DNA of 64,000 bases, taken from the NCBI GenBank assembly GCA_032027125.1, contig JAVSMQ010000001.1, positions 2,886,778 to 2,950,777 on the forward strand, in the 5' to 3' direction. Position numbers and translations under genes: made by a program. The DNA is from Candidatus Kapaibacterium sp. Its GTDB lineage: Bacteria > Bacteroidota > Ignavibacteria > Kapaibacteriales > UBA2268. The notes beneath the pieces were generated by a model. It saw only the letters and a program-made list of their open reading frames with translations. It was not told where the DNA came from and made no database searches. This document shows, one piece after another, positions 1 through 64,000 of this stretch (within the stretch, counting starts at the first letter, position 1; the number at the start of each line of letters is the position of its first letter).

Positions 1-536
1 GCTGTTATCATTATTTTCGGGAAGCCATCAGTGTAATTGATATTGGAGGTCAGGATAATAAAATTATAAAACTTGATGGCGGTGGAAAACGAATAAATTT
101 TAAAATGAACAGAAAATGTGCTGCAGGTACAGGTGCATTTCTTGAAGAAATGGCGATGAGACTTGATGTACCATTGGAAGAGATGAACAGTCTTGCTGAA
201 AGTTCTACCGAAATGGTTAGAATAGGCAGTTTCTGCACTGTTTTTTCGGCTACCGAAGTTTTGGAAAACATCCGTATGGGTAAAAAAGTCTCTGATCTGG
301 CAAAGGGTTTGTTTTATTCGGTTATTAAGAGAGTTCTGGAAATGGATAAGCTTGAAGGGAAAGTAATAATGACCGGCGGAGTAGTTGCTTACAATCCTTT
401 GTTAGTTAAAATGACAAGTGAAGAGCTCGGAGAGGATGTTTTTGTTACACCATATCCGCAGCTTACAGGTGCAATAGGAGCGGCTTTATACGCATTGGAA
501 ACCGTAAATGAAAAGATAGAGGTAAATAATGGCTGA
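1..536 (+). CDS. BadF/BadG/BcrA/BcrD (HgdC-type) ATPase, 3' part; gene continues upstream of the window
   Basis: Frame is open from base 3; translation contains VIDIGGQDNKIIKL and MNRKCAAGTGAFLEEM, typical of the actin/sugar-kinase-fold activator ATPases of benzoyl-CoA reductase / 2-hydroxyacyl-CoA dehydratase; the ORF track lists only the part from the internal Met at 105. Confidence 0.8.
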   Translation, partial: CYHYFREAISVIDIGGQDNKIIKLDGGGKRINFKMNRKCAAGTGAFLEEMAMRLDVPLEEMNSLAESSTEMVRIGSFCTVFSATEVLENIRMGKKVSDLAKGLFYSVIKRVLEMDKLEGKVIMTGGVVAYNPLLVKMTSEELGEDVFVTPYPQLTGAIGAALYALETVNEKIEVNNG

Positions 537-1773
537 ACAAAATATTATAAAGAGAAAGAAAATTGCAGCTACCGAGCTTATGAACAGGTATATGGCAGAG
601 TATTTTCTTGAATTAGACAGATGTGCCAATACCGGCGAGAAAAAAGTTGCCTGGTGCACAAGTGTCGGACCTGCGGAACTTTTACATTCTCTGGGTTTTG
701 CAGTTCATTATCCTGAAAATCACGGTGCAATGCTTGGTGCTGCAAGGATGGCTTCAGACCTGATTCCATACGCAAATGCTCTGGGATATTCACCCGATAT
801 TTGTTCATATCTGACAGCCGATATTGGCTCTTATGTCACAAATAATACACCTCTGACAAAAGCTTTCGGTATTAAAAATGTACCCAAACCGGATGTGCTT
901 GTATTTGATACAAATCAATGCCGTGATGTGCAGGATTGGATGTCCTGGTATGCCCGTGAATTAAATGTACCGATTATGGGTGTTTATGCTCCCAAATACC
1001 CTGCTCAAATTACCGAAACACACGTCCGGTCTATGGCAAAGCAGACAGAAGATTTGGTCAAACCGCTGGAACAAATCTCCGGAAATAAATTCGATATAGA
1101 TAAACTAAGAGAAGTACTAAAGCTTTCGAGGGAATGTACCGAGTTATGGGGTCAAGTACTTCGTACTGCTGCGACATTGCCGTCACCGTTAACATTCTTT
1201 GACGGTACAATTCATATGGGTCCTGCAGTAGTACTCAGGGGAACGACTCAGGCGATTGATTATTACCGTGTACTGCTTAAAGAATTAGAAGATAGAGCCG
1301 CAAATGGTGAAGGTGCTGTCGAAAATGAAAAATTCCGTTTATATTGGGATGGTATGCCGATTTGGGGCAGGATAAGAGCACATTCGGAACTTTTTGGGGG
1401 GTTGGATACCTGCGTTCTTGCATCAACATACTGTAATAGCTGGATATTTTCAGCTTTTGATGAAACTGACCCCTTCCAAAGTATGGCAAGAGCTTATGCT
1501 GAAATATTTATTGTTCTGTCGGATGATTCAAAAGAAAAATATATCAAAAATATGCTTGAATTTTATCATATTGACGGAATTATTTATCACGATTCAAAAA
1601 CCTGCCCTGCTAACTCAAACTGCCGGTACGGTATGCACAAACGCATTGAAAATGCAACCGGAGTGCCAAGTCTTGTTATAAACGGCGACCTGAATGATAT
1701 GAGATTAGTATCTGACGAACAGACGAAAACAAATGTAGAAGCATTTATTGAACAGCTTGAGGAGAATAAATAA
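529..1773 (+). CDS. HgdA/HgdB/BcrB/BcrC-family subunit (benzoyl-CoA reductase or 2-hydroxyacyl-CoA dehydratase component)
   Basis: 414 aa; start overlaps the upstream ATPase stop by 8 nt (translational coupling); family-level resemblance (VAWCTSVGPAELL, Cys-containing motifs) to the D-component / Bcr B,C subunits; context with ATPase. Confidence 0.6.
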   Translation: MAEQNIIKRKKIAATELMNRYMAEYFLELDRCANTGEKKVAWCTSVGPAELLHSLGFAVHYPENHGAMLGAARMASDLIPYANALGYSPDICSYLTADIGSYVTNNTPLTKAFGIKNVPKPDVLVFDTNQCRDVQDWMSWYARELNVPIMGVYAPKYPAQITETHVRSMAKQTEDLVKPLEQISGNKFDIDKLREVLKLSRECTELWGQVLRTAATLPSPLTFFDGTIHMGPAVVLRGTTQAIDYYRVLLKELEDRAANGEGAVENEKFRLYWDGMPIWGRIRAHSELFGGLDTCVLASTYCNSWIFSAFDETDPFQSMARAYAEIFIVLSDDSKEKYIKNMLEFYHIDGIIYHDSKTCPANSNCRYGMHKRIENATGVPSLVINGDLNDMRLVSDEQTKTNVEAFIEQLEENK

Positions 1774-1775
1774 TT

Positions 1776-3863
1776 ATGTTACATTCCTTATTTCACCCAA
1801 AATCAGTTGCTATTATAGGGGCATCTACAAAAGATTTGTCAATTGGAAATGTGATAACAAAAAATTTATTACATTATAAATTTAACGGTGCAATTTATCC
1901 CATTAATCCTTCTGCACCTGAAGTCCGCGGTGTAAAAGCCTATCCTTCAGTACTTGACTGTCCCGGTGATGTTGACCTTGTTCATATTTCAATTCCGAGT
2001 AAATTTGTCCCTGCCGCTATTGATGAATGCGGTAGAAAAGGTGTTAAGAATATCATTATTAACAGTGCAGGATTTAAAGAAATCGGTCCTATTGGAATTG
2101 CTCTCGAGAAAGAATCTATTGAAATTGCAAAAAAATACGGAATGAGGATTTTTGGTCCTAACTGTCAGGGAATTATAAATACTCATCCTGACTACAAGGC
2201 GTACTGCGATTTCACCTTTACATATCCAAAACCCGGCAATATCTCCATTGTTGCTCAAAGCGGCGGAGTCGGCGCTGTACTGATGCAGCGTTTTTATGAC
2301 CTTGATATCGGATTGCGGTTCTATGCATCCAATGGTAATGCCTGCGATGTTTCAATACCTGAAATTATTGAGTATTACGGAAATGATGAAGAAACAAAAG
2401 TAATTGTTCTATATGTAGAGGCATTTGCAAATCCGCTCGAATTTTTGGAAACAGCCCGCAAAGTTACAGCAAAAAAACCAATTCTTGCTATGCGTTCAGG
2501 CAGAACAGAGCAGGGTGCAAAAGCATCAATGTCGCATACCGGCGGGCTTGCCGGAGCCGGACTCTCAACCGAATTAATATTTAAGAAAACCGGTATTGTG
2601 ACTTTTCGAGATGAAGAGGAAATGTGTCAGGCAGCTATTGCTTTTTCTTTGCAGCCGATTCCAAAAAGTAACAGAGTCGGCATTATTACCGATACAGGAG
2701 GTCCTGCAATTATAGCAACAGACAGTCTTGTCGAAGGCGGTCTTGAAATGCCGGATTTAAGCGGCAACGCAAAATTGTTTTTAAAAGATAAATTATATGC
2801 CGAAGCATCTATTGCCAATCCTATTGATGTTTTGGCTACTGCGGCTGCAGTTCACTGGCGTGCAGCTATGGATGCTCTAATGGATGATGAGCAGATTGAC
2901 AGCATTTATATAAATTTCGTGACACCGCCCTTTGTAGATTGTGAAGCAGTTGCAAGGGAAATGGCTGAAATCAGTAATATGAGAAAAAAGCCCGTAATAT
3001 GCAATTATATGACAGATAAAGAGCCGTGGACTGCTACAACTGCCATATTGAAATCCGGTAATATACCTTGCTATGATTTCCCTGAGATGGCAGCAAAAGC
3101 ACTTTCCTCATTGGTTGGGTATCGTAATATATTAAACCGTAAAATTGAAGAACCGAGAATATTTCCTGATACTGATAAAGATATTGTTGTAGCGATAATT
3201 GAAAATTGTTACAATGAAAACAGATTGATTCTCAATTCCGGTGAAGTCTATTCAATTCTGAGAGCTTATGGAATTAATACAGTCCCGTGTGCATTGCTTT
3301 CAAATATTGATGATGTAGTTTCAGCATCTGAATCTATTGGATATCCACTCGTGCTCAAAGCTGATTCCCCAAAAATCATTCATAAAAGTGATACCGGCGG
3401 TGTTATTTTAAATCTGAAAAATTCTGATGAATTGAGAAAAGCCGCTGTTGAAATGGCTCGAAAATATGATGCGCACGATTTGAAATTCTTTATACAAAAG
3501 TATATTCCGGGAGGTAAAGAGATTATTATCGGTGCTGCTGCAGAACCTGGTCTCGGACATATTATAATGTTCGGACTTGGCGGCGTTCTGGTTGAACTGC
3601 TTAAAGATGTTTCTTTCTGTTTGACACCGGTTTCCCGACCCGAAGCATTAGAAATGACAGAGACAATCAAAACAGCACAGATTTTGAAAGGATATCGCGG
3701 CGACAAAGGTGTTGACATTCCTAAATTAATTGAAACAATTCAAAGGATTTCCCGGTTAGTTACAGAAAATCCTCAAATAGCTGAAATGGATTTAAATCCT
3801 GTTACGGCTTTTGAAAATGATGTTTTTGTTTTAGATGCCAGAATTAAATTACAAAATAAATAA
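1776..3863 (+). CDS. acyl-CoA synthetase (NDP/ADP-forming), fused alpha/beta (acetate--CoA ligase ADP-forming family)
   Basis: 695 aa; N-terminal CoA-binding domain KSVAIIGAS, succinyl-CoA-synthetase-like ligase domain, C-terminal ATP-grasp; starts 3 nt after the upstream stop. Confidence 0.8.
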   Translation: MLHSLFHPKSVAIIGASTKDLSIGNVITKNLLHYKFNGAIYPINPSAPEVRGVKAYPSVLDCPGDVDLVHISIPSKFVPAAIDECGRKGVKNIIINSAGFKEIGPIGIALEKESIEIAKKYGMRIFGPNCQGIINTHPDYKAYCDFTFTYPKPGNISIVAQSGGVGAVLMQRFYDLDIGLRFYASNGNACDVSIPEIIEYYGNDEETKVIVLYVEAFANPLEFLETARKVTAKKPILAMRSGRTEQGAKASMSHTGGLAGAGLSTELIFKKTGIVTFRDEEEMCQAAIAFSLQPIPKSNRVGIITDTGGPAIIATDSLVEGGLEMPDLSGNAKLFLKDKLYAEASIANPIDVLATAAAVHWRAAMDALMDDEQIDSIYINFVTPPFVDCEAVAREMAEISNMRKKPVICNYMTDKEPWTATTAILKSGNIPCYDFPEMAAKALSSLVGYRNILNRKIEEPRIFPDTDKDIVVAIIENCYNENRLILNSGEVYSILRAYGINTVPCALLSNIDDVVSASESIGYPLVLKADSPKIIHKSDTGGVILNLKNSDELRKAAVEMARKYDAHDLKFFIQKYIPGGKEIIIGAAAEPGLGHIIMFGLGGVLVELLKDVSFCLTPVSRPEALEMTETIKTAQILKGYRGDKGVDIPKLIETIQRISRLVTENPQIAEMDLNPVTAFENDVFVLDARIKLQNK

Positions 3864-3875
3864 TATATAAATATT

Positions 3876-4844
3876 ATGGATACACAGAAATATAGAATAG
3901 GAATTGTAGGTTTGGGACCTGTCGGAATGATTCTTGCAGTACATTTCAAACAGGCAGGATGCAGAGTTGCCATTTGCGACTCTAATCACGATAAAATCGA
4001 ATTGATTAAAGAGCAGGGCATAAATTTATTCGGAGCATTAGATAAGTCTGCTTCATTTAAGGAAATTTATTATTCGCTTGATGACCTTTTAGACAGCAAG
4101 GTTGATTTACTCGTGAGTTGTGTGAAAACTTACCGTGTCAAAAGTATTATTGAAACAATAAAAAATCATAAATCTGATTTTCATTTACTTAGTGCTCAAA
4201 ATGGCATTGACATCGGGCAAAAGTATATAGAATGTGTTGATGAGTCAAAGATTTTACGGATGGTAATAAATTTTGCAGGGAATTATGCCGGTCTGAATGA
4301 AATTAAAGTGTCCTTTTCCAAACCGCCGCATTTGATAGCATCAATAAACGATATGTGCACTGATGTTGCTGAATGGATAGCATCAATTCTTACTTTTACA
4401 GATCAGGAAACGCGGGTAATTGATTCATTTTCAATTTTTGATGAAGTATGGAAAAAAACTATCTTAGTATCCTCAATCAGTCCTTTGTGCGGGATTTCAA
4501 AACTTACAATTAAGGAGGCTATGAAATCAAGCGACACAATCGAAGTCATTGAGCAGACACTTCTTGAATCAATGCAGGTTGCTAAAGCTGAAGGAATTAA
4601 ATTTGACGATAATTTTGTAAAAATTTGTCTTCGCGATTTGCGAAATACCGGTGACCATTTTCCATCACTCGGAGTTGATATTTTAAATGGCGGTGAAACT
4701 GAAATTGATTATAATAATGGAAAAATTGTTGATTACGGCAGAAAGCACTATATCCAGACACCCCTTAACCTGACATTTACTAATTTAGTAAATGCCGTAT
4801 CCAACAAGAATTTAGGAAAGATATTGAAAATCTATAAAATGTAA
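3876..4844 (+). CDS. 2-dehydropantoate 2-reductase (ApbA/PanE) family NAD(P)H-dependent 2-oxoacid reductase
   Basis: 322 aa; N-terminal Rossmann motif IGIVGLGPVGMILA; paralog of 5985..6950. Confidence 0.7.
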   Translation: MDTQKYRIGIVGLGPVGMILAVHFKQAGCRVAICDSNHDKIELIKEQGINLFGALDKSASFKEIYYSLDDLLDSKVDLLVSCVKTYRVKSIIETIKNHKSDFHLLSAQNGIDIGQKYIECVDESKILRMVINFAGNYAGLNEIKVSFSKPPHLIASINDMCTDVAEWIASILTFTDQETRVIDSFSIFDEVWKKTILVSSISPLCGISKLTIKEAMKSSDTIEVIEQTLLESMQVAKAEGIKFDDNFVKICLRDLRNTGDHFPSLGVDILNGGETEIDYNNGKIVDYGRKHYIQTPLNLTFTNLVNAVSNKNLGKILKIYKM

Positions 4845-4863
4845 TTTTTTATTAGGACGATAA

Positions 4864-5979
4864 ATGCCATTAGTGCCTGAACATATAAATAATCTACGAC
4901 CTTATGATCCGGGGAAACCTATGGAAGATGTTATGCGTGAATACAACCTGAAATATGTTGTAAAGCTGGCATCAAACGAAAATCCGCTCGGTGTTTCTCC
5001 CCACGCAATTCAGGCAATGATTGCTTCACTTTATCAGATAAATCGTTATCCTGATATTTCCAGCAAAATCCTGTGTGAAAAGCTGGCAGAAGTTTACAAT
5101 CTTGATGTTGGAAATATTATTACCGGACACGGTTCTGAAGCTATTATGAGTGTTATAGTCAGAACATATCTTTGTGCCGGAGATGAAGTTTTGACATCGG
5201 AAGGTACTTTTGTCGGATTCTATGTAATTGCGAATGCCTGGGGAATTAAACCAATTACTGTTCCTTTGAAAGACTACCGTTTTGATTTGGAAGCAATAGC
5301 TGACGCCATTACACATAAAACCAAAATTATTTATCTTGTAAATCCTAACAATCCAACCGGCAATATTTTTACAAAAATTGAGTTCGACAAATTTATTGAA
5401 CGAGTACCATCATCGGTTATGATAATTCTGGATGAGGCATATCACGAGTTTGTTCAGGGCAGACCTGATTACCCGGACTCTATGGATTACAGACTGAATA
5501 ATATTATTACACTCAGGACTTTCTCAAAGGCTTATGGATTAGCCGGAATAAGGTTAGGCTACGGATTTGGGCATAATGGAGTAATAAAAAATCTAATGAA
5601 AGTGAGACTTCCGTTTGAACCGGGAATACCTTCGCAGATGGCAGGTGTTACTGCATTGAACGATCACCAGTTTCTTGAATACTATCTGGAATTGAATCAG
5701 ATTGGGCTTAAATATTTATACAGTGTATTTGAACGATTCGGAATCAGATATATTAAGTCTGAAGCAAACTTTGTTATGTGTGTTATGGATTCCGCAGCAA
5801 CAGTGGATAATATCATATTCAGGCTGCTTACAAAAGGTGTGATAATCAGAGGACTTAAAGCGTTCGGTCTTCCGCACTGCCTTAGAGTCAGCGTTGGATT
5901 GCAGAAGGAAAATGAATTTTTCGCAGAAAAACTCGAAGAAGTGTTAAATGAAATCAATTTTGAAAGAAAGGTAGTATAA
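4864..5979 (+). CDS. class-II PLP aminotransferase, histidinol-phosphate/aromatic aminotransferase (HisC) family
   Basis: 371 aa; LASNENPLGVSP motif near the N-terminus; PLP-lysine region FSKAYGLAGIRLGY. Confidence 0.75.
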   Translation: MPLVPEHINNLRPYDPGKPMEDVMREYNLKYVVKLASNENPLGVSPHAIQAMIASLYQINRYPDISSKILCEKLAEVYNLDVGNIITGHGSEAIMSVIVRTYLCAGDEVLTSEGTFVGFYVIANAWGIKPITVPLKDYRFDLEAIADAITHKTKIIYLVNPNNPTGNIFTKIEFDKFIERVPSSVMIILDEAYHEFVQGRPDYPDSMDYRLNNIITLRTFSKAYGLAGIRLGYGFGHNGVIKNLMKVRLPFEPGIPSQMAGVTALNDHQFLEYYLELNQIGLKYLYSVFERFGIRYIKSEANFVMCVMDSAATVDNIIFRLLTKGVIIRGLKAFGLPHCLRVSVGLQKENEFFAEKLEEVLNEINFERKVV

Positions 5980-5984
5980 TAAAA

Positions 5985-6950
5985 ATGACTATGGACCCAA
6001 GAAAATATAAAATTGGAATTGTAGGATTAGGACCGGTTGGTCTTATTCTGGCACAACATCTTCACAGCGCCGGATGCAATCTTGCGGTTTGTGATGTAAT
6101 TCAGGAAAAAGTTGATATTATAAGGGCTGAGGGCATTATTTTAACCGGGGTAATTGAAAAAAACGCCCAACTAAATGAAGTCTATGATTCTCTCGGCGAA
6201 CTTCTTCAGAGCAATATTAACATATTAATTTGTGCTGCTAAGGCTTATCACGTTGATAAAATTTTAGACCAGATTGAAGCTTATCATAATGAGAATTTGC
6301 TTATTTTAAGTGCCCAAAACGGTATCGGGGTTGCCCTAAAGTACAGAACTCATTTCCGCGAGTCGAGGATATTCAGAATGGTTGTAAATTTTGCCGGAAA
6401 TATGAATTCACTTAACGGTGTAAATGTAACATTCTTCAATCCGCCGAATTGGATTGCATCAAGGGATGATTCAAGAAGAGATGTAGCAGACTGGATTTCA
6501 AAATTACTTACTTCAGTTGACTTAATAACAGAAAGTACGGATTCTTTCGATATAACTGCAAAAGTCTGGCATAAGACTATATTAAATGCAGCACTCAGCC
6601 CTTTATGTGCGATTTCAAAACTTACAATGCGGGAGGCAATGACAATTCCGGACACTCACGAAATTGTCGAAAAAATTATTATTGAAGCCATTGAAGTTGC
6701 AAAAGCTGAGGATATAACTTTTGAAAAGAATTTTGTTAAACTTTGTTTGAGATATCTTAACAATGCCGGAGACCATTTCCCATCATTGGCTGTGGACCTT
6801 ATAAATAAGCGGGAAACAGAAATTGATTTTATGAATGGAAAGATTGTTGAATACGGCAGAAAACATTATATCCGAACACCATTGAACCTAACATTTACAA
6901 ATCTTGTTCGGGCGATTACAGACAAAAATTTCGGAAGACCTTTTAAATAA
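5985..6950 (+). CDS. ApbA/PanE-family 2-oxoacid reductase (paralog of 3876..4844)
   Basis: 321 aa; IGIVGLGPVGLILA; collinear similarity with the upstream paralog over the whole length. Confidence 0.7.
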   Translation: MTMDPRKYKIGIVGLGPVGLILAQHLHSAGCNLAVCDVIQEKVDIIRAEGIILTGVIEKNAQLNEVYDSLGELLQSNINILICAAKAYHVDKILDQIEAYHNENLLILSAQNGIGVALKYRTHFRESRIFRMVVNFAGNMNSLNGVNVTFFNPPNWIASRDDSRRDVADWISKLLTSVDLITESTDSFDITAKVWHKTILNAALSPLCAISKLTMREAMTIPDTHEIVEKIIIEAIEVAKAEDITFEKNFVKLCLRYLNNAGDHFPSLAVDLINKRETEIDFMNGKIVEYGRKHYIRTPLNLTFTNLVRAITDKNFGRPFK

Positions 6951-6975
6951 TATTATCAGCAAAATTTTCAAAGTT

Positions 6976-7605
6976 ATGAGCAAAACTCAATATAATGATA
7001 CATCGGTTGGAGCAGTTATTCTTGCGTCAGGATTTTCGAGCAGGATGAAGCAGCAGAAACCATTTTTGAGGTTTGATGATAATAAATTATTTATAAATAA
7101 AATTATTGAAAATTTCATAGAATTTGGTTGTGATAAAATTATAGTAACGTTCAATGAAGGTGTTTCACAATGGAATGAATTCATCAGCCAATTTGACAAT
7201 AATCCTTCAATACAATTTGCATCAAATAAGCATCCTGAATATGAAAGATTTTATTCCATTAAAACCGGTTTGGAGTATATCGGGAATCCGGATTACTGCT
7301 TTATCCAGAATGTAGATAATCCATTCATTGATTATGATATTTTGAAAATAATTTACCTGAGCAGAACTGACAGCGGATATACAGTTCCAATTTATGAAGG
7401 AAAAGGGGGGCATCCGGTATTATTAAGCAAATGTGTCATTCAGCAAATTAAAGATGAAAATAATATTGATTTGAATTTAAAGGAATTTTTAACTCGTTTT
7501 GAAAGAATAAATGCAGAAGTAAATTCAGGCAAAATTCATATAAATATTAATACTCAGGAAGAGTATGATAAATTTTTCTTAAATAATAAGCAATTCTCAA
7601 GATGA
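6976..7605 (+). CDS. MobA-like NTP transferase (molybdenum cofactor cytidylyltransferase MocA-like)
   Basis: GAVILASGFSSRM N-terminal nucleotidyltransferase motif; start chosen at ATG 6976 (the longer ORF from 6904 would overlap the upstream gene by 47 nt); lies next to XdhC and XDH-family genes. Confidence 0.6.
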   Translation: MSKTQYNDTSVGAVILASGFSSRMKQQKPFLRFDDNKLFINKIIENFIEFGCDKIIVTFNEGVSQWNEFISQFDNNPSIQFASNKHPEYERFYSIKTGLEYIGNPDYCFIQNVDNPFIDYDILKIIYLSRTDSGYTVPIYEGKGGHPVLLSKCVIQQIKDENNIDLNLKEFLTRFERINAEVNSGKIHININTQEEYDKFFLNNKQFSR

Positions 7606-8363
7606 AAGATTTTTATCAAAAAATTGTTGAATTAAAGGAAGCCGGTACAAATGCTATGCTTTGTACAATTGTTCAAACAAAAGGCTCAACCCCATTGAAA
7701 GCCGGTGCAAAAATGATTGTAATCAGTAAAGAAGCCACTTTTGGTACGGTCGGTGGTGGTAGTATAGAAGCTCAGACAATTGACAAAGCTTTAGAATTAC
7801 TAAGTTCAAATAAACAGGAACTCATTCACATAGAACTATACAGCAAGGAAGGTACAAGCTGCGGAGGCACTGCCGATATTTTTATTGAACCATTGATACA
7901 AAATTATAAATTATATATTTTCGGCGCCGGACACGTAGGTAAAGCTCTGGCATATCTGTCAGAGTCTCTCGATTTTGATATAACTGTTATTGATGATAGA
8001 GGAGGAATATTTAACGATTGGAAGGATGGGAATTATAAACAGGTTGTTACTAAATTCGGGGATTTTCTTAAAGAACTTAAATTTGATGCGAAAGTGTTTA
8101 TAGCGATAATTACTTATAACCATAAAATTGACTGGGAAATACTTTCTTTTTGTGCAGGAAAGCCTTGGTGTTATCTCGGTATGATGGGCAGCCAAAGTAA
8201 GGTAAAAGCTATGAAAAAAGGGCTTTTGAATTTAGGAATCAGCAAGGAAATAATAAATAAAATCAATATGCCGATAGGGATGGAAATCAATTCTGAATCA
8301 GCTACGGAAATTGCTGTCAGTATTGCTGCTCAGATGATAAAGCAGAAGAATGCTGAATGCTGA
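7602..8363 (+). CDS. XdhC/CoxI-family molybdoenzyme maturation protein
   Basis: 253 aa; XdhC N-terminal domain (LCTIVQTKGSTPLKAGAKM) plus Rossmann-like domain (YIFGAGHVGKALA); its stop codon lies inside the heptamer repeat array. Confidence 0.75.
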   Translation: MKDFYQKIVELKEAGTNAMLCTIVQTKGSTPLKAGAKMIVISKEATFGTVGGGSIEAQTIDKALELLSSNKQELIHIELYSKEGTSCGGTADIFIEPLIQNYKLYIFGAGHVGKALAYLSESLDFDITVIDDRGGIFNDWKDGNYKQVVTKFGDFLKELKFDAKVFIAIITYNHKIDWEILSFCAGKPWCYLGMMGSQSKVKAMKKGLLNLGISKEIINKINMPIGMEINSESATEIAVSIAAQMIKQKNAEC

Positions 8364-8534
8364 ATTATGAATGCTGAATGAGAAGAATGCTGAATTATGA
8401 ATGCTGAATGTGAAGAATGATGAATTCTGAATGCTGAATGCTGAATTATGAATGCTGAATGAGAAGAATGCTGAATGATGAATTCTGAATACTGAATGCT
8501 GAATGATGAATGATGAATGTGAAGAATGTTGAAC
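8346..8534. repeat. heptanucleotide tandem array (CTGAATG / ATGAATT variants, with occasional GAAGAATG 9-mers), ~25 units
   Basis: direct reading: ctgaatg ctgaatt atgaatg ctgaatg agaagaatg ...; contiguous, no spacers. Confidence 0.9.
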
Positions 8535-8558
8535 TAAAATATAATTGAGGAGAAATGA

Positions 8559-8912
8559 ATGAAGGAAAATATAGTAGTTGATAAATCATATAAGTTTGCA
8601 ATAAGAATTATTAATTTGTACAAGTTCTTGGTTGCCGAAAAGAAGGAATATGTAATTTCAAAACAAATTCTAAGGAGCGGAACATCAATAGGTGCAAATA
8701 TAAACGAAGCACAATCGGCAGAATCGAAAATGGATTTTGTTCACAAATTAAGCATCTCTGCTAAAGAATCCCGTGAGACTGAATATTGGCTAAAACTATT
8801 GAATGAAACGGATTATATTGATAAAATTTCTTTCGACTCAATATGTTCTGAATGTAATGAATTACTTAAAATTATCAATAGTATTATTTTAACTTCTAAA
8901 GTGCGTAAATAA
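8559..8912 (+). CDS. four-helix-bundle protein (TIGR02436 / 23S rRNA intervening-sequence protein family)
   Basis: 117 aa; KSYKFAIRIINLYKFL...RSGTSIGANINEAQSAESKMDFVHKLSISAKESRETEYWLKLL is characteristic of this family. Confidence 0.75.
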   Translation: MKENIVVDKSYKFAIRIINLYKFLVAEKKEYVISKQILRSGTSIGANINEAQSAESKMDFVHKLSISAKESRETEYWLKLLNETDYIDKISFDSICSECNELLKIINSIILTSKVRK

Positions 8913-9018
8913 TGCTGAATGTGAAGAATTCTGAATGCTGAATTATGAATGCTGAATTATGAATGCTGAATGAGAAGAATGATGAATGAGAAGAATGATG
9001 AATGTTGAATTATGAATA
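8911..9018. repeat. heptanucleotide tandem array (same family), direct orientation
   Basis: aatgctgaatgtgaagaattctgaatgctgaattatgaatgctg... Confidence 0.9.
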
Positions 9019-9110
9019 AATATTTTGGGAGATTGATTGATGAAAAGAATTAGTTTTAAAAGTAATGATTGTAATGAATTATTAAACGTTTTGCTGAATT
9101 TTACAAACTA

Positions 9111-9160
9111 CAATTCAGCATTCAGCATTCTGCATTCAGAATTTAAAGTAACTCAGCATT
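9111..9160. repeat. inverted copy of the heptamer repeat (attcagcattcagcattctgcattcagaat)
   Basis: reverse complement of the CTGAATG array; could pair with 8911..9018 as a long hairpin. Confidence 0.8.
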
Positions 9161-9182
9161 TGTAAATTAAGGAGAAGAAGAA

Positions 9183-10079
9183 ATGTTATTACCGGATTTT
9201 AATTATCATAAACCAAAGAGTCTGACCGAAGCCTATAAATTATTAGACTCCTGCAGCAACTACGCTTTAATTGCAGGCGGAACTGATTTGCTTGTTGAAA
9301 TGAAAATGGGAAAAAGAAGACATAAGGATTTAATTTCACTGAATAATATTCAGGAATTATGCGGAATTTCTGAAGATGAGGAGTATGTACATATTGGTCC
9401 CGCTGTCACTTTCCGTCAGATTCAACAGTCTGAGATTATCAAAAAATATATACCGGTTCTCATTGATGCAGTTTCAAAAATAGGGTCTCATCAGATAAGA
9501 AATGTGGGAACTATCGGAGGTAATGTATGTACCTGTGCTTCGTGTGCCGATTCAGCACCAATTCTCGCAGCTTATAATGCGGAAGTTGAAGTTGGTTCCA
9601 ATGTTGGAATTAAACGTATGAAACTTACGGATTTTCAATTACATCATCATAAAATCAATATTTCAGGAAGTGAAATTTTAACTAAAATTCTTGTTCCCAA
9701 ACCTAAACCAAATTTTTATGCAAATTTTCAGAAATTCGGACTTCGCGAATCATCTTCAATATCAGTGGCTTCCGTTGCTGTTGGAATTTGGACTGATAAT
9801 TCATTAATTACTGATGCCAATATTGTAGTCGGCGCCTGTGCTCCAACACCGATAAAGTGCAGAAATGCGATGAAGATACTGATTAATACTGATATAAAGG
9901 ATTTGTTTAACGGTTCACCTTTATTAAATGAAATTGTTGAAAATGTATCATCTGACATAACTCCTATTGATGATATCCGAGGTTCGGCAGAATACAGAAA
10001 GGAGTTAGTCAAAACTTTAACTAAAAGAGCTGTTTTGGCTGCTTTAGACAGTTATAAAGCAAAATTCAGAACTAATTGA
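9183..10079 (+). CDS. xanthine dehydrogenase-family FAD-binding subunit (CoxM/XdhB/HcrB-like)
   Basis: 298 aa; molybdopterin-dehydrogenase FAD-binding motif ALIAGGTDLLVEMKMG; CO-dehydrogenase flavoprotein C-terminal domain. Confidence 0.8.
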   Translation: MLLPDFNYHKPKSLTEAYKLLDSCSNYALIAGGTDLLVEMKMGKRRHKDLISLNNIQELCGISEDEEYVHIGPAVTFRQIQQSEIIKKYIPVLIDAVSKIGSHQIRNVGTIGGNVCTCASCADSAPILAAYNAEVEVGSNVGIKRMKLTDFQLHHHKINISGSEILTKILVPKPKPNFYANFQKFGLRESSSISVASVAVGIWTDNSLITDANIVVGACAPTPIKCRNAMKILINTDIKDLFNGSPLLNEIVENVSSDITPIDDIRGSAEYRKELVKTLTKRAVLAALDSYKAKFRTN

Positions 10080-10086
10080 AAAAAAT

Positions 10087-12897
10087 ATGAAACAGATAAT
10101 CAATATAAATGTAAACGGAACAGATTACGAAACTGCCATCAGAACCGGAGCAACTCTTCTTGATTTGCTCAGGGATGAATTGAAATTAACCGGAACAAAA
10201 CGCGGCTGTGACCACGGTGACTGCGGAGCCTGCACCGTGCTTTTGGATGGCAAAGCAGTCAATTCCTGTCTTGTTTTGGCTATAGAAGCAGATGGCAGAC
10301 GGGTTGAAACAATTGAGTCAGTTGCAAACGGTGAAGAACTTCATCCGATTCAAAGAGCCTTTATCGAGAAAGGAGCCATTCAGTGTGGATTTTGTACACC
10401 TGGTATGATAATGAGGGTTAAATCATTTCTGGATGAAAATCCTAATCCGACATTGAATGAAATTAAGCAGGAAATCAGCGGTAATCTGTGCAGATGTACA
10501 GGATATGTTAAAATATTTGAAGCAGTCGAAACCGCAGTTGAATATATGAATGGCAGAACTCCAAAAGAGATAGAATACCAGCCCCAGAAATCAGCGATGA
10601 ATTTATCGGTTGTCGGCAAAAGACTGCCTAAACTTGATGCACCCGATAAGGCTACGGGCAGGGCAATCTATACAGACGATATTTCATTTCCGAATATGCT
10701 GTATGGTAAAACTTTACTCAGCCCGCACCCTCACGCAAGAATCATATCTATAAATACAGAACGTGCAAAGGCATTGCCGGGTGTTAAATTAATACTTACC
10801 GGAGCTGATGTACCGGAATTAACTTATGGAACATCTCCGGCAAGATACGATGAAAATATTCTTGCCAAAGATAAAGTGCGGTTTGTAGGGGATGTTATTG
10901 CTGCAGTTGCTGCGATAGATGAAGAAACCTGTTACAAAGCTCTTAAATTAATTGATGTTGAATATGAATTACTACCTGCGGTTTTTGACCCGTTCGAAGC
11001 TATTCAGGATGGTGCCCCCCGGCTTTTTGATGACAAATATGAGAATAATATAAACACACACGTGGACCATCACTTCGGTGATATTGACCAAGGATTTGCT
11101 GAAGCAGATTATATCCGTGAAGAAAGATTTGTGGGTAACAGAACTTATCAAAATCCGCTAGAGCCTCATTGTGCTATTGCAGAATGGGACAGACACGGCA
11201 GAGTAACACTGCATACATCAACACAGGTTGTCCATTATGTTCATCATCAGTTATCAAGGATTTTAAATATTCCCCTTGGTGATATTCGGGTTATTATGAC
11301 CAATGTCGGCGGCGGATTTGGAGCAAAAGCCGCAACAAATATTCTCGAAGTTTTGTCAATTTTTCTTGCAAGAAAAACCGGACAGCCTGTTAAAATGCGA
11401 TTCACACGAGAAGAGATGTATCTATATGGCAGGGGCAGACATAAACAGTACATTGACCTAAAAATAGGTGTGAAAAATGACGGTCAGATTACGGCAGTAA
11501 AACAAAAAGTTATACTCGAAGGCGGAGCTTATTCAAGTTTCGGAGTTGTTACAACATATTATGCGGGTTCTATGCTCGCAACCCTATATAAATTTGCAAA
11601 TTACAAATATGACGGATATCGCGTAAATACAAATCTGCCTCCCTGCGGTGCATTTCGGGGACACGGCTGTCCTCATCCAAGATTTGCCTTTGAATCATTA
11701 CTGACAATGATAGCCGATGATATCAAAATGGATCCGATTGATATCAGACACAAAAATGCAATGGAACCTGATTATCATACCTGCAACGACCTTGATATTA
11801 ACTCCTGCGAATTGACTGCCTGTCTCGAAAGCGTCAGAGAAAAATCCGGCTGGAATGAAAAAAGAGGCAAATTGCCTTTTGGCAGAGGTATTGGTATTGG
11901 ATGCGGCGGTTTTGTTTCAGGTGCCGGATATCCAATCTACAGGTCACAATTTCCTCATTCCAATGCGATAATCAAAATTGCAGAAGACGGTTCAAAAGCT
12001 GTCCTGCTTATCGGCGATGCAGACATAGGACAAGGTTCGGATACCGTACTTGCACAAGCTGCAGCAGAAGCTATGGGTATTACTTTCGACAGAATCAGCG
12101 TTATTTCAGCCGACAGCGATATTACTCCTGTCGGATTCGGCGCTTATTCCAGCCGTGTTACATTGATGGGCGGTAATGCTTCAAAAATGGCAGGTGAAGA
12201 TATAAGAGAAAAATTACTCATAAAAGCATCGGAAATGATGGGAATTGAAAAAGATAAACTCGCTGTAAAAGAAAATAAAATATATGTTATTGATGAGCCG
12301 GAAAAGTTCCTTCAATGGGACAAAGTTGCAAATGAATATTTTTCTAAACAAGGACCCCTGATTGGTGCAGGGCACTATTCACCACCTGAAGGATTGGGAG
12401 GAACCTATAAAGGTGCTGCCGTAGGGACTTCCCCGGCATATTCATTTTCAGCCTCTGTTTGCGAAGTTGAAGTTGATGTCGAGACAGGGAAAGTTAAAGT
12501 TTTGAATTTCTGGGATGCACACGATTGCGGGACGGCTGTCAATCCACTGAATGTCGAAGGACAGGTTGACGGAGCAGCGGTTATGGGTATGAGTGAAACA
12601 TTATTTGAAAATCAGGTTTTTGACAATAACGGGCGTATGTTAAATCCCGATTTGCATAACTATCTGATTGCAACCAGCGCAGATACTCCTGAGATTCAAT
12701 CTGTAATCGTGGATAGTTACGAGCCGGCAGGTCCTTTCGGAGCCAAGGAAGTCGGTGAAGGTGCCTCCCTGCCGATTCTGGGAGCCATAGCAAATGCAAT
12801 TGAAGACGCAGTTGGTGTTAGGATTAAAGAATTGCCGATAACACCTGAAAAAATTCTCAAGGCGATTAGAGAAAGGCAAAGGAATTCTGAATGCTGA
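10087..12897 (+). CDS. xanthine dehydrogenase / aldehyde oxidase-family molybdoenzyme, fused [2Fe-2S] small subunit + molybdopterin-binding large subunit
   Basis: 936 aa; N-terminus has the GCDHGDCGACTV...CGFCTPGM...CRCTGY 2Fe-2S motifs, followed by the Ald_Xan_dh large-subunit domains; the stop lies inside a heptamer repeat. Confidence 0.85.
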   Translation: MKQIININVNGTDYETAIRTGATLLDLLRDELKLTGTKRGCDHGDCGACTVLLDGKAVNSCLVLAIEADGRRVETIESVANGEELHPIQRAFIEKGAIQCGFCTPGMIMRVKSFLDENPNPTLNEIKQEISGNLCRCTGYVKIFEAVETAVEYMNGRTPKEIEYQPQKSAMNLSVVGKRLPKLDAPDKATGRAIYTDDISFPNMLYGKTLLSPHPHARIISINTERAKALPGVKLILTGADVPELTYGTSPARYDENILAKDKVRFVGDVIAAVAAIDEETCYKALKLIDVEYELLPAVFDPFEAIQDGAPRLFDDKYENNINTHVDHHFGDIDQGFAEADYIREERFVGNRTYQNPLEPHCAIAEWDRHGRVTLHTSTQVVHYVHHQLSRILNIPLGDIRVIMTNVGGGFGAKAATNILEVLSIFLARKTGQPVKMRFTREEMYLYGRGRHKQYIDLKIGVKNDGQITAVKQKVILEGGAYSSFGVVTTYYAGSMLATLYKFANYKYDGYRVNTNLPPCGAFRGHGCPHPRFAFESLLTMIADDIKMDPIDIRHKNAMEPDYHTCNDLDINSCELTACLESVREKSGWNEKRGKLPFGRGIGIGCGGFVSGAGYPIYRSQFPHSNAIIKIAEDGSKAVLLIGDADIGQGSDTVLAQAAAEAMGITFDRISVISADSDITPVGFGAYSSRVTLMGGNASKMAGEDIREKLLIKASEMMGIEKDKLAVKENKIYVIDEPEKFLQWDKVANEYFSKQGPLIGAGHYSPPEGLGGTYKGAAVGTSPAYSFSASVCEVEVDVETGKVKVLNFWDAHDCGTAVNPLNVEGQVDGAAVMGMSETLFENQVFDNNGRMLNPDLHNYLIATSADTPEIQSVIVDSYEPAGPFGAKEVGEGASLPILGAIANAIEDAVGVRIKELPITPEKILKAIRERQRNSEC

Positions 12898-12958
12898 GTT
12901 CTGAATGATGAGTTATGAATGCTGAATGTTGAATTATGAATGATGAATGATAAGAATT
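12882..12958. repeat. heptanucleotide tandem array (same family)
   Basis: ggaattctgaatgctgagttctgaatgatgagttatgaatgctgaatgttgaattatgaatgatgaatg. Confidence 0.85.
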
Positions 12959-13001
12959 AAGTCAATTTGAATTTTAAAAATATATTATTTGATTATATAG
13001 A

Positions 13002-14072
13002 TTGGAGAAAAATATGACTGATAAAATTTATCAATGGCAAATGAAGGAATTAAAAATGCCATTTGAACTTGTTGAATCAAATGTTCCGAAGATTAATGAT
13101 ACTGAAGTTTTGGTTAAGATAGCCGGCTGCGGTGTCTGCCATACCGATTTGAGTTTTTGGCACTTTGGAGTACCTACAAAACAAGAACTGCCACTAACAT
13201 TAGGTCACGAAATTTCAGGTGAAGTAGTTATCGGACCTGCAGAATGGCTTGGGAAAAAAGTAATTATTCCGGCTGTTCTGCCTTGCGGCGAATGTGAGCT
13301 TTGTAAAAGAGGAAGAGGAAATATGTGCCAGAAACAACTGATGCCCGGAAATGATTTCCACGGCGGATTTTCTTCGCATATCAAAGTTCCTTACAAAAAT
13401 CTGTGTGTTGTTCCTGATAAAGCTCTTGAAATATATTCTCTCGAGCAATTGGCGGTTATTGCTGATGCTGTAACAACTCCTTATCAGGTTTTGAAGAAAT
13501 CCGAACTTGAACCCGGAGATTTTGTAATTTGTATCGGTGCAGGCGGTGTTGGCATTTACGGTGCATTGCTTGCAAAAATTATGGGCGGCAGGGTTCTTTC
13601 GATTGATATTGATGACACAAAATTAAATATAGCAAAAGAAAATGGCATTGATGCTGTTTTAAATATCAAAGATTTGAATATCAAAGAAATTAAAGACAAA
13701 GTTAAAGATATAGCCAAGGAACTCGGAGTTTCCCGTTATATGTGGAAAATTTTAGAAATGTCCGGTACTAAAGCCGGTCAGGAATTGGGCTTCGCTTTAC
13801 TGAATTTTGCAGGCACATTGTCTGTTGTAGGTTTTACTCTTGAAAAGTTGGAATTAAGATTAAGTAATCTTATGGCTTTTGATGCTAAAATAATCGGTAC
13901 CTGGGGATGTAAACCGGAATTATATCCTGAAGTTGTTGAGATGGTTTCTTCCGGAAAATTGAATATTTCTCCTTTTGTACAAACTTTTCCAATGTCTCAA
14001 ATAAACGAGGTGTTCAGTAATACACTTGCACATAAATATACAAAGCGTTCTGTAATGGTTGCAGATTTTTAA
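13002..14072 (+). CDS. Zn-dependent medium-chain alcohol dehydrogenase; candidate 6-hydroxycyclohex-1-ene-1-carbonyl-CoA dehydrogenase (Had)
   Basis: 356 aa; GCGVCHTDL...GHEISGEV catalytic-zinc motif, structural-zinc Cys cluster CGECELCKRG...C, and GAGGVG Rossmann; the Had assignment rests only on context next to the oah and dch candidates. Confidence 0.75.
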   Translation: MEKNMTDKIYQWQMKELKMPFELVESNVPKINDTEVLVKIAGCGVCHTDLSFWHFGVPTKQELPLTLGHEISGEVVIGPAEWLGKKVIIPAVLPCGECELCKRGRGNMCQKQLMPGNDFHGGFSSHIKVPYKNLCVVPDKALEIYSLEQLAVIADAVTTPYQVLKKSELEPGDFVICIGAGGVGIYGALLAKIMGGRVLSIDIDDTKLNIAKENGIDAVLNIKDLNIKEIKDKVKDIAKELGVSRYMWKILEMSGTKAGQELGFALLNFAGTLSVVGFTLEKLELRLSNLMAFDAKIIGTWGCKPELYPEVVEMVSSGKLNISPFVQTFPMSQINEVFSNTLAHKYTKRSVMVADF

Positions 14073-14105
14073 GTAATTGATTGATAAATAATAAAAGGTC
14101 TAAAT

Positions 14106-15191
14106 ATGTTAGTATCACACAATCTTGTTGATAATATAGTTTTTGATGATGTACTGTATGATTTAAAGCCTTGTCTTGATAATTCGGGAAATCCGGTTGA
14201 AGGGATTTATAATGCCTGGATTACACTTAATAATCCAACCCAGTTCAATTCTTATACAACCGGTATGGTGAAGAAAGTTATACTGGCTATGCGTCAGGCA
14301 TCAAATGACAGACGTGTTTCTTCAGTAATTTTTACCGCAGCAGGCGACAAAGCATTTTGTACCGGCGGTAATGTTAAGGAATATGCGGAATATTACGCAT
14401 CTAATCCTCAGGAATACAAACAGTATATGCGGTTATTCAATGATATGGTTTCGTCAATTCTTATGAACGACAAGCCTGTTATTTGCAGAGTTAACGGAAT
14501 GAGAATCGGCGGAGGACAGGAAATCGGTATGGCTTGTGATTTTAGTATAGCTCAGGATTTTGCAAGATTCGGTCAGGCAGGACCGAAGCACGGAAGCGCT
14601 CCTGATGGAGGCTCGACAGATTTTCTGCCATTATTTGTCGGAATTGAAAATGCTATGTACTCATGTACTGCGTGTGACCCATGGTCTGCTCACGAAGCAT
14701 TACGTTACGGACTTTTGACCGAAGTCACTCCATCTTTGAAAGTTAACGGAGAATTTGTACCCAATCCTATGGTATATGTTGATAAATGGGTTGATGGATC
14801 CGGTAATATAGTATATGGAAAAATGAAATCAGGCGACGATTTGACAAATGCTAAAGCTCTTGTAAAATCAGGTGAAATTGATTTGGCTCTTCTTGATAAA
14901 GCTGTTGAAAAACTTGCTACCAAACTAATGCTATTGATGCCAAACTGCCTTAGCAAAACATTGAATTCACTGCGTAAACACAAACTTGCTCATTGGGATA
15001 TGAACAAGGAAAGTAACCGCGACTGGCTTGCTCTTAATATGATGACCGAGGCAAAAGCAGGTTTCCGTGCTTTCAATGACGGTCCGAAAGATAACCGTGA
15101 ATGTGATTTTATCCTTTTGAGACAATTACTCGCCCAGGGTCATGAATGGAACGATGAACTAATAAAGAAAATTTCTCCTCAAAGTATTTAA
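14106..15191 (+). CDS. bamA: 6-oxocyclohex-1-ene-1-carbonyl-CoA hydrolase (Oah/BamA), crotonase superfamily
   Basis: 361 aa, an unusually long crotonase; contains QFNSYTTGMV, GQEIGMACDF and FGQAGPKHG, which correspond to the conserved peptides targeted by published oah/bamA primers as I recall them (QYNSYTTxMV, QEIGM, FGQAGPKHG); the crotonase oxyanion motif AAGDKAFCTGGN. Confidence 0.7.
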   Translation: MLVSHNLVDNIVFDDVLYDLKPCLDNSGNPVEGIYNAWITLNNPTQFNSYTTGMVKKVILAMRQASNDRRVSSVIFTAAGDKAFCTGGNVKEYAEYYASNPQEYKQYMRLFNDMVSSILMNDKPVICRVNGMRIGGGQEIGMACDFSIAQDFARFGQAGPKHGSAPDGGSTDFLPLFVGIENAMYSCTACDPWSAHEALRYGLLTEVTPSLKVNGEFVPNPMVYVDKWVDGSGNIVYGKMKSGDDLTNAKALVKSGEIDLALLDKAVEKLATKLMLLMPNCLSKTLNSLRKHKLAHWDMNKESNRDWLALNMMTEAKAGFRAFNDGPKDNRECDFILLRQLLAQGHEWNDELIKKISPQSI

Positions 15192-15204
15192 TCAGGATTA
15201 AAAT

Positions 15205-15978
15205 ATGAATAAAATTCAATTGAATTATACTCACGATGGCGCTGTAGCTCAAATCATATTAAACGACGGCAGGGGAAATGTACTTGATGCCGCTATGATG
15301 AGCGAACTCCACGACGTATTTGGACATCTAAAAAATAATAATGACATAAAGCTTATTACTTTTGAAGGTGCCGGAAAGCATTTTTCTTATGGTGCAAGTG
15401 TCGAAGAACATACGAAAAGTAATTGTGCAGAGATGCTTAAATCCTTTCACAGGCTTTTTTATGAAATAATTGAAATGTCAATACCGACAATGGCAAAAAT
15501 TTCAGGTCAGTGTCTCGGAGGTGGTTTGGAACTCGCTCTTGCCTGCAATTTTCTCTTTGCCGACAAATCAGCATTTATGGGCCAGCCGGAAATTATGCTT
15601 GGCGTTTTTGCTCCTCCCGCCTCATTGATGCTGCCATTGAAAATCGGGCTGGCACATGCGGAAGAATTACTTTTAACAGGAATCAGTTTTGACGCTTCAA
15701 GAGCAAAGGATATGGGATTATTGAATGATGTATTTGAAGATAAGGAAGAAATGGAGTCAGCTTTAGATATCTGGATAACTAAAAATATCTGTAAAAAAAG
15801 TGCATCATCGCTGAAATATGCCGTTAGAGCCGGAAGAAAGATTTTCAATGAAACAATTCTTTCACAATTGCCTGAATTAGAGAAAATTTATATCGGACAA
15901 TTGATGGAAACCTTTGATGCAAATGAAGGCATTAATTCATTCATTGAGAAAAGAAAACCCGATTGGAAGAATTGCTGA
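15205..15978 (+). CDS. enoyl-CoA hydratase (crotonase); candidate cyclohexa-1,5-diene-1-carbonyl-CoA hydratase (Dch)
   Basis: 257 aa; typical crotonase length; FEGAGKHFSYGASVEEH; directly downstream of the oah candidate. Confidence 0.7.
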   Translation: MNKIQLNYTHDGAVAQIILNDGRGNVLDAAMMSELHDVFGHLKNNNDIKLITFEGAGKHFSYGASVEEHTKSNCAEMLKSFHRLFYEIIEMSIPTMAKISGQCLGGGLELALACNFLFADKSAFMGQPEIMLGVFAPPASLMLPLKIGLAHAEELLLTGISFDASRAKDMGLLNDVFEDKEEMESALDIWITKNICKKSASSLKYAVRAGRKIFNETILSQLPELEKIYIGQLMETFDANEGINSFIEKRKPDWKNC

Positions 15979-16052
15979 TTATTTATTTTGATTTACAATC
16001 AACAAAATCAACTCAAAATATATCTTTGAGTTGATTTTGTGTTTATAAATCC

Positions 16053-17213
16053 TCACTCATAAGCAGCAATGCCGGTGATTGCCTGTCCAAGAATGAGTGT
16101 ATGAATATCGTGAGTTCCTTCATAAGTACGGACTGATTCAAGATTAGCTGAATGACGCATCACAGGATACTCGTTTAGTATGCCGTTTGCACCATGAATA
16201 TCACGAGAAATTCGGGCGCACTGAAGAGCTATGTCAACATTATTTCGTTTTGCAAATGAAACCTGCTGGGGAGTTGCCTTGTGAGCATCCATCAAAGCAG
16301 CTAATCTGTGGTTTACAAGCTGGGCTTTTGTGATTTCAGTAAGCATCCAGACTAATTTTTCTTGTACAAGCTGAAATGATGCAATTGGCTTGCCGAATTG
16401 AATTCTTGACTTTGCATAATTCACAGCCGATTCATAGACAGCAATTGCAGCACCGACAGCACCCCAGGCTATGCCGTATCTTGCTTGAGTCAGACAACTC
16501 AATGGTCCTTTTATGCCTTTAATATTTAAAATATTCTGTTCAGGGATTTCGCAGTCCTGAAATATTAATTCCGATGTAACTGACGCCCTTAGAGAATGTT
16601 TTCCCTTCATAATGGGTGCAGTAAAACCCGGAGTTCCTTTTTCGACGATAAAACCGCGAATCTCTCCGTCCAACTTTGCCCATACTACCGCAACATCGGC
16701 AACAGTTCCGTTTGTAATCCACATTTTAGCACCATTGAGCAAATATCCGCCGGATGTCTTTTTAGCATTAGTAATCATTCCGCTTGGATTTGAACCGAAA
16801 TCCGGCTCGGTAAGTCCGAAGCAGCCGATTGCCTTTGCTGCAGCAAGTTTGGGAAGCCAGAATTTTTTCAGTTCTTCATCTGCATATTTAAAAATTGGGT
16901 ACATAACAAGGGAACTCTGCACCGAAGCGAATGACCTTACAGCAGAATCACCCCGTTCGAGTTCGAGCATTGCCAAACCATACATCAGATAGCTTGAGCC
17001 GGCACCGCCGTACTCTTCAGGAATTGTAATTCCGAAAACTCCAAGGTCTGCAAGTTTGGATGTGATTTCTGCAGGATATGTCCCGTCAAGGAAATGCTGC
17101 TCTATAACAGGTAAAACTTCATTATCAACAAACTCTCTCAATGTATCGGTAAATAATATTTCTTCTTCTGTAAGAAGCTCGTTGATATTATAAAAATCTG
17201 TTATATTTAACAT
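16053..17213 (-). CDS. gcdH: glutaryl-CoA dehydrogenase (acyl-CoA dehydrogenase family)
   Basis: 386 aa; C-terminus TYEGTHDIHTLILGQAITGIAAYE matches the GCDH-specific signature (TYEGTHDIHALILGRAITG); LTEPDFGSNPSGM region. Confidence 0.8.
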   Translation of the reverse strand: MLNITDFYNINELLTEEEILFTDTLREFVDNEVLPVIEQHFLDGTYPAEITSKLADLGVFGITIPEEYGGAGSSYLMYGLAMLELERGDSAVRSFASVQSSLVMYPIFKYADEELKKFWLPKLAAAKAIGCFGLTEPDFGSNPSGMITNAKKTSGGYLLNGAKMWITNGTVADVAVVWAKLDGEIRGFIVEKGTPGFTAPIMKGKHSLRASVTSELIFQDCEIPEQNILNIKGIKGPLSCLTQARYGIAWGAVGAAIAVYESAVNYAKSRIQFGKPIASFQLVQEKLVWMLTEITKAQLVNHRLAALMDAHKATPQQVSFAKRNNVDIALQCARISRDIHGANGILNEYPVMRHSANLESVRTYEGTHDIHTLILGQAITGIAAYE

Positions 17214-17522
17214 TTCAACATTCCTAAAATATTTAATAAATATGCTATATCTGAAAATCTAAGTTCACACCTTGGAAAGATAACTTAAATAGTAATTTTT
17301 GCATTGGATTACACAACAAAAATATAGTAAAAAAAACACCTTCCAAGTGTTTAGTAAAAATACAAAAAAAATATCATAAATCAAAACCTGATTTGGTTTT
17401 ATCGTGTATTATTCAATCTATATTAAAATATTTCCGATTAAGAATGTTACCTTTTCTTCACTAACAATGCAGCGGGTTTTAGTTATCTAAGAGTCTGTTG
17501 ATAAAGTAATAATGTTAGGTAT

Positions 17523-17604
17523 GTCAGTCTGAGCGGAGTCGAAGACTGATTTAATAACCTGCTATTAGCGCATATATTACACTTCGACTTCGCTCAGTGT
17601 GACA
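17523..17604. other. long imperfect inverted repeat (22-nt arms, 19/22 paired, 38-nt loop)
   Basis: gtcagtctgagcggagtcgaag ... cttcgacttcgctcagtgtgac; intergenic between gcdH and the T9SS paralog. Confidence 0.6.
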
Positions 17605-17663
17605 ATCAAGTAGAATTGGAATAAGAAAATACTTTTTCAACAGACTACTAATATTATATCACA

Positions 17664-17697
17664 TAAAAAAAGCCCCGTCTGATTATAGTCGGGGCTT
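17664..17697 (-). terminator. rho-independent terminator of the 17727..19805 gene
   Basis: on the minus strand: agccccgacuauaaucagacggggcu followed by UUUUUUU. Confidence 0.7.
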
Positions 17698-17726
17698 CTA
17701 ATAATACTAAAAAGTATTTTCTGAGA

Positions 17727-19805
17727 TTAACGAATTACATTAAGAAGCTTAGTCTGCGACTTGCCGTTTACGTTAATTGAGTAATAATAAGCACCTGCAG
17801 TAAGGTCTGAGGTTATAACATTGATAGTATTCTGACCTGCCTGAGCCTGTCCGTTAAATACTGACTTTACGATTTGTCCCATTGTATTATGAATATTTAC
17901 GCTGACTGTAGCATCATAGTCCATAATAAAATTGATTGCTGCAAATTCATTAGCAGGATTAGGACTGATTGCATTTAAAGAAAAAGGTAATGTTTCGAGT
18001 ACTGATGTTACAAGACCTTTAGGAGTTTGTAATGTAGGATTTCGTACAGGAACAGGATTTTTTGCATCGTGAACAGCAGCAACCAAACTATAAGCTACTG
18101 GGAAGTCTCTGCCGCCTCTGTCGCCAACAATATTCTGAACGAAATAAGGATAAGCATATCTTGGATTTGTTGCAGTAAACTCCTGTGTAATATATTCAAC
18201 AATCGGTATTTGAGTTAACGAAGGTACTATTTCGGGAATATAAGTACCTCGGTTGTACCATAAGTCATTGGTTAAGTTATAAGGAGCATCCCAATTTGGA
18301 TTACTGAGTGTGCGATAAGCAACAAAAATATCAGTAGCATTTACGGAATCCAAAGTTTCAGCAGGGAAACTTCCAATCAGTCTGACAGGAGTATTTAATT
18401 TAGCAATATTTCCTTCATTTGGAGTATCAAGCCATTTGAGAATAATTGACTGACCGTCAGCAGTTTTAGCAGCTTGAATTTCATTGTATCGAGGGCTGAG
18501 ATATAATGAATCTTTCAAAGCAGTTGTACCGCTTGAATTAGCAATACGAAGTGGTGATATATTAAGTTCACCTATTCTTCTTAATGGCTGCCAAGTACCG
18601 TTTTTATACTGTGCTTCTACATAATGTCCGGTAGCAACAGCATTTTCCTGTGTAGTTCCAACTATTGAAAAAAGTCTCATGAATATAGAAAATTCATCAA
18701 CACCGGTAACTACAGTAGCCATATTTGTATAGGCATAAGCATAATAGTTGAAATCAGGATTGTGCTGCCAAAGTGCTAAGAAATCTGAAATTATTGAAAA
18801 AGGCATTCTTGCAAATTGTGACCAGGTTTTGCCATTGTCAACTGATTTTGAGAAGGCAGGAATTCTATGGTCTTCGTCATCTTTAAATATATTGAAAATA
18901 AAAGAATAAATATTTCCTTCATTATCTCCGCCCATTCTGATTGGTGCATTCCATGAGCTTCCCAAGGAACCGGCATCTTTGAATTGTGCGGTACCCCATT
19001 CTGCAGGAACTTTAGATTGCGGATTCAATGTACTGCCTGTAAAATCAATATAGCTCAAACCATAAGCACCGTATTGATAACCGTCAAGTGGTGTTAATGT
19101 ACCATATACATAGAAATGATCGCCCTTTGAGCTTGATATGGCAAAACTTTGTTTGTTTGTTACACCCCATTGCTGAACACCGCCGACGTTGTTTTGAACC
19201 GGTGCTTTTTCCGGGAATTTTTCAACTTTATCCCAGCCCTGACCATTGAAGAAAAGATACTGATTACCTTCTGCATAGTAGGTAGTATCATTTGGTGTAG
19301 GTCTTGGAATGAATGGTGTAACTGTAATTACATATTTGAATTTCGAAGGGTCCGATTCATTATTAGGATTAAGTACAGAAATTGAAGGGAAAAAGAGCAT
19401 AACTTTCTTTTCTGTATAAATCGGTGCTTTTGTCCAATTCTGACCGCCGTCATTTGAAAAATGAAGATAGACCGAACCGTCTGCCCAACCATCAACAGTT
19501 TGTCTGTCAGTTGTAACATAAATCAAAGTATTTGATTTAGGTTCATAAGTGAATGGTGTAACTGCATCAAACATAGCTGACCAAAAATATTCAAGATTCA
19601 TATCAATGACTTTAAAAGCCATTTGTGAAGCAGGATAATCTCCCGTCTTTACTTTGATTACATCAGAAGGTTTGATTCCGATTTTGCTAATATCAATATG
19701 CTGATTTGGTTGAGCTGGTCCTAACACGGACTTGTCAACAGGCTTTGCAATGATGCTCAAGGGGAGCAGAATCGCTAAAACTACCATTAAGTAGAAGTTT
19801 TTCAT
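17727..19805 (-). CDS. secreted BNR/Asp-box-repeat protein with T9SS C-terminal sorting domain
   Basis: signal peptide MKNFYLMVVLAILLPLSIIA (start moved to the second Met, which has the better context and matches the paralog); SxDxGxxW repeats (FSNDGGQNWTK, SKSVDNGKTWSQ); C-terminal ~80 aa sorting domain ending KLLNVIR. Confidence 0.7.
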   Translation of the reverse strand: MKNFYLMVVLAILLPLSIIAKPVDKSVLGPAQPNQHIDISKIGIKPSDVIKVKTGDYPASQMAFKVIDMNLEYFWSAMFDAVTPFTYEPKSNTLIYVTTDRQTVDGWADGSVYLHFSNDGGQNWTKAPIYTEKKVMLFFPSISVLNPNNESDPSKFKYVITVTPFIPRPTPNDTTYYAEGNQYLFFNGQGWDKVEKFPEKAPVQNNVGGVQQWGVTNKQSFAISSSKGDHFYVYGTLTPLDGYQYGAYGLSYIDFTGSTLNPQSKVPAEWGTAQFKDAGSLGSSWNAPIRMGGDNEGNIYSFIFNIFKDDEDHRIPAFSKSVDNGKTWSQFARMPFSIISDFLALWQHNPDFNYYAYAYTNMATVVTGVDEFSIFMRLFSIVGTTQENAVATGHYVEAQYKNGTWQPLRRIGELNISPLRIANSSGTTALKDSLYLSPRYNEIQAAKTADGQSIILKWLDTPNEGNIAKLNTPVRLIGSFPAETLDSVNATDIFVAYRTLSNPNWDAPYNLTNDLWYNRGTYIPEIVPSLTQIPIVEYITQEFTATNPRYAYPYFVQNIVGDRGGRDFPVAYSLVAAVHDAKNPVPVRNPTLQTPKGLVTSVLETLPFSLNAISPNPANEFAAINFIMDYDATVSVNIHNTMGQIVKSVFNGQAQAGQNTINVITSDLTAGAYYYSINVNGKSQTKLLNVIR

Positions 19806-20188
19806 TAGATTTCTCCAAAAATAAAAATTTAACACTAATTAGAAATTCAAAAATAATTATCTTTTTATCATTCTATAATCATTCAAAAAACAAAATTAAT
19901 TGGTTTTTTTTACTTAAAAAAATTATTTCTTTCAATTGACACATAATAAAGACACATGAAGTAAATAAAAAGTTACAAATAAATATGACCCTGTAATCAA
20001 AATTGGCTTTAAATCTCTGCTTTATAAACTTATTAGCAAATTTTCACTTATTAAAAAAAATATTTTTGCATAATAACGTTTTTAAAAAATAACAGTAAAT
20101 TTAGTTGCAATGAAAATCATCAAATTTTCAATTTAAATATCCTGTTAAGATTATTATGTCATTTTACTAATATAAAATTTGCAATCTC

Positions 20189-20221
20189 AAAAAAGCCCCG
20201 CAACTGATTTGCTGCGAGGCT
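20189..20221 (-). terminator. rho-independent terminator of the 20249..22315 gene
   Basis: imperfect GC hairpin gccucgcagc...gcggggc followed by UUUUUU on the minus strand. Confidence 0.55.
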
Positions 20222-20248
20222 TTGATTAAAACCTAATTACTAAGTGTG

Positions 20249-22315
20249 TTACCGGACAACATTAAGAAGCTTAGTCTGCGACTTGCCGTTAACGCTGATT
20301 GAATAAAAATAAGCACCTGCCGGCAGGTCTGAGGTTATAACATTGATAGTATTCTGACCTGCCTGAGCCTGTCCAGAATATACTTCTTTTACAACCTGCC
20401 CCATAGGATTATGGATTTTTAGAGAAACATTTGCATCAAAATCAAGGTTGAACTTAACTTCTGTAAAATTATCTGCCGGATTTGGGCTGACATCTTTAAG
20501 TGAGAATGGAAGTTGTTCTAAAATCGAAGAAGGATCATCAAGTCCTTTTGGATCCTGAATAGCAGGATTTTTAACAGGAACAGGATTATTGGCATCAAAG
20601 ACTGATGTAATCAAATTAGAGAATCCTCTGTCGGCTACTATATTTTGTAAAAAGTAAGGATAGCTTATTCTTGCACTTGTAGGAGGAAATGCAGTCGTAA
20701 CATGTTCTGCAACAGGAATCTGAGATAAGGAAGGCACAATCTCAGGAATAAAAGTACCCTTATTATACCACTTATCCTGCGTAATATTATAATTTACCCA
20801 GGTATCACTATTCAAATGCCGGTAACCAATGAAAATATCGGTTGCTGCCAATGAATCTATAATGGTTGTTGGCATACTTCCTACTAAAGTAACAGGAGAT
20901 ATCAATTTGGCAGTATTATATTCGCTCGGTGTATCAAGCCATTTAAAGACAATAGAATTGCCGTCTGCTGTAATTGCAGCCTGTATTTCCTGATACCGCG
21001 GATTTGTCTGTAATGAGTCTTTTGTTGGAGCACCGCTTGCTGCTACATTTGCAATTCGCAGGGGATTAATGTTAAGTTCGGCAATTCTTCTAAGAGGCTG
21101 CCATGTTCCGTTTTTATATTGAGCTTCAACATAATGTCCTGTTCCGACAGCATTTTCGGCTGTTGTACCCACCCAGGAATATAATCTGAGGAATAACGAA
21201 AATTCGTCGGGACCGGTGACAACAGAAGCCCATGTTGTAAATGGATAAACATATTTATTAAATTCAGGATTATGTCCCCATAATGCAAGATAATCATCAA
21301 TTACAGCATCAGGCATTCTTGAAAATTGAGACCAGTTTTTACCATTATCAACTGATTTTGAAAATGCACCAATTCTTTTATCCTGATTATCAGCAAACAT
21401 ATTGAATACAAATGCATAAATGTCGCCGTTTTTATCTGCACCCATTCTCAAAGGAGCATTAGGTGTGCTGTTTAATCCCTCCGGTGTACGGAATTGATTT
21501 ACACCCCATTCTGCCGGTACTTTTGATTGCGGATCCAGTGTACCGCCTGTAAAATCAATATAGCTCAAACCATAATAACCATATTGATATCCTTCCAAAG
21601 GTGAAAGCATCGAATATACATAAAAGAAGTCACCTTTCGGGCTTGATACCGAAAAACTCTGTTTATTATTCCACATCCATTGCTGCACACCGCCTACATT
21701 ATTCTGTACGGGGGCTTTTTCAGGGAATGACTCAACATTTGCCCACCCTGTTCCGTTGTAAAAAAGATACTTATTGCCTTCGGGCCAATATAGTGTATCA
21801 TTTGGTGTAGGTTTCGGAACATAAGGAGTAATTGTTATGACGTATTTGAATTTCGACGGGTCGGTTTCATTGTTTGGATTCAGTACTGCAATTGACGGAA
21901 AAAAGCACATTCTTTTTTCCTCAAAGAAAACCTGCTGTTTTGTCCAGTTCTGTCCGCCGTCATTTGAGAAATGCAGAAACACATAGCCGTTTGCCCAACC
22001 GCCGACTGATTCTCTGTCGGTAGTTACATAAATCAAAGTATTTGATTTCGGTTCATACGTAAAAGGAGTCACGTCTGCCCAAAGCGATGAGAAAAAGAAT
22101 TCAACGGAATCCTGAAGGAGTTTAAAAGCCATCTGCGGTTCGGGGTAATCCCCAATCTTTACCTTGATTACATCGGAAGGACTGATTCCGAAGTTTCCTA
22201 AATCAAGGTAATGATCTGGTTGATGAGGGCTTAAAAAAGTTTTGTCAATAGGTCTTGCAAATATACTTAACGGAAGTAAAATCGCAAAAACAAAAAGCAA
22301 GTAGAAGTTCTTCAT
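20249..22315 (-). CDS. secreted BNR-repeat protein with T9SS C-terminal sorting domain (tandem paralog, ~70% identical to 17727..19805)
   Basis: 688 aa; collinear with the upstream paralog, including FSNDGGQNWTK and the C-terminal KLLNVVR sorting domain; the upstream regions are also similar (acatgaagtaaa..aagttacaaataaa in both). Confidence 0.7.
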   Translation of the reverse strand: MKNFYLLFVFAILLPLSIFARPIDKTFLSPHQPDHYLDLGNFGISPSDVIKVKIGDYPEPQMAFKLLQDSVEFFFSSLWADVTPFTYEPKSNTLIYVTTDRESVGGWANGYVFLHFSNDGGQNWTKQQVFFEEKRMCFFPSIAVLNPNNETDPSKFKYVITITPYVPKPTPNDTLYWPEGNKYLFYNGTGWANVESFPEKAPVQNNVGGVQQWMWNNKQSFSVSSPKGDFFYVYSMLSPLEGYQYGYYGLSYIDFTGGTLDPQSKVPAEWGVNQFRTPEGLNSTPNAPLRMGADKNGDIYAFVFNMFADNQDKRIGAFSKSVDNGKNWSQFSRMPDAVIDDYLALWGHNPEFNKYVYPFTTWASVVTGPDEFSLFLRLYSWVGTTAENAVGTGHYVEAQYKNGTWQPLRRIAELNINPLRIANVAASGAPTKDSLQTNPRYQEIQAAITADGNSIVFKWLDTPSEYNTAKLISPVTLVGSMPTTIIDSLAATDIFIGYRHLNSDTWVNYNITQDKWYNKGTFIPEIVPSLSQIPVAEHVTTAFPPTSARISYPYFLQNIVADRGFSNLITSVFDANNPVPVKNPAIQDPKGLDDPSSILEQLPFSLKDVSPNPADNFTEVKFNLDFDANVSLKIHNPMGQVVKEVYSGQAQAGQNTINVITSDLPAGAYFYSISVNGKSQTKLLNVVR

Positions 22316-22570
22316 TATTATTCTCCAATAATGTTAATAAAACAATCGTTAATTTTTATACTAATTCGACTACTTTTCTTAGGTAAACTCTACAAATCAA
22401 AAAAATCAGACAATAACCGTTACAAAAATAATAATTCTTAATCAATGTACAAATCTAAGACACATGAAGTAAAAAAAAAGTTACAAATAAAAAAAATGAT
22501 AATTGAATTTGATTCTAAACGTAAATGTAACAAGTAATTTAACAAAAAGCAAATTTTTGGAGAAAGTATT

Positions 22571-23662
22571 TTGAATTTGAATAAAGAATTTATTGCCGAA
22601 CAGATTAGCAAAATAATTGATATTGACTTAAATAAGTCATTAAATGACCTTAATGCTGTAAAAAGTATAAATCTTACAGATACTGCAGTTCAGGTTTCGG
22701 TTGAACTTATTCAACCGATACAGTGGATTTACGGAAGTATAAAGAGCAGTATCAAAACTAAATTAGATGAAATTGCACCCGACCACGTGCACGAAATATT
22801 TATTAGTGAGTCTGACACTCCTAACACCGGAAGACAGAATCTTTCAGGGGTAAAAAATATTATTGCTGTAGCTTCAGGAAAAGGCGGGGTAGGAAAATCT
22901 TCAATTGCCTCGAATATTGCCGCAGGACTTTCCTTAAGCGGTGCACAGGTAGGTATTATAGACGGTGATGTTTACGGTCCGAGTCAGCCTACAATGTATG
23001 GCGTAACCGAAGAAAGACTCCAGTCAACCACTTTACCTGACGGCACTCAGGCTGCAGTTCCTGTGGAGCAGTTCGGAATAAAAATTGCATCTATGGGATT
23101 TGTAATAAACCGTGATGAGGCGGCAATTGTCCGCGGTCCTATGCTTGCCGGTTATTTCTCGATGCTTTTCGAACAGGTTTCATGGGGTGAGCTTGACTTC
23201 CTCGTATTTGACCTTCCTCCCGGTACCGGTGATATACAGCTTACTTTAACTCAGAAAATTCCTCTTACGGGTGCAGTCATCATTACAACACCACAGGAAA
23301 TTTCACTTGCCGATGTAAGACGGAGTATAACTATGTTTAACCGTGTCAAGGTAGATGTGATTGGTATAGTGGAAAATATGAGCTACTTTACACCAGAAGA
23401 TATGCCTGATAAAAAATACTACATTTTCGGAGAAGGCGGTGGTAAGCGTATTGCTGATGAATTCGGGGTTGACCTTTTGGGGCAGGTACCGCTGAATATT
23501 GCAATGCGAGAAGGTAATGACGGCGGTATGCCGGTGGTTCTGTCAAAAGACGGCGGAAGTCAGAAGGAAATATTAAAAGATATTACATCCCGCATTGTAT
23601 CGCAAATCCGCAGACTGAATTATGCAAAAAGTCAAGTTTCACTACCGACAATTGAGTTGTAA
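22571..23662 (+). CDS. apbC: Mrp/NBP35/ApbC-family iron-sulfur cluster carrier ATPase
   Basis: 363 aa; N-terminal DUF59-like domain and P-loop VASGKGGVGKSSIASN; TTG start as given by the ORF track. Confidence 0.85.
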   Translation: MNLNKEFIAEQISKIIDIDLNKSLNDLNAVKSINLTDTAVQVSVELIQPIQWIYGSIKSSIKTKLDEIAPDHVHEIFISESDTPNTGRQNLSGVKNIIAVASGKGGVGKSSIASNIAAGLSLSGAQVGIIDGDVYGPSQPTMYGVTEERLQSTTLPDGTQAAVPVEQFGIKIASMGFVINRDEAAIVRGPMLAGYFSMLFEQVSWGELDFLVFDLPPGTGDIQLTLTQKIPLTGAVIITTPQEISLADVRRSITMFNRVKVDVIGIVENMSYFTPEDMPDKKYYIFGEGGGKRIADEFGVDLLGQVPLNIAMREGNDGGMPVVLSKDGGSQKEILKDITSRIVSQIRRLNYAKSQVSLPTIEL

Positions 23663-23664
23663 AG

Positions 23665-23901
23665 TTGAATTCACCGATAAAATCAAGAGTTGAGAAAATA
23701 TTAAAAAAACTGCGTCCCTATCTTGAAATTGATGATGGGGACGTAGAATATGTCCGTTTTGAGGAGGATACCAAAACACTGGTTGTACGCTTTCTCGGCA
23801 ACTGTGCAGACTGCCCGATGGCAATGATGACCCTGCGCGGCGGTATTGAGAGATTTATACTCAAGGATATTCCAGAAGTTCGACGCGTTGAGAAAATTTA
23901 A
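23665..23901 (+). CDS. NifU-like Fe-S cluster assembly domain protein
   Basis: 78 aa; CxxC motif GNCADCPMAMMTLRGGIE typical of the NifU C-terminal domain; adjacent to mrp. Confidence 0.7.
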   Translation: MNSPIKSRVEKILKKLRPYLEIDDGDVEYVRFEEDTKTLVVRFLGNCADCPMAMMTLRGGIERFILKDIPEVRRVEKI

Positions 23902-23970
23902 TTATTTTTACAATATCAATAAAATAGTTTTGCAGATATAAAAAAAAGTGTTACTTTTGAATTCTCTAAA

Positions 23971-24045
23971 GGGGGTGTAGCTCAGTTGGTCTAGAGCATC
24001 TGCCTTACAAGCAGAGGGTCGGGGGTTCGACTCCCTCCGCCCCCA
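23971..24045 (+). tRNA. tRNA-Val: tRNA-Val (anticodon TAC)
   Basis: manual cloverleaf: acceptor gggggtg/cgccccc, D-arm gctc-agttggtct-agagc, anticodon stem tctgc/gcaga with loop cttacaa (TAC), T-arm ggggg-ttcgact-ccctc, discriminator A; no encoded CCA. Confidence 0.8.
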
Positions 24046-25275
24046 CGGAATGAAAATCTAAGTCCTTGTAATTGAATAAGTTGCAAGGACTTTATTTATT
24101 CATCCAACACATTTCCAACATATTTTATTTGTTTCTTGTTTGTTATTCTTCTTTTGTTTCAAGATTTAAGTTAAGTGCTGCATATAAATCTTTTAAGTGC
24201 CTATGAAAAAAGGTTAGTTATCTTGGAGAAGAAATAACATCCTTTTCTAATTTGACAAAAATATTGATTTATATTCGGAAATAAAAATTATATGAGTTCT
24301 CATCCAATATTATCTGCGAATTGATAAAGGTTAATTTTACAGGCAACAACAAATGCCTGTTTAAACAGGCACCATTCGAACTTCAATGAATTTTGCGACT
24401 CTTTTATGATTGTACAGTTTATTTGCTATCCTCGTTCATTATAACCTTGACAATTCGATTGCAGAGGCTATCTGTTCATCCAACTATTTTTGGCAAAAAT
24501 AATTGTTTATTTTATTGAATAAAGCCATCTTGTAATCTGAAGCGGTTTATCATCTCATTGATAAGAACTATCAAAGTTTTACCAACTGCTGAAGATACTT
24601 TTCCTGAAACTTGTATGTTTTAGAATCCGGGTCTTGATTATCTTGGTCAAAGACTGGTAAACCTTGTGTTTTGGCTATTGCTTCAAATAATAACTCGACA
24701 GCAAGGCTATCTTCATCATCGAAATCCACATTTATTTTCTTTCTCATTCCAATCATCCTTTATAATTATTTATTAATGTCTCAATTTACTTTCAAGTTTT
24801 AAAAGCATTTTCTTCATAAAAACGAAACGTTCTAAGTTGTAAAAGGTAAATTATTGTTGACTTATAGAAGTAGGTCAATTTTTCGTTGAAACAGTAAGAA
24901 AGTTAATCGCACTTGTACTAACGGTCTTCAGTCTGTTACAAGCAGATTTCTAATACCTTTGAGTAATATGTTTGGAAATAGTTTGAATGTTTTTTGGGTG
25001 TCGGACTTCAAAAAGGAAAACTCATACTACCTAAAATTATATTAACAGTTGTATGATTAATTTCATTCGGAAGTAAATATTTTATATTACGATAGCTATT
25101 ATTTTTAGTTTACAATGTCTTTATATTGCTTCAAAAGTGAGCCGATTGATGGATTCAAATTTTAAGATGTACTTCTTCTTATGAAATTCTTCGGATGGAA
25201 AAATAAGGTTAGACAATAATTATAATAAAAAAAACATATTTACGTTTCTACATTTGTTAAAATTTAAATGGTTTT

Positions 25276-25857
25276 ATGAAAGGTAAAGTTAAAAATATTA
25301 TTGTTGTAGTTCTGTTGGTGATATTCCCAATATCAGCCATAGGTTTGAACGTTTCTGTGCATAAATGCAAACAGAAAGGTACAATTCATTTTGACTTTTT
25401 CGGTACAAGAAATAACCCCGATAATCCGATTTGCGGCTGCAAGGCAAAAGAAACCCAAACATTACCCAAACAAAAAACACATTCTTGCTGTAATAATCCA
25501 AATATTGAAGTTGAATCCGGTGAATGCAATGAAACTAATAATACTGAAACTGAGAAAACCGGCATTCAAATCCTTAAATCTTCCTGCTGTTCTGATTCAG
25601 CTTTAGAATATTCAGTTAATTCAGCAATAATATCTTTGAATAAAATCAGGTTATTAATAGAAACACCTGTTATTTTTAATATTTTGTTTCATAAAATAAA
25701 TTATGAAGCAGGATATTTCGATAAAATGTCTGCCAAAATTTTTAAATATCCTCTTAAGAAACCGATAAGTAAAATCATATCATGCATATATTTCACTTTT
25801 GAAACAGGTGACGATTCCGTACCACTACATTCATCTGTGCTATATCCAATAGCATAG
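25276..25857 (+). CDS. secreted Cys-rich hypothetical protein (paralog of 52717..53271)
   Basis: signal peptide; first ~75 aa ~80% identical to the second copy (HKCK, ICGCKAKETQTLP, HSCCN, SSCCSDS). Confidence 0.5.
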   Translation: MKGKVKNIIVVVLLVIFPISAIGLNVSVHKCKQKGTIHFDFFGTRNNPDNPICGCKAKETQTLPKQKTHSCCNNPNIEVESGECNETNNTETEKTGIQILKSSCCSDSALEYSVNSAIISLNKIRLLIETPVIFNILFHKINYEAGYFDKMSAKIFKYPLKKPISKIISCIYFTFETGDDSVPLHSSVLYPIA

Positions 25858-25976
25858 AAATAATCATTATTTCTTTTTATAGAAGCAGATTATAATTTTA
25901 TTTCTGAAATTATATAGCATTGCTTTAATACATTATATTTGATTTAAATCAAGTAAAATTATTAGTTTTTATTTTT

Positions 25977-27284
25977 TTGATAACAATGAAGAATAATATG
26001 AAAAAAATAGTATTAATATTGCTGTTATGTGTAGTTTGGGTAACCTGGAATTATGATTCTGTGGATGCAATTCCGGCATTTGCAAGGAAATACCAGACAT
26101 CATGTAACACTTGTCATACAGTCTATCCTCAACTCAATCCTTTTGGTGAATCTTTTAGAATTAATGGTTATCAATTTCCAAATGATGATGAGGAACAGAC
26201 AAAAGAAAAACCGGTTCAATTAGGTTCAGAGGCTTACAAAAGAGTATGGCCCGATGCAGTTTGGCCCAACTTTATGCCCGGTTCATCTCCATTTTCTTTA
26301 AGGGGAAGGTCTGCCTTTAAAATTGATTCCGATACTTCAGGAGCAACAACATCAGAATTTGGAATGCCGGCGCTTCAGTTTTACGGTGCAGGCGTTTTAG
26401 GTAAAGATATTTCAATCTGGGTTGGTGCTCATTTATTCGAGAATGGCGAAACCGGGAGTATTGACAACTTTTTTGTAAAGTTTGATAATCTTTTTACGGA
26501 TTATTTGCCTGAAAAGTTTTTATATGTAAGAGTTGGTCAATTCATACCCGAACTTGTGCCGTTTGCGACAAATCATAGAGGGCTTACCGAGTCGGCTTAT
26601 GCTTTTAATACATACGACCCGTCAATGGGTACTAAGTTCGTTGCTGTGCATGGTCATGGAGCCCAGCCGTTTGGGATAGAACAATTCCAATTGGGGGTTG
26701 AAGCAAGCGGCATAGCAGCAGGGAGATTAAGATATGTTATCGGTATGATAAACGGAAACGGAATCTCTTCAGACAATAATGCCGGTAAAGATTTCTACGG
26801 GAGACTTGCTTATAAAATAGGCGGTTTAGGATTTGACGGAACCGCAGGAGATGGTTCTACTTCGGTAGATACTATCAGTAATACGGGAGAAACATCATTT
26901 ACTATTGGTGGTTTTGGATATAAAGGAATCGGCACTGAATCAAATCTTAACGATTTTGATTTCTACAGAACAGGTGCTGACGTAAACCTTCAATGTGGTA
27001 ATTTGAGTTTGGTCGGCGGTTATATCATAGGCTCAAATGGTGAATTTGAAAATATGAAATATGATTTATATTTTGGAGAAGTTCAATATATGTTCTATCC
27101 ATGGCTGGTTGGATTACTGCGTTATGAACAGGCGAATCCAAAAACTTTAGAATCAGCACGGCAATTTGTGGTACATTTCAGTTCCTTAATTGTGGCAAAT
27201 GTCAAAGTTAAGACTGAAACGAGAATAAACCCTGACAAGATGGATAATATCAACTTGTTTATGGGTTTGGATTTTGCATTTTAA
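25977..27284 (+). CDS. candidate fused monoheme cytochrome c-porin (Cyc2-like outer-membrane protein)
   Basis: 435 aa; signal peptide; single CxxCH (SCNTCHT) within ~20 residues of the predicted cleavage site; the remainder is Gly/aromatic-rich with alternating hydrophobicity and a terminal ...LDFAF (C-terminal Phe), typical of a beta-barrel. Confidence 0.45.
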   Translation: MITMKNNMKKIVLILLLCVVWVTWNYDSVDAIPAFARKYQTSCNTCHTVYPQLNPFGESFRINGYQFPNDDEEQTKEKPVQLGSEAYKRVWPDAVWPNFMPGSSPFSLRGRSAFKIDSDTSGATTSEFGMPALQFYGAGVLGKDISIWVGAHLFENGETGSIDNFFVKFDNLFTDYLPEKFLYVRVGQFIPELVPFATNHRGLTESAYAFNTYDPSMGTKFVAVHGHGAQPFGIEQFQLGVEASGIAAGRLRYVIGMINGNGISSDNNAGKDFYGRLAYKIGGLGFDGTAGDGSTSVDTISNTGETSFTIGGFGYKGIGTESNLNDFDFYRTGADVNLQCGNLSLVGGYIIGSNGEFENMKYDLYFGEVQYMFYPWLVGLLRYEQANPKTLESARQFVVHFSSLIVANVKVKTETRINPDKMDNINLFMGLDFAF

Positions 27285-27320
27285 TAAATAATTTTTTAGA
27301 ATTTTAATAAAGGAAATATC

Positions 27321-27710
27321 ATGAAAAAATCAATGATAATTATATTCGCAGTAGCAATCGCTATTCTTAGCTCTACATTCTTCATTTCTTGTGATAAAAA
27401 AACTACAGTTGCTCCCGAGCATGGTAATACTATGGTGACAATGAATTATTCACCAAATCCGGTTGTAAATACTCCCATAGAGTTTATTTTTTCCGTGATG
27501 GAAGATAATGAAGCTAAGGATGTGACTGATGTTACCTGCGGATTAATGATGGGTTCTACAAATTTAAATCCCATGACTTTGACTAAAACAGGTACAGGAA
27601 AGTATATGGGCTCTTATACATTTGCAATGGCAGACAGTTGTAAGATTACTTTTAATTTTATGCATGACGGTGAAATGAATATGCAAGATTTCATGATTCA
27701 GGTTAAATAA
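27321..27710 (+). CDS. Met-rich lipoprotein (beta-sandwich, FixH/YtkA-like?), possible Cu-binding
   Basis: 129 aa; lipobox FISC; Met-rich patches MMGSTNLNPM and FNFMHDGEMNMQDFM. Confidence 0.35.
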   Translation: MKKSMIIIFAVAIAILSSTFFISCDKKTTVAPEHGNTMVTMNYSPNPVVNTPIEFIFSVMEDNEAKDVTDVTCGLMMGSTNLNPMTLTKTGTGKYMGSYTFAMADSCKITFNFMHDGEMNMQDFMIQVK

Positions 27711-27728
27711 ACAAGACCAAAGGGTAAA

Positions 27729-28331
27729 ATGTATAAAATAATATTATTGATATCAATATTAGCTTTAAACCTGCCAATGAGTCTCATTTCTTACGCAGGT
27801 GAGATACAGGGACATATTGATACAGATGCTAATAAAACAAAGTATAAAGCTAATACTGTTGTTTACATCGAGAAAGCTGATGGGAATTTCAAACCACCGT
27901 CGGTTAACCCGCAGATGGATCAAAAAAATCTCGTTTTTCTACCAAGAGTACTACCAATTTTGGTTGGGACTACTGTGAATTTTTTGAATAATGATGATGT
28001 GATTCATAACGTATTTTCTCCTGATGCCTGTGTAGGTAAATTTAACCTCGGCTCATGGAAAAAAGGTGAAGTAAAAGCCCGTAAATACGATAAAGCCGGT
28101 TGTAATTCAGTTGTTCTATGTAATGTTCATCCTGAAATGGAAGCTTATGTAGTTGTATTACAAAACCCTTATTTCGCATTAACAGATAAGGATGGGAATT
28201 TTATTATAAAAAATATCCCTGCGGGAAACTATACTCTGTGTGTATGGAACGAAAAATTAAAGTCTCCGTCTCAGGAAATCAATGTGCCTGCTAAAGGTAA
28301 AGTTGATATAGTTTTCACCTTGAAAAAATGA
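27729..28331 (+). CDS. secreted protein with a putative type-1 copper (cupredoxin) site plus a CarboxypepD_reg-like C-terminal domain
   Basis: 200 aa; signal peptide; H-x38-C-x2-H-x2-M (VIHNVF...LCNVHPEM) resembles the amicyanin-type ligand spacing; C-terminal GNYTL motif. Confidence 0.3.
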   Translation: MYKIILLISILALNLPMSLISYAGEIQGHIDTDANKTKYKANTVVYIEKADGNFKPPSVNPQMDQKNLVFLPRVLPILVGTTVNFLNNDDVIHNVFSPDACVGKFNLGSWKKGEVKARKYDKAGCNSVVLCNVHPEMEAYVVVLQNPYFALTDKDGNFIIKNIPAGNYTLCVWNEKLKSPSQEINVPAKGKVDIVFTLKK

Positions 28332-28514
28332 TGTTCTTTAACACAGATTATTATATAAATACTAATGTTTTTATATAAATAATTGTTCGATGGAATGTTG
28401 TAGTTAACCTCCTTAATCATATTTTGGTTAAGGAGGAAAACTGCTCTACGGATTTCTATATAATTTAGGACACAATTTGTGTTTAAAATAAATAAATAAT
28501 ATGACTGAATATAT

Positions 28515-29030
28515 ATGAAGAATAAATTGATTTTTATACCTGTTATACTTACTATTACTGCCGGTTTTTGCGGTTGGTTAATTGGCTGGACAAATATTAA
28601 ACCTATTAGCAGGAATATAACCGTTCAGGCAAGACAATATGCTTACAACCCTGAAAGAATAGATTTAAACAAAGGTGATACACTACATATAAAACTTGTT
28701 TCATTAGATGTAATTCATGGATTTTATTTGGAAGGTTATGATACTGATGCTGAAATCTCATCTAATCAAAAAACGTTCAAAGTCAGGAAGCCATCAGATG
28801 GAAATAATTGGAAAGATACTGAAGAAATCGTACTGATTGTCAACAAAACAGGGAAATTCAGATACCGGTGTTCTCATACATGTGGTACTATGCACCCGTT
28901 TATGCAAGGAGAAATGATTGTAAAACCTAATTCGGTATTCCATGCCGGTCTTGGCGGTATAGTTGGTTTGTTAAGCGGTATGCTGATAATGTTTTATATG
29001 AAAAAACAAAACAAACCCGGGGAAAATTGA
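28515..29030 (+). CDS. membrane-anchored cupredoxin with a CuA-type site (cytochrome oxidase subunit II-like domain)
   Basis: 171 aa; N- and C-terminal hydrophobic helices; H...CSHTCGTMHPFM = C-x3-C-G-x2-H-x2-M with an upstream His (VIHGFYLEGY). Confidence 0.55.
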   Translation: MKNKLIFIPVILTITAGFCGWLIGWTNIKPISRNITVQARQYAYNPERIDLNKGDTLHIKLVSLDVIHGFYLEGYDTDAEISSNQKTFKVRKPSDGNNWKDTEEIVLIVNKTGKFRYRCSHTCGTMHPFMQGEMIVKPNSVFHAGLGGIVGLLSGMLIMFYMKKQNKPGEN

Positions 29031-30502
29031 AAATGACAACAATGAAATCAATACCCGAAGACTTAAAAACCCTTAATCAGAAGCCACCCTTTCTGGAAAA
29101 GGAATCGAAGCGGATAAATTTATTTAACAAATTTCCATTATTAAAACGAATTGTTAAAACAAGGGCATTTCAATTTTCATTGATATTACCAAATTTGTTT
29201 GTTTTTTACATAATAATACTTGCCGGATTTATCGGTACTCCTGTCGGTAACAGAAATATTGCAATTGTTTTTATTTGGATTCTTTGGTGGTTTTTGCTGA
29301 TTGCAATAATTGTACCTTTCGCTTCAAGATTTTGGTGTACTGTATGCCCGTTACCTTTTTTCGGTGACTTGTTTCAAAGAATGGCTTTTATAAAAGTCAG
29401 AACAGGAAAAACAGGTTTTCTGAAAAACAAACTATATGGATTGAATAAAAAATGGTCCCCCAAATTATCAAATATCTGGTTACAGAATATTGGCTTTTTA
29501 ACTCTCTGTACCTTTAGTGCAGTACTTGTTACAAGACCATTTGTTACTTCTGCCGTTCTTTTTGCCTTATTGGTTATGGGTACCTTATTTGCAATTATTT
29601 GGAAACTGAGAGCTTTTTGCAGCTATATCTGTCCGGTAAGCGGGTTTTTGAGTATATATTCGATGACATCAACTTTAGAACTAAGAAGCTCTGATAAAAG
29701 TGTATGCAAGCAATGCAAAGAAAAGGGATGTATAAGAGGAAATGAAAACGGATGGGGATGCCCATGGTTTGAAAATATGGGAACAATGGAAAGGAATAAT
29801 TACTGCGGTTTATGTATGGAATGTGTTAAATCCTGCCCCCATGATAATATTTCACTAAATCTCAGACCTTTTGCAACAGAGACCAAAATAAAAGGTATTG
29901 ATGAGTCATTCAAAGGATTTATCATGATAGCTCTTGCAATGGCTTACTCAGTAATACTTATGGGTACCAACGGAACTATAAAAGACTGGGCAAATGCTCC
30001 CGAAACCGGATATTGGGGTGGATTTTTTCTTTACGCAGCTATATTGTGGGGTTCTGCACTTGTCGTCGTACCCGGTTTATTCTACGGTTTTGCTTATTTA
30101 TCCAAACGTTTTTCAAAAGTAACCACCGTATCAGTAAAAGATATATTTAAAGCATATTCATATATTTTAGTTCCATTGGGACTGCTTGCATGGATTGCTT
30201 TTAGTTTTCCTTTGGTATTTGTCAACGGTTCTTATATTATTTCAGTTATTTCAGACCCTTTTGGCTGGGGTTGGAATTTATTCGGAACTACAGACATTCG
30301 CTGGCAGCCGTTAATTCCTGAATATCTCTGCTATGTTCAATATATATTATTAATGGTAGGATTGGGTTATGCAATTGACCGGGGTTATGCAATAGGACTT
30401 AATCTTTTTAAATCAGAGAAAGCCGCCTTAAACGGTTTGATACCTATGGCTGTCTTTGCAACTTTAGTTACATTGGCATTTATGATATTTTTTATAGGTT
30501 AA
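29027..30502 (+). CDS. NapH/MauN/CcoG-family membrane polyferredoxin
   Basis: 491 aa; multiple TM helices; WCTVCPLPF and FCSYICPVSG (CxxxCP-type motifs in TM regions); two 4Fe-4S motifs CKQCKEKGC...GCPWF and CGLCMECVKSCP; start overlaps the upstream stop by 4 nt. Confidence 0.55.
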   Translation: MKMTTMKSIPEDLKTLNQKPPFLEKESKRINLFNKFPLLKRIVKTRAFQFSLILPNLFVFYIIILAGFIGTPVGNRNIAIVFIWILWWFLLIAIIVPFASRFWCTVCPLPFFGDLFQRMAFIKVRTGKTGFLKNKLYGLNKKWSPKLSNIWLQNIGFLTLCTFSAVLVTRPFVTSAVLFALLVMGTLFAIIWKLRAFCSYICPVSGFLSIYSMTSTLELRSSDKSVCKQCKEKGCIRGNENGWGCPWFENMGTMERNNYCGLCMECVKSCPHDNISLNLRPFATETKIKGIDESFKGFIMIALAMAYSVILMGTNGTIKDWANAPETGYWGGFFLYAAILWGSALVVVPGLFYGFAYLSKRFSKVTTVSVKDIFKAYSYILVPLGLLAWIAFSFPLVFVNGSYIISVISDPFGWGWNLFGTTDIRWQPLIPEYLCYVQYILLMVGLGYAIDRGYAIGLNLFKSEKAALNGLIPMAVFATLVTLAFMIFFIG

Positions 30503-30528
30503 TAATTTTATATGGAGAATAAGATTTA

Positions 30529-31515
30529 ATGAAAAAAAATTATATAGAAATAATAACTTTAATAACCATTGTTGTCATTTTAATAGGAACACCGTTTGCC
30601 GTTAGTGTTAATTCTCCCTGGAATAATAAAAACTCCAAGACCGGAAAGCCGCACACAAGAATTATTAATCTTACGGCAGTTGCCGGTCAGGGTATTTGGA
30701 CAGAAGATAAAGTTGACGGATTGAACTATTGGAATACGCAGTTTAAGAGGGCAAATATTATTCTGACAAAAGGCGAAAAGGTTATATTTAGATTTACAAG
30801 TGTGGATGTAACCCATTCTTTTTATGTTCCGGAACTTGGACTGGGACCTGTTATTGTTGAGGCTGGTCATATATATGATGTACCATTCACAACTGACATA
30901 ACCGGAAAATTTACTTACTACTGTACAACTGTCTGCGGTCATTGTCATTTATATATGCGGGGAAATATTGTTATATTAACAAATGAAGAAAAAAACAATT
31001 CTGATATAGTAAAGAAATTAACATTAGATACTATCAGACCCGAATGCTGCAACGTAAATCCGAAAATACCTGTTAAAGCATCATCCTTTGTTCAGCACGG
31101 CAAAATGTTATTTAAGAATAAAGGCTGCTACTTATGTCATGGAGAGGCAGGGAAAGGCGGCGTTTATAATCCGAATTATGCTCAAAAATTTGTTCCGACT
31201 CTAAATACTCTCGCAGACAAATTAAAACTTTCCGATAAAGATGAAGCCGACAGTATAATAAAGTATCTTGAATCGGGCAGCAATCTTGAGAAGCTTAATG
31301 ACAATCCGCCTTTTGAAACATATAACCGTTTCTATTCCCAGTACGGTTCAATTACCAAAAAGATACTTGACGGCGCTCCGAATGTACTGCGTTTGGATTC
31401 TTTAGGCTGCAATCCTCCGCTTTTGATGCCATCATGGAATCATCATTTATCCAAGCGTGATATTAATTCCATAATAGCTTATTTAATTAATATATATGAC
31501 TGGGAGAACAATTAA
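30529..31515 (+). CDS. COX2-like CuA cupredoxin fused to a C-terminal cytochrome c domain
   Basis: 328 aa; N-terminal TM; VTHSFYVPELG...CTTVCGHCHLYM (H-x36-C-x3-C-G-x2-H-x2-M); C-terminal CYLCHGEAGKGG heme motif; no CoxI gene nearby. Confidence 0.6.
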   Translation: MKKNYIEIITLITIVVILIGTPFAVSVNSPWNNKNSKTGKPHTRIINLTAVAGQGIWTEDKVDGLNYWNTQFKRANIILTKGEKVIFRFTSVDVTHSFYVPELGLGPVIVEAGHIYDVPFTTDITGKFTYYCTTVCGHCHLYMRGNIVILTNEEKNNSDIVKKLTLDTIRPECCNVNPKIPVKASSFVQHGKMLFKNKGCYLCHGEAGKGGVYNPNYAQKFVPTLNTLADKLKLSDKDEADSIIKYLESGSNLEKLNDNPPFETYNRFYSQYGSITKKILDGAPNVLRLDSLGCNPPLLMPSWNHHLSKRDINSIIAYLINIYDWENN

Positions 31516-31577
31516 AATATCCGGATAATTTAGATGTGCTGCACTTTTGAAGTTTGGTACGTCTGAATCCAACCACG

Positions 31578-31722
31578 CCTTAATCCCCTCCTTGAAAAAA
31601 GGAGGGGAAATTTGAATCAAAATCCCCCTGCTTCGCTTCCCCCTTTGCCAAAGGGGGATGTCACAGAGTGACAGGGGGATTTGAGTTAACCACCTCTGAC
31701 CCCAATCGTTTTCACGGATTTA
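31578..31722. repeat. nested-hairpin intergenic repeat element (copy A; copy B at 51288..51510)
   Basis: cccctccttgaaaaaaggagggg hairpin; atccccctg...ccccctttgccaaaggggg...cagggggat nested hairpins; ttcacggatt tail; ~85% identical to the second copy. Confidence 0.8.
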
Positions 31723-31816
31723 AACTTTAATAATAATATTAAATTATTAATATCGTTACCAATTTGTAAACATAAATGGAATCTATCAACATATAAATAT
31801 AATTAGTCACAATAAG

Positions 31817-32506
31817 ATGAAAATCCTCAAACATACACTACTTGCATTAACTTTACTACTTTCAGCAGCAAATCTTTCTTTTGCTCAAACATTTTCTAAC
31901 AGTCCAAACGATACAATCAACGTAATTGGAATGATGGAAGATATGGCAACGCTAAATATTCAGCAACTCAACATTTCTTCAAACACAATAACATTAAAAT
32001 GGGAAAAAGTTAGTGAAAATATACCTTCTGCCTGGGAAGCATCTGTTTGTGATAATAAGATATGTTACGCATCATTAATTGACAGCGGGACGATGAATCC
32101 TGTTAACCCTGCTGATTCCGGATTATTACTCCTTCATATTACTACCCATGTAAATTATGGTACAGCCATAGTTCGTTATGCAGTTTGGGATATTGCAAAC
32201 CCTGCTTTCAGAGATACGTTGACTTACATACTTTCGGTTAACAATTTTTCAACAGTAAGTGAAATTAATAATTTAAATGCTTTAAGTATATACCCAAACC
32301 CTGCATTTGATAATATCAACATCCAAACAAATTTGCAAACAGCTTTTATTTTTTCAATTATTGATATTACAGGTAATGAAATTAGGAAAGGATTTTCAGA
32401 AGTAAATTCAATATCACTTTCAACAGAAGAATTATCAAGTGGAGTTTACTTTATTCAAATTAAATCAAAAAACAATGTATTTACTAAAAATTTTATTAAA
32501 CGGTGA
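31817..32506 (+). CDS. small secreted protein with T9SS C-terminal sorting domain
   Basis: 229 aa; signal peptide; C-terminus LSIYPNPAFDNINIQ...SSGVYFIQIKSKNNVFTKNFIKR. Confidence 0.55.
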   Translation: MKILKHTLLALTLLLSAANLSFAQTFSNSPNDTINVIGMMEDMATLNIQQLNISSNTITLKWEKVSENIPSAWEASVCDNKICYASLIDSGTMNPVNPADSGLLLLHITTHVNYGTAIVRYAVWDIANPAFRDTLTYILSVNNFSTVSEINNLNALSIYPNPAFDNINIQTNLQTAFIFSIIDITGNEIRKGFSEVNSISLSTEELSSGVYFIQIKSKNNVFTKNFIKR

Positions 32507-32515
32507 CATTTTAAT

Positions 32516-33961
32516 ATGAAAATATATCTACTCATTATATTTGTGTGTACAAGTTTTATTGCGTACGCTGAAAGTAACATTATCTGGAATCCTGTCATAA
32601 ATATTTCCACAAATACTTACGGAAATATGCATCCCCGCATATCATTAGACGGATTAGGAAATCCATTAATAATTTGGGGAAGAATGTCTGACCAGTCAGT
32701 TTACTTTTCACGGTGGACAGGAAACATGTTCACAGTACCTGTAAAATTAAATCCTTCATGGCTTACTGTTGCAACGGCAAGCTGGATGGGACCGGACATA
32801 TCATCAAAAGGTGATACAGTTTACGTTGTTGTAAAGAGAGCACCTGAAACAGATGGAAATAACCGTATATTTATTTTTACTTCATTTAATGGCGGTATTT
32901 CATTCAATACTCCCGTTGAATTAGCTTTTATTGCTGACAGTGTTTCCCGTTTTCCAACAGTTACAACAGATTCGTCCGGAAATCCTATTGTAGCATTTAT
33001 GAAATTCAATTCCTCTTTTCTCGAATCAAGATGGGTGATTGTAAAATCTATTGATTACGGTAAAACATTTAATATTGATGTTAAAGCAAGCGGTTGGGGA
33101 AATTCTTCTGAAGTATGCGACTGTTGTCCGGGTGCCGTTATTTCTTCCGGCAACACTTGTGCATTGTTGTATCGCGACAATAACAGCAACATCCGTGATT
33201 GTTGGGCAGGTATTTCAACAGATAATGCAGATATATTCAAAAGTGGTTTTGCACTGGAAAATAATAAATGGAGTATTAATTCTTGTCCTGCAAGCGGACC
33301 TGATGGTGTTATCATTGGCGATAATATTTACTCTGTTTTTATGAATGGTGCAAGTGGAAATTATCGAAATTATTTAAGTAAATCTTCAATCAGCACCGGA
33401 AAAATTGAATCAGTTTCAAATTTGTCAGGTACAATAACAGGACTAAGTCAACAGAATTACCCCAGAATTGCAACTGATGGAAATGCAATAGCTGTCGTCT
33501 GGAAACAAACAGTAAGCGGTACAGCACAATTGCCGATACTTTTTACTAACAATGCAGCAAACGGTTTTACTTCTTCTTCTGAAATTGTTGACATTAGTGA
33601 CATAACCAATACTGATGTAGCCATGAGTAAAGGAAATATCTTTGTTGTATGGCAGGATGATAATTCAGGAACTGTAAAATACCGAAGCGGTACTTACTTA
33701 CCTTCTACTTCAGTAATAAATCAGGGTGAAAATAATAATTATTCGATTTATCCAAATCCTGCAAAAGATTTCCTAAATATTATTTCTCCCGAAAACAGAA
33801 TTTTCTCAATAAATGTAATTAATTCATTGGGTGAAATCATATATTCAGGGCAGTCAATTTCAAACACCAAAATAGAAACTTCAAAATTCTCCAAAGGCAT
33901 TTACATTTTACTTCTGAAATCGCAAAATCATATTTTTACTCAAAAGTTTATAATAGAATAA
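32516..33961 (+). CDS. secreted beta-propeller/BNR-like protein with T9SS C-terminal sorting domain
   Basis: 481 aa; signal peptide; C-terminus YSIYPNPAKDFLNII...SKGIYILLLKSQNHIFTQKFIIE. Confidence 0.55.
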   Translation: MKIYLLIIFVCTSFIAYAESNIIWNPVINISTNTYGNMHPRISLDGLGNPLIIWGRMSDQSVYFSRWTGNMFTVPVKLNPSWLTVATASWMGPDISSKGDTVYVVVKRAPETDGNNRIFIFTSFNGGISFNTPVELAFIADSVSRFPTVTTDSSGNPIVAFMKFNSSFLESRWVIVKSIDYGKTFNIDVKASGWGNSSEVCDCCPGAVISSGNTCALLYRDNNSNIRDCWAGISTDNADIFKSGFALENNKWSINSCPASGPDGVIIGDNIYSVFMNGASGNYRNYLSKSSISTGKIESVSNLSGTITGLSQQNYPRIATDGNAIAVVWKQTVSGTAQLPILFTNNAANGFTSSSEIVDISDITNTDVAMSKGNIFVVWQDDNSGTVKYRSGTYLPSTSVINQGENNNYSIYPNPAKDFLNIISPENRIFSINVINSLGEIIYSGQSISNTKIETSKFSKGIYILLLKSQNHIFTQKFIIE

Positions 33962-34180
33962 AAGCTGCTGCTTATGTCATGGAGAGGCTGGTAAAGGCGG
34001 TGTTTATAATCCGAATTATGCTCAATAATTTGTTCCTACTCCAAATCATGGAATCATCATTTATCCAAGCGTGATATTAATTCCATAATAGCTTATTTAA
34101 TTAATCTATATGACTGGGAAAACAATTAAAATTTCCGGATATTTTAGATGTGCCACACTTTGGAAGTGTGGCACATCCTA
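33962..34180 (+). pseudogene. degenerate duplicate of the 3' end (plus downstream hairpin) of the CuA/cytochrome c gene 30529..31515, with a ~220-bp internal deletion and a frameshift
   Basis: 33962-34046 aligns to 31121-31209 (one G deleted, hence frameshift); 34047-34180 aligns to 31433-31565; the perfect hairpin gatgtgccacactt-tggaa-gtgtggcacatc plus T-run at 34147..34185 probably terminates the upstream T9SS gene. Confidence 0.65.
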
Positions 34181-34257
34181 ATTTTTACTTATTTCCCCTA
34201 CTTCTTTGGGCAGGTGATAATTTTTGCATTATTCTTTTGCAGTAAAATAATTCCTTT

Positions 34258-34611
34258 TTAAAAATTTATAACCTTATCGCTGTCAACAACCCATTGAGTA
34301 TATTCAACCATGTTACTTTTCTCAACGCCGTCAATCACAGGCAATTCATTTAACCCGCGGGCTTGTCCGCAAGTCCCGCATGCCTTAACTTTACCGCCTT
34401 TGTTGATAACGCTCTTCATCATTCTTTCAATGTTGTAGTAACCATTTGGTGTGTTAGTATTCGGCAAAGAGCAGAAAACAGCATCTGCCATCAAAAATAT
34501 TCTGACTTCAACACTTTCGTGTTCTTTTTGAAGAGTCATTGCAAGCCTTAAAGCATTATAGGCTTTTTCATTGCCATAAGGGGCATCGTTGATAACCAAG
34601 AGAATTTTCAT
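34258..34611 (-). CDS. DsrE/DsrF-family sulfur-relay-like protein
   Basis: 117 aa; MKILLVINDAPYGNEKAYNALRLAMT and a conserved Cys (KACGTCGQARG). Confidence 0.7.
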   Translation of the reverse strand: MKILLVINDAPYGNEKAYNALRLAMTLQKEHESVEVRIFLMADAVFCSLPNTNTPNGYYNIERMMKSVINKGGKVKACGTCGQARGLNELPVIDGVEKSNMVEYTQWVVDSDKVINF

Positions 34612-34635
34612 AATAGTACCTTTATAAGTGAATAA

Positions 34636-35871
34636 TTATATATTTATTGGAATTCTTAATAATTTGCTACTTATTTTTAATAGCATTTCATAAAATGACT
34701 TTTTCACACCAATTGGAGCAAGCCAGTATTTTTCAAACAAAACCTTACCCAAATGCCACCTTCTACTGACATTACTTAGATGAATCTCAGGATTAGGTTC
34801 ACCATAAAAATTTCCGTAAGCAAAACCTGATTCTCCATTTCCTGCTTCAATCATGCAATAACCAAATCCTTCAAACTGACTTCCGGAATTAATTCCTTCA
34901 ATTCTTTCAGATATAATTTGAGACACAATTTCAGCTTGACCATGAGCAAATACTCCGGCTTTTGGAAGATTCATCGGAATATCTTTTTTCCATCTTCCAG
35001 GTATAGATATTGATGTTACGTCTCCGATTGCAAAAACATTTTCGTATTTTGTTTCAAGAGTATTCAAATCTACAGGTATCCATCCGCTTTCATTTGTCAA
35101 TGCTGATTCTTTCAATACTTCAGGACTTCTATGTGGTGGTATGACAATTAAAAGGTCATATTTTACTGATTCTTTGTTTTCAAAAAATAACATTCTATTT
35201 TCGTTATCAACACTTTTTAGTTTGTAAAGCGGATTAAATATTATGTTTTTTGATCTTAATAAGTCCTCAACTGCCGAGCCAAGCACTGGTCCGGCAACAG
35301 GCATAGGCTGGGATTCCGGTGTGTAAAAATTTATAACAACTTTATCTTTCATACCTTTTTTTCTAAAAAAGTCTGAAATCAGTAGTGAACCTTCGTGAGG
35401 TGCGCCGGGACATTTATAAGGAAGAGAGCAAACTACAACTGCGATAGACCCTCCCTTGAAATTTTTTAAGTCTTCGTAAATTTTTAAGGAACCATCACGA
35501 GTAAAAAAAGTGTTCGTTTCGGATGTTAATCCGGGAATTGCTTCAAGGTTTAATTCTGCTCCAAGTGCTATAATTAAATAATCGAATGGCATTTCTTTAT
35601 TGCCTGAAATTATTTTTTTATTTGTTACATCAATTCTATTAACTTCTGAAATAACCAAATCAATTCCGGGAAGTAAAAGTTTTGATAATTGAATCTGAAT
35701 TTCAGAAGTTTGACGAGTCCCTGTCATTAGCCAGATAAACGAGGGTGCAAAAGAATGCATAGGATTCTTCTCAATTAGAATAATTTTGCAATCCAAACAA
35801 AGCTTTCTCCTTAATTCGTTAGCAGCCACTATTCCACCAATTCCGCCGCCTAAAATTATAATTGTTTTCAT
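34636..35871 (-). CDS. FAD-dependent pyridine nucleotide-disulfide oxidoreductase, sulfide:quinone oxidoreductase (SQR)-like
   Basis: 411 aa; N-terminal IILGGGIGGIVAANEL FAD motif; second dinucleotide fold; adjacent DsrE. Confidence 0.6.
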   Translation of the reverse strand: MKTIIILGGGIGGIVAANELRRKLCLDCKIILIEKNPMHSFAPSFIWLMTGTRQTSEIQIQLSKLLLPGIDLVISEVNRIDVTNKKIISGNKEMPFDYLIIALGAELNLEAIPGLTSETNTFFTRDGSLKIYEDLKNFKGGSIAVVVCSLPYKCPGAPHEGSLLISDFFRKKGMKDKVVINFYTPESQPMPVAGPVLGSAVEDLLRSKNIIFNPLYKLKSVDNENRMLFFENKESVKYDLLIVIPPHRSPEVLKESALTNESGWIPVDLNTLETKYENVFAIGDVTSISIPGRWKKDIPMNLPKAGVFAHGQAEIVSQIISERIEGINSGSQFEGFGYCMIEAGNGESGFAYGNFYGEPNPEIHLSNVSRRWHLGKVLFEKYWLAPIGVKKSFYEMLLKISSKLLRIPINI

Positions 35872-35969
35872 ATAATAAGTTCCATTATTTTAAAAAATAA
35901 ACATTTTTCCAAATCAAGTGTTTTCCGGCAAATACAGTTACATAAACTTGAAATTCTCCAAATATATTT

Positions 35970-36602
35970 CTAATGAATAAAATATCCGGCAATTCCAAGA
36001 ACTATCAGTAAAATTCCAGTAATTGCTTTTTCGTGATGCTCGAGAAAATGAGATTTGATTTTTTTAACACCCTTCAAACCAAGCCATACCAATAAAAGCA
36101 TTCCGGCTACGGTTATAATTGTATAAATAATAGATACGGCTATAATCCCTTCCCATCCGAGTTTGCCCGCAACAAAGAAGTACGCTTCAATTTCCAGACA
36201 AGGTGAAAAAAACATTGAAATAACCAATGTCAGTAATATTGCAAAGGTCGTTTTCTTCTTTGAATCATCAATATGAATTTCATGATGGTGATGTTTGTTT
36301 TGACTAAAGTTTATTAATAAATAAATCAATCCAAGTATTATCAAAATTGTCGGAGCGATTACACCGACAATAAAAGCATAAGAAGAAGATAGTTTATAAC
36401 CGAAAAATCCAACTATGATTCCTATTATTATCGTGCTGAGTGTGTGTGAAAAGCCTGCGATAGCAGTTGCAATCATCGTAAACTTTTCACTCCACTTTTC
36501 TGATTTCGACAATGCAACCAATGGAATCCAATGATTTGGTATAGATGCATGAACTATACTAAGCATCAAAGCACCAATGATTATTTGAGATAAACCGGTC
36601 AT
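35970..36602 (-). CDS. 6-TM membrane protein with a poly-His loop, putative Ni/Co/Zn-type metal transporter (NicO/HupE-UreJ-like)
   Basis: 210 aa; HASIPNHW near TM1; NKHHHHEIHIDD cytoplasmic loop; its C-terminal end is duplicated as a remnant at 37737..37789. Confidence 0.45.
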   Translation of the reverse strand: MTGLSQIIIGALMLSIVHASIPNHWIPLVALSKSEKWSEKFTMIATAIAGFSHTLSTIIIGIIVGFFGYKLSSSYAFIVGVIAPTILIILGLIYLLINFSQNKHHHHEIHIDDSKKKTTFAILLTLVISMFFSPCLEIEAYFFVAGKLGWEGIIAVSIIYTIITVAGMLLLVWLGLKGVKKIKSHFLEHHEKAITGILLIVLGIAGYFIH

Positions 36603-36644
36603 AATAAATTCCTTTTATTATTAATTCTATGTTTCAAATTGCTT

Positions 36645-37022
36645 CTATTTCACTTTAAATCCATTCTTTCTTAGATTATCTCTTGCATCTTGTAAAGTTA
36701 CTTCTTTTAGTGCCATACCGCATAAAGGACAAGTTTCTGTATTGTCAGAAATTACATCCCAGTGCATTGGGTCTTGAAATACTTTGCCATCTTTGTTGAT
36801 GTCAATTTCATTGACATCAATAATGCCTTTTCTAATTATTGAAGTATCTCCACCTCCAGAATTTTGCATATTGTGACCTGAATGCCCTCCCATTCCACAC
36901 ATCCCCATCATTCCCATGCAGGAATTAATCAGCATCACTGATAATAAAAGCCCTAAGATAAGCAATGACTTCATCAATTTTTTATTTTTCATAGCATTAA
37001 TCCTTAACAAAAATATTTTCAA
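36645..37022 (-). CDS. small periplasmic heavy-metal-binding protein (CusB-N-terminal HMBD-like domain, Met/His-rich N-terminus)
   Basis: signal peptide; MGMMGMCGMGGHSGHNMQN; KDGKVFQDPMHWDVISDNTETCPLCGMAL resembles the CxMHP...CPxCGM metal-binding domain of CusB-type proteins; paralogs at 55537, 55950 and 63417. Confidence 0.6.
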   Translation of the reverse strand: MKIFLLRINAMKNKKLMKSLLILGLLLSVMLINSCMGMMGMCGMGGHSGHNMQNSGGGDTSIIRKGIIDVNEIDINKDGKVFQDPMHWDVISDNTETCPLCGMALKEVTLQDARDNLRKNGFKVK

Positions 37023-37044
37023 TTCTAATTTTCATTCTAAAAAT

Positions 37045-37650
37045 TTATTCAATTACTCTTAACCAAACTTTTCGTTCGTAGTAATTTCCTATCATCCCAC
37101 TTTTTGCATTCCCCTTAATTGATTCTCCCTTTGTCATCATCAATTGTAATTGAATTTCCGAATCTTTTGCATCGCTGAGAGGCTGAATAGTCATTGGCAA
37201 AGCTGTAATAACTGCGCCTTCAAACCCGGGTAACTTATCTCCGGTCAGACGGCATGATATTGGTAGATTCACATCCCAACCTTGTGCAAATTTTGAAAGA
37301 TAATTTGACTCAATTCTTGTTGGGTCAATATATATCCACGCATTACGATAAGGATGTGTTAAATCGTCATCCTTTGAACGTCCTATTACTGTAAGAACAG
37401 TTTTCCGCTGTCCCCGCTTTACTTCGATAAGGAATGTTCCATCTGATTGGCGAAGAGATTTCATTGATTCCTTATCAATTATATCAATGATTGTTTTCTT
37501 GACGTCAATCCAGGGACCGTTGTTCACATGACAGCTCATACAGGATTTTGATTTACTCAAAATTCCTACTGCCGGTGGATAAGCTAATGTTCTAAGAGCA
37601 AAAGCAATAAACAAGCACAAACCTGTTATTAAGATTAGTCGAGTCTTCAT
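37045..37650 (-). CDS. secreted monoheme c-type cytochrome-like protein
   Basis: 201 aa; signal peptide; single CxxCH (SCMSCHV). Confidence 0.4.
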   Translation of the reverse strand: MKTRLILITGLCLFIAFALRTLAYPPAVGILSKSKSCMSCHVNNGPWIDVKKTIIDIIDKESMKSLRQSDGTFLIEVKRGQRKTVLTVIGRSKDDDLTHPYRNAWIYIDPTRIESNYLSKFAQGWDVNLPISCRLTGDKLPGFEGAVITALPMTIQPLSDAKDSEIQLQLMMTKGESIKGNAKSGMIGNYYERKVWLRVIE

Positions 37651-37889
37651 TTTTATTCTCCTTTAAAAAATTAAATATCAATGTAAAAATAAGTGTTTTC
37701 CGGCAAATACAATTACATATTCTTGAAATTCTCCAAATATATTTCTAATGAATAAAATATCCTGCAATTCCCAGAACAATTGAAGGAAGTTCAAAAAATA
37801 AATGTTTAATTCTACCCTTCATATCGCTTCAATTCCTCTTTCATTAGTTCTAATATTTATTAATTCAACTATGTTGTTTCAAAATCATT

Positions 37890-38936
37890 TTAAAAAAATG
37901 GATACATTATTTTAAATCTTGGTTCAATATCCGGTCCGACTTCTAATGCAGGGGAAGGAAGCTTAAAACGATTCAAAGTTTGCTTTAACCAATTCCAGAA
38001 TGGCGGTCCATCAGGCAGCAGTTTAACAAGATTGTAGTCAAGAGTAAATATAAATCTCGGACTTCCCCATACTCCGGGATAATATTGTTTATTAGAGTTT
38101 GAATTCAACAAATTACTGCCATCGCTTAAATTTCTTGCAGCGTAACCAACACTAAGTTCCAATCCGTCAACCCAATATCTTTTTAAATTTACTGGCAACA
38201 TATTATAAACATTAAAAGAGAAAAAAAAAGTTTGTCCCGAATAGTCATCAATAAAATTACTACTTGGTACTCTTTTACTCTCACCAAACCAACCGGGATT
38301 TAAATAATTGCCTTTTGGAGTAATATTTTGTAGATAAGTGACATAATACTGAGATAGAAAAAATATTGAACCTAAAACATCAAAATAAAAGTCTGATGGC
38401 TCAAATGCCCACTCTTTTGAAAATCCATCGAGGACTTCTATGTAAGTCATATATGTTAGACCCAAAGAAGCCCCGATGATATTAGACATTTCATCACTCA
38501 TACCGGTTTCAATAAGTGATTCTCTAAACAAATAAGATATTAAATTACCTGAATAAAAGTGTCCGAATTTATCTGCATATAGCCCATATTCCCAATTTTC
38601 CGTGATTCTGAATCCTGTTTGATTTTTCCATATTGAATTAACCTGAAAAATATGCTGTGCTATAAACAAACTAACTATCGAACTTGTAACACCGATTGTC
38701 GGTAATAATTTAAAATGAGTGGATGCATAAGGTAAATCACCCGAAATAGTGTACCTCTTTGTATCGGCATATTTAAATTCGCTTTCATCAACTCTTATTA
38801 TAGAGTCTGATTTTATTGAATCATTCATCATGATTTTATTCGTCATTTTAATTGCACTCGAATCTAAATTATTACTCAAACAATCATTACTCATAATAAA
38901 AAGCAATATATAAAACAAACAAAAGGAACACTTCAT
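37890..38936 (-). CDS. hypothetical secreted / outer-membrane protein
   Basis: 348 aa; N-terminal hydrophobic segment; aromatic-rich; ends ...KIMYPFF. Confidence 0.35.
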   Translation of the reverse strand: MKCSFCLFYILLFIMSNDCLSNNLDSSAIKMTNKIMMNDSIKSDSIIRVDESEFKYADTKRYTISGDLPYASTHFKLLPTIGVTSSIVSLFIAQHIFQVNSIWKNQTGFRITENWEYGLYADKFGHFYSGNLISYLFRESLIETGMSDEMSNIIGASLGLTYMTYIEVLDGFSKEWAFEPSDFYFDVLGSIFFLSQYYVTYLQNITPKGNYLNPGWFGESKRVPSSNFIDDYSGQTFFFSFNVYNMLPVNLKRYWVDGLELSVGYAARNLSDGSNLLNSNSNKQYYPGVWGSPRFIFTLDYNLVKLLPDGPPFWNWLKQTLNRFKLPSPALEVGPDIEPRFKIMYPFF

Positions 38937-38986
38937 TCACAATTCTCCAGGTTAGATTCATCATCAACTTAAAGAATTGAAGCATA

Positions 38987-39328
38987 TTAAATTGCTTCAA
39001 TTCCTCTTTCATTAGTTCTAATCTTAACTACTTCTTCGACATTAAAGATGAATATTTTACCGTCACCCGAATTACCTGTATGGGAATATTTCTGTAAAAC
39101 ATTAACAACTTCTTCAACCATTTCGTCAACTACAACGACTTCGAGCTTTACTCTTGGAATAAATTCAATCATATCATATACAATTTTATCTTCCGCATTT
39201 TTTGCTCTACCTTTTCCAAATCCTTTGATTTCTGATACCGTTACACCGGGTAGCCCTTCTATTTTTTGAAGTTCATCAGTAACCTCCAGCAATTTGAAGG
39301 GTCTTATTATAGCTTTTATTTCTTTCAT
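38987..39328 (-). CDS. P-II (GlnB/CutA-like) family protein
   Basis: 113 aa; MKEIKAIIRPFKLLEV...GVTVSEIKGFG...GDGKIFIFNVEEVVKIRTNERG; near-identical paralog at 42262..42603. Confidence 0.75.
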   Translation of the reverse strand: MKEIKAIIRPFKLLEVTDELQKIEGLPGVTVSEIKGFGKGRAKNAEDKIVYDMIEFIPRVKLEVVVVDEMVEEVVNVLQKYSHTGNSGDGKIFIFNVEEVVKIRTNERGIEAI

Positions 39329-39397
39329 TTTGTTTCCTATTAAATTACTTAAAAAATCCGCTTACCAAAATTGCATGAGGGAAATAATTTATATTTT

Positions 39398-41494
39398 TCA
39401 TTTCATAACTCTCATAGAATTTAATATTGCCAGAACGGCAACACCCATATCACCAAAAACAGCTTCCCACATTGTTGCAAATCCAAAAATACCAAGTATT
39501 ATAAATAGTAATTTAATTCCAAAAGCAAACATGATATTTTGCCAGACTATTTTTCTTGTTCGTTTAGCTACGTCTATTGATTTTACAATAAGCATGGGTG
39601 AATCTGCCATAAAAACAATGTCTGCGGTGTCAATTGCTGCATCAGAACCTAAGGCTCCCATCGCAATACCAACATCTGCGCGGGCAATAACTGGTGCATC
39701 ATTTATTCCATCACCAACAAAAGCAACTTTTCCATTTTTAATGTTACCAAGTAATTGTTCAATATGTTCAACCTTTTGTTCGGGTAATAATTCAGAATAA
39801 AATTCATTTATACCAAGTTTGTTTGCAAAATATTCTGCTGAACTTTTATTATCACCAGTCAGCATAACTGTTTTAATATTTCTGCTTTTTAGTTCATTTA
39901 TTGTTTCAACGGCTTCATCTTTTAAAATATCAGAAATAATCATATAACCTGCATAAATATTTTTGACAGCTACATGAATGACTGTTCCTTCTACATTACA
40001 TTTACTATGAATGATATTATTATTATGTAAGATTTTATCATTTCCTACAATTACATCTGAACCAAAAATATTTGCAGAAATACCCTGACCGGAAATTTCA
40101 GTTACATTTTTAATTTCATTTACCTGAATTTTATCATTAAATGCATATATAACAGATTTTGCAATCGGCTGACTTGAATTTGCTTCAGCATAAGCAGCAT
40201 ACTTAATTATATCTTCTTTTAAAAATCCATTTTCAGTTACGACTTCAGTAACTTTAAATTCCCCTTTTGTTAAAGTACCTGTTTTGTCAAAAACAACAGT
40301 TTTTACTTTGGTTAAAGCATCTAAATAATTCGAACCTTTTATAAGTATTCCTTTACGTGAAGCACCGCCAATACCACCGAAATATCCAAGAGGAATACTA
40401 ATAACCAATGCGCAGGGGCATGATATTACCAATACAACTAATGCTCTGTAAATCCAATCTGAAAAAGCTGCACCTGAAATAAAAAGAGGTGGAATAACTG
40501 CAATTAGCAAGGCACCGAAAACAACAACAGGAGTGTAATATTTGGCAAATGTAGTAATAAATTTTTCAGTTTCAGCTTTTTTTGAAGATGAATTTTCTAC
40601 AAGTTCAAGAATTTTAGAGATAGAAGATTCGCTGAATAATTTAGTTACTTTAATAGTTAATAACCCGGATTGATTGATCATTCCGGCTAAGACAATATCC
40701 TTTTCTTCTACTTTTCTTGGAACACTTTCACCGGTTAAAGCAGATGTATCAACAAAAGAATTTCCTTCAATAATTTGACCGTCTAACGGAATTTTTTCTC
40801 CGGCTTTAACAATAATTAAGTCATCAACTAATATACTTTCAGGTGAAACCTGAATTATCTCATTATTATTTTTTTTGTTAGCAAATTCAGGTTTCAATTC
40901 AAGTAAAGATTTTATTGATTTACGTGAGCGGTTAAGGGCTATATCCTGAAATAATTCACCGACAACATAAAACAACATTACTGTAACAGCTTCAGGCATA
41001 GCATCAATGGCAAAAGCACCAATTGTGGCAATTGTCATAAGTGTATTTTCACTGAATATACTTCCAGTTAAAATATTCTTAAATGCTGCTTTTAACACAT
41101 CCCAACCACTTATTAAGTATGCAGTTCCAAAGACTAAATATTCAGCCCATTTAAAAGTTGTAGCATGTAAAAGATTTTCAAACACCATTCCAAAGATTAG
41201 AATCAATACAACACTCACTATTCTTATGAGTTTCTTATTATCTATTAATTCATTCGTTATCGGAATAAGTTTGACCTTTTCAACTGAATCTTTGTCGGAT
41301 TCAATTAATTCGACTTCCGATTCAATCTCTTTAATTCGCTTTTTAACAGAATCAATATTATCTGTATCAATATGCAGAGAAGCGTTAGCAAAATTAACAG
41401 AGCAAGATTTAACCCCATCCATCTTTGAAAGTTCATCTTCTATTTTTGTCGCACATGAAGCACAGTCCATGTTTTTTAATATATATTTCTTCAT
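39398..41494 (-). CDS. heavy-metal-translocating P1B-type ATPase
   Basis: N-terminal HMA domain (MDCASCATKIE), TM CPC motif (SCPCALVIS), DKTGTLT, GDGINDAP; start set at the second Met (MKKYIL), which has a GAGGGG RBS-like sequence 6 nt upstream; the longer ORF to 41530 runs into a P-II 3'-end remnant. Confidence 0.85.
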   Translation of the reverse strand: MKKYILKNMDCASCATKIEDELSKMDGVKSCSVNFANASLHIDTDNIDSVKKRIKEIESEVELIESDKDSVEKVKLIPITNELIDNKKLIRIVSVVLILIFGMVFENLLHATTFKWAEYLVFGTAYLISGWDVLKAAFKNILTGSIFSENTLMTIATIGAFAIDAMPEAVTVMLFYVVGELFQDIALNRSRKSIKSLLELKPEFANKKNNNEIIQVSPESILVDDLIIVKAGEKIPLDGQIIEGNSFVDTSALTGESVPRKVEEKDIVLAGMINQSGLLTIKVTKLFSESSISKILELVENSSSKKAETEKFITTFAKYYTPVVVFGALLIAVIPPLFISGAAFSDWIYRALVVLVISCPCALVISIPLGYFGGIGGASRKGILIKGSNYLDALTKVKTVVFDKTGTLTKGEFKVTEVVTENGFLKEDIIKYAAYAEANSSQPIAKSVIYAFNDKIQVNEIKNVTEISGQGISANIFGSDVIVGNDKILHNNNIIHSKCNVEGTVIHVAVKNIYAGYMIISDILKDEAVETINELKSRNIKTVMLTGDNKSSAEYFANKLGINEFYSELLPEQKVEHIEQLLGNIKNGKVAFVGDGINDAPVIARADVGIAMGALGSDAAIDTADIVFMADSPMLIVKSIDVAKRTRKIVWQNIMFAFGIKLLFIILGIFGFATMWEAVFGDMGVAVLAILNSMRVMK

Positions 41495-41569
41495 ATTTTT
41501 CCCCTCATATTGCTTCAATTCCTCTTTCATTAGTTCTAATCTTAACTACTTCTTCTTTGAATAAATACT

Positions 41570-42130
41570 TTAAAATGAATAACCAATGCCTACCCCAGTA
41601 GTAAAATAGCTAATATAAGGGTAAATTTCGGAACCAATCATAAATTTGAATTTAACCTTATGAAATGGTTTTATATTAATAGCCAATTCAGGATTCACAC
41701 CAAATCCACCATATTTATAAAAACTACTTTTTGTAGAAAGAAAGGTCACTCCTGTACTAATTTGAATGTCGTAAAATTTCCTTTCCATTACTAAGGCAGG
41801 TTTGAAAAATATATCAAAAGCAAAATTTCCCGATATATTTCCTAATTGAACGCCAGATAATAATTTTAAAGAGTAATTATTGAAAAACGAAAAGATATGA
41901 TGATTCAATCCAACTCCAAAGAAGTTGTTGCCATCTTTGGCTAAATCATTCGAATTTCCTTCCTGTGAAGGAACACTACGCTTTGTGTAATTTAAGAAAA
42001 TCTCATTTTTTATGGTATCTCTGATAGTAAGAGAATAGGTCATTGAACTATCCTGTGCAAATAAATTAAAATTGCAAACCATAAAAAATAAACAAAACGA
42101 TATAAACTGAATTAACTGATTGAGTTTCAT
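41570..42130 (-). CDS. small outer-membrane beta-barrel-like hypothetical protein
   Basis: signal peptide MKLNQLIQFISFCLFFMVCNFNLFA; ends ...GVGIGYSF. Confidence 0.35.
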   Translation of the reverse strand: MKLNQLIQFISFCLFFMVCNFNLFAQDSSMTYSLTIRDTIKNEIFLNYTKRSVPSQEGNSNDLAKDGNNFFGVGLNHHIFSFFNNYSLKLLSGVQLGNISGNFAFDIFFKPALVMERKFYDIQISTGVTFLSTKSSFYKYGGFGVNPELAINIKPFHKVKFKFMIGSEIYPYISYFTTGVGIGYSF

Positions 42131-42261
42131 CCAAAACCTCCTAAAATTAAAAAAAATATTTACAATCAAAATTATGAATTATCAAAGAACCTGCAATTTT
42201 CTTTGATAACATTTGACATTTCCAAAGAAAAAAATGCAGGTTTCTTGAAATACAACAATTC

Positions 42262-42603
42262 TCAAATCGCTCCTTCTCCTCTTTCATTAGTTCTAATCTT
42301 AACTACTTCTTCGACATTAAAGATGAATATCTTACCGTCACCCGAATTGCCTGTATGGGAATATTTCTGTAAAACATTAACAACTTCTTCAACCATTTCG
42401 TCTATGACAACAACTTCGATTTTAATTCTTGGAATAAATTCAACCAAATCATAAACTATTTTATCAGGGGCATTTTTTGCTCTACTTTTACCAAAACCCT
42501 TAATTTCTGAGACAGTAACACCGGGCAAACCTTCTATTTTTGTTAGCTCATCAATAACTTCTAAAAGTTTAAAAGGTCTGATAATTGCTTTTATTTCTTT
42601 CAT
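42262..42603 (-). CDS. P-II (GlnB/CutA-like) family protein, paralog
   Basis: 113 aa; >90% identical to 38987..39328 at protein level; sits directly downstream of czcA. Confidence 0.75.
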   Translation of the reverse strand: MKEIKAIIRPFKLLEVIDELTKIEGLPGVTVSEIKGFGKSRAKNAPDKIVYDLVEFIPRIKIEVVVIDEMVEEVVNVLQKYSHTGNSGDGKIFIFNVEEVVKIRTNERGEGAI

Positions 42604-42667
42604 TATATTATCCTAAATTTTATTAAAAAATTCCGGCTTAACTATAAACGTTAAACCGGATTCTATT

Positions 42668-45600
42668 TTACATCTCAGCTTCAACTGTTCTTTTTTCAAA
42701 CCAACTATATATTGAAGGAATGATTAAAAGAGTTAGTAAAGTTGAAGTAATCAATCCTCCAACAACTACAACTGCAAGCGGTTTTTGTACTTCGGAGCCT
42801 GCTCCTGTAGATATTATTGCAGGAATCAAACTAAAAATTGTAATGAAAGCCGTCATAAGTACCGGACGTAATCTGTCCACGCTACCCTTTTCTATTGCTT
42901 CACTTAAAGGTAGTCCTTCTTCTCTAAGCTGATTAATATGTGTAACTAAAACAACACCATTGAGTACAGCCACACCGAAAAGAACAATAAAACCTACAGA
43001 AGCAGGTACTGATAAATAAAGTCCTGAAAAATATAGTGCTACTATACCGCCAATTAATGCAAAAGGTAAGTTTGAAATCACCAACATTGTTAAACGCATA
43101 GAATGAAAAGTAACGAAGAGTAATAATATTATTAATCCAAGGGTAATTGGAGCAATAATCATAATCTTGTTCATGGCTCTTTGCTGATTTTCAAACTGAC
43201 CACCCCAAGATATGTAGTAACCAGCAGGTAACTGTACATTTTGTTTGATTTTTTCTTTTGCCTCTTTTACAAAGCTTCCTATATCTCTACCACTAATATT
43301 CATTTCAATGCCAATTCTTCTGATTCCATCCTGACGGCTGATCTGAACCGGACCCTCAATCATTTCAATATCAGCTATTTGTGCAAGTGGTATGTTCATT
43401 CCCGCTTTTGTCGGAACAAAAATATTACCGATAGTTTCTATCGAATTTCTTTCTTCAACAGGAATTCTTACAGCTATATCGAAACTCTTATTTCCTTCAT
43501 AAAATTTTGATGAAGATTTACCGGCAATTGCAATTTCAACCACATTTTGAACATCACTAATATTCAAACCATATCTTGCAATTTTTGACCTGTCAATTGA
43601 GATAGTCAAGTATGGCTGACCGGCTACTTTTTCTGTAATTAAATCAGTTCCACCCTTTATACCGGATAGAATTTTAGCCATTTCTTCTGCCTTATCTTTT
43701 AAAATATTAATATCATCACCAAAGAGTTTTAATATTAATTGTGCTCTTGTGCCTGCAACAATTTCATCAATTCTACATTGAATTGGCTGACTAAAGCCGA
43801 AAGCAATTCCTGGAATTGATTCAAGTGATTCTCTCATTTCATTATTAAGTTCTTCTCTTGAAATATCTCTTTTCCAATCACTTTTGTGTTTCAATACACC
43901 AACATATCCAGTTTTGTCAACGCCTCTCGTATCAAGAGCAACTCCGGTTTGCCCTATTCTACCAACAACTATATCCATTTCATCGAATTTCTCTAATTTC
44001 TTTATAGCCATTTTATTTACTTCTAATGCTTTTGGGAGGGAAACGCCAGGCAATAATGCAATATCCATATCAAAAGCACCTTCATCCATTATTGGTATAA
44101 ATTCTGTGCCTAATCGTGTAAACAGAAATAATGAACCTATCAAAGCTACTATCGAAGCAATGAGAATAACACTTTTCCTTTTTATACTATACCTAAGTAT
44201 TGGAAGATATTTTTTTGAAAAGAATCTCATTACAAAACTCTCTTTTTCAGCTTGTGGTTTAAGAAATATCGCACATAGTTGAGGTATAATAAATATTGAC
44301 ATCAGAAGTGACGCAATTATAGCCAAGACAACGGTTATTGCTAAAGGAGCAAACATCTTCCCTTCAATTCCTTCTAAAGCCAGTATTGGAATAAAGGTAA
44401 TAGCTATGATAATTTCACCATAAATACTTGGTTTACGAACATCGAGAATAGCTTTTAAAATAAGAGACATCCTGCTGACTTTACTTTTACTGTCATTTAG
44501 CATTCTTTGCACATTTTCAACCTGAATAATAGAAGCGTCAAATTTCATACCCGTAGAAATGACTAAGCCACCTATTGACATCAAATTTGCACTTACACCC
44601 AGTAACTTCATAAAAATAAATGTAAGTAATAGTGAAATTGGAAGTGCAATTAAAATTACAGCCGAACCACGGAAACTTCTTAACAATACGAAAGTTACAA
44701 TTAGGACTAGGATTGAGCCTTCAAGAAGAGCTCTGATTATTGTTAAGATACTCTCATCTACAATATCAGTTCTATCATAATATGGTACAATCTTCATTCC
44801 ATCAGGAAGCATATTACTTTCGTTAATCTCTATTACTTTTTCTTTAACAAGGTGTACAACCTCACGACCATTTTCACCTCTTAGCATCATTACTATTCCG
44901 CCAACAGCTTCATTTTGACCACTTTTTAAAGCGGCTCCCATACGGACTGCTTCGCCTACTTTTACTTGAGCGACATCTTTAATGAATACCGGTGTACCTT
45001 CGTGAGATTTTAAAACTATATTATCAATATCATTAATACTTTGAATTAAACCAACACTGCGAATAATAAACTGGTCTGAACTTCTTTCGAGAATATTTCC
45101 ACCAACATTTTGATTGTTGTTACCAATTGCATTATATACCTCATCAGCTGTAATGCTGTATTTTAGTAATTTCTCAGGGGAAATGATAACTTGATATTGT
45201 TTAAAATAACCTCCAAATGAATTAATCTCATTTACTCCTGCAACATTCTTTAATTGAGGAGTTATTACCCATTCCTGAAGAGTTCTTAATTCCGATAGAT
45301 AACTAATTTTAGCGAGTGAATCTTCGGGCATCTTTCCTTCAATTGTATATTGGTATATTTCTCCCATAACAGTTGCTATGGGACCCATTGCAATCTCAAC
45401 CCCTTTAGGAACCTTTTCTCTGGCTTCTCCTAAACGTTCAAAAACTAACTGTCTTGCAAAATAAATGTCAACATTATCTTTAAATACTAATGTTACAATT
45501 GAAAGACCAAATTTTGTTACAGAACGCATTTGTTCTACATCGGGCAAGCCACGCATTGACATTTCTATAGGATATGTTACATTCCTTTCTATTTCAATGG

Positions 45601-45772
45601 CAGAAAGACCGTCGGCATGGCTGATTATTTCGACCTGAATATTTGTTACATCAGGAAATGCATCTATAGAGATATTATAAGCTGAGTAAACTCCAAATGC
45701 AATAATCAGTAAAGAAAGGAATAATATCATTCCTTTTCTTGTAAGCGTTAAAGTTATTAATTTTTCTAACAT
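42668..45772 (-). CDS. czcA: CzcA/CusA-family heavy-metal efflux RND transporter
   Basis: 1034 aa; N-terminus LITLTLTRKGMILFLSLLIIAFGVYSAYNISIDAFPDVTNIQV typical of HME-RND; 12-TM architecture. Confidence 0.9.
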   Translation of the reverse strand: MLEKLITLTLTRKGMILFLSLLIIAFGVYSAYNISIDAFPDVTNIQVEIISHADGLSAIEIERNVTYPIEMSMRGLPDVEQMRSVTKFGLSIVTLVFKDNVDIYFARQLVFERLGEAREKVPKGVEIAMGPIATVMGEIYQYTIEGKMPEDSLAKISYLSELRTLQEWVITPQLKNVAGVNEINSFGGYFKQYQVIISPEKLLKYSITADEVYNAIGNNNQNVGGNILERSSDQFIIRSVGLIQSINDIDNIVLKSHEGTPVFIKDVAQVKVGEAVRMGAALKSGQNEAVGGIVMMLRGENGREVVHLVKEKVIEINESNMLPDGMKIVPYYDRTDIVDESILTIIRALLEGSILVLIVTFVLLRSFRGSAVILIALPISLLLTFIFMKLLGVSANLMSIGGLVISTGMKFDASIIQVENVQRMLNDSKSKVSRMSLILKAILDVRKPSIYGEIIIAITFIPILALEGIEGKMFAPLAITVVLAIIASLLMSIFIIPQLCAIFLKPQAEKESFVMRFFSKKYLPILRYSIKRKSVILIASIVALIGSLFLFTRLGTEFIPIMDEGAFDMDIALLPGVSLPKALEVNKMAIKKLEKFDEMDIVVGRIGQTGVALDTRGVDKTGYVGVLKHKSDWKRDISREELNNEMRESLESIPGIAFGFSQPIQCRIDEIVAGTRAQLILKLFGDDINILKDKAEEMAKILSGIKGGTDLITEKVAGQPYLTISIDRSKIARYGLNISDVQNVVEIAIAGKSSSKFYEGNKSFDIAVRIPVEERNSIETIGNIFVPTKAGMNIPLAQIADIEMIEGPVQISRQDGIRRIGIEMNISGRDIGSFVKEAKEKIKQNVQLPAGYYISWGGQFENQQRAMNKIMIIAPITLGLIILLLFVTFHSMRLTMLVISNLPFALIGGIVALYFSGLYLSVPASVGFIVLFGVAVLNGVVLVTHINQLREEGLPLSEAIEKGSVDRLRPVLMTAFITIFSLIPAIISTGAGSEVQKPLAVVVVGGLITSTLLTLLIIPSIYSWFEKRTVEAEM

Positions 45773-46956
45773 TAGTGTTCATGCCCTTCTAATTCTTCTT
45801 TTTTCATTTCACTATTTAAGTAGAAAACTCCCTCGGTGATTACATTTTCGCCTTCTTTTAGACCTTCTCTAATTTCAATTCTATTATTAGAAGTAGAACC
45901 AATAGATACAAATCTTTGCTCGAAAGTTGTATCAGTTGTTTTGATAAAAACAAAAAACTTATCACCTTCTTTAACCAGAGCTTCCTCAGGTATCAGTAAT
46001 GCTTGTGCAAAATCTCCAATAGGTATTTTTAATTCACCAAACATTTGTGGTTTTAATTTGTTCTGAGTGTTTGAAAATTCGCCTCTAATTAATAATGTTC
46101 TGGAGTTTTCATCAATTGATTGTCCAATATATATCACTTTACCTGTGAAATTTTCATTAGGATATGCTGAAGAAATAAATACAGCAGATGTTTTTTGAGT
46201 GATTTTATTTAAATCTTTTTCAAATACTTGTCCGTCAATCCAAACTGAACTCGTATTAATTACTTTAAAAGCATTTGTATTTGTTTCTATTAACTGACCA
46301 ACAACTATGTTTCTTTCAACAACAATTCCATTGATGGGTGACTTAATTGGTAAAGTACCTGATGTATGTTCATCATGTGATTTGCCATTTAAAATATCAT
46401 CATCTGATAGACCTATGGAATGAATTCGTTTATCTTCTGCTTTGAATTCAGCCAATGCTTTTTCGTATTCAGCTTGACTTTCTAATAAACTTTTTTGAGA
46501 ACCTATTTTCTCATCAAATAACTTTTTTTGTCTTTCATAAGTAGATTTAGTAAAATCAAGATTTGCTTTTGCCTTTAGGAAACCAGCCTTAATTGTTCCA
46601 ATGTCTAAACCTTCGACTGTCATAAGAACCTGACCTGCTTTTACATAATCACCAATCTTTACATTCACTTTCTGAACCCTTCCCTGTACTAATGAGCCGA
46701 CAAGTGCTTCATTGTCTTGATTGGGTACTATTGTTGCCGGAAGTGAAATATATCCGGTCATCGGTTGTAACGATACTGTTTCTGATTCAATATTAATCAG
46801 TTTAAGTGATTCTAAACTCAGTTTGACTATCTCTGTGTGCTCTTCGTGACCTTCCTTATGTTTCTCTTCAATCTTTGGGCTTTCTTTTTCACCACATCCT
46901 AAAAGTATAAATGCCTGAAAAATAACAGCCAATAATATTTTGATATTTAATTTCAT
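45772..46956 (-). CDS. czcB: efflux RND periplasmic adaptor (membrane fusion protein, CzcB-like) with His-rich termini
   Basis: 394 aa; lipoprotein signal; HKEGHEEHTE N-terminus and ELEGHEH C-terminus; biotinyl/lipoyl and beta-barrel MFP domains; overlaps czcA start by 1 nt. Confidence 0.8.
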   Translation of the reverse strand: MKLNIKILLAVIFQAFILLGCGEKESPKIEEKHKEGHEEHTEIVKLSLESLKLINIESETVSLQPMTGYISLPATIVPNQDNEALVGSLVQGRVQKVNVKIGDYVKAGQVLMTVEGLDIGTIKAGFLKAKANLDFTKSTYERQKKLFDEKIGSQKSLLESQAEYEKALAEFKAEDKRIHSIGLSDDDILNGKSHDEHTSGTLPIKSPINGIVVERNIVVGQLIETNTNAFKVINTSSVWIDGQVFEKDLNKITQKTSAVFISSAYPNENFTGKVIYIGQSIDENSRTLLIRGEFSNTQNKLKPQMFGELKIPIGDFAQALLIPEEALVKEGDKFFVFIKTTDTTFEQRFVSIGSTSNNRIEIREGLKEGENVITEGVFYLNSEMKKEELEGHEH

Positions 46957-46971
46957 TTATTTCTCCAATTT

Positions 46972-48222
46972 TTATTTATTTATGATATTTTGTCCAACAA
47001 TTTCTTCAATCTTGAATATTGATTGATAGTAATTAAAGCTGGCATTGTTGTAATTATTCCTGGAACTAATCAAAGTTTGTTTTGCTTGCAAATATTCAAG
47101 GTATGTTAGTTCACCAACCTCGTAGCTTTTAGAAGCAATTCTAAAAATCTCTTCTGATTGTGGAAGTATGTCGTCCAAATAAAGTTTTACCTGCCTGAGA
47201 TTATTCTCATAGTCAGTTATTGAGTTTTTCAATTTTAATGCTATATCATTCTTTGTTAATTGAAGAACATTTTCCGAAATTGATTGATTTGCACTTGCTT
47301 CTTGAATTTTACCCTTCTGTTCAAACATGAACCAGAGAGGAACAGATATACCGACAGCAAATCCGTAGAATCCGCTATTATTGTCTAGTGTTTGAGATAA
47401 ATAGGCAAGATTGATATTTGGCAGATATGATGACATCGCAAGGCTTTTTTCAACTGTTGCGATACCATAATTTAGCTCTGCAATCTTTATTTGCGGATTA
47501 TTATCTTCAAATACTTTGTAGAACTGTTCCATATTCATTGAGTAGTCAACAAAAATTAATGTATCTTGTAATGAATACTTTGAATCAACAGTTTGATTAC
47601 TATATCCAAGAGTATAATTCAATTCAGCAAATGCGGTTTTAAGTTCGTTCTTTGCAATTTCTAAATTGTTTTGTGCTTCCGAAAATTGCACCTTAGCTGT
47701 AAGTCTTTCAATGTTTGTTCCTTCACCAACGTTTTGTCTTATTTCTGATTTTTTCAAGAAGTCCTCATTTATAATAAGATTTTCTTCGGCAGACTTTAAT
47801 TGATTTTGTTTTGTAAGAACCCTGTAGTATGCCGTCTTTATTTTAGTGGTGAGATTTTTCTCAATAAGGCTGAGTTGAAAATTTGTTATTTCTTCAGCTT
47901 TACTGAATTTGCTTCCTTTTAAAAAATAAATTGATGGGAACTCAAATGATTGGGAAACAGTAAGTGTTTTTTCGTTACCTAAACCATTGTAAGGAGAGAT
48001 AAATTGATTATCATATACAATCTCCGGTTTAGGTAAGGAAATCCCGCTTAAATAGCGCCCTTTTGAACCAGAAATGTTAGCTTGAGCAGCATGAATCTCC
48101 GGATGGTTCTTTAAACCTATCTCTATTGCTTCACGTAATGTTAAACTTCTAATTTTATTTTCTTGTCCGTACATGATGCTGAAAGATAGCCACACGACAA
48201 ACAAGACAAGTAAATGCCTCAT
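46972..48222 (-). CDS. czcC: TolC-family outer membrane efflux protein (CzcC-like)
   Basis: 416 aa; signal peptide; two OEP repeats; operon position upstream of the MFP. Confidence 0.75.
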   Translation of the reverse strand: MRHLLVLFVVWLSFSIMYGQENKIRSLTLREAIEIGLKNHPEIHAAQANISGSKGRYLSGISLPKPEIVYDNQFISPYNGLGNEKTLTVSQSFEFPSIYFLKGSKFSKAEEITNFQLSLIEKNLTTKIKTAYYRVLTKQNQLKSAEENLIINEDFLKKSEIRQNVGEGTNIERLTAKVQFSEAQNNLEIAKNELKTAFAELNYTLGYSNQTVDSKYSLQDTLIFVDYSMNMEQFYKVFEDNNPQIKIAELNYGIATVEKSLAMSSYLPNINLAYLSQTLDNNSGFYGFAVGISVPLWFMFEQKGKIQEASANQSISENVLQLTKNDIALKLKNSITDYENNLRQVKLYLDDILPQSEEIFRIASKSYEVGELTYLEYLQAKQTLISSRNNYNNASFNYYQSIFKIEEIVGQNIINK

Positions 48223-48277
48223 ATCTTCTCCAATAATAAATTAATAATTATAATAAGTGCAAAATAGGAGAAAATGG

Positions 48278-48598
48278 TTAGATTAGAAGTGAATTAAGAA
48301 AGTGAATTAATTGATTGTTTTTTAGTCTGTGGGGGGTATAATCTTGTTTAGAATAATTTAAAAAATTATCAAAAAAGAGTACAGGCAAAATAATAAAAGA
48401 GAAATCCGGAATAGGAAGGTGTTGTATTTTGAGAAAATAATCACTATAAGAAATTGATATGACATTATCAGAATTCTGTAATATTGTACAAACATCATGA
48501 TTTTTATGATGATCATCGCAATCTTCGAGTAATCCCACCTCAGAGTGAAGAAACAGGAATCCCAAAATTACAAACAATATATAAGCTACTTTTTTCAT
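48278..48598 (-). CDS. small secreted hypothetical protein with a His/Cys cluster
   Basis: 106 aa; signal peptide; EDCDDHHKNHDVC. Confidence 0.3.
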   Translation of the reverse strand: MKKVAYILFVILGFLFLHSEVGLLEDCDDHHKNHDVCTILQNSDNVISISYSDYFLKIQHLPIPDFSFIILPVLFFDNFLNYSKQDYTPHRLKNNQLIHFLNSLLI

Positions 48599-48784
48599 TG
48601 CACTAAATGACGGAATTAATTAAAATTATTTTTAACATTAAATGACATCACAAACTTAACCAATACCCCCTTTTTCCGGTCCTGCTTTTTTCAGAAAATA
48701 ATTTCATGTATTAATTAAAGAACCCTTCCGATAACTTAAAACTTTCGGATGGTTTTTTTATAATAAAATGTTGTCAGTTTCGCA

Positions 48785-49162
48785 ATGACAAATATGATTG
48801 AACGAATAAAACATAAGGTAAAGCACTTAAAGTCAGAAGTTATTGCTCTATATTTCGCCTATAGTGATCCAAGAGTACCGTGGTATGCAAAACTGTTTAT
48901 TGTTATTTTAGTTGGTTATGCTTTAAGCCCAATAGACTTAATCCCTGATTTTATCCCGATTCTCGGTTATCTTGATGATCTGATTCTTATTCCTTTGGGG
49001 ATTACAGTTGCTCTTAAGATGATTCCAAATCAGGTAATGGTAGAATCAAGAATAAAAGCGTCCACATTAAAAACAAAACCCAGGAATTGGATTGCAGTAG
49101 CAGTAATAGTTGTAATATGGTTAATCATAATTGGATTGGTAGTTAATCTTATTTTTTTGTAA
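48785..49162 (+). CDS. DUF1232 (YkvA-like) membrane protein
   Basis: 125 aa; SPIDLIPDFIPILGYLDD signature. Confidence 0.6.
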   Translation: MTNMIERIKHKVKHLKSEVIALYFAYSDPRVPWYAKLFIVILVGYALSPIDLIPDFIPILGYLDDLILIPLGITVALKMIPNQVMVESRIKASTLKTKPRNWIAVAVIVVIWLIIIGLVVNLIFL

Positions 49163-49654
49163 ATTGAAATCCAATAAACATCTTGTTTTGAAAACAAAAT
49201 CTACAAGATAAATATATATAAATATATTTTTGTTTTTTTTCGTTCCCGCAGCAGATTTCCCATTTCCCATTTCCCATTTCCTCATAATAATGTGGTAATA
49301 ACTTACCGATTTCTCCTCTTTTTCCGGTACTATTATTTACATAAATAATAAATAGTGAAAAAAAAAGTGGAAATATTAAAAATAATATTTGCATTTGGGA
49401 AATATTGTATATTTTTACTTTTGAATGTTTGCATTTTTAAGTATCATTTATCTCGTGCAAACAAAATTTGGGACTTTTTAATAGATTTTTGATTCTAATA
49501 TAGTTTTTTTAGTAAATTCGTATGTTCAGACGGCAATTTACCATTGTTCTTTGAAAATTGAATATTATCATAACTTGATGATTTCTCATCTAAATTCAGC
49601 AAATTCTTAGAAAAATGCTGATTTTGGTCAAAAATGCCCTGAAAAGAGCTATCA

Positions 49655-49933
49655 AAACGCTAAAATGCTTCAACCAAACGATAAAACGCTCCAACGGAAT
49701 GGTAAAATGCTCCAACGGAACGCTAAAACGCTCCAACGGAATGGTAAAATGCTCCAACGGAACGCTAAAACGCTTCAACGGAATGCTAAAATGCTCCAAC
49801 GGAATGCTAAAACGCTCCAACGGAATGCTAAAACGCTCCAACGGAATACTAAAATGCTCCAACGGAATACTAAAACGTTTCAACCAAACACTAAAATGCT
49901 TCAACGGAATGCTAAAATGCTCCAACGGAACTA
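49655..49933. repeat. 21-bp tandem repeat array, ~13 units (gctccaacggaatgctaaaac consensus)
   Basis: direct reading; units differ at 2-4 positions; three overlapping ORFs in the six-frame track are artefacts of this array. Confidence 0.9.
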
Positions 49934-50068
49934 TGGTTCGAGACATTATTTTATTCTTTTATTGATTTTTACAATTTAGTAAAAATAAATTATCTCTATG
50001 TTAAATTGAAATTTCTTGGGTTTTTCTAATAATTAAATATTTTTATAATTTTTGAGGATTTAGATTTT

Positions 50069-51283
50069 ATGGCAACAACAGAATTACGCCGGAATTACAA
50101 AATGACTGATGCTCAACTTTGTATGTTTGCATCAAATTTATGTAATTTTCTCACCCGCGATATTTTGGATTTCTCAGCAATTGGTTTGTCGGCTCCTGCA
50201 ATTGCATCCTTTAAAGCATTAGGAGATGCTTTTGAAGTATTTTCGCCTGATGGTTCCATTATCGGCGATGTCATGATAACTACAGAGAATAAAAAATCTC
50301 TCCGTGAACAGGTTGAGGAAACAATCCGCACAATGGCATTAAGAGTTGAGCAGAAATGGGGTACAAATTCCGGTAAATACAGACGTCTTGATATTCGCAC
50401 TCCCTCTATCCTTACAGATGATTCTCTGCTGGTAATGTCACGTACAGTTCATTCAAAAATAGTCGAATATCAACCTGACCTTGTTGATTTAGGTTTGACA
50501 CCGGAATTACTTGATGATTATGAGGATTTGAATGAGCAGTTTGAACTTGCAAAAAATGCTCAAAGTGATGCTGTTGCATTACGTGATGTAAAAAAAGATG
50601 AACGAATTAATAAAGGCAATGAACTTTACAAAATGGTGACCTTTTACTGCAATTACGGAAAAATAATTTATTCTAAAACAAATCCTGCCAAATATAACGA
50701 TTATGTTATTTATGACAGCTTTGTTGCCGGCAGTCTTACCGCACCCGAAAATCTTTCGGTTGATGTTTCAACTATGACTTTTTCAGTTGACCCTGTGCCG
50801 AATGCGGTTTCATATTCCATAGAGTCATCTTTAACGGGGCAGGAATGGAGTGTCATCTATAGCGGACCGGACAATTTTGTCATGTATGTGCCAGAAAATG
50901 AAGGACTTAGGATGTATCGGAGCCGGTGCCACAATTCCGGAGGCTACTCTGATTACGGTCCGATTATGTATTACAACTATGTTTCTGTTTTGGCTCAGCC
51001 AGGGTATACCAGCCTGACTGTAATCAACGCAAATACCGGAGCTGTCGCCCTTAATTGGGAAGAAGTCGCTTCGGCAGAATTTTATAGGCTCTTTCACAGC
51101 CAGACTGCCCTCAACGCTCCAGACCCCGGTGAATATACGATGTTAGGCGAGTTTACCGTCGCTTCCTACTCGGGGAATGTAAATACAGGTTACCGCCATT
51201 GGTTTCAGGTGGTGAGTGGTAACAGCCAAAAGCTATCGGTCGCCAGTGATGCAGTCTATGTGGACATGCCTCTTGTGCCTTAA
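50069..51283 (+). CDS. hypothetical protein with two C-terminal FN3-like modules
   Basis: 404 aa; no signal peptide; repeats NAVSYSIESS... and ASAEFYRLFHSQ...; visibly more G+C-rich than its surroundings. Confidence 0.4.
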   Translation: MATTELRRNYKMTDAQLCMFASNLCNFLTRDILDFSAIGLSAPAIASFKALGDAFEVFSPDGSIIGDVMITTENKKSLREQVEETIRTMALRVEQKWGTNSGKYRRLDIRTPSILTDDSLLVMSRTVHSKIVEYQPDLVDLGLTPELLDDYEDLNEQFELAKNAQSDAVALRDVKKDERINKGNELYKMVTFYCNYGKIIYSKTNPAKYNDYVIYDSFVAGSLTAPENLSVDVSTMTFSVDPVPNAVSYSIESSLTGQEWSVIYSGPDNFVMYVPENEGLRMYRSRCHNSGGYSDYGPIMYYNYVSVLAQPGYTSLTVINANTGAVALNWEEVASAEFYRLFHSQTALNAPDPGEYTMLGEFTVASYSGNVNTGYRHWFQVVSGNSQKLSVASDAVYVDMPLVP

Positions 51284-51287
51284 ATAT

Positions 51288-51510
51288 AAATCCCCTCCTT
51301 GAAAGAAAAGGAGGGGAAAATTAAAACAAAATCCCCCTACTTCGCTTTCCCCCTTTGCCAAAGGGGGATGTACGCAGGACAGGGGGATTTGATTTAACTG
51401 CCCCTTAATCCCCTCCTTGAAAGAAGAAGGAGGGGAAAATTAAAGACAAATACACTTTGTCAGAATCACAGAATACACGGATTAAAGGATTTCACGGATT
51501 AAATCAATAA
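51288..51510. repeat. nested-hairpin intergenic repeat element (copy B, with an internal partial duplication), followed by a perfect 13-bp hairpin at 51519..51552
   Basis: aaatcccctccttgaaagaaaaggaggggaaaa...atccccctac...ccccctttgccaaagggggatg...cagggggatttga; then aaccttccgaagg-ttgcggag-ccttcggaaggtt. Confidence 0.8.
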
Positions 51511-51855
51511 AACCAAGAAACCTTCCGAAGGTTGCGGAGCCTTCGGAAGGTTTGCTTATTGTGGAGAGACCTGTTTGTAGAAAGGTGTTTTGGGTTCTTG
51601 ATTTTTTAAAATTCATAAAAAACAAATCTCCATCGCAATTTTTTTTAAGAGACTTTGTAATGGAGATTTACATATAACGCTCATCATTTTCTGTTTCTAT
51701 ATCTTGTAAACCATACAACAATAGCAAAACAGCAAACAATCAAAAAGAACCACCAAAATAAGTGCATACCCCCGAAAGCGTAATTACTCATGTGCATACC
51801 ATCATTTCCGTGCTGAAACATAGCTTTTACCTTGTAAGTTAATCAAACTAAAATA

Positions 51856-52287
51856 TTAATGTTTCATATTGTGATTCATATCCATATCCTTACCTTGCAT
51901 CTTATTCATCATATCCATCATGGGTTTGTTTCCCATCATTGACCGGCACATTTCGGACATCTTGGTGGAGTCGTTTTTGCACGATTCCATCATGTCATTC
52001 ATCATATCTTTCATCATGCCCGGGTCGTTTTTCATCATATTCTGCATCATACTATGGTCTTTCATCATCATCATTGACTTATCATGCATTATCATTTTAC
52101 CATGTTCGCCATTCATCATTGCCGCCATCATTTCGACTGACATACTATGGTCTGCAGCAATTGAATTCATTATATCCTTTCTTGTATCCTGATTTGAAAG
52201 GATTTGTTTTACATCCGTACCGGATTGGCAGGATGAAAACAGAGTGATTAAAGCAATCGCAAGAGCGATTATTTTGAGAGATTTCAT
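51856..52287 (-). CDS. Met-rich periplasmic lipoprotein, putative Cu(I)/Ag(I)-binding
   Basis: 143 aa; lipobox LFSSC; ~30% Met with repeated MMxxM/MxDM motifs (MMAAMMNGEHGKMIMHDKSMMMMKDHSMMQNMMKNDPGMMKDMMNDMM). Confidence 0.6.
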   Translation of the reverse strand: MKSLKIIALAIALITLFSSCQSGTDVKQILSNQDTRKDIMNSIAADHSMSVEMMAAMMNGEHGKMIMHDKSMMMMKDHSMMQNMMKNDPGMMKDMMNDMMESCKNDSTKMSEMCRSMMGNKPMMDMMNKMQGKDMDMNHNMKH

Positions 52288-52716
52288 GATATTACCTATA
52301 TTAAGTTTATAAATATTTTATTAATAATTAATAAAATATACCTGAAATATTTTGCTCATTTGCTGCATTCAGCAGCACTTTTTTGTATGTTGGATTGCGT
52401 TGCTGATTATCATCTTTTGTGCAATCTGCAATAAAACGTGAAAAGGAAGCAACTTACTCTAAACATATAACCTTTTAACATTTTCATTTTGATTACTTCT
52501 GAAATAGTGGAAATAAGTTACACCACAAAAATATATTTTTTCGTAACTGAGATTGTTATATAACTTTTGAAAATATTTACAAAATTCACACATATCAGAT
52601 TAGTAAAAAATCTAATTATTTGGAAATATTATCTAAAACTATATAAATTTAATTTGAACTAATTACAATGAAAAAAAATCAAATACGTTTTTGCAAACGA
52701 ATAATTAATTGGATGT

Positions 52717-53271
52717 ATGAAAGGTAAATTAAAAAATATTATTGTCCTGATTTTGTTGGTGATATTCCCTATATCAGCCATAGGTTTGAACGTTTCTGTT
52801 CATAAGTGCAAACTTAAAGGTTCGATTTATTTTAACTTTTTCGGTACAACAAATGACAATAATGAATTAATTTGCGGCTGCAAGGCAAAAGAAACCCAAA
52901 CATTACCCATACAAAAAGCACATTCTTGCTGTAATCAAGCAAATATTGTAAATGAATCCGCTGATTGTAATGAAACTGAGAATACAGGAAATCAATTGTT
53001 AAAATCTTCCTGCTGTTCGGATTCAGATTTATCTTATTCAATTCAAAACGATTTTATATCCTTTAATAAAAGTAATATTTTAACCGATAAAACTTTTGTA
53101 TTTAATATTCTGAATTCAAACGAACGTTGTAATGCGTTCAGAACATCTGCTTATTTGGTTACTGTCCCCGATTATCCCCTTCAGGAACTGATATGTAATA
53201 CCATATCGTTCATACATTTTTCTTCTCAGTCAAAAAACAATTCTGAAGAACCTCCCATTCATAAATGCTAA
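52717..53271 (+). CDS. secreted Cys-rich hypothetical protein (paralog of 25276..25857)
   Basis: 184 aa; N-terminal 75 aa nearly identical to the first copy. Confidence 0.5.
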   Translation: MKGKLKNIIVLILLVIFPISAIGLNVSVHKCKLKGSIYFNFFGTTNDNNELICGCKAKETQTLPIQKAHSCCNQANIVNESADCNETENTGNQLLKSSCCSDSDLSYSIQNDFISFNKSNILTDKTFVFNILNSNERCNAFRTSAYLVTVPDYPLQELICNTISFIHFSSQSKNNSEEPPIHKC

Positions 53272-53390
53272 ACATTTAGCAAAACCTTGTTGTTATTTTA
53301 ATTTGTCAAATATTTGTTCAACTCATAATTATTGAATTGAATTAAAGTTTGTCTAAGTCAATATGTATTTAAAATAATTTTGGATTATTT

Positions 53391-53768
53391 ATGAAAATGT
53401 CAATAAACATAAACAGGTTGTTTCACCTTGCCGGAATGATACTTATTCTGATTTCATCGGGATTAGTTTTTAATTCCTGCGAGCAGGATGAATTGCCGCC
53501 TACAAAGCCGATTACTTCATCGTGCGATACAAATAATGTTACTTATGATTTGGTAATCAAACCGATTTTGGAAAAGAACTGCACAGCGTGTCATAATGAT
53601 GGCTTTAGCGGTGGGAGAGTTAATCTTTCAAATTATACAAACGCCCAAACAACTGCTGTAAGCGGAAAATTAGTAAGTAGTTTGTCAGGAACTATGAAGA
53701 GTTACATAAGTGATGAATGTGAAATAGTAAAAATAAAAGCCTGGGTTAACCAGGGGTCGAAAGAATAA
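53391..53768 (+). CDS. small lipoprotein with a CxxCH motif (putative monoheme cytochrome c)
   Basis: 125 aa; lipobox FNSC; KNCTACHNDG. Confidence 0.35.
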   Translation: MKMSININRLFHLAGMILILISSGLVFNSCEQDELPPTKPITSSCDTNNVTYDLVIKPILEKNCTACHNDGFSGGRVNLSNYTNAQTTAVSGKLVSSLSGTMKSYISDECEIVKIKAWVNQGSKE

Positions 53769-53780
53769 ATATGAGGAGTC

Positions 53781-54104
53781 ATGAAAATGACAAAATCAAA
53801 TTGTATAGACGCGTGTTTAGCGTGTCTGGTTGCCTGCGAAAGTTGTATTACCGATTGTATCAAAGCCGGTAATCAACATTGCATAGAATTATGCCGCGAC
53901 TGTGCCGATATCTGCGGATTATGTGCCGGATTTATGGCAAGAGACTCGCAGTTTAGCAATAAACTGTGTGCTTTATGTGCTGAAGTTTGTGAGGCTTGTG
54001 CTGCTGAATGCAGTAAACATGCTTCACGTCTTGGATGTTGTAAAGATTGTGCGGATGCTTGTAAAAAATGTGCTGAAGAGTGCAGAAAAATGAGCAAGTC
54101 ATAA
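53781..54104 (+). CDS. Cys-rich four-helix-bundle copper storage protein (Csp3/DUF326-like), cytosolic
   Basis: 107 aa; no signal peptide; ~22 Cys arranged as repeated CxxxC/CxxC (ACLACLVACESCITDCIKAG...CRDCADICGLCAGF...CALCAEVCEACAAECSKH...CCKDCADACKKCAEECRK). Confidence 0.7.
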   Translation: MKMTKSNCIDACLACLVACESCITDCIKAGNQHCIELCRDCADICGLCAGFMARDSQFSNKLCALCAEVCEACAAECSKHASRLGCCKDCADACKKCAEECRKMSKS

Positions 54105-54216
54105 TTAGTATAAATTCTCAAAGGCAGAGTCTTAATAAAGGGACTCTGCTCGTGAGAATGGTTATATAATTTTTCTTAATTAAATAAAACTTTTAATAAC
54201 TTAAAAAGGTGAAAAA

Positions 54217-54804
54217 GTGAAAACAACACTTAAAATTACATTAGCTCTAATGCTGATAACATCAGCCTTCTTAGCAGGCTGCAGTAATATGATGGATGAC
54301 AATCCTTCAGGTCGGAATGTCGGAAATTTTTTAAAGATTTCTCCGACAGATAATTCTCGAAATATTGGAATCAATGAACCGGTTGTTATCGAATTTGCTG
54401 CTCCGGTTAATACCGAAATTATCGAAGATAATTTTGTCCTGATTGGACGGAATTCTGCTTCTGATTCTTTAGGGGAGGATTGTTTCAATCTTGACCATTC
54501 TAATATGAATTCGATGATGTCAAACGGTTCAATGATGAATCATCTAAAAGAAAGCCACCATACTAAAGGCAATTTCAAATGGAATCCCGATAAAACAAGA
54601 TGTGAATTCATACCTGATTCGGATTTAGAAGCTGACACAGACTATATGATGTTTGTGGACAGCGAAATGATGGCACACATGAAATCTGTTATGTCTAACA
54701 ACGGTATGATGTCGGGCGGCATGGGTATGATAAATTGTAATTGTCATGATAAAGGTTTGGAAAAATCAAATATCATAACTCATTTCAGGACAAGAAACAA
54801 TTAA
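54217..54804 (+). CDS. Met/His-rich lipoprotein with Ig-like (SbsA_Ig-type) domain, putative periplasmic metal-binding
   Basis: 195 aa; GTG start per the ORF track; lipobox LAGC; NMNSMMSNGSMMNHLKESHH and MMAHMKSVMSNNGMMSGGMGM. Confidence 0.45.
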   Translation: MKTTLKITLALMLITSAFLAGCSNMMDDNPSGRNVGNFLKISPTDNSRNIGINEPVVIEFAAPVNTEIIEDNFVLIGRNSASDSLGEDCFNLDHSNMNSMMSNGSMMNHLKESHHTKGNFKWNPDKTRCEFIPDSDLEADTDYMMFVDSEMMAHMKSVMSNNGMMSGGMGMINCNCHDKGLEKSNIITHFRTRNN

Positions 54805-54890
54805 TATTTATTGCAGACAGGGCAATCTTTGTCTTGTCTGCTGCTTTTTGCGGAAAGTTTCATTTTACTAAGAATATTATAGGTAAATAA

Positions 54891-55550
54891 ATGTCGAAAA
54901 CAAAAATTCTGATGATAGTAGTAATATTTATTACATTTTCCATGTCGCGTGCTTTTGCGAGTTTATCTGCACATCCAGAACAGATTATTGAAACAGTAAT
55001 CAAAGGTCAAAAGAATAACGTTACAATTCATATAGCTAATCTCGGACCTTCAGGAAGTCTTGGCTATCAGATAAGTGCTACTGAGCCTTGGATTAGTTTT
55101 AGTTCAACTTCAGGTGAGATTCCAATTTCGGATAGTGTTGAAATTAAATTGATAGTTGATGCTACCTGGCTCAAGGAAGGAATATACAAAACTGACATAA
55201 CTATTGGCGACCCGCATCACGGACTTATTACAGTGCCTGTTGAAATACTTGTCAGTACAGTGGCTGATGTTTACGAATCTTCCGAAAACAACAGCCTGCA
55301 ATTGCAGGCATTCCCAAATCCTTTTAATTCATCAACTGAAATAAATTATTCTCTTCCTGAAAATCAAGATGTTATTATCAATCTAATTGATGTAAATGGC
55401 AGTATGATAAAATCAGTGGCGAATGAATTTCAAACTGAGGGTATTCACCGTATAAATTTTGATGGCTCTGAATTACCGTCAGGTATTTATTTTCTTACAT
55501 TAAATTCAAAATCATTTTCAATCGTTAAGAAACTTATTGTTAACAAATAA
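54891..55550 (+). CDS. secreted protein with T9SS C-terminal sorting domain
   Basis: 219 aa; signal peptide; C-terminus LQAFPNPFNSSTEINYSL...SGIYFLTLNSKSFSIVKKLIVNK. Confidence 0.55.
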   Translation: MSKTKILMIVVIFITFSMSRAFASLSAHPEQIIETVIKGQKNNVTIHIANLGPSGSLGYQISATEPWISFSSTSGEIPISDSVEIKLIVDATWLKEGIYKTDITIGDPHHGLITVPVEILVSTVADVYESSENNSLQLQAFPNPFNSSTEINYSLPENQDVIINLIDVNGSMIKSVANEFQTEGIHRINFDGSELPSGIYFLTLNSKSFSIVKKLIVNK

Positions 55551-55932
55551 AGTTGGAACTAAAATGTTCAGAATCAATCTAAAAAAAAGTATTATTCCAA
55601 TTATCATTGGAACAGTTATATTTATTGCATTATCAACATCAAATCTGAATGCACAATGCAGTATGATGAAAGGTCACGGTAACCACTCCGGTCATGCTGA
55701 CCATGGAAAGCAAAACACTGGCGGTGATACAACTCTAATCAGAACTGGTGTCATTGATGTAGATGAATTGGATTTTGATATTGACGGTTACGTCTATCAG
55801 GACCAAATGCATTGGAATGTAATTTCAGATAAACCGGCTGATTGCCCGCTTTGCGGAATGAAATTAGAAAAAGTAAAAATCAAAGAAGCAATCAGGCATT
55901 TAAAAAACAATGATTTCGAAGTTAAAGAATAA
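55537..55932 (+). CDS. small periplasmic HMBD-like metal-binding protein (paralog family)
   Basis: His-rich GHGNHSGHADHG; YQDQMHWNVISDKPADCPLCGM; the true start may be the Met at 55564. Confidence 0.55.
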   Translation: MLTNKVGTKMFRINLKKSIIPIIIGTVIFIALSTSNLNAQCSMMKGHGNHSGHADHGKQNTGGDTTLIRTGVIDVDELDFDIDGYVYQDQMHWNVISDKPADCPLCGMKLEKVKIKEAIRHLKNNDFEVKE

Positions 55933-55949
55933 GATTTTATTTCAAAAAT

Positions 55950-56315
55950 ATGAGGTATATGATGAAGAATATATATAAGAGCTTCTTGAAAATATCAGGA
56001 AGTATGGCAGTAGTAATATTTTTATTTGCTATTTCAATATCAGCAAATACTCTTTATGCTCAGCATGACCACTCAAAACATACAAATGACATGAAAATGG
56101 AACAAAAGACAGAATCAATTGTTCGGGAAGGCAAAATTGACCTGAAAAAAATTGATGAGAACAAAGACGGCAAAGTATTTCAAGATCCAATGCACTGGAA
56201 TGTAATTTCTGACGAAGCAGGCAAATGCCCTTTATGTAAAATGACACTAAAAGAGGTAACTATCAAGGAAGCAAAAAAGAATTTAAAAAAGAACGGTTTT
56301 GAAGTAAAAGAATAA
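55950..56315 (+). CDS. small periplasmic HMBD-like metal-binding protein (paralog family)
   Basis: KDGKVFQDPMHWNVISDEAGKCPLCKM; ~85% identical to 63417..63767 over the C-terminal 70 aa. Confidence 0.6.
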   Translation: MRYMMKNIYKSFLKISGSMAVVIFLFAISISANTLYAQHDHSKHTNDMKMEQKTESIVREGKIDLKKIDENKDGKVFQDPMHWNVISDEAGKCPLCKMTLKEVTIKEAKKNLKKNGFEVKE

Positions 56316-56402
56316 TTTATTATTGCAGGCGGGGAAAATCTCTGCCTGCAATTTATTTTTGGAGGATAAAATGACATATTTGTTTCTTATGTTATTAGTA
56401 AA

Positions 56403-56645
56403 TTGTTTACAAATAGGAAAGGTATTAACATGCCGATTACACATAAAACTGAATATGGAACGAACATTTATAAAATCGTTATAAATGATCACGGAGCAAA
56501 AAACTGTACTTCATTTTGTCCGCAATTGAATCTTGAAATCCAGGGCGACGACGTTTTTGATGTAGTTCGATTGATGATTGAGCATTTAGATAAACATAAT
56601 AAATTAAAGTATAAGAAAAACTTAAGGCATAAACTAACTATATGA
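56403..56645 (+). CDS. hypothetical small protein
   Basis: 80-aa ORF, no recognisable motif. Confidence 0.25.
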   Translation: MFTNRKGINMPITHKTEYGTNIYKIVINDHGAKNCTSFCPQLNLEIQGDDVFDVVRLMIEHLDKHNKLKYKKNLRHKLTI

Positions 56646-56672
56646 AAGAAATAAAAATAAGGAAGAAAATAT

Positions 56673-57266
56673 ATGAGATATAAATTTGCTTTAATATTGG
56701 TAATATTTTTTACCGGTATTTTATACTTGACTGCTTATGCACATAGAAATCATGAGCAACAAGAAAAAATAAAAGATTCATTAGAGCATAAAGTTGATAC
56801 AGCAATGTCAAATCACAGTAATATGGTTATGGATTCCGAACATTCAGATGAGGAAAAACCTTATAATTTAAATTATCCTGAAGAAATTTTTTCTCATGTC
56901 CATAATAAGCTGGTGCATTTCCCTGTTGCTTTGTCAATACTTGGTTTCCTCTTTACAATTATAAGTTTCAAACGGAAACAGTTTGAATTTTCTATTAAAT
57001 ACATTGTGCTGATTGCAGCAATATTTTCGATACCAACAGTTATTACAGGTTTATATCAGGCAGATAACTTTATTGGTGAGCCGAAGGAATGGATTGTCAA
57101 TATCCATAAGATACTTGGTATAACATTATCCGGATTATTATGGATTTGGGTGATTTTTTTATCATTTAAACCACTAAAAAAGTATGCGTGGGTCATTGCT
57201 TTTATAAGTGCATCAATTACAACAATAACTGCTTTCTATGGCGGTATAGCGGCGGCCGCCCATTAA
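56673..57266 (+). CDS. hypothetical integral membrane protein (4 predicted TM helices) with a His-rich N-terminal region
   Basis: 197 aa; AHRNHEQQEK...SNHSNMVMDSEHSDEE; directly upstream of the RND pump (7 nt gap plus RBS). Confidence 0.4.
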   Translation: MRYKFALILVIFFTGILYLTAYAHRNHEQQEKIKDSLEHKVDTAMSNHSNMVMDSEHSDEEKPYNLNYPEEIFSHVHNKLVHFPVALSILGFLFTIISFKRKQFEFSIKYIVLIAAIFSIPTVITGLYQADNFIGEPKEWIVNIHKILGITLSGLLWIWVIFLSFKPLKKYAWVIAFISASITTITAFYGGIAAAAH

Positions 57267-57284
57267 TAAAGGAAAAGAGTAAAT

Positions 57285-60200
57285 ATGATAGAAAAAATAA
57301 TTGATTGGTGCTCTCAGAACAGGTTTATTGTAATCCTTGTATATATCATTCTTTCAGGAATTGGGATATACACGGTTTCGGTACTACCGGTTGATGCCAT
57401 TCCTGATTTATCGGAAAATCAGGTGATAATATGGACTGAATACATGGGCCGGTCGCCCGAAGTCGTAGAGCAGCAGGTTACTTATCCATTGGTGACTTCA
57501 ATGCAGGGTATGCCGGGGGTCAAGGCTGTCAGGGCTGTATCAATGTTTGGAATGTCCTTTATTTTTGCAATATTTGAAGATAATACTGACATTTATTTTG
57601 CACGGACAAGAGTACTTGAAAGATTAGCTACAGTTAGTGCACAATTACCTCAGGGAGTAACTCCTGTTCTTGGTCCAGACGGTACCGGTGTCGGGCATGT
57701 TTTCTGGTACACTGTCAAAGGTAAAGATTATGATTTGGGAACTCTCCGGTCAATTCAGGACTGGTATATAAGATATAAACTATCAGCAGTCGAAGGTGTA
57801 GCCGAAGTTGCAAGCATCGGCGGATATATCAAGCAGTATCAGGTTGACATTGACCCAATGAAACTCAGAGCCTACAATATTACAACCTCAGATGTAATCC
57901 AAACAATTCAAAGAAGCAACAATGAAGTTGGCGGAAAGATTATTGAATCAAGTGATGCAGAGTATTTTGTAAGAGGACAGGGTTATATCAGCTCAAAAGA
58001 AGACATTGAAAATGCTTCCATAAAAAGTTCTTCAAACGGAATTCCTATACAGATAAAAGATGTTGCTAAAGTACAAATAGGCGGAGATATCCGGCGCGGT
58101 TCATTAGAGAAAAACGGTGAAGGGCAGGTCGTTGGCGGCATAATAGTAATGAGAAACGGTGCGAATGCCAAAGATGTTATTGACAGAGTAAAAGCAAAAA
58201 TTGAGGAAATCAAATCAGGTCTGCCGGAGGGTGTAGAAATTCAGCCTTCTTATGACAGAAGTACTTTGATTGAGGAAGCCGTCGGTACTCTTGAACGTGC
58301 TTTGATAGAAGCAGCGATTGTTGTTTCTTTGATGGTAGCAATTTTCCTTCTGCATTTCAGAAGTATCCTAAGAATCATAATCGAAATACCTGTATCCGTT
58401 CTTTTAGCGTTTATAATGATGCACTTATTCGGTATTACTTCTAATATTATGAGTTTAGGAGGTATAATATTAGCCATTGGTGTAATTGTTGATTCCTCTA
58501 TTGTAATGGTTGAAAATGCCTATAGAAATATTGCTAATGCCATCAAGGAGAAAGGTCACTTAACTACTGAAGAATACAAAAATATTTCAATTATGTCAGC
58601 AAAACAGGTTGGCAGAGCAATATTCTTTTCGGAACTTATAATCCTTGTATCATTTATTCCTGTATTCTTTTTGACAGGTCAGGAAGGAAAATTATTCAGA
58701 CCTCTTGCATTTACAAAGACATTTATGCTTGCAGGCTCGGCAATAGTACTCATTACTTTGATTCCTGTTTTGATGACTATGCTGATGCGTGGAAAATTCA
58801 GACCTGAAAATAAGAATCCAGTTACAAATTTCTTTATCAAAATATATGAACCTGTAATACATTGGGTTTTGAAACACAGAAAAATCACGATTGCAATCAA
58901 TCTAATTGCACTGGCAATAACTGTCCCAATGATAATGAATACCGGCTCTGAATTTATGCCGCCTTTAGATGAAGGCTCTATTCTGTATATGCCTGTTACA
59001 CTGCCAAATGCCTCGATTACTGAAGTTAACAGAATTTTGCAGATTCAGGATAAAATTATAAAAAGTATTCCTGAAGTTCATCATGTGCTGGGTAAAGCAG
59101 GAAGAGCAGAAACACCAACAGATAATGCTCCGCTGAGTATGATTGAAACGATTATCGTACTAAAACCAAAAAGTCAGTGGAGACCTGACATTAAAAAAAG
59201 CGACATTATTGAAGAACTTGACAGAAAGCTGCAAATACCGGGTGTTAGAAACGGATGGACCCAACCTATAATTAATAGAATAAATATGCTTTCAACGGGT
59301 GTCAGAACCGACATCGGTTTTAAGATTTTTGGTGATAATCTTGATACACTTGAATATTATGCTGTCAAAGCTGAAAATATCCTGAAAAATGTTGAGGGAG
59401 CGGCTGATGTTGTCGCAGAAAGAGTTCAAGCGGGATATTATATTGATGTTACTCTTAAAAAAGATGCTATTGCCAGATATGGAATAAATATCAGTGATAT
59501 TCAGGATATAATTGAAACTGCAATTGGAGGTCAGAACCTTGGTGTTGTTATTGAAGGGAGAATGAGATTCCCGATTCGGTTGAGATACAGCAGGGATTAT
59601 AGGAATAATATTGATGACCTGAACAGGCTGATTGTGCCTGTTTCATCGTCTTCAATTGCCGGCAGCGGAATGGGTAGTTCGATGTCCTCAAACTATCAGA
59701 GCCCAAAGTCAAATTCAATGAGTTCGATGTCTTCTAACAATATTCAGCAAAAACAGGCTGAAGGAACAAATATTTCTTCTTCCGGTTTAAATTCTATTGA
59801 CCAAAATGCAAAATTATTCCTTCCCCTGTCATATTTAGCAGATATAAGCGTTCAGACCGGACCTCCAATGATAAGCAGTGAAGACGGTATGCTGCGTTCT
59901 ATTGTATTTATGAATACCCGCGGTCGTGATATGGGAAGTGTGATGGTTGATTCAAAGAAAGTGATAACAGACAGTTTGAAACTTCCATCCGGTTATTCTT
60001 ATCTCTGGAGCGGTCAGTATGAAAGTAAAGTCAGAGCAGAACGAACTATAATGATAATTATGCCGATAGTTTTTATAATTATTTATTTATTACTTTTTAT
60101 GACACTTCACGAATATAAGGAAGCAGGAGTAGTAATGTTATCCGTACCTTTTGCCCTAATAGGCGGTATGTATGCAATTTACATTCTTGATTATAATTTT

Positions 60201-60629
60201 TCGGTTGCTGTCTGGGTCGGTTTTATAGCCTTATATGGAATTGCAACTGAAACAGGAGTTGTAATGGTGGTATATTTGCACGAAGCACTTGATAAAAGAC
60301 TGAAAGCTCATCAGGATGGTAAAAGAGGTGAAATCACAAATGAGGATATTTATGAAGCGGCAGTTGAAGGTTCAGTTCTTAGATTAAGACCCAAACTGAT
60401 GACTGTTTTGACTGCAATGATTGGTCTTGTACCAATTATGTGGTCAACAGGTACAGGTTCCGATGTAATGAAACCACTGACAGCTCCGATGATAGGCGGA
60501 CTTCTAACTTCAGCTATACACGTTCTTGTTGTAACGCCGATTCTGTTTGTGATAATGAAAGAACATGCTTTGAAAAAAGGAAAGCTTGAATTATCCAAAA
60601 TGTCCGGCTGGATGAAGGAGGGGGAATAA
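57285..60629 (+). CDS. cusA: CusA/CzcA-family heavy-metal efflux RND transporter carrying a Ser/Met-rich low-complexity insertion
   Basis: 1114 aa; N-terminus IIDWCSQNRFIVILVYIILSGIGIYTVSVLPVDAIPDLSENQVII; ~65-aa insert SSSSIAGSGMGSSMSSNYQSPKSNSMSSMSSNN... at 59640..59830. Confidence 0.9.
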   Translation: MIEKIIDWCSQNRFIVILVYIILSGIGIYTVSVLPVDAIPDLSENQVIIWTEYMGRSPEVVEQQVTYPLVTSMQGMPGVKAVRAVSMFGMSFIFAIFEDNTDIYFARTRVLERLATVSAQLPQGVTPVLGPDGTGVGHVFWYTVKGKDYDLGTLRSIQDWYIRYKLSAVEGVAEVASIGGYIKQYQVDIDPMKLRAYNITTSDVIQTIQRSNNEVGGKIIESSDAEYFVRGQGYISSKEDIENASIKSSSNGIPIQIKDVAKVQIGGDIRRGSLEKNGEGQVVGGIIVMRNGANAKDVIDRVKAKIEEIKSGLPEGVEIQPSYDRSTLIEEAVGTLERALIEAAIVVSLMVAIFLLHFRSILRIIIEIPVSVLLAFIMMHLFGITSNIMSLGGIILAIGVIVDSSIVMVENAYRNIANAIKEKGHLTTEEYKNISIMSAKQVGRAIFFSELIILVSFIPVFFLTGQEGKLFRPLAFTKTFMLAGSAIVLITLIPVLMTMLMRGKFRPENKNPVTNFFIKIYEPVIHWVLKHRKITIAINLIALAITVPMIMNTGSEFMPPLDEGSILYMPVTLPNASITEVNRILQIQDKIIKSIPEVHHVLGKAGRAETPTDNAPLSMIETIIVLKPKSQWRPDIKKSDIIEELDRKLQIPGVRNGWTQPIINRINMLSTGVRTDIGFKIFGDNLDTLEYYAVKAENILKNVEGAADVVAERVQAGYYIDVTLKKDAIARYGINISDIQDIIETAIGGQNLGVVIEGRMRFPIRLRYSRDYRNNIDDLNRLIVPVSSSSIAGSGMGSSMSSNYQSPKSNSMSSMSSNNIQQKQAEGTNISSSGLNSIDQNAKLFLPLSYLADISVQTGPPMISSEDGMLRSIVFMNTRGRDMGSVMVDSKKVITDSLKLPSGYSYLWSGQYESKVRAERTIMIIMPIVFIIIYLLLFMTLHEYKEAGVVMLSVPFALIGGMYAIYILDYNFSVAVWVGFIALYGIATETGVVMVVYLHEALDKRLKAHQDGKRGEITNEDIYEAAVEGSVLRLRPKLMTVLTAMIGLVPIMWSTGTGSDVMKPLTAPMIGGLLTSAIHVLVVTPILFVIMKEHALKKGKLELSKMSGWMKEGE

Positions 60630-60740
60630 AATGCTGAATGATGAATTAAGAATGCTGAATGATGAATTTGGAATGATGAATGATGAATTTGGAATGATGA
60701 AGTCGAAGACCAGCGAAGCTAATTCTGAATTTAGAATGAA
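60630..60740. repeat. heptanucleotide tandem array (same family as 8346..8534)
   Basis: atgctgaatgatgaattaagaatgctgaatgatgaatttggaatgatgaatgatgaatttggaatgatgaag. Confidence 0.85.
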
Positions 60741-62049
60741 GAATTGCAATAAAATACCTTCATTAATTATAATGTTGTTTGTTTTGTGTTTTAGTTGGAA
60801 TATTATGCAGGCTCAATCCGTTGATTCACTGGTCAGTGAAGCATTGATTAATAATCCGTTTATTAAGTCATTGGAATATAAAATTAAATCATCTGAGTAC
60901 CGTACTAATTCAGTTGACGCTCTTCCGCCCCCAACTGTAGGTTTTGAATTGTCTCAAATCCCATTCAATACTATTGACTGGTTTAATGAGCCGCTGTCTC
61001 AGAATCTGACTTTTTCCCAAATGTTTCCTCTTGGCGGTAAAATTGATGCTATGACTAATGTTGAAAAGTCAAATATTGGTATCAGCCGGGACAATTTGCA
61101 AGTTTACAAAATTAATCTTACTGCAAATATAAAAATGTCCTACTTCAATCTATGGTTAATAGAGAAAAAAATTGAAGTTCAGCAAGAAAGTATTAATTTG
61201 TTGAATCAACTGCATAATTCAATTATCAAACTTTATGAAATAAATAAGATTTCTCAGGCAGATATTTTTACTGTAATGAGTGAAACAGCTTTTAATGAAA
61301 CTCAGCTTTTGATATTACAAAATCAAAAAGAATCAGAAATCTACAAAATGAATAAACTTCTCGGAAGGGACTTAAATTCCAAAGAGCTTGTGGTAGAAAA
61401 AGAATTACCGGTTTTTGCATTAAATCAAACTCAGGAAGAGCTCGAAGTAATTTTAGCCGGTAACAATCCATCTTTAAAAAGAATGAATTCAATGATTGAA
61501 ATGAATAAATATGATATTATTGCCAATGATAAAGAAAGAATTCCTGATTTGATGCTTCAGGGTATGCTAATGAGAATGCCGAGAGGTATGCTGTTAACAA
61601 CAAAATCACCGCTTGATATGGGTGATGGAACCGGCAGCACAGATTATGGTTATGGATTGATGGCTTCTGTCACATTGCCGTTCGTACCTTGGTCTAAAGG
61701 CAAATTCGAGGCTAAAGAGCAGGAATTTCAGACAATAATTCAAAGTATTGAATCCGAAAAAAGTGATATGCTGAGAGAAATGAACGTTCAGTTAAAAACT
61801 GCTTTTGTTAAAATGAAAACATCTTTGGATTTGATAAAATTATATTCTGAGAATGTAATTCCACTTTATGAAAAAGCAAGAAGTGCGCAGGTATCAGCTT
61901 ATCAGAATAATCAGACAAATATAAATACAGTAATTGATGCAAACAGGATGATATTAATGCAGTCAATGAATTATTTTATGGCTCAGGCTGACTATCAAAT
62001 GGCTGTTGCGGAAATTGAAATGATGGTCGGAATATCGGTAAACAAATGA
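60736..62049 (+). CDS. TolC-family outer-membrane efflux factor (CusC-like)
   Basis: start moved to MKNCNKIPSLIIMLFVLCFSWNIMQA (signal peptide); the 35 codons upstream in the ORF track (MLNDELRMLNDEFGMM...) are translation of the heptamer repeat. Confidence 0.7.
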   Translation: MKNCNKIPSLIIMLFVLCFSWNIMQAQSVDSLVSEALINNPFIKSLEYKIKSSEYRTNSVDALPPPTVGFELSQIPFNTIDWFNEPLSQNLTFSQMFPLGGKIDAMTNVEKSNIGISRDNLQVYKINLTANIKMSYFNLWLIEKKIEVQQESINLLNQLHNSIIKLYEINKISQADIFTVMSETAFNETQLLILQNQKESEIYKMNKLLGRDLNSKELVVEKELPVFALNQTQEELEVILAGNNPSLKRMNSMIEMNKYDIIANDKERIPDLMLQGMLMRMPRGMLLTTKSPLDMGDGTGSTDYGYGLMASVTLPFVPWSKGKFEAKEQEFQTIIQSIESEKSDMLREMNVQLKTAFVKMKTSLDLIKLYSENVIPLYEKARSAQVSAYQNNQTNINTVIDANRMILMQSMNYFMAQADYQMAVAEIEMMVGISVNK

Positions 62050-62068
62050 AAATTTTGGAGGTTATCAA

Positions 62069-63367
62069 ATGAGTGAAAAGAAATTTAATTGGTTATTGAT
62101 GAGTTTATCAATAATTATAATTATTGGGGCTTTTCTGGCTGTTTATTTTTTATTCTATTCTAATAAAAATGATGATAAACAGATGGCTGACCCTGAAAAG
62201 AAAGTGTTGTGGACTTGTACAATGCACCCGCAGGTAATATCAGATAAACCCGGACAATGTCCGATTTGCGGAATGGATTTAGTTAAGAAAATAACGGAAG
62301 ATGTTGAGAATTCCGAAGCAATGGATAATATGATAAAACTGTCAGATAATAAGCTTGTACTGGCGAATGTTTCAACGGTTCATATACATAAGGAAGAGAT
62401 ACTAAAGCAGGTTATTGCTTACAGCTATATGGATTTTGCCGACCAGAACCGGAAAATTATACCTGCAAAATTTAACGGCAGGATAGAAAAATTATTTGTC
62501 AATAAAACTGGTGATAATATATCAAGGAATCAGGCACTTTTTGAAATATACAGTCCGGATTTGGTTCAGGCTCAGAATGAGTTTCTGATAGCTTTAAACA
62601 GCTTACAGGATAAAAATTCTTTATTGAATTCTTCCAGAAAGAAACTCAAAATTTTCGGCTTAACCGATGAGCAGATTAATGAACTTGAGACAAGCAAAGA
62701 AATAAAAATGACCATAACATATTATTCTCCAATAGCCGGTACTGTTATAGAGAAGAAAGTACAGGAAGGAATGTATATTAACGAAGGTATGTCACTTTTT
62801 GAAGTTGCAGACCTGACATCCCTATGGAATATAGCAGAAATCAATGAGAGTGAATTGAATATTGTTAATGTTGGGAGCAAAGTAAAATTAGAACTTCAGG
62901 CATACCCCGGTGAGATATTTGAAGGCAGAGTATCATTTATCTATCCGGTTGTAAATTCACAGACCAGAACTATCAAGGTCAGGAGTGATTTTTCTAATTT
63001 TAAAGGGAAATTAAAACCACAAATGTTCGGACAGGCATCATTTGAAAAGAAATTTGGTTATGGATTGGTCGTTCCGTCGGATGCTGTACTATTTATGGGG
63101 AAAAGGAATGTTGTTTGGTTAAAAGTCGGAGACGGTATGTTTGAACCAAGAGAAGTAAAAGTCGGGATGAAGATAAATGATAAATATCAAATCCTATCCG
63201 GGTTAAGTGAAGGAGATGAAGTAGTCAAAACAGGAGGTTTCCTTATTGATTCAGAGAGTCAGTTAAAAAGCGGTATGACTACAGGTCATCAGCACGGAGA
63301 TACAAAAACAGGCAGTGAAGACAAAGATTCTAACGTCAATGAAGTCCACAGTAATCATAATAAGTAA
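62069..63367 (+). CDS. cusB: efflux RND periplasmic adaptor (CusB-like) with an N-terminal heavy-metal-binding domain
   Basis: 432 aa; TM anchor; WTCTMHPQVISDKPGQCPICGMDL; MFP beta-barrel and lipoyl domains; C-terminal His-rich tail. Confidence 0.8.
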   Translation: MSEKKFNWLLMSLSIIIIIGAFLAVYFLFYSNKNDDKQMADPEKKVLWTCTMHPQVISDKPGQCPICGMDLVKKITEDVENSEAMDNMIKLSDNKLVLANVSTVHIHKEEILKQVIAYSYMDFADQNRKIIPAKFNGRIEKLFVNKTGDNISRNQALFEIYSPDLVQAQNEFLIALNSLQDKNSLLNSSRKKLKIFGLTDEQINELETSKEIKMTITYYSPIAGTVIEKKVQEGMYINEGMSLFEVADLTSLWNIAEINESELNIVNVGSKVKLELQAYPGEIFEGRVSFIYPVVNSQTRTIKVRSDFSNFKGKLKPQMFGQASFEKKFGYGLVVPSDAVLFMGKRNVVWLKVGDGMFEPREVKVGMKINDKYQILSGLSEGDEVVKTGGFLIDSESQLKSGMTTGHQHGDTKTGSEDKDSNVNEVHSNHNK

Positions 63368-63416
63368 TTTTGAAGATAAAAAAAGTGTATTTTATTTTAA
63401 TTAACAGAGGTATCAA

Positions 63417-63767
63417 ATGAAGAATCAATATCAAAGCTTCCCGAAAATAAATGGAAGCATAGTACTAACGGCAATTATATTTGCCATTTCAATTTCTTTT
63501 TCTGCCGGTTGTGGTGAGAAAGACAATTCAAAACATCCCGATGAAATGAAAATACAGCAAAATGCTGAAGCAATTGTTCGGGAAGGTGAAATTGACCTGA
63601 ATGAAATTGATATGAACAAAGACGGCAAAGTATTTCAGGACCCAATGCACTGGAATGTTATCTCTGATGAAGCGGGGAAATGCCCTTTATGTAAAATGAC
63701 TTTAGAGGAAATAACACTCGAATCAGCTAAATCCAATCTTACGAAGAATGGATTTAAAGTAAAATAG
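63417..63767 (+). CDS. small periplasmic HMBD-like metal-binding protein (paralog family; CusF-position gene)
   Basis: 116 aa; signal peptide; KDGKVFQDPMHWNVISDEAGKCPLCKMTLEEI. Confidence 0.6.
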   Translation: MKNQYQSFPKINGSIVLTAIIFAISISFSAGCGEKDNSKHPDEMKIQQNAEAIVREGEIDLNEIDMNKDGKVFQDPMHWNVISDEAGKCPLCKMTLEEITLESAKSNLTKNGFKVK

Positions 63768-64000
63768 TTTTAAAGGGTTACAGATATTTCTTTTATTGAG
63801 GTATTATAATTAAATATGTCTATTTTTGCATATATAAATTATAGTGAAATTGTATTTTGAATAAATTATTTTTTTACTAAATTGGAGTTTATAAAATGTT
63901 AAATACATTAACTATAGATGATAATGTGATTTCAAATAATCACATTACAAAATCAGCCATGGGCTTTCTGCGTTTTTCTGCTATAATCCTAATCCTTATG

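Follow-up and report, generated by a model that had tools for sequence, protein, structure and literature searches.

The window, a 64,000-nucleotide stretch of a "Candidatus Kapabacteria" MAG contig (an uncultured Bacteroidota/FCB-group bacterium), is identical to locus L001 at 600 of 600 bases in a sequence comparison and opens with a row of catabolic genes extending to base 17213. The core enzymes lie at the downstream end of this row in the order Had (13002..14072, + strand), the ring-opening 6-oxocyclohex-1-ene-1-carbonyl-CoA hydrolase (Oah/BamA; 14106..15191, +) and a probable cyclohexa-1,5-diene-1-carbonyl-CoA hydratase (Dch; 15205..15978, +), an order that is kept in relatives. The hydrolase (MDT3740184.1, named Oah by NCBI) scored 572 bits on TIGR03200 (cut-off 464), with the next-best NCBIfam family at 112 bits, and did not group with 3-hydroxyisobutyryl-CoA hydrolases. 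Its 361-aa product contains QFNSYTTGMV at residue 46, GQEIGMA at residue 137 and FGQAGPKHG at residue 155, and what we take to be the bamA primers SP9 and ASP1 match at 14241 (3 mismatches) and 14515 (2 mismatches), which corresponds to an amplicon of ∼292 bp. The Zn-ADH in the Had position passed TIGR03201 (442 bits, cut-off 339). The 257-aa crotonase that the original prediction read as Dch has TIGR03189 as its best match (231 bits, next family 150 bits) but falls below the cut-off of 292.5; it shares 41% identity with a cut-off-passing Dch of locus L155 (430 bits), and is probably Dch. Convergent with the cluster is a glutaryl-CoA dehydrogenase (GcdH; 16053..17213, − strand; TYEGTHDIHTLILGQAITG at residue 363), which passed the cut-off of no NCBIfam model and which groups with the decarboxylating enzymes among PDB matches (2eba, 426 bits; 3d6b, 385; human 1siq, 371), as opposed to 187 bits for the non-decarboxylating Desulfococcus-type 3mpi, 252 bits for the best non-GCDH match and ∼230 bits for generic ACADs.

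The open reading frames and all four peptides cited in the original prediction were found where it had placed them, and its central claim, an anaerobic benzoyl-CoA route (had-oah-dch and gcdH) in a T9SS-bearing FCB bacterium, is borne out by the NCBIfam and PDB matches. At least three curated equivalog-level matches share one co-linear cluster, which cannot be due to chance. The T9SS neighborhood, which had been called unexpected, is indeed present, with cargo genes following the cluster at 17727..19835 (−) and in three further ORFs with Por_Secre_tail domains. The surprise is overstated, as automatic annotation at NCBI and JGI already assigns Oah in many MAGs of Bacteroidota, Ignavibacteria, and Kapabacteria, and the pathway was previously described in papers on a Melioribacter MAG, a Bacteroidota MAG, and Krumholzibacteriota MAGs. 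The original prediction missed half of the region, comprising an acyl-CoA synthetase, two PanE-like genes, a HisC-type gene, MocA, XdhC, and a molybdenum enzyme.

The molybdenum enzyme is encoded immediately upstream of Had, by a 298-aa xanthine oxidase (XO)-family FAD subunit (9183..10079, +; FAD_binding_5 and CO_deh_flav_C domains) and a 936-aa gamma-alpha fusion (10087..12897, +), in which a gamma part with two [2Fe-2S] clusters is joined to the molybdopterin alpha part. The fusion is closest to HcrC and HcrA, scoring 950 bits on the 4-hydroxybenzoyl-CoA reductase (4-HBCR) alpha model TIGR03194 (cut-off 994.5; next family XdhA, 577), 184 bits on the gamma model TIGR03193 (cut-off 258) and 594 bits on 1rm6_A in the PDB (next 346). 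Its orthologues were found at 79 loci (68–92% identity), all in MAGs or a SAG; among the 32 that have 8 kb or more of flanking sequence on either side, Had, Oah or Dch was present at 16 and a gene resembling that of the HGD-D protein described below at 13. The FAD subunit is nearer to XdhB (241 bits) than to the 4hydrxCoA_B model (104 bits, cut-off 405), and aligns over its full length with FAD subunits of 278–296 aa, as compared with only residues 2–121 for 1rm6_B (49 bits). It is of ordinary length and, in contrast to Thauera HcrB, has no [4Fe-4S] loop, an element regarded as required for inverted electron flow in 4-HBCR; Cys116 and Cys121 are kept by every one of 69 orthologues. A precedent for such a loop-less molybdenum enzyme is UcdCFO, a loop-less phenol dehydroxylase of the XO family, whose activity in lysates was enhanced by added NADH. 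We propose that the enzyme at 9183–12897 is an aryl-CoA para-dehydroxylase. Two maturation genes precede it, a MocA-like molybdenum cofactor cytidylyltransferase (6976..7605, +; NTP_transf_3; TIGR03310 MocA/YgfJ, 92 bits, below the cut-off of 186; called as 209 aa in L001), which is predicted to make the MCD cofactor for the molybdenum enzyme, and an XdhC-family Moco insertion chaperone (7602..8363, +; XdhC_CoxI and XdhC_C; TIGR02964, 148 bits, just below the cut-off of 162). The 23S_rRNA_IVP four-helix-bundle protein gene between xdhC and the FAD subunit (8559..8912, +; PF05635, 104 bits) is missing from that position in most related loci and is probably a passenger outside the pathway.

The first 6950 bases encode an ATP-dependent [4Fe-4S] activase of the BcrAD_BadFG/HgdC-HadI type (3..536, +), cut by the window start to the C-terminal 177 of 266 aa, and a lone alpha-type HGD-D protein of 414 aa (HGD414; 529..1773, +; PF06050, 218 bits). 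The activase fragment scored 148 bits on TIGR00241, the acyl-CoA dehydratase activase (216 bits for the full L001 protein; cut-off 125), and lay far under the cut-offs of the BcrA, BcrD, and BzdQ models. The best PDB match of HGD414 is HadB alpha (3o3m_A, 183 bits), followed by MbdO (123) and BzdO (82–83), and neither of its NCBIfam matches, HadB (229 bits, cut-off 750) and BcrB (160 bits, cut-off 487), passes. Its three cluster cysteines (DICSY, NQCRD, KTCP) align with those of HadB and MbdO. There are orthologues of 63–88% identity at about 100 loci, and at each of them the HGD-D gene is single and adjoins an activase gene. Known 2-hydroxyacyl-CoA dehydratases are alpha-beta heterodimers, and we know of no lone alpha subunit that has been shown to be active; HGD414 is proposed to be an aryl-lactyl-CoA (2-hydroxyacyl-CoA) dehydratase without a beta-subunit gene.

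Two nucleotides after the HGD-D stop begins a fused alpha-beta, ADP-forming (NDP-forming) acyl-CoA synthetase (ACS) of 695 aa (1776..3863, +; CoA_binding, Succ_CoA_lig, ATP-grasp_5), which scores best, though below every cut-off, on NCBIfam models of ADP-forming ligases. The synthetase gene lies directly 3′ of the HGD-D gene at 57 of 80 metagenome loci, and at 20 of the 23 that have 5 kb or more of flank, and its product may be a 2-hydroxyacid (aryl-lactate)-CoA ligase that replaces the usual CoA-transferase. Next are two PanE/ApbA-family reductases, 54% identical to one another. Paralogue 1, an NAD(P)H 2-oxoacid reductase by family (3876..4844, +; 322 aa; ApbA and ApbA_C domains), is found only in the closest relatives (L008, L010, L022, L038, and L091). 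Paralogue 2 (5985..6950, +; 321 aa; TIGR00745 subfamily, 149 bits, cut-off 141) is a conserved module member kept beside the HGD-D/ACS pair; its closest solved structures are enzymes of the ketopantoate reductase family, and it matches in size and position a "putative phenylpyruvate reductase" (319 aa) of Desulfococcus multivorans. It is a candidate arylpyruvate reductase. Between the paralogues sits a 371-aa HisC-family (class II) aminotransferase (4864..5979, +), kept there in 8 of the 79 HCR-anchored loci. We propose an aromatic amino acid:2-oxoglutarate aminotransferase, the substrate being deduced; the protein passes the histidinol-phosphate aminotransferase model (TIGR01141 hisC, 302 bits, cut-off 277) and could simply be HisC.

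The PanE-activase-HGD414-ACS set constitutes a conserved unit, with the activase present at 60, the ACS at 57, and a PanE-like gene at 38 of the 80 metagenome loci. The unit recurs in other lineages adjoining Had/Dch/Oah and indolepyruvate:ferredoxin oxidoreductase (IOR) genes. In one setting the order is IORa-IORb-Had-Dch-Act-HGD-ACS-thiolase-ECH-HCDH, followed further on by ACT-PanE, with IOR alpha, Had, and Dch all above curated cut-offs; in others the unit lies beside Oah and a BamB-like AFOR, beside Bzd genes, or divergent from Acd-thiolase-HCDH-ECH. The metagenome loci also have a 146-aa neighbor, identified as an ACT-pair protein. At 14 of the 23 well-flanked module loci no aromatic-pathway genes were found within 10 kb, and some loci adjoin glutaryl-CoA dehydrogenase and butyrate-type β-oxidation genes, neighbors that would be compatible as well with 2-hydroxyglutarate or aliphatic 2-hydroxyacids as substrates. 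The unit resembles D. multivorans genes in gene order and sizes, and by these two criteria, rather than by sequence comparison, HGD414 is a putative orthologue of Dmul_24850. In that organism, which grows on phenyllactate, proteins of two clusters holding the matching genes were formed specifically on phenylpyruvate and phenylacetate, and the route to benzoyl-CoA was declared unclear in the published work.

From its neighbors, we infer that the region 3–6950 is a feeder module leading from Phe/Tyr to benzoyl-CoA via aryl-lactate. The HisC-type aminotransferase would convert Phe or Tyr to the arylpyruvate, which the PanE-like reductase would reduce to (R)-aryl-lactate and the ADP-forming synthetase would activate to aryl-lactyl-CoA, with one ATP spent. 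The ATP-dependent activase would prime the lone HGD-D protein with one low-potential electron for a ketyl-radical dehydration to cinnamoyl- or 4-coumaroyl-CoA, and one round of β-oxidation (hydratase, SDR, and an upstream thiolase) would yield benzoyl- or 4-hydroxybenzoyl-CoA and acetyl-CoA. Side-chain shortening would be redox-neutral, with no need for respiratory α-oxidation. Neither a dedicated side-chain enoyl-CoA hydratase nor an AMP-forming benzoate-CoA ligase was found in the window or the 10 kb upstream. The molybdenum enzyme, matured by MocA and XdhC, would strip the para-hydroxyl from 4-hydroxybenzoyl-CoA, receiving its electrons via FAD and not via a [4Fe-4S] loop as in the Thauera enzyme.

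The activase and the 529..1773 protein had originally been taken for reductase components, that is, two of four benzoyl-CoA reductase (BCR) subunits with the rest upstream of the window. Both belong to superfamilies (BcrAD, HGD-D) common to BCRs and dehydratases, and BcrB and MbdO are the second-best matches of HGD414. Inspection of the contig did locate the expected reductase genes and a ferredoxin, but as a complete Bzd-type (class I) ATP-dependent enzyme of its own. An SDR, BzdNOPQ, a 2×[4Fe-4S] ferredoxin, and an 840-aa NAD(P)H/Fe-S oxidoreductase are encoded there, with the reductase, ferredoxin, and oxidoreductase 1–8 kb upstream of base 1; BzdN (497 bits, cut-off 454), BzdO (684, cut-off 449), and BzdQ (449, cut-off 380), 4–8 kb upstream, pass equivalog cut-offs and the fourth subunit is a BzdP-like protein. 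Moreover, the ferredoxin, the oxidoreductase, and a 76-aa ORF intervene between this set and the activase/HGD-D pair, HGD414 is only 23% identical to the BzdO and BzdN of the same genome and scores highest with HadB alpha, and the pair accompanies ACS and PanE also where BCR genes are absent within 10 kb (L005, L088, and L089). A role as reductase subunits is consequently very unlikely, and the activase at 3..536 is, by its profile matches, the partner of HGD414. Still more improbable is that the whole cluster is foreign to the organism, having been placed there by chimeric binning or assembly, or that it is an island acquired by recent transfer and without function. HCR orthologues from bins of Bacteroidota, Ignavibacteria, KSB1, Gemmatimonadota, and Acidobacteriota share 72–92% identity, suggesting horizontal transfer, two bins are labeled "Hyphomicrobiales," and the cluster GC of 0.33–0.41 is slightly higher than that of much of the remaining window (0.29–0.39). 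However, the cluster runs on into T9SS cargo genes both here and in independent assemblies (NCBI contigs of 208 kb and 4.5 Mb, a JGI contig, and Logan contigs), which are identical or nearly so in the parts compared, every ORF is intact with tight, partly overlapping junctions, and synteny is kept across many FCB MAGs.

The substrates of the two accessory systems leave more room for other readings. It is possible, albeit unlikely, that 9183–12897 encodes, in place of a 4-HBCR, an XO-family enzyme that hydroxylates or dehydroxylates some other phenolic or N-heteroaromatic compound, for instance a free phenolic acid or another hydroxyaryl-CoA ester. All three 4-HBCR models stayed below their cut-offs, the FAD subunit, besides having no [4Fe-4S] loop, is similar to XdhB and to subunits of nicotinate dehydrogenase, the NCBI protein name is generic only, Gemmatimonadota and Acidobacteriota loci have the FAD-HCR pair but no benzoyl-CoA genes up to 10 kb away, and dehydroxylases of this family for other substrates exist, UcdCFO among them. 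Nevertheless, the alpha part is far nearer to HcrA than to any other characterized subfamily, and the enzyme sits between the BCR and Had-Oah-Dch, genes which are also present at half of the well-flanked orthologous loci. We regard it as rather less probable again that the PanE/activase/HGD-D/ACS unit acts on aliphatic 2-oxoacids (2-oxoisocaproate, 2-oxobutyrate) or on 2-oxoglutarate, the latter via 2-hydroxyglutarate and 2-hydroxyglutaryl-CoA to glutaconyl-CoA, so that glutamate/2-oxoglutarate would join the lower benzoyl-CoA pathway at glutaconyl/crotonyl-CoA, with GcdH decarboxylating glutaconyl-CoA. Glutaryl-CoA dehydrogenase often adjoins the module, as GcdH does here; in L005 and L088 it is Acd (NF045552, 585–597 bits, cut-off 470), which lies divergent from the module along with thiolase, HCDH, and ECH. 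Among solved structures, the one nearest to HGD414 is that of an enzyme with an aliphatic substrate, 2-hydroxyisocaproyl-CoA dehydratase; dicarboxylate and hydroxy-acid enzymes are found in the superfamily of ADP-forming ligases, and there are the 14 loci with no aromatic genes nearby. Against this, the module is repeatedly found in one operon with indolepyruvate (arylpyruvate):ferredoxin oxidoreductase, the ACT protein, Had, and Dch, it contains the HisC-type aminotransferase here, the matching gene order of D. multivorans lies in clusters from which proteins are produced on phenylpyruvate and phenylacetate, and genes for glutaconyl-CoA decarboxylase and glutaconate CoA-transferase were not seen.

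Judged from sequence, Had, Oah, and the Dch-like hydratase jointly convert the dienoyl-CoA from the reductase to 3-hydroxypimeloyl-CoA, and the decarboxylating GcdH serves the lower pathway. An ATP-dependent reductase together with a decarboxylating GcdH corresponds to the configuration of facultative anaerobes, as in Azoarcus/Aromatoleum. The core benzoyl-CoA pathway is of a known kind, with the Phe/Tyr feeder route put forward as an idea. Collectively, and with the moderate confidence that we place in this explanation as a whole, these data suggest that bases 1–17213 make up the downstream two-thirds of a catabolic supercluster of ∼27 kb in a Candidatus Kapabacteria genome, which, including the Phe/Tyr feeder and the molybdenum enzyme, would funnel aromatic substrates via benzoyl-CoA under anoxic conditions.

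All ORFs of the original prediction were recovered at their positions, and the four peptides quoted in it were found in the predicted products (4/4). The product of 14106..15191 matched the Oah equivalog model TIGR03200 at 572 bits (cut-off 464), with BadI as the next family at 112 bits (NCBIfam) and only a partial ECH_2/HIBCH-type Pfam match. The Zn-dependent alcohol dehydrogenase in the Had position (13002..14072) passed TIGR03201 at 442 bits (cut-off 339, NCBIfam). For the 257-aa crotonase at 15205..15978, the clear top family was Dch (TIGR03189, NCBIfam) at 231 bits, under the cut-off of 292.5; the protein is 41% identical to a cut-off-passing Dch, and its place after Oah is conserved in related loci. 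The convergent gene GcdH (16053..17213, minus strand) encodes a protein that scored 371-426 bits to solved decarboxylating glutaryl-CoA dehydrogenases, against 252 to the next non-GCDH structure, ~230 to generic acyl-CoA dehydrogenases and 187 to the non-decarboxylating Desulfococcus enzyme (PDB). Its type was judged from solved structures, NCBIfam holding no curated model of the decarboxylating type; a non-decarboxylating Acd-type enzyme and an acryloyl-CoA reductase, both top NCBIfam names at sub-threshold scores, were rejected on the PDB ranking. The predicted Oah/BamA, Had and glutaryl-CoA dehydrogenase identities are upheld by these results and, because Oah scores 572 bits against 112 for the next family, 14106..15191 does not group with HIBCH or generic crotonases. 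The Dch assignment stands as to top family, but falls short of the model cut-off.

The organism is known only as a MAG; its central benzoyl-CoA pathway is predicted from the genes. The bamA marker primers SP9 and ASP1, in the sequences that we take them to have, map to 14241 and 14515 with three and two mismatches, respectively; amplicon surveys may therefore under-count FCB bamA. A scan of 1-17800 was uninformative on operon structure, with no enrichment of sigma-70 promoters (60 versus 64 in shuffles; Bacteroidota promoters lie outside the model) or of intrinsic terminators (13 versus 11.6 in shuffles).

The genes upstream of the window were read over 9.5 kb before base 1 from contig JARXNP010000111.1 (GCA_029980345.1; L001 in our comparison of related loci), whose overlap with the window is identical at 600 of 600 bases. 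This stretch begins with a minus-strand thiolase gene and one for a FabG-like SDR, followed by BzdN (497 bits, cut-off 454), BzdO (684 bits, cut-off 449), a BzdP-like ATPase subunit of BcrAD type as the fourth subunit and BzdQ (449 bits, cut-off 380). After BzdQ come a 2x[4Fe-4S] ferredoxin and, at L001 6441..9215, an 840-aa NAD(P)H/Fe-S oxidoreductase and a 76-aa ORF, which precede the activase cut by the window start. Benzoyl-CoA reductase and its low-potential donor ferredoxin are therefore encoded outside the window, on the same contig as Had, Oah and the Dch-like hydratase. The expectation that reductase genes would lie upstream was borne out by the BzdN, BzdO and BzdQ scores, but these genes do not supplement subunits inside the window, the upstream reductase being already complete.

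The 840-aa protein contains 2Fe-2S, NuoG-like 4Fe-4S and GltD-like FAD/NAD(P)H domains, and the 76-aa ORF has no Pfam match. The two are kept together in related loci L006, L007, L045, L057, L091 and L096-L097, with L101 carrying the 840-aa gene without the 76-aa ORF; as a pair, they may reduce the ferredoxin that serves the reductase. Several Ignavibacteria-type loci (L007 4220..9024; L021, L039, L065, L081 and L094) have, directly upstream of the activase-HGD-D pair described below, four genes that make up a further, divergent BCR-like set. It comprises two HGD-D proteins with 25-27% identity to BzdN and to the 414-aa HGD-D protein of the window, and two ATPase subunits, one of them BcrA-like and 475 aa long, and may be a Bcr/Mbd-type aryl-CoA reductase with a different substrate.

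The bzd cluster of Azoarcus sp. CIB/Aromatoleum contains bzdNOPQ, the ferredoxin gene bzdM, bzdV, and bzdW, bzdX and bzdY as dch, had and oah, respectively. The cluster studied here shares with it a four-subunit ATP-dependent reductase of Bzd type whose N, O and Q subunits pass equivalog models, a ferredoxin and a large NAD(P)H/Fe-S oxidoreductase encoded next to it and followed by Had, Oah and a Dch-like protein, and a glutaryl-CoA dehydrogenase of the decarboxylating type. It differs in its host, a low-GC Kapabacteria/FCB lineage with T9SS, in the order had-oah-dch, in the ~13 kb (aryl-lactate-type module, Mo enzyme and maturation genes) separating the reductase from the ring-cleavage genes, and in having no benzoate-CoA ligase and a Dch under the model cut-off.

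The 414-aa HGD-D protein (HGD414) is encoded at 529..1773, its start overlapped by the stop of the activase gene (3..536, truncated by the window start), whose full-length product in L001 matched TIGR00241 at 216 bits (cut-off 125). The top family of HGD414 was HadB alpha (229 bits, NCBIfam; 183 bits to PDB 3o3m_A), followed by BcrB (160, cut-off 487), MbdO (123) and BzdO (82-83, cut-off 449); no NCBIfam cut-off was passed, that of HadB included. HGD414 aligns to HadB alpha over residues 13-414, its three cluster Cys residues align with Cys in HadB and MbdO, and it is 23% identical to both BzdO and BzdN of its own genome. A single HGD-D gene and a single activase gene are found at the window locus and in orthologous loci, and no second HGD-D (beta) gene adjoins HGD414 in the window or in ~100 related loci; HGD414 is assumed to form a homodimer. 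The BcrB and BzdO scores and the 23% identity contradict the original prediction of benzoyl-CoA reductase subunits at 3-1773, for which two HGD-D and two ATPase genes would be expected and one of each was found. A double-cubane-cluster protein was also considered for HGD414 and rejected (64 bits against 350, NCBIfam; 28 bits to 6eno and 7yyl).

The 695-aa ADP-forming acyl-CoA synthetase (ACS, 1776..3863) starts 2 nt past the HGD414 stop and is followed by a PanE-like reductase (3876..4844), a HisC-type aminotransferase (4864..5979) and a second PanE-like reductase (5985..6950). No CoA-transferase (CoA_trans) gene was found in the cluster, ACS following HGD414 instead. In Bacteroidales-type loci (L025, L030, L034, L036, L041, L059, L061 and L082), an HGD414 paralogue (~50% identity) sits directly after Dch and has its own activase (34-40% identity). 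The lone-alpha HGD-D/activase pair is therefore a near-constant companion of FCB benzoyl-CoA genes, in two paralogous forms.

FldABC/FldI is the phenyllactate dehydratase of C. sporogenes. The window module resembles this system, and HadBC/HadI of C. difficile (3O3M), in its alpha-type HGD-D protein with three cluster Cys, its adjacent HgdC/HadI-type ATP-dependent activase and its 2-oxoacid reductase partner earlier in the pathway. Unlike Had and Fld, it has no beta-subunit gene in any of ~100 HGD414 loci; CoA activation would be by an ADP-forming acyl-CoA synthetase and not a class III CoA-transferase; the reductase is of the PanE/ApbA family and not of the D-2-hydroxyacid-dehydrogenase family; and the setting is oxidative (benzoyl-CoA pathway) and not a Stickland reductive branch. 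The HMMER alignment of HGD414 to HadB reaches 183 bits only.

A xanthine-oxidase-family enzyme, absent from the original prediction, is encoded by a FAD-subunit gene (9183..10079) and a gene for a 936-aa chain, HCR (10087..12897), in which a 2x[2Fe-2S] domain (Fer2, Fer2_2) is fused to the Mo subunit. MocA-like (6976..7605) and XdhC (7602..8363) genes lie before them. The alpha part of HCR scored 950 bits with TIGR03194 (cut-off 994.5; next family, XdhA-type, 577) and 594 bits with Thauera HcrA (1rm6_A; next structure in the PDB, 346). Its gamma part scored 184 bits with TIGR03193 (cut-off 258), the XdhC, glyceraldehyde-dehydrogenase-gamma and 4-HBCR-gamma models scoring alike, and the FAD subunit, at 298 aa of ordinary length, 104 bits with TIGR03195 (cut-off 405), so that all curated 4-HBCR cut-offs were missed, narrowly or clearly. 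A 23S_rRNA_IVP four-helix-bundle protein gene (8559..8912) lies between xdhC and the FAD-subunit gene, a position at which it is mostly missing in related loci; homologues occur in L084 and, between the ferredoxin and the 840-aa oxidoreductase, in L097, so that the gene behaves like a mobile passenger.

The FAD subunit aligns over its full length to loop-less FAD subunits and to HcrB (1rm6_B) over residues 2-121 only. A [4Fe-4S]-bearing loop is a feature of 4-HBCR (PMC11760930) and, judging from this, from the length of the subunit and from the break-off of the profile and PDB alignments, the predicted protein is without the extra [4Fe-4S] loop of Thauera HcrB. Every one of the 69 orthologues has both Cys116 and Cys121, in a GGNxCTxxSC motif (Cys-x4-Cys) often followed by a third Cys, and the pair sits about where the Thauera HcrB alignment ends; none of the solved XO-family FAD subunits has a Cys at this site. 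The pair may serve as a redox-active disulfide or bind a metal, or it may be what is left of the Fe-S loop.

Thauera aromatica HcrCAB (1RM6/1SB3) is the nearest characterised relative by the alpha part and likewise has a gamma-type 2x[2Fe-2S] part, a FAD subunit and adjoining MCD-type maturation genes. The window enzyme differs in its gamma-alpha fusion, in its gene order, with the FAD subunit first, and in the 298-aa, loop-less FAD subunit with the Cys116/Cys121 pair instead. By description it is also like UcdCFO, the Enterocloster urolithin C dehydroxylase, an XO-family aryl dehydroxylase with a FAD subunit lacking the 4-HBCR [4Fe-4S] loop, in which FAD passes electrons to Mo by way of 2x[2Fe-2S] (PMC11760930). 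UcdCFO has three separate subunits and a free polyphenol substrate, whereas the window enzyme is fused and is proposed to act on a CoA ester.

A genome scan for HCR returned 79 orthologous loci (68-92% identity), all from MAGs or a SAG, in Ignavibacteria, Bacteroidales, Lentimicrobiaceae, Prolixibacteraceae, Kapabacteria, KSB1, Gemmatimonadota and Acidobacteriota. Where at least 8 kb was available on both sides (n = 32), Had, Oah or Dch was present in 16 loci and an HGD414-like gene in 13. FAD-HCR pairs of 72-75% identity in Gemmatimonadota (L048, L050, L054-L056, L069) and Acidobacteriota (L043, L049, L077) have no benzoyl-CoA genes within 10 kb, pointing to horizontal transfer of the Mo enzyme, or to its use outside the benzoyl-CoA cluster. 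Two loci labelled 'uncultured Hyphomicrobiales bacterium' (L008 and L022; HCR identity 92% and 78%) carry the FCB-type cluster, and the labels of these bins are probably wrong.

A metagenome scan for HGD414 revealed 80 loci (63-81% identity, GC 31% to 69%), with an activase in 60, ACS in 57 and a PanE-like gene in 38. In Aminicenantes and other metagenome contigs, PanE, activase, HGD and ACS form a self-contained unit without a nearby reductase. Besides the FCB arrangement as in the window, the module was found in the order IORalpha-IORbeta-Had-Dch-activase-HGD-ACS-thiolase-ECH-HCDH-..-ACT-PanE, as ACT-PanE-activase-HGD-ACS alone, divergent from Acd-thiolase-HCDH-ECH, and beside Oah and a BamB-like AFOR. 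In the IOR-bearing context, curated cut-offs are exceeded by IOR alpha (704 bits against 651), Had (585 against 339) and Dch (430 against 292.5), and a 146-aa gene product is an ACT-domain pair.

A precedent is found in Desulfococcus multivorans, where the cluster Dmul_24850-24900 (PMC5109826, Table S1) is likened to the window module by architecture, not by sequence, and has beta-oxidation genes nearby, as do window-type loci. The organism grows on phenyllactate, the proteins of the two gene clusters in which these genes lie are formed specifically on phenylpyruvate and phenylacetate, and the authors read the cluster as converting phenyllactate to phenylpyruvate (PMC5109826); they call the route to benzoyl-CoA unclear because padB and padEFGHI are absent (PMC5109826). 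The cluster contains AMP-forming ligases (FadD4), as opposed to the ADP-forming synthetase of the window, and D. multivorans, which reduces sulfate, has a reductase of class II (Bam), unlike the Bzd type of the window host.

On the basis of the module contexts and this precedent, an aryl-lactate route to benzoyl-CoA is proposed. Arylpyruvate would be reduced to aryl-lactate by the PanE-type reductase, aryl-lactate converted to aryl-lactyl-CoA by the ADP-forming CoA ligase, and aryl-lactyl-CoA dehydrated to cinnamoyl- or 4-coumaroyl-CoA by the lone-alpha activase-dependent dehydratase; one round of beta-oxidation would then yield benzoyl- or 4-hydroxybenzoyl-CoA and acetyl-CoA. The module may instead act on 2-hydroxyglutarate or aliphatic 2-hydroxyacids, since glutaryl-CoA dehydrogenase is a frequent neighbour and, of the 23 HGD414 loci flanked by 5 kb or more on each side, 14 are without an aromatic-pathway neighbour (present in the other nine), but the links to IOR, the ACT protein and D. 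multivorans demote this explanation to a minor rival. Returning to the aryl-lactate route, we tentatively suggest that the lone-alpha aryl-lactyl-CoA dehydratase, ADP-forming ligase and PanE reductase could constitute a widespread, previously unformulated redox-neutral route from Phe/Tyr to benzoyl-/4-hydroxybenzoyl-CoA and acetyl-CoA in anaerobes of several phyla without PadBCD/PadEFGHI alpha-oxidation, teamed in FCB with the loop-less, gamma-alpha-fused 4-HBCR variant. In the openly searchable literature, the only aryl-lactate route to benzoyl-CoA found was one speculative scheme, for a benzene degrader.

Downstream of the cluster, the predicted T9SS cargo is represented by four proteins with C-terminal Por_Secre_tail sorting domains (17727..19835 and 20249..22315, both minus strand; 31817..32506 and 32516..33961), most of each being without a Pfam match. 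A protein that joins a COX2 domain to a cytochrome c domain (30529..31515) and a sulfide:quinone-reductase-like flavoprotein (34636..35871, minus strand) are hints of a respiratory and possibly microaerobic way of life, in keeping with a pathway of the facultative-anaerobe type with ATP-dependent BCR and decarboxylating GcdH. The lowest GC of the window (0.29) is at 24001..27300, where neither ORF 25276..25857 nor ORF 25977..27284 matches a Pfam family. Unrelated to the aromatic cluster, 39398..48222 (minus strand) and 57285..62049 (plus strand) encode a heavy-metal P-type ATPase and two RND efflux systems with AcrB-type pumps, both with OEP outer-membrane proteins and the first alone with an identified HlyD-type adaptor.

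The benzoyl-CoA pathway itself is textbook knowledge; automatic annotation already shows it in FCB genomes, and earlier reports describe it in a Melioribacter MAG, a Bacteroidota MAG and Krumholzibacteriota. The Krumholzibacteriota paper found it in none of 37 representative FCB genomes, as against 79 species-level bins here, and its breadth is thus under-appreciated. The predicted variant features are the lone-alpha dehydratase with an ADP-forming ligase replacing the CoA-transferase, the 4-HBCR-like enzyme with its fusion and missing loop, and the architecture of the combined cluster. Overall, the finding behind the original prediction is real and was mostly interpreted correctly, with the reductase assignment now corrected and the gene content extended.

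Kapabacteria, Ignavibacteria and Bacteroidales abound in sediments, aquifers and bioreactors. Should the cluster prove functional, these T9SS-equipped, protein-degrading members of the FCB group could fully oxidise aromatic rings anaerobically, a capacity commonly attributed to Proteobacteria, Desulfobacterota and Firmicutes. Two classes of enzyme with unusual mechanisms, ketyl-radical dehydratases and Mo-dependent Birch-like dehydroxylases, gain new test cases in the putative lone-subunit dehydratase and in the fused 4-HBCR variant without the loop. The conserved aryl-lactate-type module is a concrete, testable proposal for the conversion of Phe or phenylpyruvate to benzoyl-CoA in strict anaerobes that lack phenylacetyl-CoA alpha-oxidation. 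If true, the aryl-lactate route would explain the open step of Phe/phenylpyruvate degradation in Desulfobacteraceae, and proteolytic Bacteroidota, Ignavibacteria and Kapabacteria would mineralise aromatic amino acids completely in anoxic sediments.

Follow-up and report, generated by a model that had tools for sequence, protein, structure and literature searches.

NapH and NosH act as quinol dehydrogenases that supply electrons to periplasmic enzymes, among them NosZ at its CuA site, and CcoG, of the same NapH superfamily, is a cupric reductase; CcoG-type polyferredoxins also serve as oxidase assembly factors. CuA centres, and the layout of caa3 subunit II with a transmembrane helix, CuA domain and cytochrome c, are known as ports of electron entry and not of exit. 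The iron-uptake operons FtrABCD and FtrAPBCD combine an outer-membrane protein and a periplasmic cupredoxin with a membrane polyferredoxin, to which the electrons from Fe(II) oxidation are proposed to pass. In the rus operon of Acidithiobacillus, Cyc2, a cupredoxin and a CoxB-like protein are accompanied by cytochrome oxidase subunit I. The Cyc2 proteins tested so far are all Fe(II) oxidases, which pass electrons inward (PMC8406198).

The DNA analysed here is from Candidatus Kapaibacterium sp. The window, which is the whole stretch analysed (64,000 nucleotides), contains a block of six co-directional genes on the plus strand at 25977-31515, separated by intergenic gaps of 36, 18, 183, ∼0 and 26 bp. 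The block, the gene preceding it and the efflux genes beyond it are listed below by window position.

25276..25857, plus strand: small Cys-rich, N-terminally anchored protein of the HYC_CC_PP / DUF8199 family (NCBIfam NF047658, 28.2 bits against a cutoff of 28)
25977..27284, plus strand: Cyc2-family fused monohaem cytochrome c and 16-strand outer-membrane porin (probable start 25986)
27321..27710, plus strand: Met-rich lipoprotein, weakly YtkA/CtaK-like (lipobox FISC, 14 Met in 129 amino acids)
27729..28331, plus strand: secreted type-1 (blue) cupredoxin with a signal peptide, ligands H93, C131, H134 and M137, and a C-terminal CarboxypepD_reg-like beta-sandwich
28515..29030, plus strand: CuA1, a CuA cupredoxin between N-terminal and C-terminal membrane helices (copper ligands in DVIH and CSHTCGTMHPFM)
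29027..30502, plus strand: nine-helix membrane polyferredoxin of the NapH superfamily with two C-x2/3-CP motifs and two ferredoxin-type Cys motifs (probable start 29033)
30529..31515, plus strand: CuA2-cytochrome c, in which an N-terminal anchor is followed by a CuA cupredoxin and a class I cytochrome c domain (DVTH and CTTVCGHCHLYM, CYLCH, distal Met)
36645-48222, minus strand: copper/heavy-metal efflux genes (HMBD protein, P1B-ATPase, Cus-like RND pump)

In public gene calls the first gene of the block starts at 25986 and encodes 432 aa, and the polyferredoxin has 489 aa with its start at 29033. All six open reading frames of the electron-transfer module proposed in the earlier note were confirmed, and a search for the same block in other genomes recovered it in identical order in loci from Kapabacteria, Ignavibacteria, Bacteroidia and Fidelibacterota. 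Recurrence of one gene order in such distant genomes argues against a chance arrangement. The CuA1-polyferredoxin-CuA2 core was present in 44 of 44 well-covered loci (at least 15 kb) from more than 12 phyla, accompanied by the type-1 cupredoxin in 39 and by Cyc2 as the partner module in 31; an AioAB/IdrAB-like molybdoenzyme with two dihaem peroxidases was the partner in five. Other variants have an NAD(P)H flavoprotein inserted in the polyferredoxin, or a bc complex alongside the block. GTDB species genomes gave 205 matches to the block. CuA1 and the polyferredoxin are fused in frame in 15 loci and in many of the 50%-identity representatives of the family, and the metal ligands are essentially invariant across ∼70-80 orthologues. 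The six genes form one conserved operon for a copper-based electron-transfer chain across the cell envelope and, as the core is kept while its partner varies and CuA1 is fused to the polyferredoxin, the unit is a real copper-based link between the inner membrane and the outer-membrane Cyc2. This conservation and these fusions support the standalone conduit that had been suggested. A full-text literature search found no published description of the block as a unit, in agreement with the earlier suspicion that none existed. The block probably wires the cell interior to metals or oxidants outside the cell.

The first gene had been read as a Cyc2-like porin-cytochrome, which is borne out by the features that define the published Cyc2 family: a single CxxCH, a PxL motif, a minimum of 365 aa and a porin of 16 strands that resembles OprP. 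The composition and lipobox of the following protein agree with its description as a Met-rich lipoprotein. Its match to Pfam YtkA (E 0.077) is below threshold, while a Fidelibacterota orthologue has a PF13115 match on record; the function of CtaK is described in PMC9145763. The gene was found in Bacteroidota and Fidelibacterota loci only, and no His or Met column was invariant among nine orthologues; the protein may serve the CuA sites as a Cu(I) chaperone. In the type-1 cupredoxin, the amicyanin-like ligand set that had been noticed proved essentially invariant: His93 and C131-x2-H134-x2-M137 have the amicyanin spacing and are kept in 68-69 of 69 orthologues. Pfam matches were to Copper-bind (weak) and CarboxypepD_reg, and plastocyanins are the closest solved relatives.

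Both membrane-anchored proteins carry the CuA-type sites ascribed to them. The CuA1 ligands (H68, C119, C123, H127 and M130) are kept in 80-81 of 81 orthologues, and the closest solved relative is the CuA domain of Thermus ba3 subunit II. The additional cytochrome c domain reported for CuA2 is evident from Pfam matches to COX2 (29.7 bits, cutoff 22) and Cytochrome_CBB3 (30.0 bits, cutoff 27), together with CYLCH and the distal Met; the match to the CoxB model (52 bits) is below cutoff. CuA ligands are retained in 74-79 of 83 CuA2 orthologues and haem motif positions in 57-63 of 83. Its closest solved relatives include Thermus caa3 subunit II (2yev_B), with which it shares the order of anchor, CuA domain and cytochrome c.

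Twelve Cys are invariant among 40 sequences of the polyferredoxin, for which the AF2 model has a pLDDT of 78.5. More than 2849 homologues were found, with 432 representatives at E ≤ 1e-30; none of the relatives found has a solved structure. The protein had been called NapH/MauN/CcoG-type, and this holds for membership of the NapH superfamily but not for NapH or CcoG proper, as its matches to NapH (30.6 bits, cutoff 213) and Fer4_5 are weak. Lys and Arg number 11, 9, 13, 2 and 2 in the cytoplasmic segments and one in each of the four periplasmic loops, which places the Fe-S domain, with its two [4Fe-4S]-type sites and both CxxCP-type motifs, in the cytoplasm. The membrane Fe-S protein of the earlier note therefore stands with a correction: the clusters face the cytoplasm, and electrons need a quinone or another carrier to cross the membrane. 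Its membrane part has no conserved His or Met able to hold haem or copper, so a quinone would be the carrier between the cytoplasmic face and the periplasmic CuA.

From these parts we infer an inner-membrane core in which the nine-helix polyferredoxin would be complexed with the two CuA cupredoxins on its periplasmic face, quinone carrying electrons between the cytoplasmic face and the CuA sites. The soluble type-1 cupredoxin would shuttle electrons between this core and the haem of Cyc2, and the lipoprotein is probably the Cu(I)-handling component that serves the chain's five copper atoms. The direction tentatively favoured is outward, to which we give a probability of about 0.45; the earlier note had allowed for Fe(II) or Cu(I) oxidation as well as for Cu(II) reduction. 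Electrons would pass from quinol or a cytoplasmic reductant through the polyferredoxin, CuA with cytochrome c and the type-1 cupredoxin to the Cyc2 haem. The final acceptor may be a soluble oxidant of high potential, located within the pore or beyond it; Cu(II), chelated Fe(III) or Mn(III), and a reactive oxidant are candidates. Such a complex would be a copper-based counterpart of the NapGH/NosGH and bc1-cytochrome c supply lines.

Several lines of evidence point outward, beginning with homology of the polyferredoxin to the NapH superfamily. A GltD/SudA-type NAD(P)H-FAD-FeS module is inserted in the cytoplasmic domain of some members of the polyferredoxin family (P0242, P0246 and P0253), in one polypeptide with a periplasmic cupredoxin; in locus L094 the flavoprotein-bearing polyferredoxin is flanked by CuA proteins and a cupredoxin alone, and in L012, L014 and L019 a separate GltD-like gene lies 3' of the block. 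Transfer from CuA (∼+250 mV) to NAD(P)+ (−320 mV) is unfeasible. Electrons run downhill from menaquinol to CuA. Six loci of Planctomycetota and Lindowbacteria have, in place of Cyc2, an AioAB-like enzyme and two dihaem peroxidases. This is exactly the synteny by which Reyes-Umana et al. identify the electron-consuming iodate reductase (idrABP1P2), for which they report deep branches in Planctomycetaceae and Lindowbacteria. An electron-consuming partner argues for outward flow, as does a clade II NosZ adjoining the module in L058. These AioAB-like proteins nevertheless exceed the NCBIfam arsenite-oxidase cutoffs and so could donate electrons. Also counting against outward flow, 23 of 83 loci, including all Aio/Idr-type loci, encode a rubrerythrin-like protein, which usually accepts electrons. 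To our knowledge a reducing Cyc2 is without precedent, and the entry-port character of CuA centres and of the caa3 subunit II layout is equally adverse. The Rieske/cytochrome b complex adjoining the block in L012, L014 and L019 would be redundant beside a second quinol dehydrogenase. Outward flow is slightly favoured by the precedent of the family, by the NAD(P)H fusions and by redox potentials; the known role of Cyc2 as an Fe(II) oxidase speaks for inward flow.

Inward flow is a plausible though somewhat less probable alternative, in which Cyc2 would take electrons within its pore from dissolved Fe(II) or some other reductant and pass them by the cupredoxin, cytochrome c with CuA2, and CuA1 to the polyferredoxin. 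The polyferredoxin would take the place of oxidase subunit I in the rus operon, whose order of Cyc2, cupredoxin and CoxB-like genes is mirrored here, and the sink would be the quinone pool or a cytoplasmic acceptor such as a rubrerythrin-like di-iron protein. Besides the sequence and fold features of gene 1, every one of which agrees with the Fe(II)-oxidase family Cyc2, this direction accords with the electron-entry architecture of CuA2, the arsenite-oxidase scores and the parallel with the Ftr operons, and 15 loci have FtrD-like (PF10080) genes next to the block. The rubrerythrin-like protein and a rubredoxin-like partner, a pair present in 23 of 83 loci and fused in L035 and L048, could act as a terminal reductase; in the window, however, neither a rubrerythrin-like gene nor another sink is present. 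From CuA, electrons would have to climb steeply to reach ferredoxin-type clusters, menaquinone or NAD(P)+, and the membrane potential also opposes their inward movement. There is no evident device for proton coupling, and the NAD(P)H-flavoprotein insertions make sense only with outward flow. The block also occurs in mostly strictly anaerobic lineages (Desulfobacterota, Omnitrophota and Thermoanaerobaculia). An unlikely reading is that the block responds to copper stress in either direction: by O2-independent oxidation of periplasmic Cu(I), as by CueO or CopI but wired to the respiratory chain, or by reduction of Cu(II) to Cu(I), the form exported by the Cus pump and P1B-ATPase encoded nearby, the lipoprotein capturing Cu(I). 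The efflux genes of the window lie 5-17 kb downstream of the block; in L004 a multicopper oxidase, histidine kinase, HMBD protein and RND pump follow directly, P1B-ATPase, RND pump or HMBD genes lie beside it in L005, L006, L008 and L017, and NosL copper chaperones adjoin it in 11 loci. The Met-rich lipoprotein and the cupric reductase activity of CcoG fit the same reading. The metal island described earlier is real in the window but does not generalise, as copper-efflux genes were found beside the block only in loci of the Bacteroidota type (5 of 83 plus the window). The Met and His positions of the lipoprotein are not conserved, the gene is missing beyond Bacteroidota and Fidelibacterota, and the need for copper of a block with five copper atoms may by itself explain its position in copper islands or beside NosL.

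It is very improbable that the genes belong, as stray subunits or assembly factors, to a conventional haem-copper oxidase or a nitrous-oxide reductase with its catalytic subunit encoded elsewhere in the genome, despite the similarity of the CuA domains to oxidase subunit II and the C-terminal domain of NosZ and the assembly role of CcoG-type polyferredoxins. The haem-copper oxidase subunit I motif was absent from every frame of the window and from ∼90 related loci, and neither CoxA nor NosZ was found among the large window ORFs scanned. The lack of a CoxI/NosZ catalytic subunit that had been remarked on extends to 82 of 83 related loci; the clade II NosZ of L058, which speaks for stray subunits, is ∼5 kb away on the other strand. 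Against stray subunits also stand the co-occurrence of the CuA1-polyferredoxin-CuA2 triplet throughout the well-covered loci, the physical fusion of CuA1 to the polyferredoxin and not to an oxidase, and scores far under the cutoffs of the CoxB, NapH and NosZ models.

Homologues of the Cys-rich protein at 25276..25857 occupy the matching position in L001-L004, L009 and L010, and DUF8199 genes are found there in L005 and L006. The gene is absent from loci other than the Bacteroidota type and is a lineage-specific upstream accessory gene.

The block comprised six co-directional genes on the plus strand, between 25977 and 31515, separated by intergenic gaps of 36, 18, 183, ∼0 and 26 bp, and was investigated through sequence, predicted structure and gene neighbourhood. 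The genes were as follows.

25977-27284, plus strand: gene 1, Cyc2-family cytochrome-porin, 435 aa from a TTG start (the public call starts at the ATG at 25986 and gives 432 aa)
27321-27710, plus strand: gene 2, lipoprotein (lipobox FISC; Met at 14 of its 129 residues)
27729-28331, plus strand: gene 3, secreted protein with type-1 copper ligands H93 and C131-x2-H134-x2-M137 and a C-terminal CarboxypepD_reg-like domain
28515-29030, plus strand: gene 4 (CuA1), cupredoxin flanked by two membrane helices, with DVIH and CSHTCGTMHPFM
29027-30502, plus strand: gene 5, nine-helix membrane polyferredoxin with CTVCP, CSYICP and the ferredoxin-type motifs C-x2-C-x4-C...CP and C-x2-C-x2-C-x3-CP
30529-31515, plus strand: gene 6 (CuA2), N-terminal helix, CuA site with DVTH and CTTVCGHCHLYM, and a cytochrome c domain with CYLCH and a distal Met

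Proteins of the Cyc2 family are recognized by the motif AXPXFAR[Q/K][T/Y] before a single CXXCH, PXL four residues past the CXXCH, a length of at least 365 aa and modelling as a 16-strand porin on OprO/OprP (Keffer et al.; PMC8406198). All of these features were found in gene 1. The signal peptide ends at approximately residue 30 and precedes the order AIPAFARKY-QTS-CNTCH-TVY-PQL, in which CNTCH (residues 43-47) is the sole CxxCH of the protein; the length is sufficient, the porin part is OprO/OprP-like with 16 strands, and the last residue is Phe. C43, C46 and H47 were invariant in 47 homologues; of 51 orthologues found with the block in various phyla, 48 retained the Cyc2 motif and the other three had gaps at the motif columns. 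Gene 1 gave no match to Pfam and NCBIfam models, and neither database has a model for Cyc2. By the published sequence criteria gene 1 is classed as a Cyc2-family member, which bears out the architecture that the earlier note had read from it.

An independent Cyc2 reference was taken from a Ralstonia solanacearum megaplasmid (NZ_CP051176.1) recovered by tblastn. In this plant pathogen an unannotated Cyc2 homologue (AVPAFARQT...CMACH...PEL) lies at 6920-8916 of the extracted locus, L091; the stretch has no features in the PLSDB gene table, and the whole record has only two. The next gene encodes a dihaem c4 cytochrome, as in iron oxidizers. Alignment of gene 1 with the Ralstonia protein was confined to the haem domain (46% identity over 41 residues, hhalign probability 97.7), in agreement with the poor conservation stated for the porin part of Cyc2 (PMC8406198). 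Detectable homologues of gene 1 numbered 484, none of them named. Six genomic contexts were examined, from Kapabacteria, Ignavibacteria, Bacteroidia, Bacteroidota, an unclassified JGI contig and Fidelibacterota (identities of 98, 67, 62, 59, 48 and 44%), and in all six the Cyc2-like gene was followed by the same five genes.

The copper sites predicted for genes 3, 4 and 6 were strongly conserved. The H/C/H/M ligands of gene 3, with the amicyanin-type spacing noticed earlier, were present in 68-69 of 69 orthologues, while the protein scored 18.7 bits against Pfam Copper-bind (cutoff 21.2). The CuA-type sites that had been proposed for genes 4 and 6 also held: the H...C-x3-C-G-x2-H-x2-M ligands of CuA1 were conserved in 80-81 of 81 orthologues and those of CuA2 in 74-79 of 83. 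CuA1 gave sub-threshold Pfam matches to Cupredoxin_1 and COX2 (PF00116; 16.3 bits, under the cutoff of 22); CuA2 exceeded the same cutoff with 29.7 bits and was also over threshold for Cytochrome_CBB3. Both proteins, CuA2 and CuA1, matched the Thermus ba3 CuA domain in the PDB (E values of 5e-11 and 6e-8), and scores against the CoxB and NosZ equivalog models were far under their cutoffs. Throughout the block, matches to Pfam and NCBIfam models were weak yet consistent. The gene 2 lipoprotein scored 14.1 bits against YtkA (PF13115; E 0.077, cutoff 25.9), a family for which its orthologue in one related locus, L007, has a match on record, and no invariant His or Met column was found among nine orthologues. 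CtaK provides a precedent for a lipoprotein in CuA metallation (PMC9145763), and by analogy the Met-rich gene 2 protein may serve the same function.

Gene 5 had been described as a polyferredoxin of the NapH/MauN/CcoG type. The Cys motifs are consistent with the NapH part of this description; the scores against the NapH models TIGR02163 and NF007013 were 30.6 and 27.5 bits (cutoffs 213 and 234), and no CcoG/FixG model was among the Pfam and NCBIfam matches. The AlphaFold2 model (pLDDT 78.5) has nine membrane helices, five of them in the C-terminal half, with the Fe-S domain (residues 196-290) placed between helix 4 and helix 5. Lys and Arg are concentrated at the N terminus (11), in the 2-3 loop (9) and in the Fe-S domain (13), with two each in the 6-7 and 8-9 loops and one in each of the four remaining loops. 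This distribution over the modelled loops places the Fe-S clusters and both CxxCP motifs in the cytoplasm. The fusions of CuA1 to the polyferredoxin agree with such a topology, since the C-terminal helix of CuA1 must bring the chain back to the cytoplasm. Twelve Cys were invariant in the family, and the family alignment contained no conserved His or Met in the helices or periplasmic loops. There is therefore no sign of a haem or copper site in the membrane, and a mobile carrier, most simply a quinone, would have to link the two faces. Sequence and fold searches returned no meaningful resemblance of gene 5 to a solved structure; to our knowledge no structure has been solved for any member of the NapH polyferredoxin superfamily. 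Gene 5 thus carries cytoplasmic Cys motifs of the NapH type, but on nine helices, and its partners are CuA cupredoxins instead of a NapG-type protein.

To compare the block across genomes, a polyferredoxin profile was scanned against one genome per GTDB species, giving 205 matches, of which the best 80 loci were analysed. Open reading frames in these loci were called naively, by taking the longest; MAGs were the source of most loci, and a few of the taxonomic labels appear to be mis-binned. By record title, the carriers among these best 80 of 205 were Bacteroidota, Kapabacteria, Fidelibacterota, Planctomycetota, Acidobacteriota, Desulfobacterota, Myxococcota, FCPU426, Binatia, Gemmatimonadota, Methylomirabilota, Omnitrophota, Lindowbacteria, Spirochaetota and Acidimicrobiia. 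The Desulfobacterota carrier Desulfoluna limicola ASN36 is cultured and has a complete genome (NZ_AP024488.1, locus at ∼5.553-5.570 Mb). CuA1, the polyferredoxin and CuA2 were together in all 44 loci of at least 15 kb, the type-1 cupredoxin in 39 and Cyc2 in 31. The locus from the Gram-positive Acidimicrobiia had CuA1, the polyferredoxin and a weak CuA2-like match, without Cyc2. In 15 loci an in-frame fusion placed CuA1 at the polyferredoxin's N terminus. A search of 1.84 billion cluster representatives with the polyferredoxin yielded 432 proteins (E ≤ 1e-30); a considerable proportion of them were ∼600-700 aa long and matched from approximately residue 170-200, corresponding to the CuA1-polyferredoxin fusion.

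The window matched a Candidatus Kapabacteria MAG: one protein (P0121) was 100% identical to a protein of the window, and the gene order in the locus from GCA_029980345.1 (L089) was identical to that of the window. Two contigs labelled 'Hyphomicrobiales' (L010) and 'Aenigmatarchaeota' (L023) are probably mis-binned. The block proteins of L010 are 60-77% identical to those of the window, and L023, 2.5 kb with block genes only, encodes a polyferredoxin of 60% identity.

The absence of a catalytic oxidase or NosZ subunit, remarked on from the sequence of the window, extended to the relatives. No motif of haem-copper oxidase subunit I was detected in the window or in any related locus, and NosZ was encoded in one of 83 related loci (L058), on the opposite strand; the pairing of a CuA protein with CoxA/CcoN or a NosZ propeller, by which an oxidase or NosZ complex is recognized, was not found. 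The interpretation of the block as orphan oxidase or NosZ subunits was rejected, there being no subunit I in the window or the related loci and the CuA1 fusions being to the polyferredoxin. No description of the operon was found in open-access full texts, which agrees with the earlier statement that the block is apparently not described as a unit; some papers do flag Cyc2 in Ignavibacteria or Bacteroidota MAGs among 'iron oxidation' genes.

The neighbours of the block varied by lineage. Counted over 83 non-redundant related loci, a PAS histidine kinase was present in 28, a sigma-54 response regulator in 25, a cytoplasmic ferritin/rubrerythrin-like protein in 23 and a small rubredoxin-like Cys-rich protein in 19, the last being fused to the rubrerythrin-like protein in L035 and L048. 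No rubredoxin-like or rubrerythrin-like ORF was found in the window. Further genes in the Desulfobacterota and Acidobacteriota loci encode copper chaperones (NosL), an ABC transporter of the MacB/FtsX type and its ATPase, a membrane protein rich in Cys and a PF10080 (FtrD-like) protein. An 883-aa multihaem cytochrome adjoins the core in L046. Downstream of the block in L012, L014 and L019 are genes for an NAD(P)H Fe-S flavoprotein resembling GltD/SudA, for a Rieske/cytochrome b complex and for cytochromes c with several domains (domains were annotated in L012 and assigned in the other two by shared gene clusters). In three homologous proteins (P0242, P0246 and P0253) a GltD/SudA-type NAD(P)H-FAD-FeS module interrupts the polyferredoxin's cytoplasmic domain, the same polypeptide including a periplasmic cupredoxin, and in L094 (4532-7345) the neighbours of such a flavoprotein-inserted polyferredoxin are solely CuA proteins and a cupredoxin. 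These four proteins resemble NOX/Fre-type transmembrane reductases, as a bacterial analogue free of haem. Other family members have an AhpC/TSA-thioredoxin-like domain at the N terminus, or else a cytochrome c554 or EbdC-type haem b domain; in a paralogous Planctomycetota locus (L030, 4564-5961) a CuA1-like protein and a haem b gamma-subunit domain of the EbdC/NarI type form a fusion.

Cyc2 was absent from six loci of Planctomycetota and Lindowbacteria (L029, L036, L038, L039, L051 and L065), which instead encode AioA-like and AioB-like proteins, both over the NCBIfam arsenite-oxidase cutoffs. All six also have two dihaem MauG/CCP-like proteins and a rubrerythrin-like gene, and cupredoxin genes were detected in two (L029 and L065). 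AioAB-like genes syntenic with two cytochrome c peroxidases are the signature of the iodate reductase idrABP1P2, whose deep branches include Planctomycetaceae and Ca. Lindowbacteria (Reyes-Umana et al.; PMC8692401). On the strength of this synteny the AioAB-like partner is probably an electron-consuming reductase, the alternative being an arsenite oxidase, and the six loci suggest an unrecognized electron supply for deep-branching Idr. A reading of the partner as an arsenite oxidase, proving the core to be an electron sink, was withdrawn in view of the iodate reductase signature; the evidence points the opposite way, towards outward flow, or is ambiguous.

When compared with known systems, the block shared parts with several. 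In Acidithiobacillus ferrooxidans the rus operon is cyc2-cyc1-orf-coxBACD-rus, with Cyc2-Cyc1-cbb3 as its neutrophilic counterpart. The block resembles it in a leading Cyc2-family gene, a type-1 cupredoxin, a CuA subunit-II-like (CoxB-like) protein and the location of all these redox centres outside the inner membrane, but lacks CoxA/C/D and the dihaem Cyc1 and has a NapH-type polyferredoxin between two CuA proteins. With NapGH, NosGH(-C1C2-B) and NosR it shares a membrane polyferredoxin of the NapH superfamily, with CxxxCP-type motifs and two cytoplasmic [4Fe-4S] motifs, and a redox partner in the periplasm; the Nos system, too, has a CuA centre as its last acceptor. The Wolinella Nos system requires a Rieske/cytochrome bc complex, and such a complex is encoded beside the block in L012, L014 and L019. 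Unlike these systems, gene 5 has nine helices rather than four and 30.6 bits against a NapH cutoff of 213, it is partnered in the periplasm by a CuA cupredoxin, in many cases as a fusion, rather than by a NapG/NosG ferredoxin or an FMN domain, NapA is missing from the block, and NosZ is missing from the window and 82 of 83 related loci. FtrABCD/FtrAPBCD, which serves oxidase-dependent Fe(II) uptake and is linked to Fe(II) and to copper tolerance, likewise has a single operon for a protein of the outer membrane, a cupredoxin of the periplasm and a polyferredoxin of the membrane, and the FtrD-like, MacB/FtsX and ABC-ATPase genes of the Desulfobacterota and Acidobacteriota loci extend the likeness. 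However, the outer-membrane protein of the block is a haem porin and there are two CuA proteins; no Ftr1-type permease was found among the block proteins and the annotated recurrent neighbour families, and the P19/FtrA-type signal amounted to a faint Iron_transport match in L008.

CuA2 has the layout of caa3 subunit II (Thermus 2yev_B), with membrane anchor, CuA cupredoxin and C-terminal class I cytochrome c domain, but has a single anchor helix and no subunit I partner, and scored 52 bits against a CoxB cutoff of 147.7. The six loci with a CuA-polyferredoxin core beside an AioAB-like enzyme and two dihaem peroxidases resemble the idrABP1P2 island, of which the window has none; in proteobacterial iodate reducers electrons are supplied by bc1 and cytochrome c551, not by a CuA-polyferredoxin module. 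CcoG/FixG is a member of the polyferredoxin superfamily of gene 5 and is likewise connected with copper; gene 5 lacks its C-terminal Ig-like periplasmic domain, has five membrane helices as its C-terminal half instead, and gave no match to the family. A set in Ca. Tenderia mentioned as 'polyferredoxin plus three hypothetical proteins' (PMC5371394) may be CcoG. The block is best placed under none of rus, NapGH/NosGH/NosR and FtrABCD, because of the missing CoxA and Cyc1, the low NapH score, nine helices and CuA partners, and the missing permease, respectively. It appears to be a variant of known envelope electron-transfer systems that is new in composition.

The block is a conserved operon with an outer-membrane haem porin, one type-1 copper and two CuA carriers outside the inner membrane, and a polyferredoxin whose clusters are cytoplasmic and which is linked physically to CuA1. 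If flow is outward, from quinol or cytoplasm, CuA and cytochrome c would take electrons from the polyferredoxin and hand them through the cupredoxin to the Cyc2 haem; to this direction we give a probability of roughly 45%. Proteins of the NapH type act as quinol dehydrogenases supplying enzymes of the periplasm, the recipient in the Nos system being a CuA centre, and an analogous role for gene 5 was counted for outward flow, as were the downhill step from menaquinol to CuA and the probable consumption of electrons by the Idr-like partner. The NAD(P)H-flavoprotein insertions point the same way, since they cannot run in reverse against ∼570 mV. Flow from Cyc2 to the inner membrane or cytoplasm is somewhat less probable: all characterized Cyc2 proteins oxidize Fe(II) (PMC8406198), and the caa3-like CuA-cytochrome c layout is that of an entry port. 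A rubrerythrin-like protein could act as terminal reductase, and in the FtrABCD model the polyferredoxin is the sink for Fe(II)-derived electrons.

The copper-efflux neighbourhood of the Bacteroidota versions makes a copper-specific role plausible for them, whichever the direction; such a role is unsupported elsewhere. The block had been placed in a metal island, and as a general property this was not borne out, copper-efflux genes lying beside it only in Bacteroidota-type loci (the window, L004-L006, L008 and L017). There is a real chance, although well below even odds, that CuA1-polyferredoxin-CuA2 constitutes a previously unrecognized class of respiratory membrane complex, a haem-free copper and iron-sulfur transmembrane redox machine in more than 12 phyla. 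Such a core would be completed, by lineage, with an inserted NAD(P)H flavoprotein or a rubrerythrin-like di-iron protein, would replace bc1/ACIII or a terminal oxidase, and would connect to outer modules that can stand in for one another (Cyc2, Idr/Aio-like enzymes or multihaem cytochromes).

Cyc2 is the main genetic marker for calling iron oxidizers in metagenomes, and the organisms carrying the block are heterotrophs and anaerobes. The subfamily of 484 homologues has a fixed copper-protein operon in six of six contexts examined, without Cyc1 or a terminal oxidase; together with the hosts, this suggests that Cyc2 may have a second, undescribed wiring, and calls of iron oxidation from Cyc2 need care in the phyla with the Cyc2 block. 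If the core were a new class of complex, FeGenie-style 'iron oxidation' Cyc2 in Bacteroidota, Ignavibacteria, Planctomycetota, Acidobacteriota and Desulfobacterota would mark a different pathway, possibly one that reduces extracellular oxidants. CuA centres are known to us solely from oxidases, NosZ and a few NO reductases; the CuA proteins of the block are subunits in their own right of a polyferredoxin of the NapH type, with fusions in many species. The NAD(P)H flavoprotein fusions suggest a route for electrons across the inner membrane to high-potential periplasmic carriers, and coupling to Idr/Aio-like enzymes fits export to such carriers. Desulfoluna limicola ASN36 makes the block experimentally approachable.

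Around the block, the downstream T9SS proteins (31817-33961) were rejected as conserved partners, matches being limited to sorting tails; the one exception was a full-length homologue of the 481-aa T9SS protein in L020, upstream of the block and on the opposite strand. A scan for sigma-70 promoters and terminators gave promoter matches no commoner than in shuffled sequence. Directly after tRNA-Val (23971-24046) is a 1.2-kb AT-rich stretch (24047-25275) with no ORF longer than ∼60 aa and a GC content of ∼0.29 in the surrounding 2 kb, which looks like a synteny break or island edge; the tRNA was rejected as an integration site, a repeat of its 3' end being absent from the window. In L001, with block proteins 91-98% identical, the block and the upstream small genes are kept and the rest of the upstream region differs (a T9SS protein and HicA). 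Small Cys-rich HYC_CC_PP/DUF8199 proteins recur in Bacteroidota upstream of the block and beside HMBD/efflux genes. The sites are listed below.

25276-25857 of the window: small Cys-rich gene upstream of the block
8385-8753 and 17370-17735 of L005: two further copies
9422-9787 of L006: one further copy

Between the block and the copper-efflux genes, the minus strand encodes a DsrE-family protein and an SQR/FCSD-like flavoprotein (34258-35871). Two P-II family (PF00543) genes on the minus strand (38987-39328 and 42262-42603) flank a P1B copper ATPase (39398-41530), and the group adjoins a Cus-like RND pump (42668-48222); L005, from Bacteroidia, has the same pairing of P-II and ATPase (4284-6788). 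Another RND-type pump (57285-60629, plus strand) is separate from the Cus-like set, and the two ORFs that follow it (60631-63367, plus strand) may be its partners.
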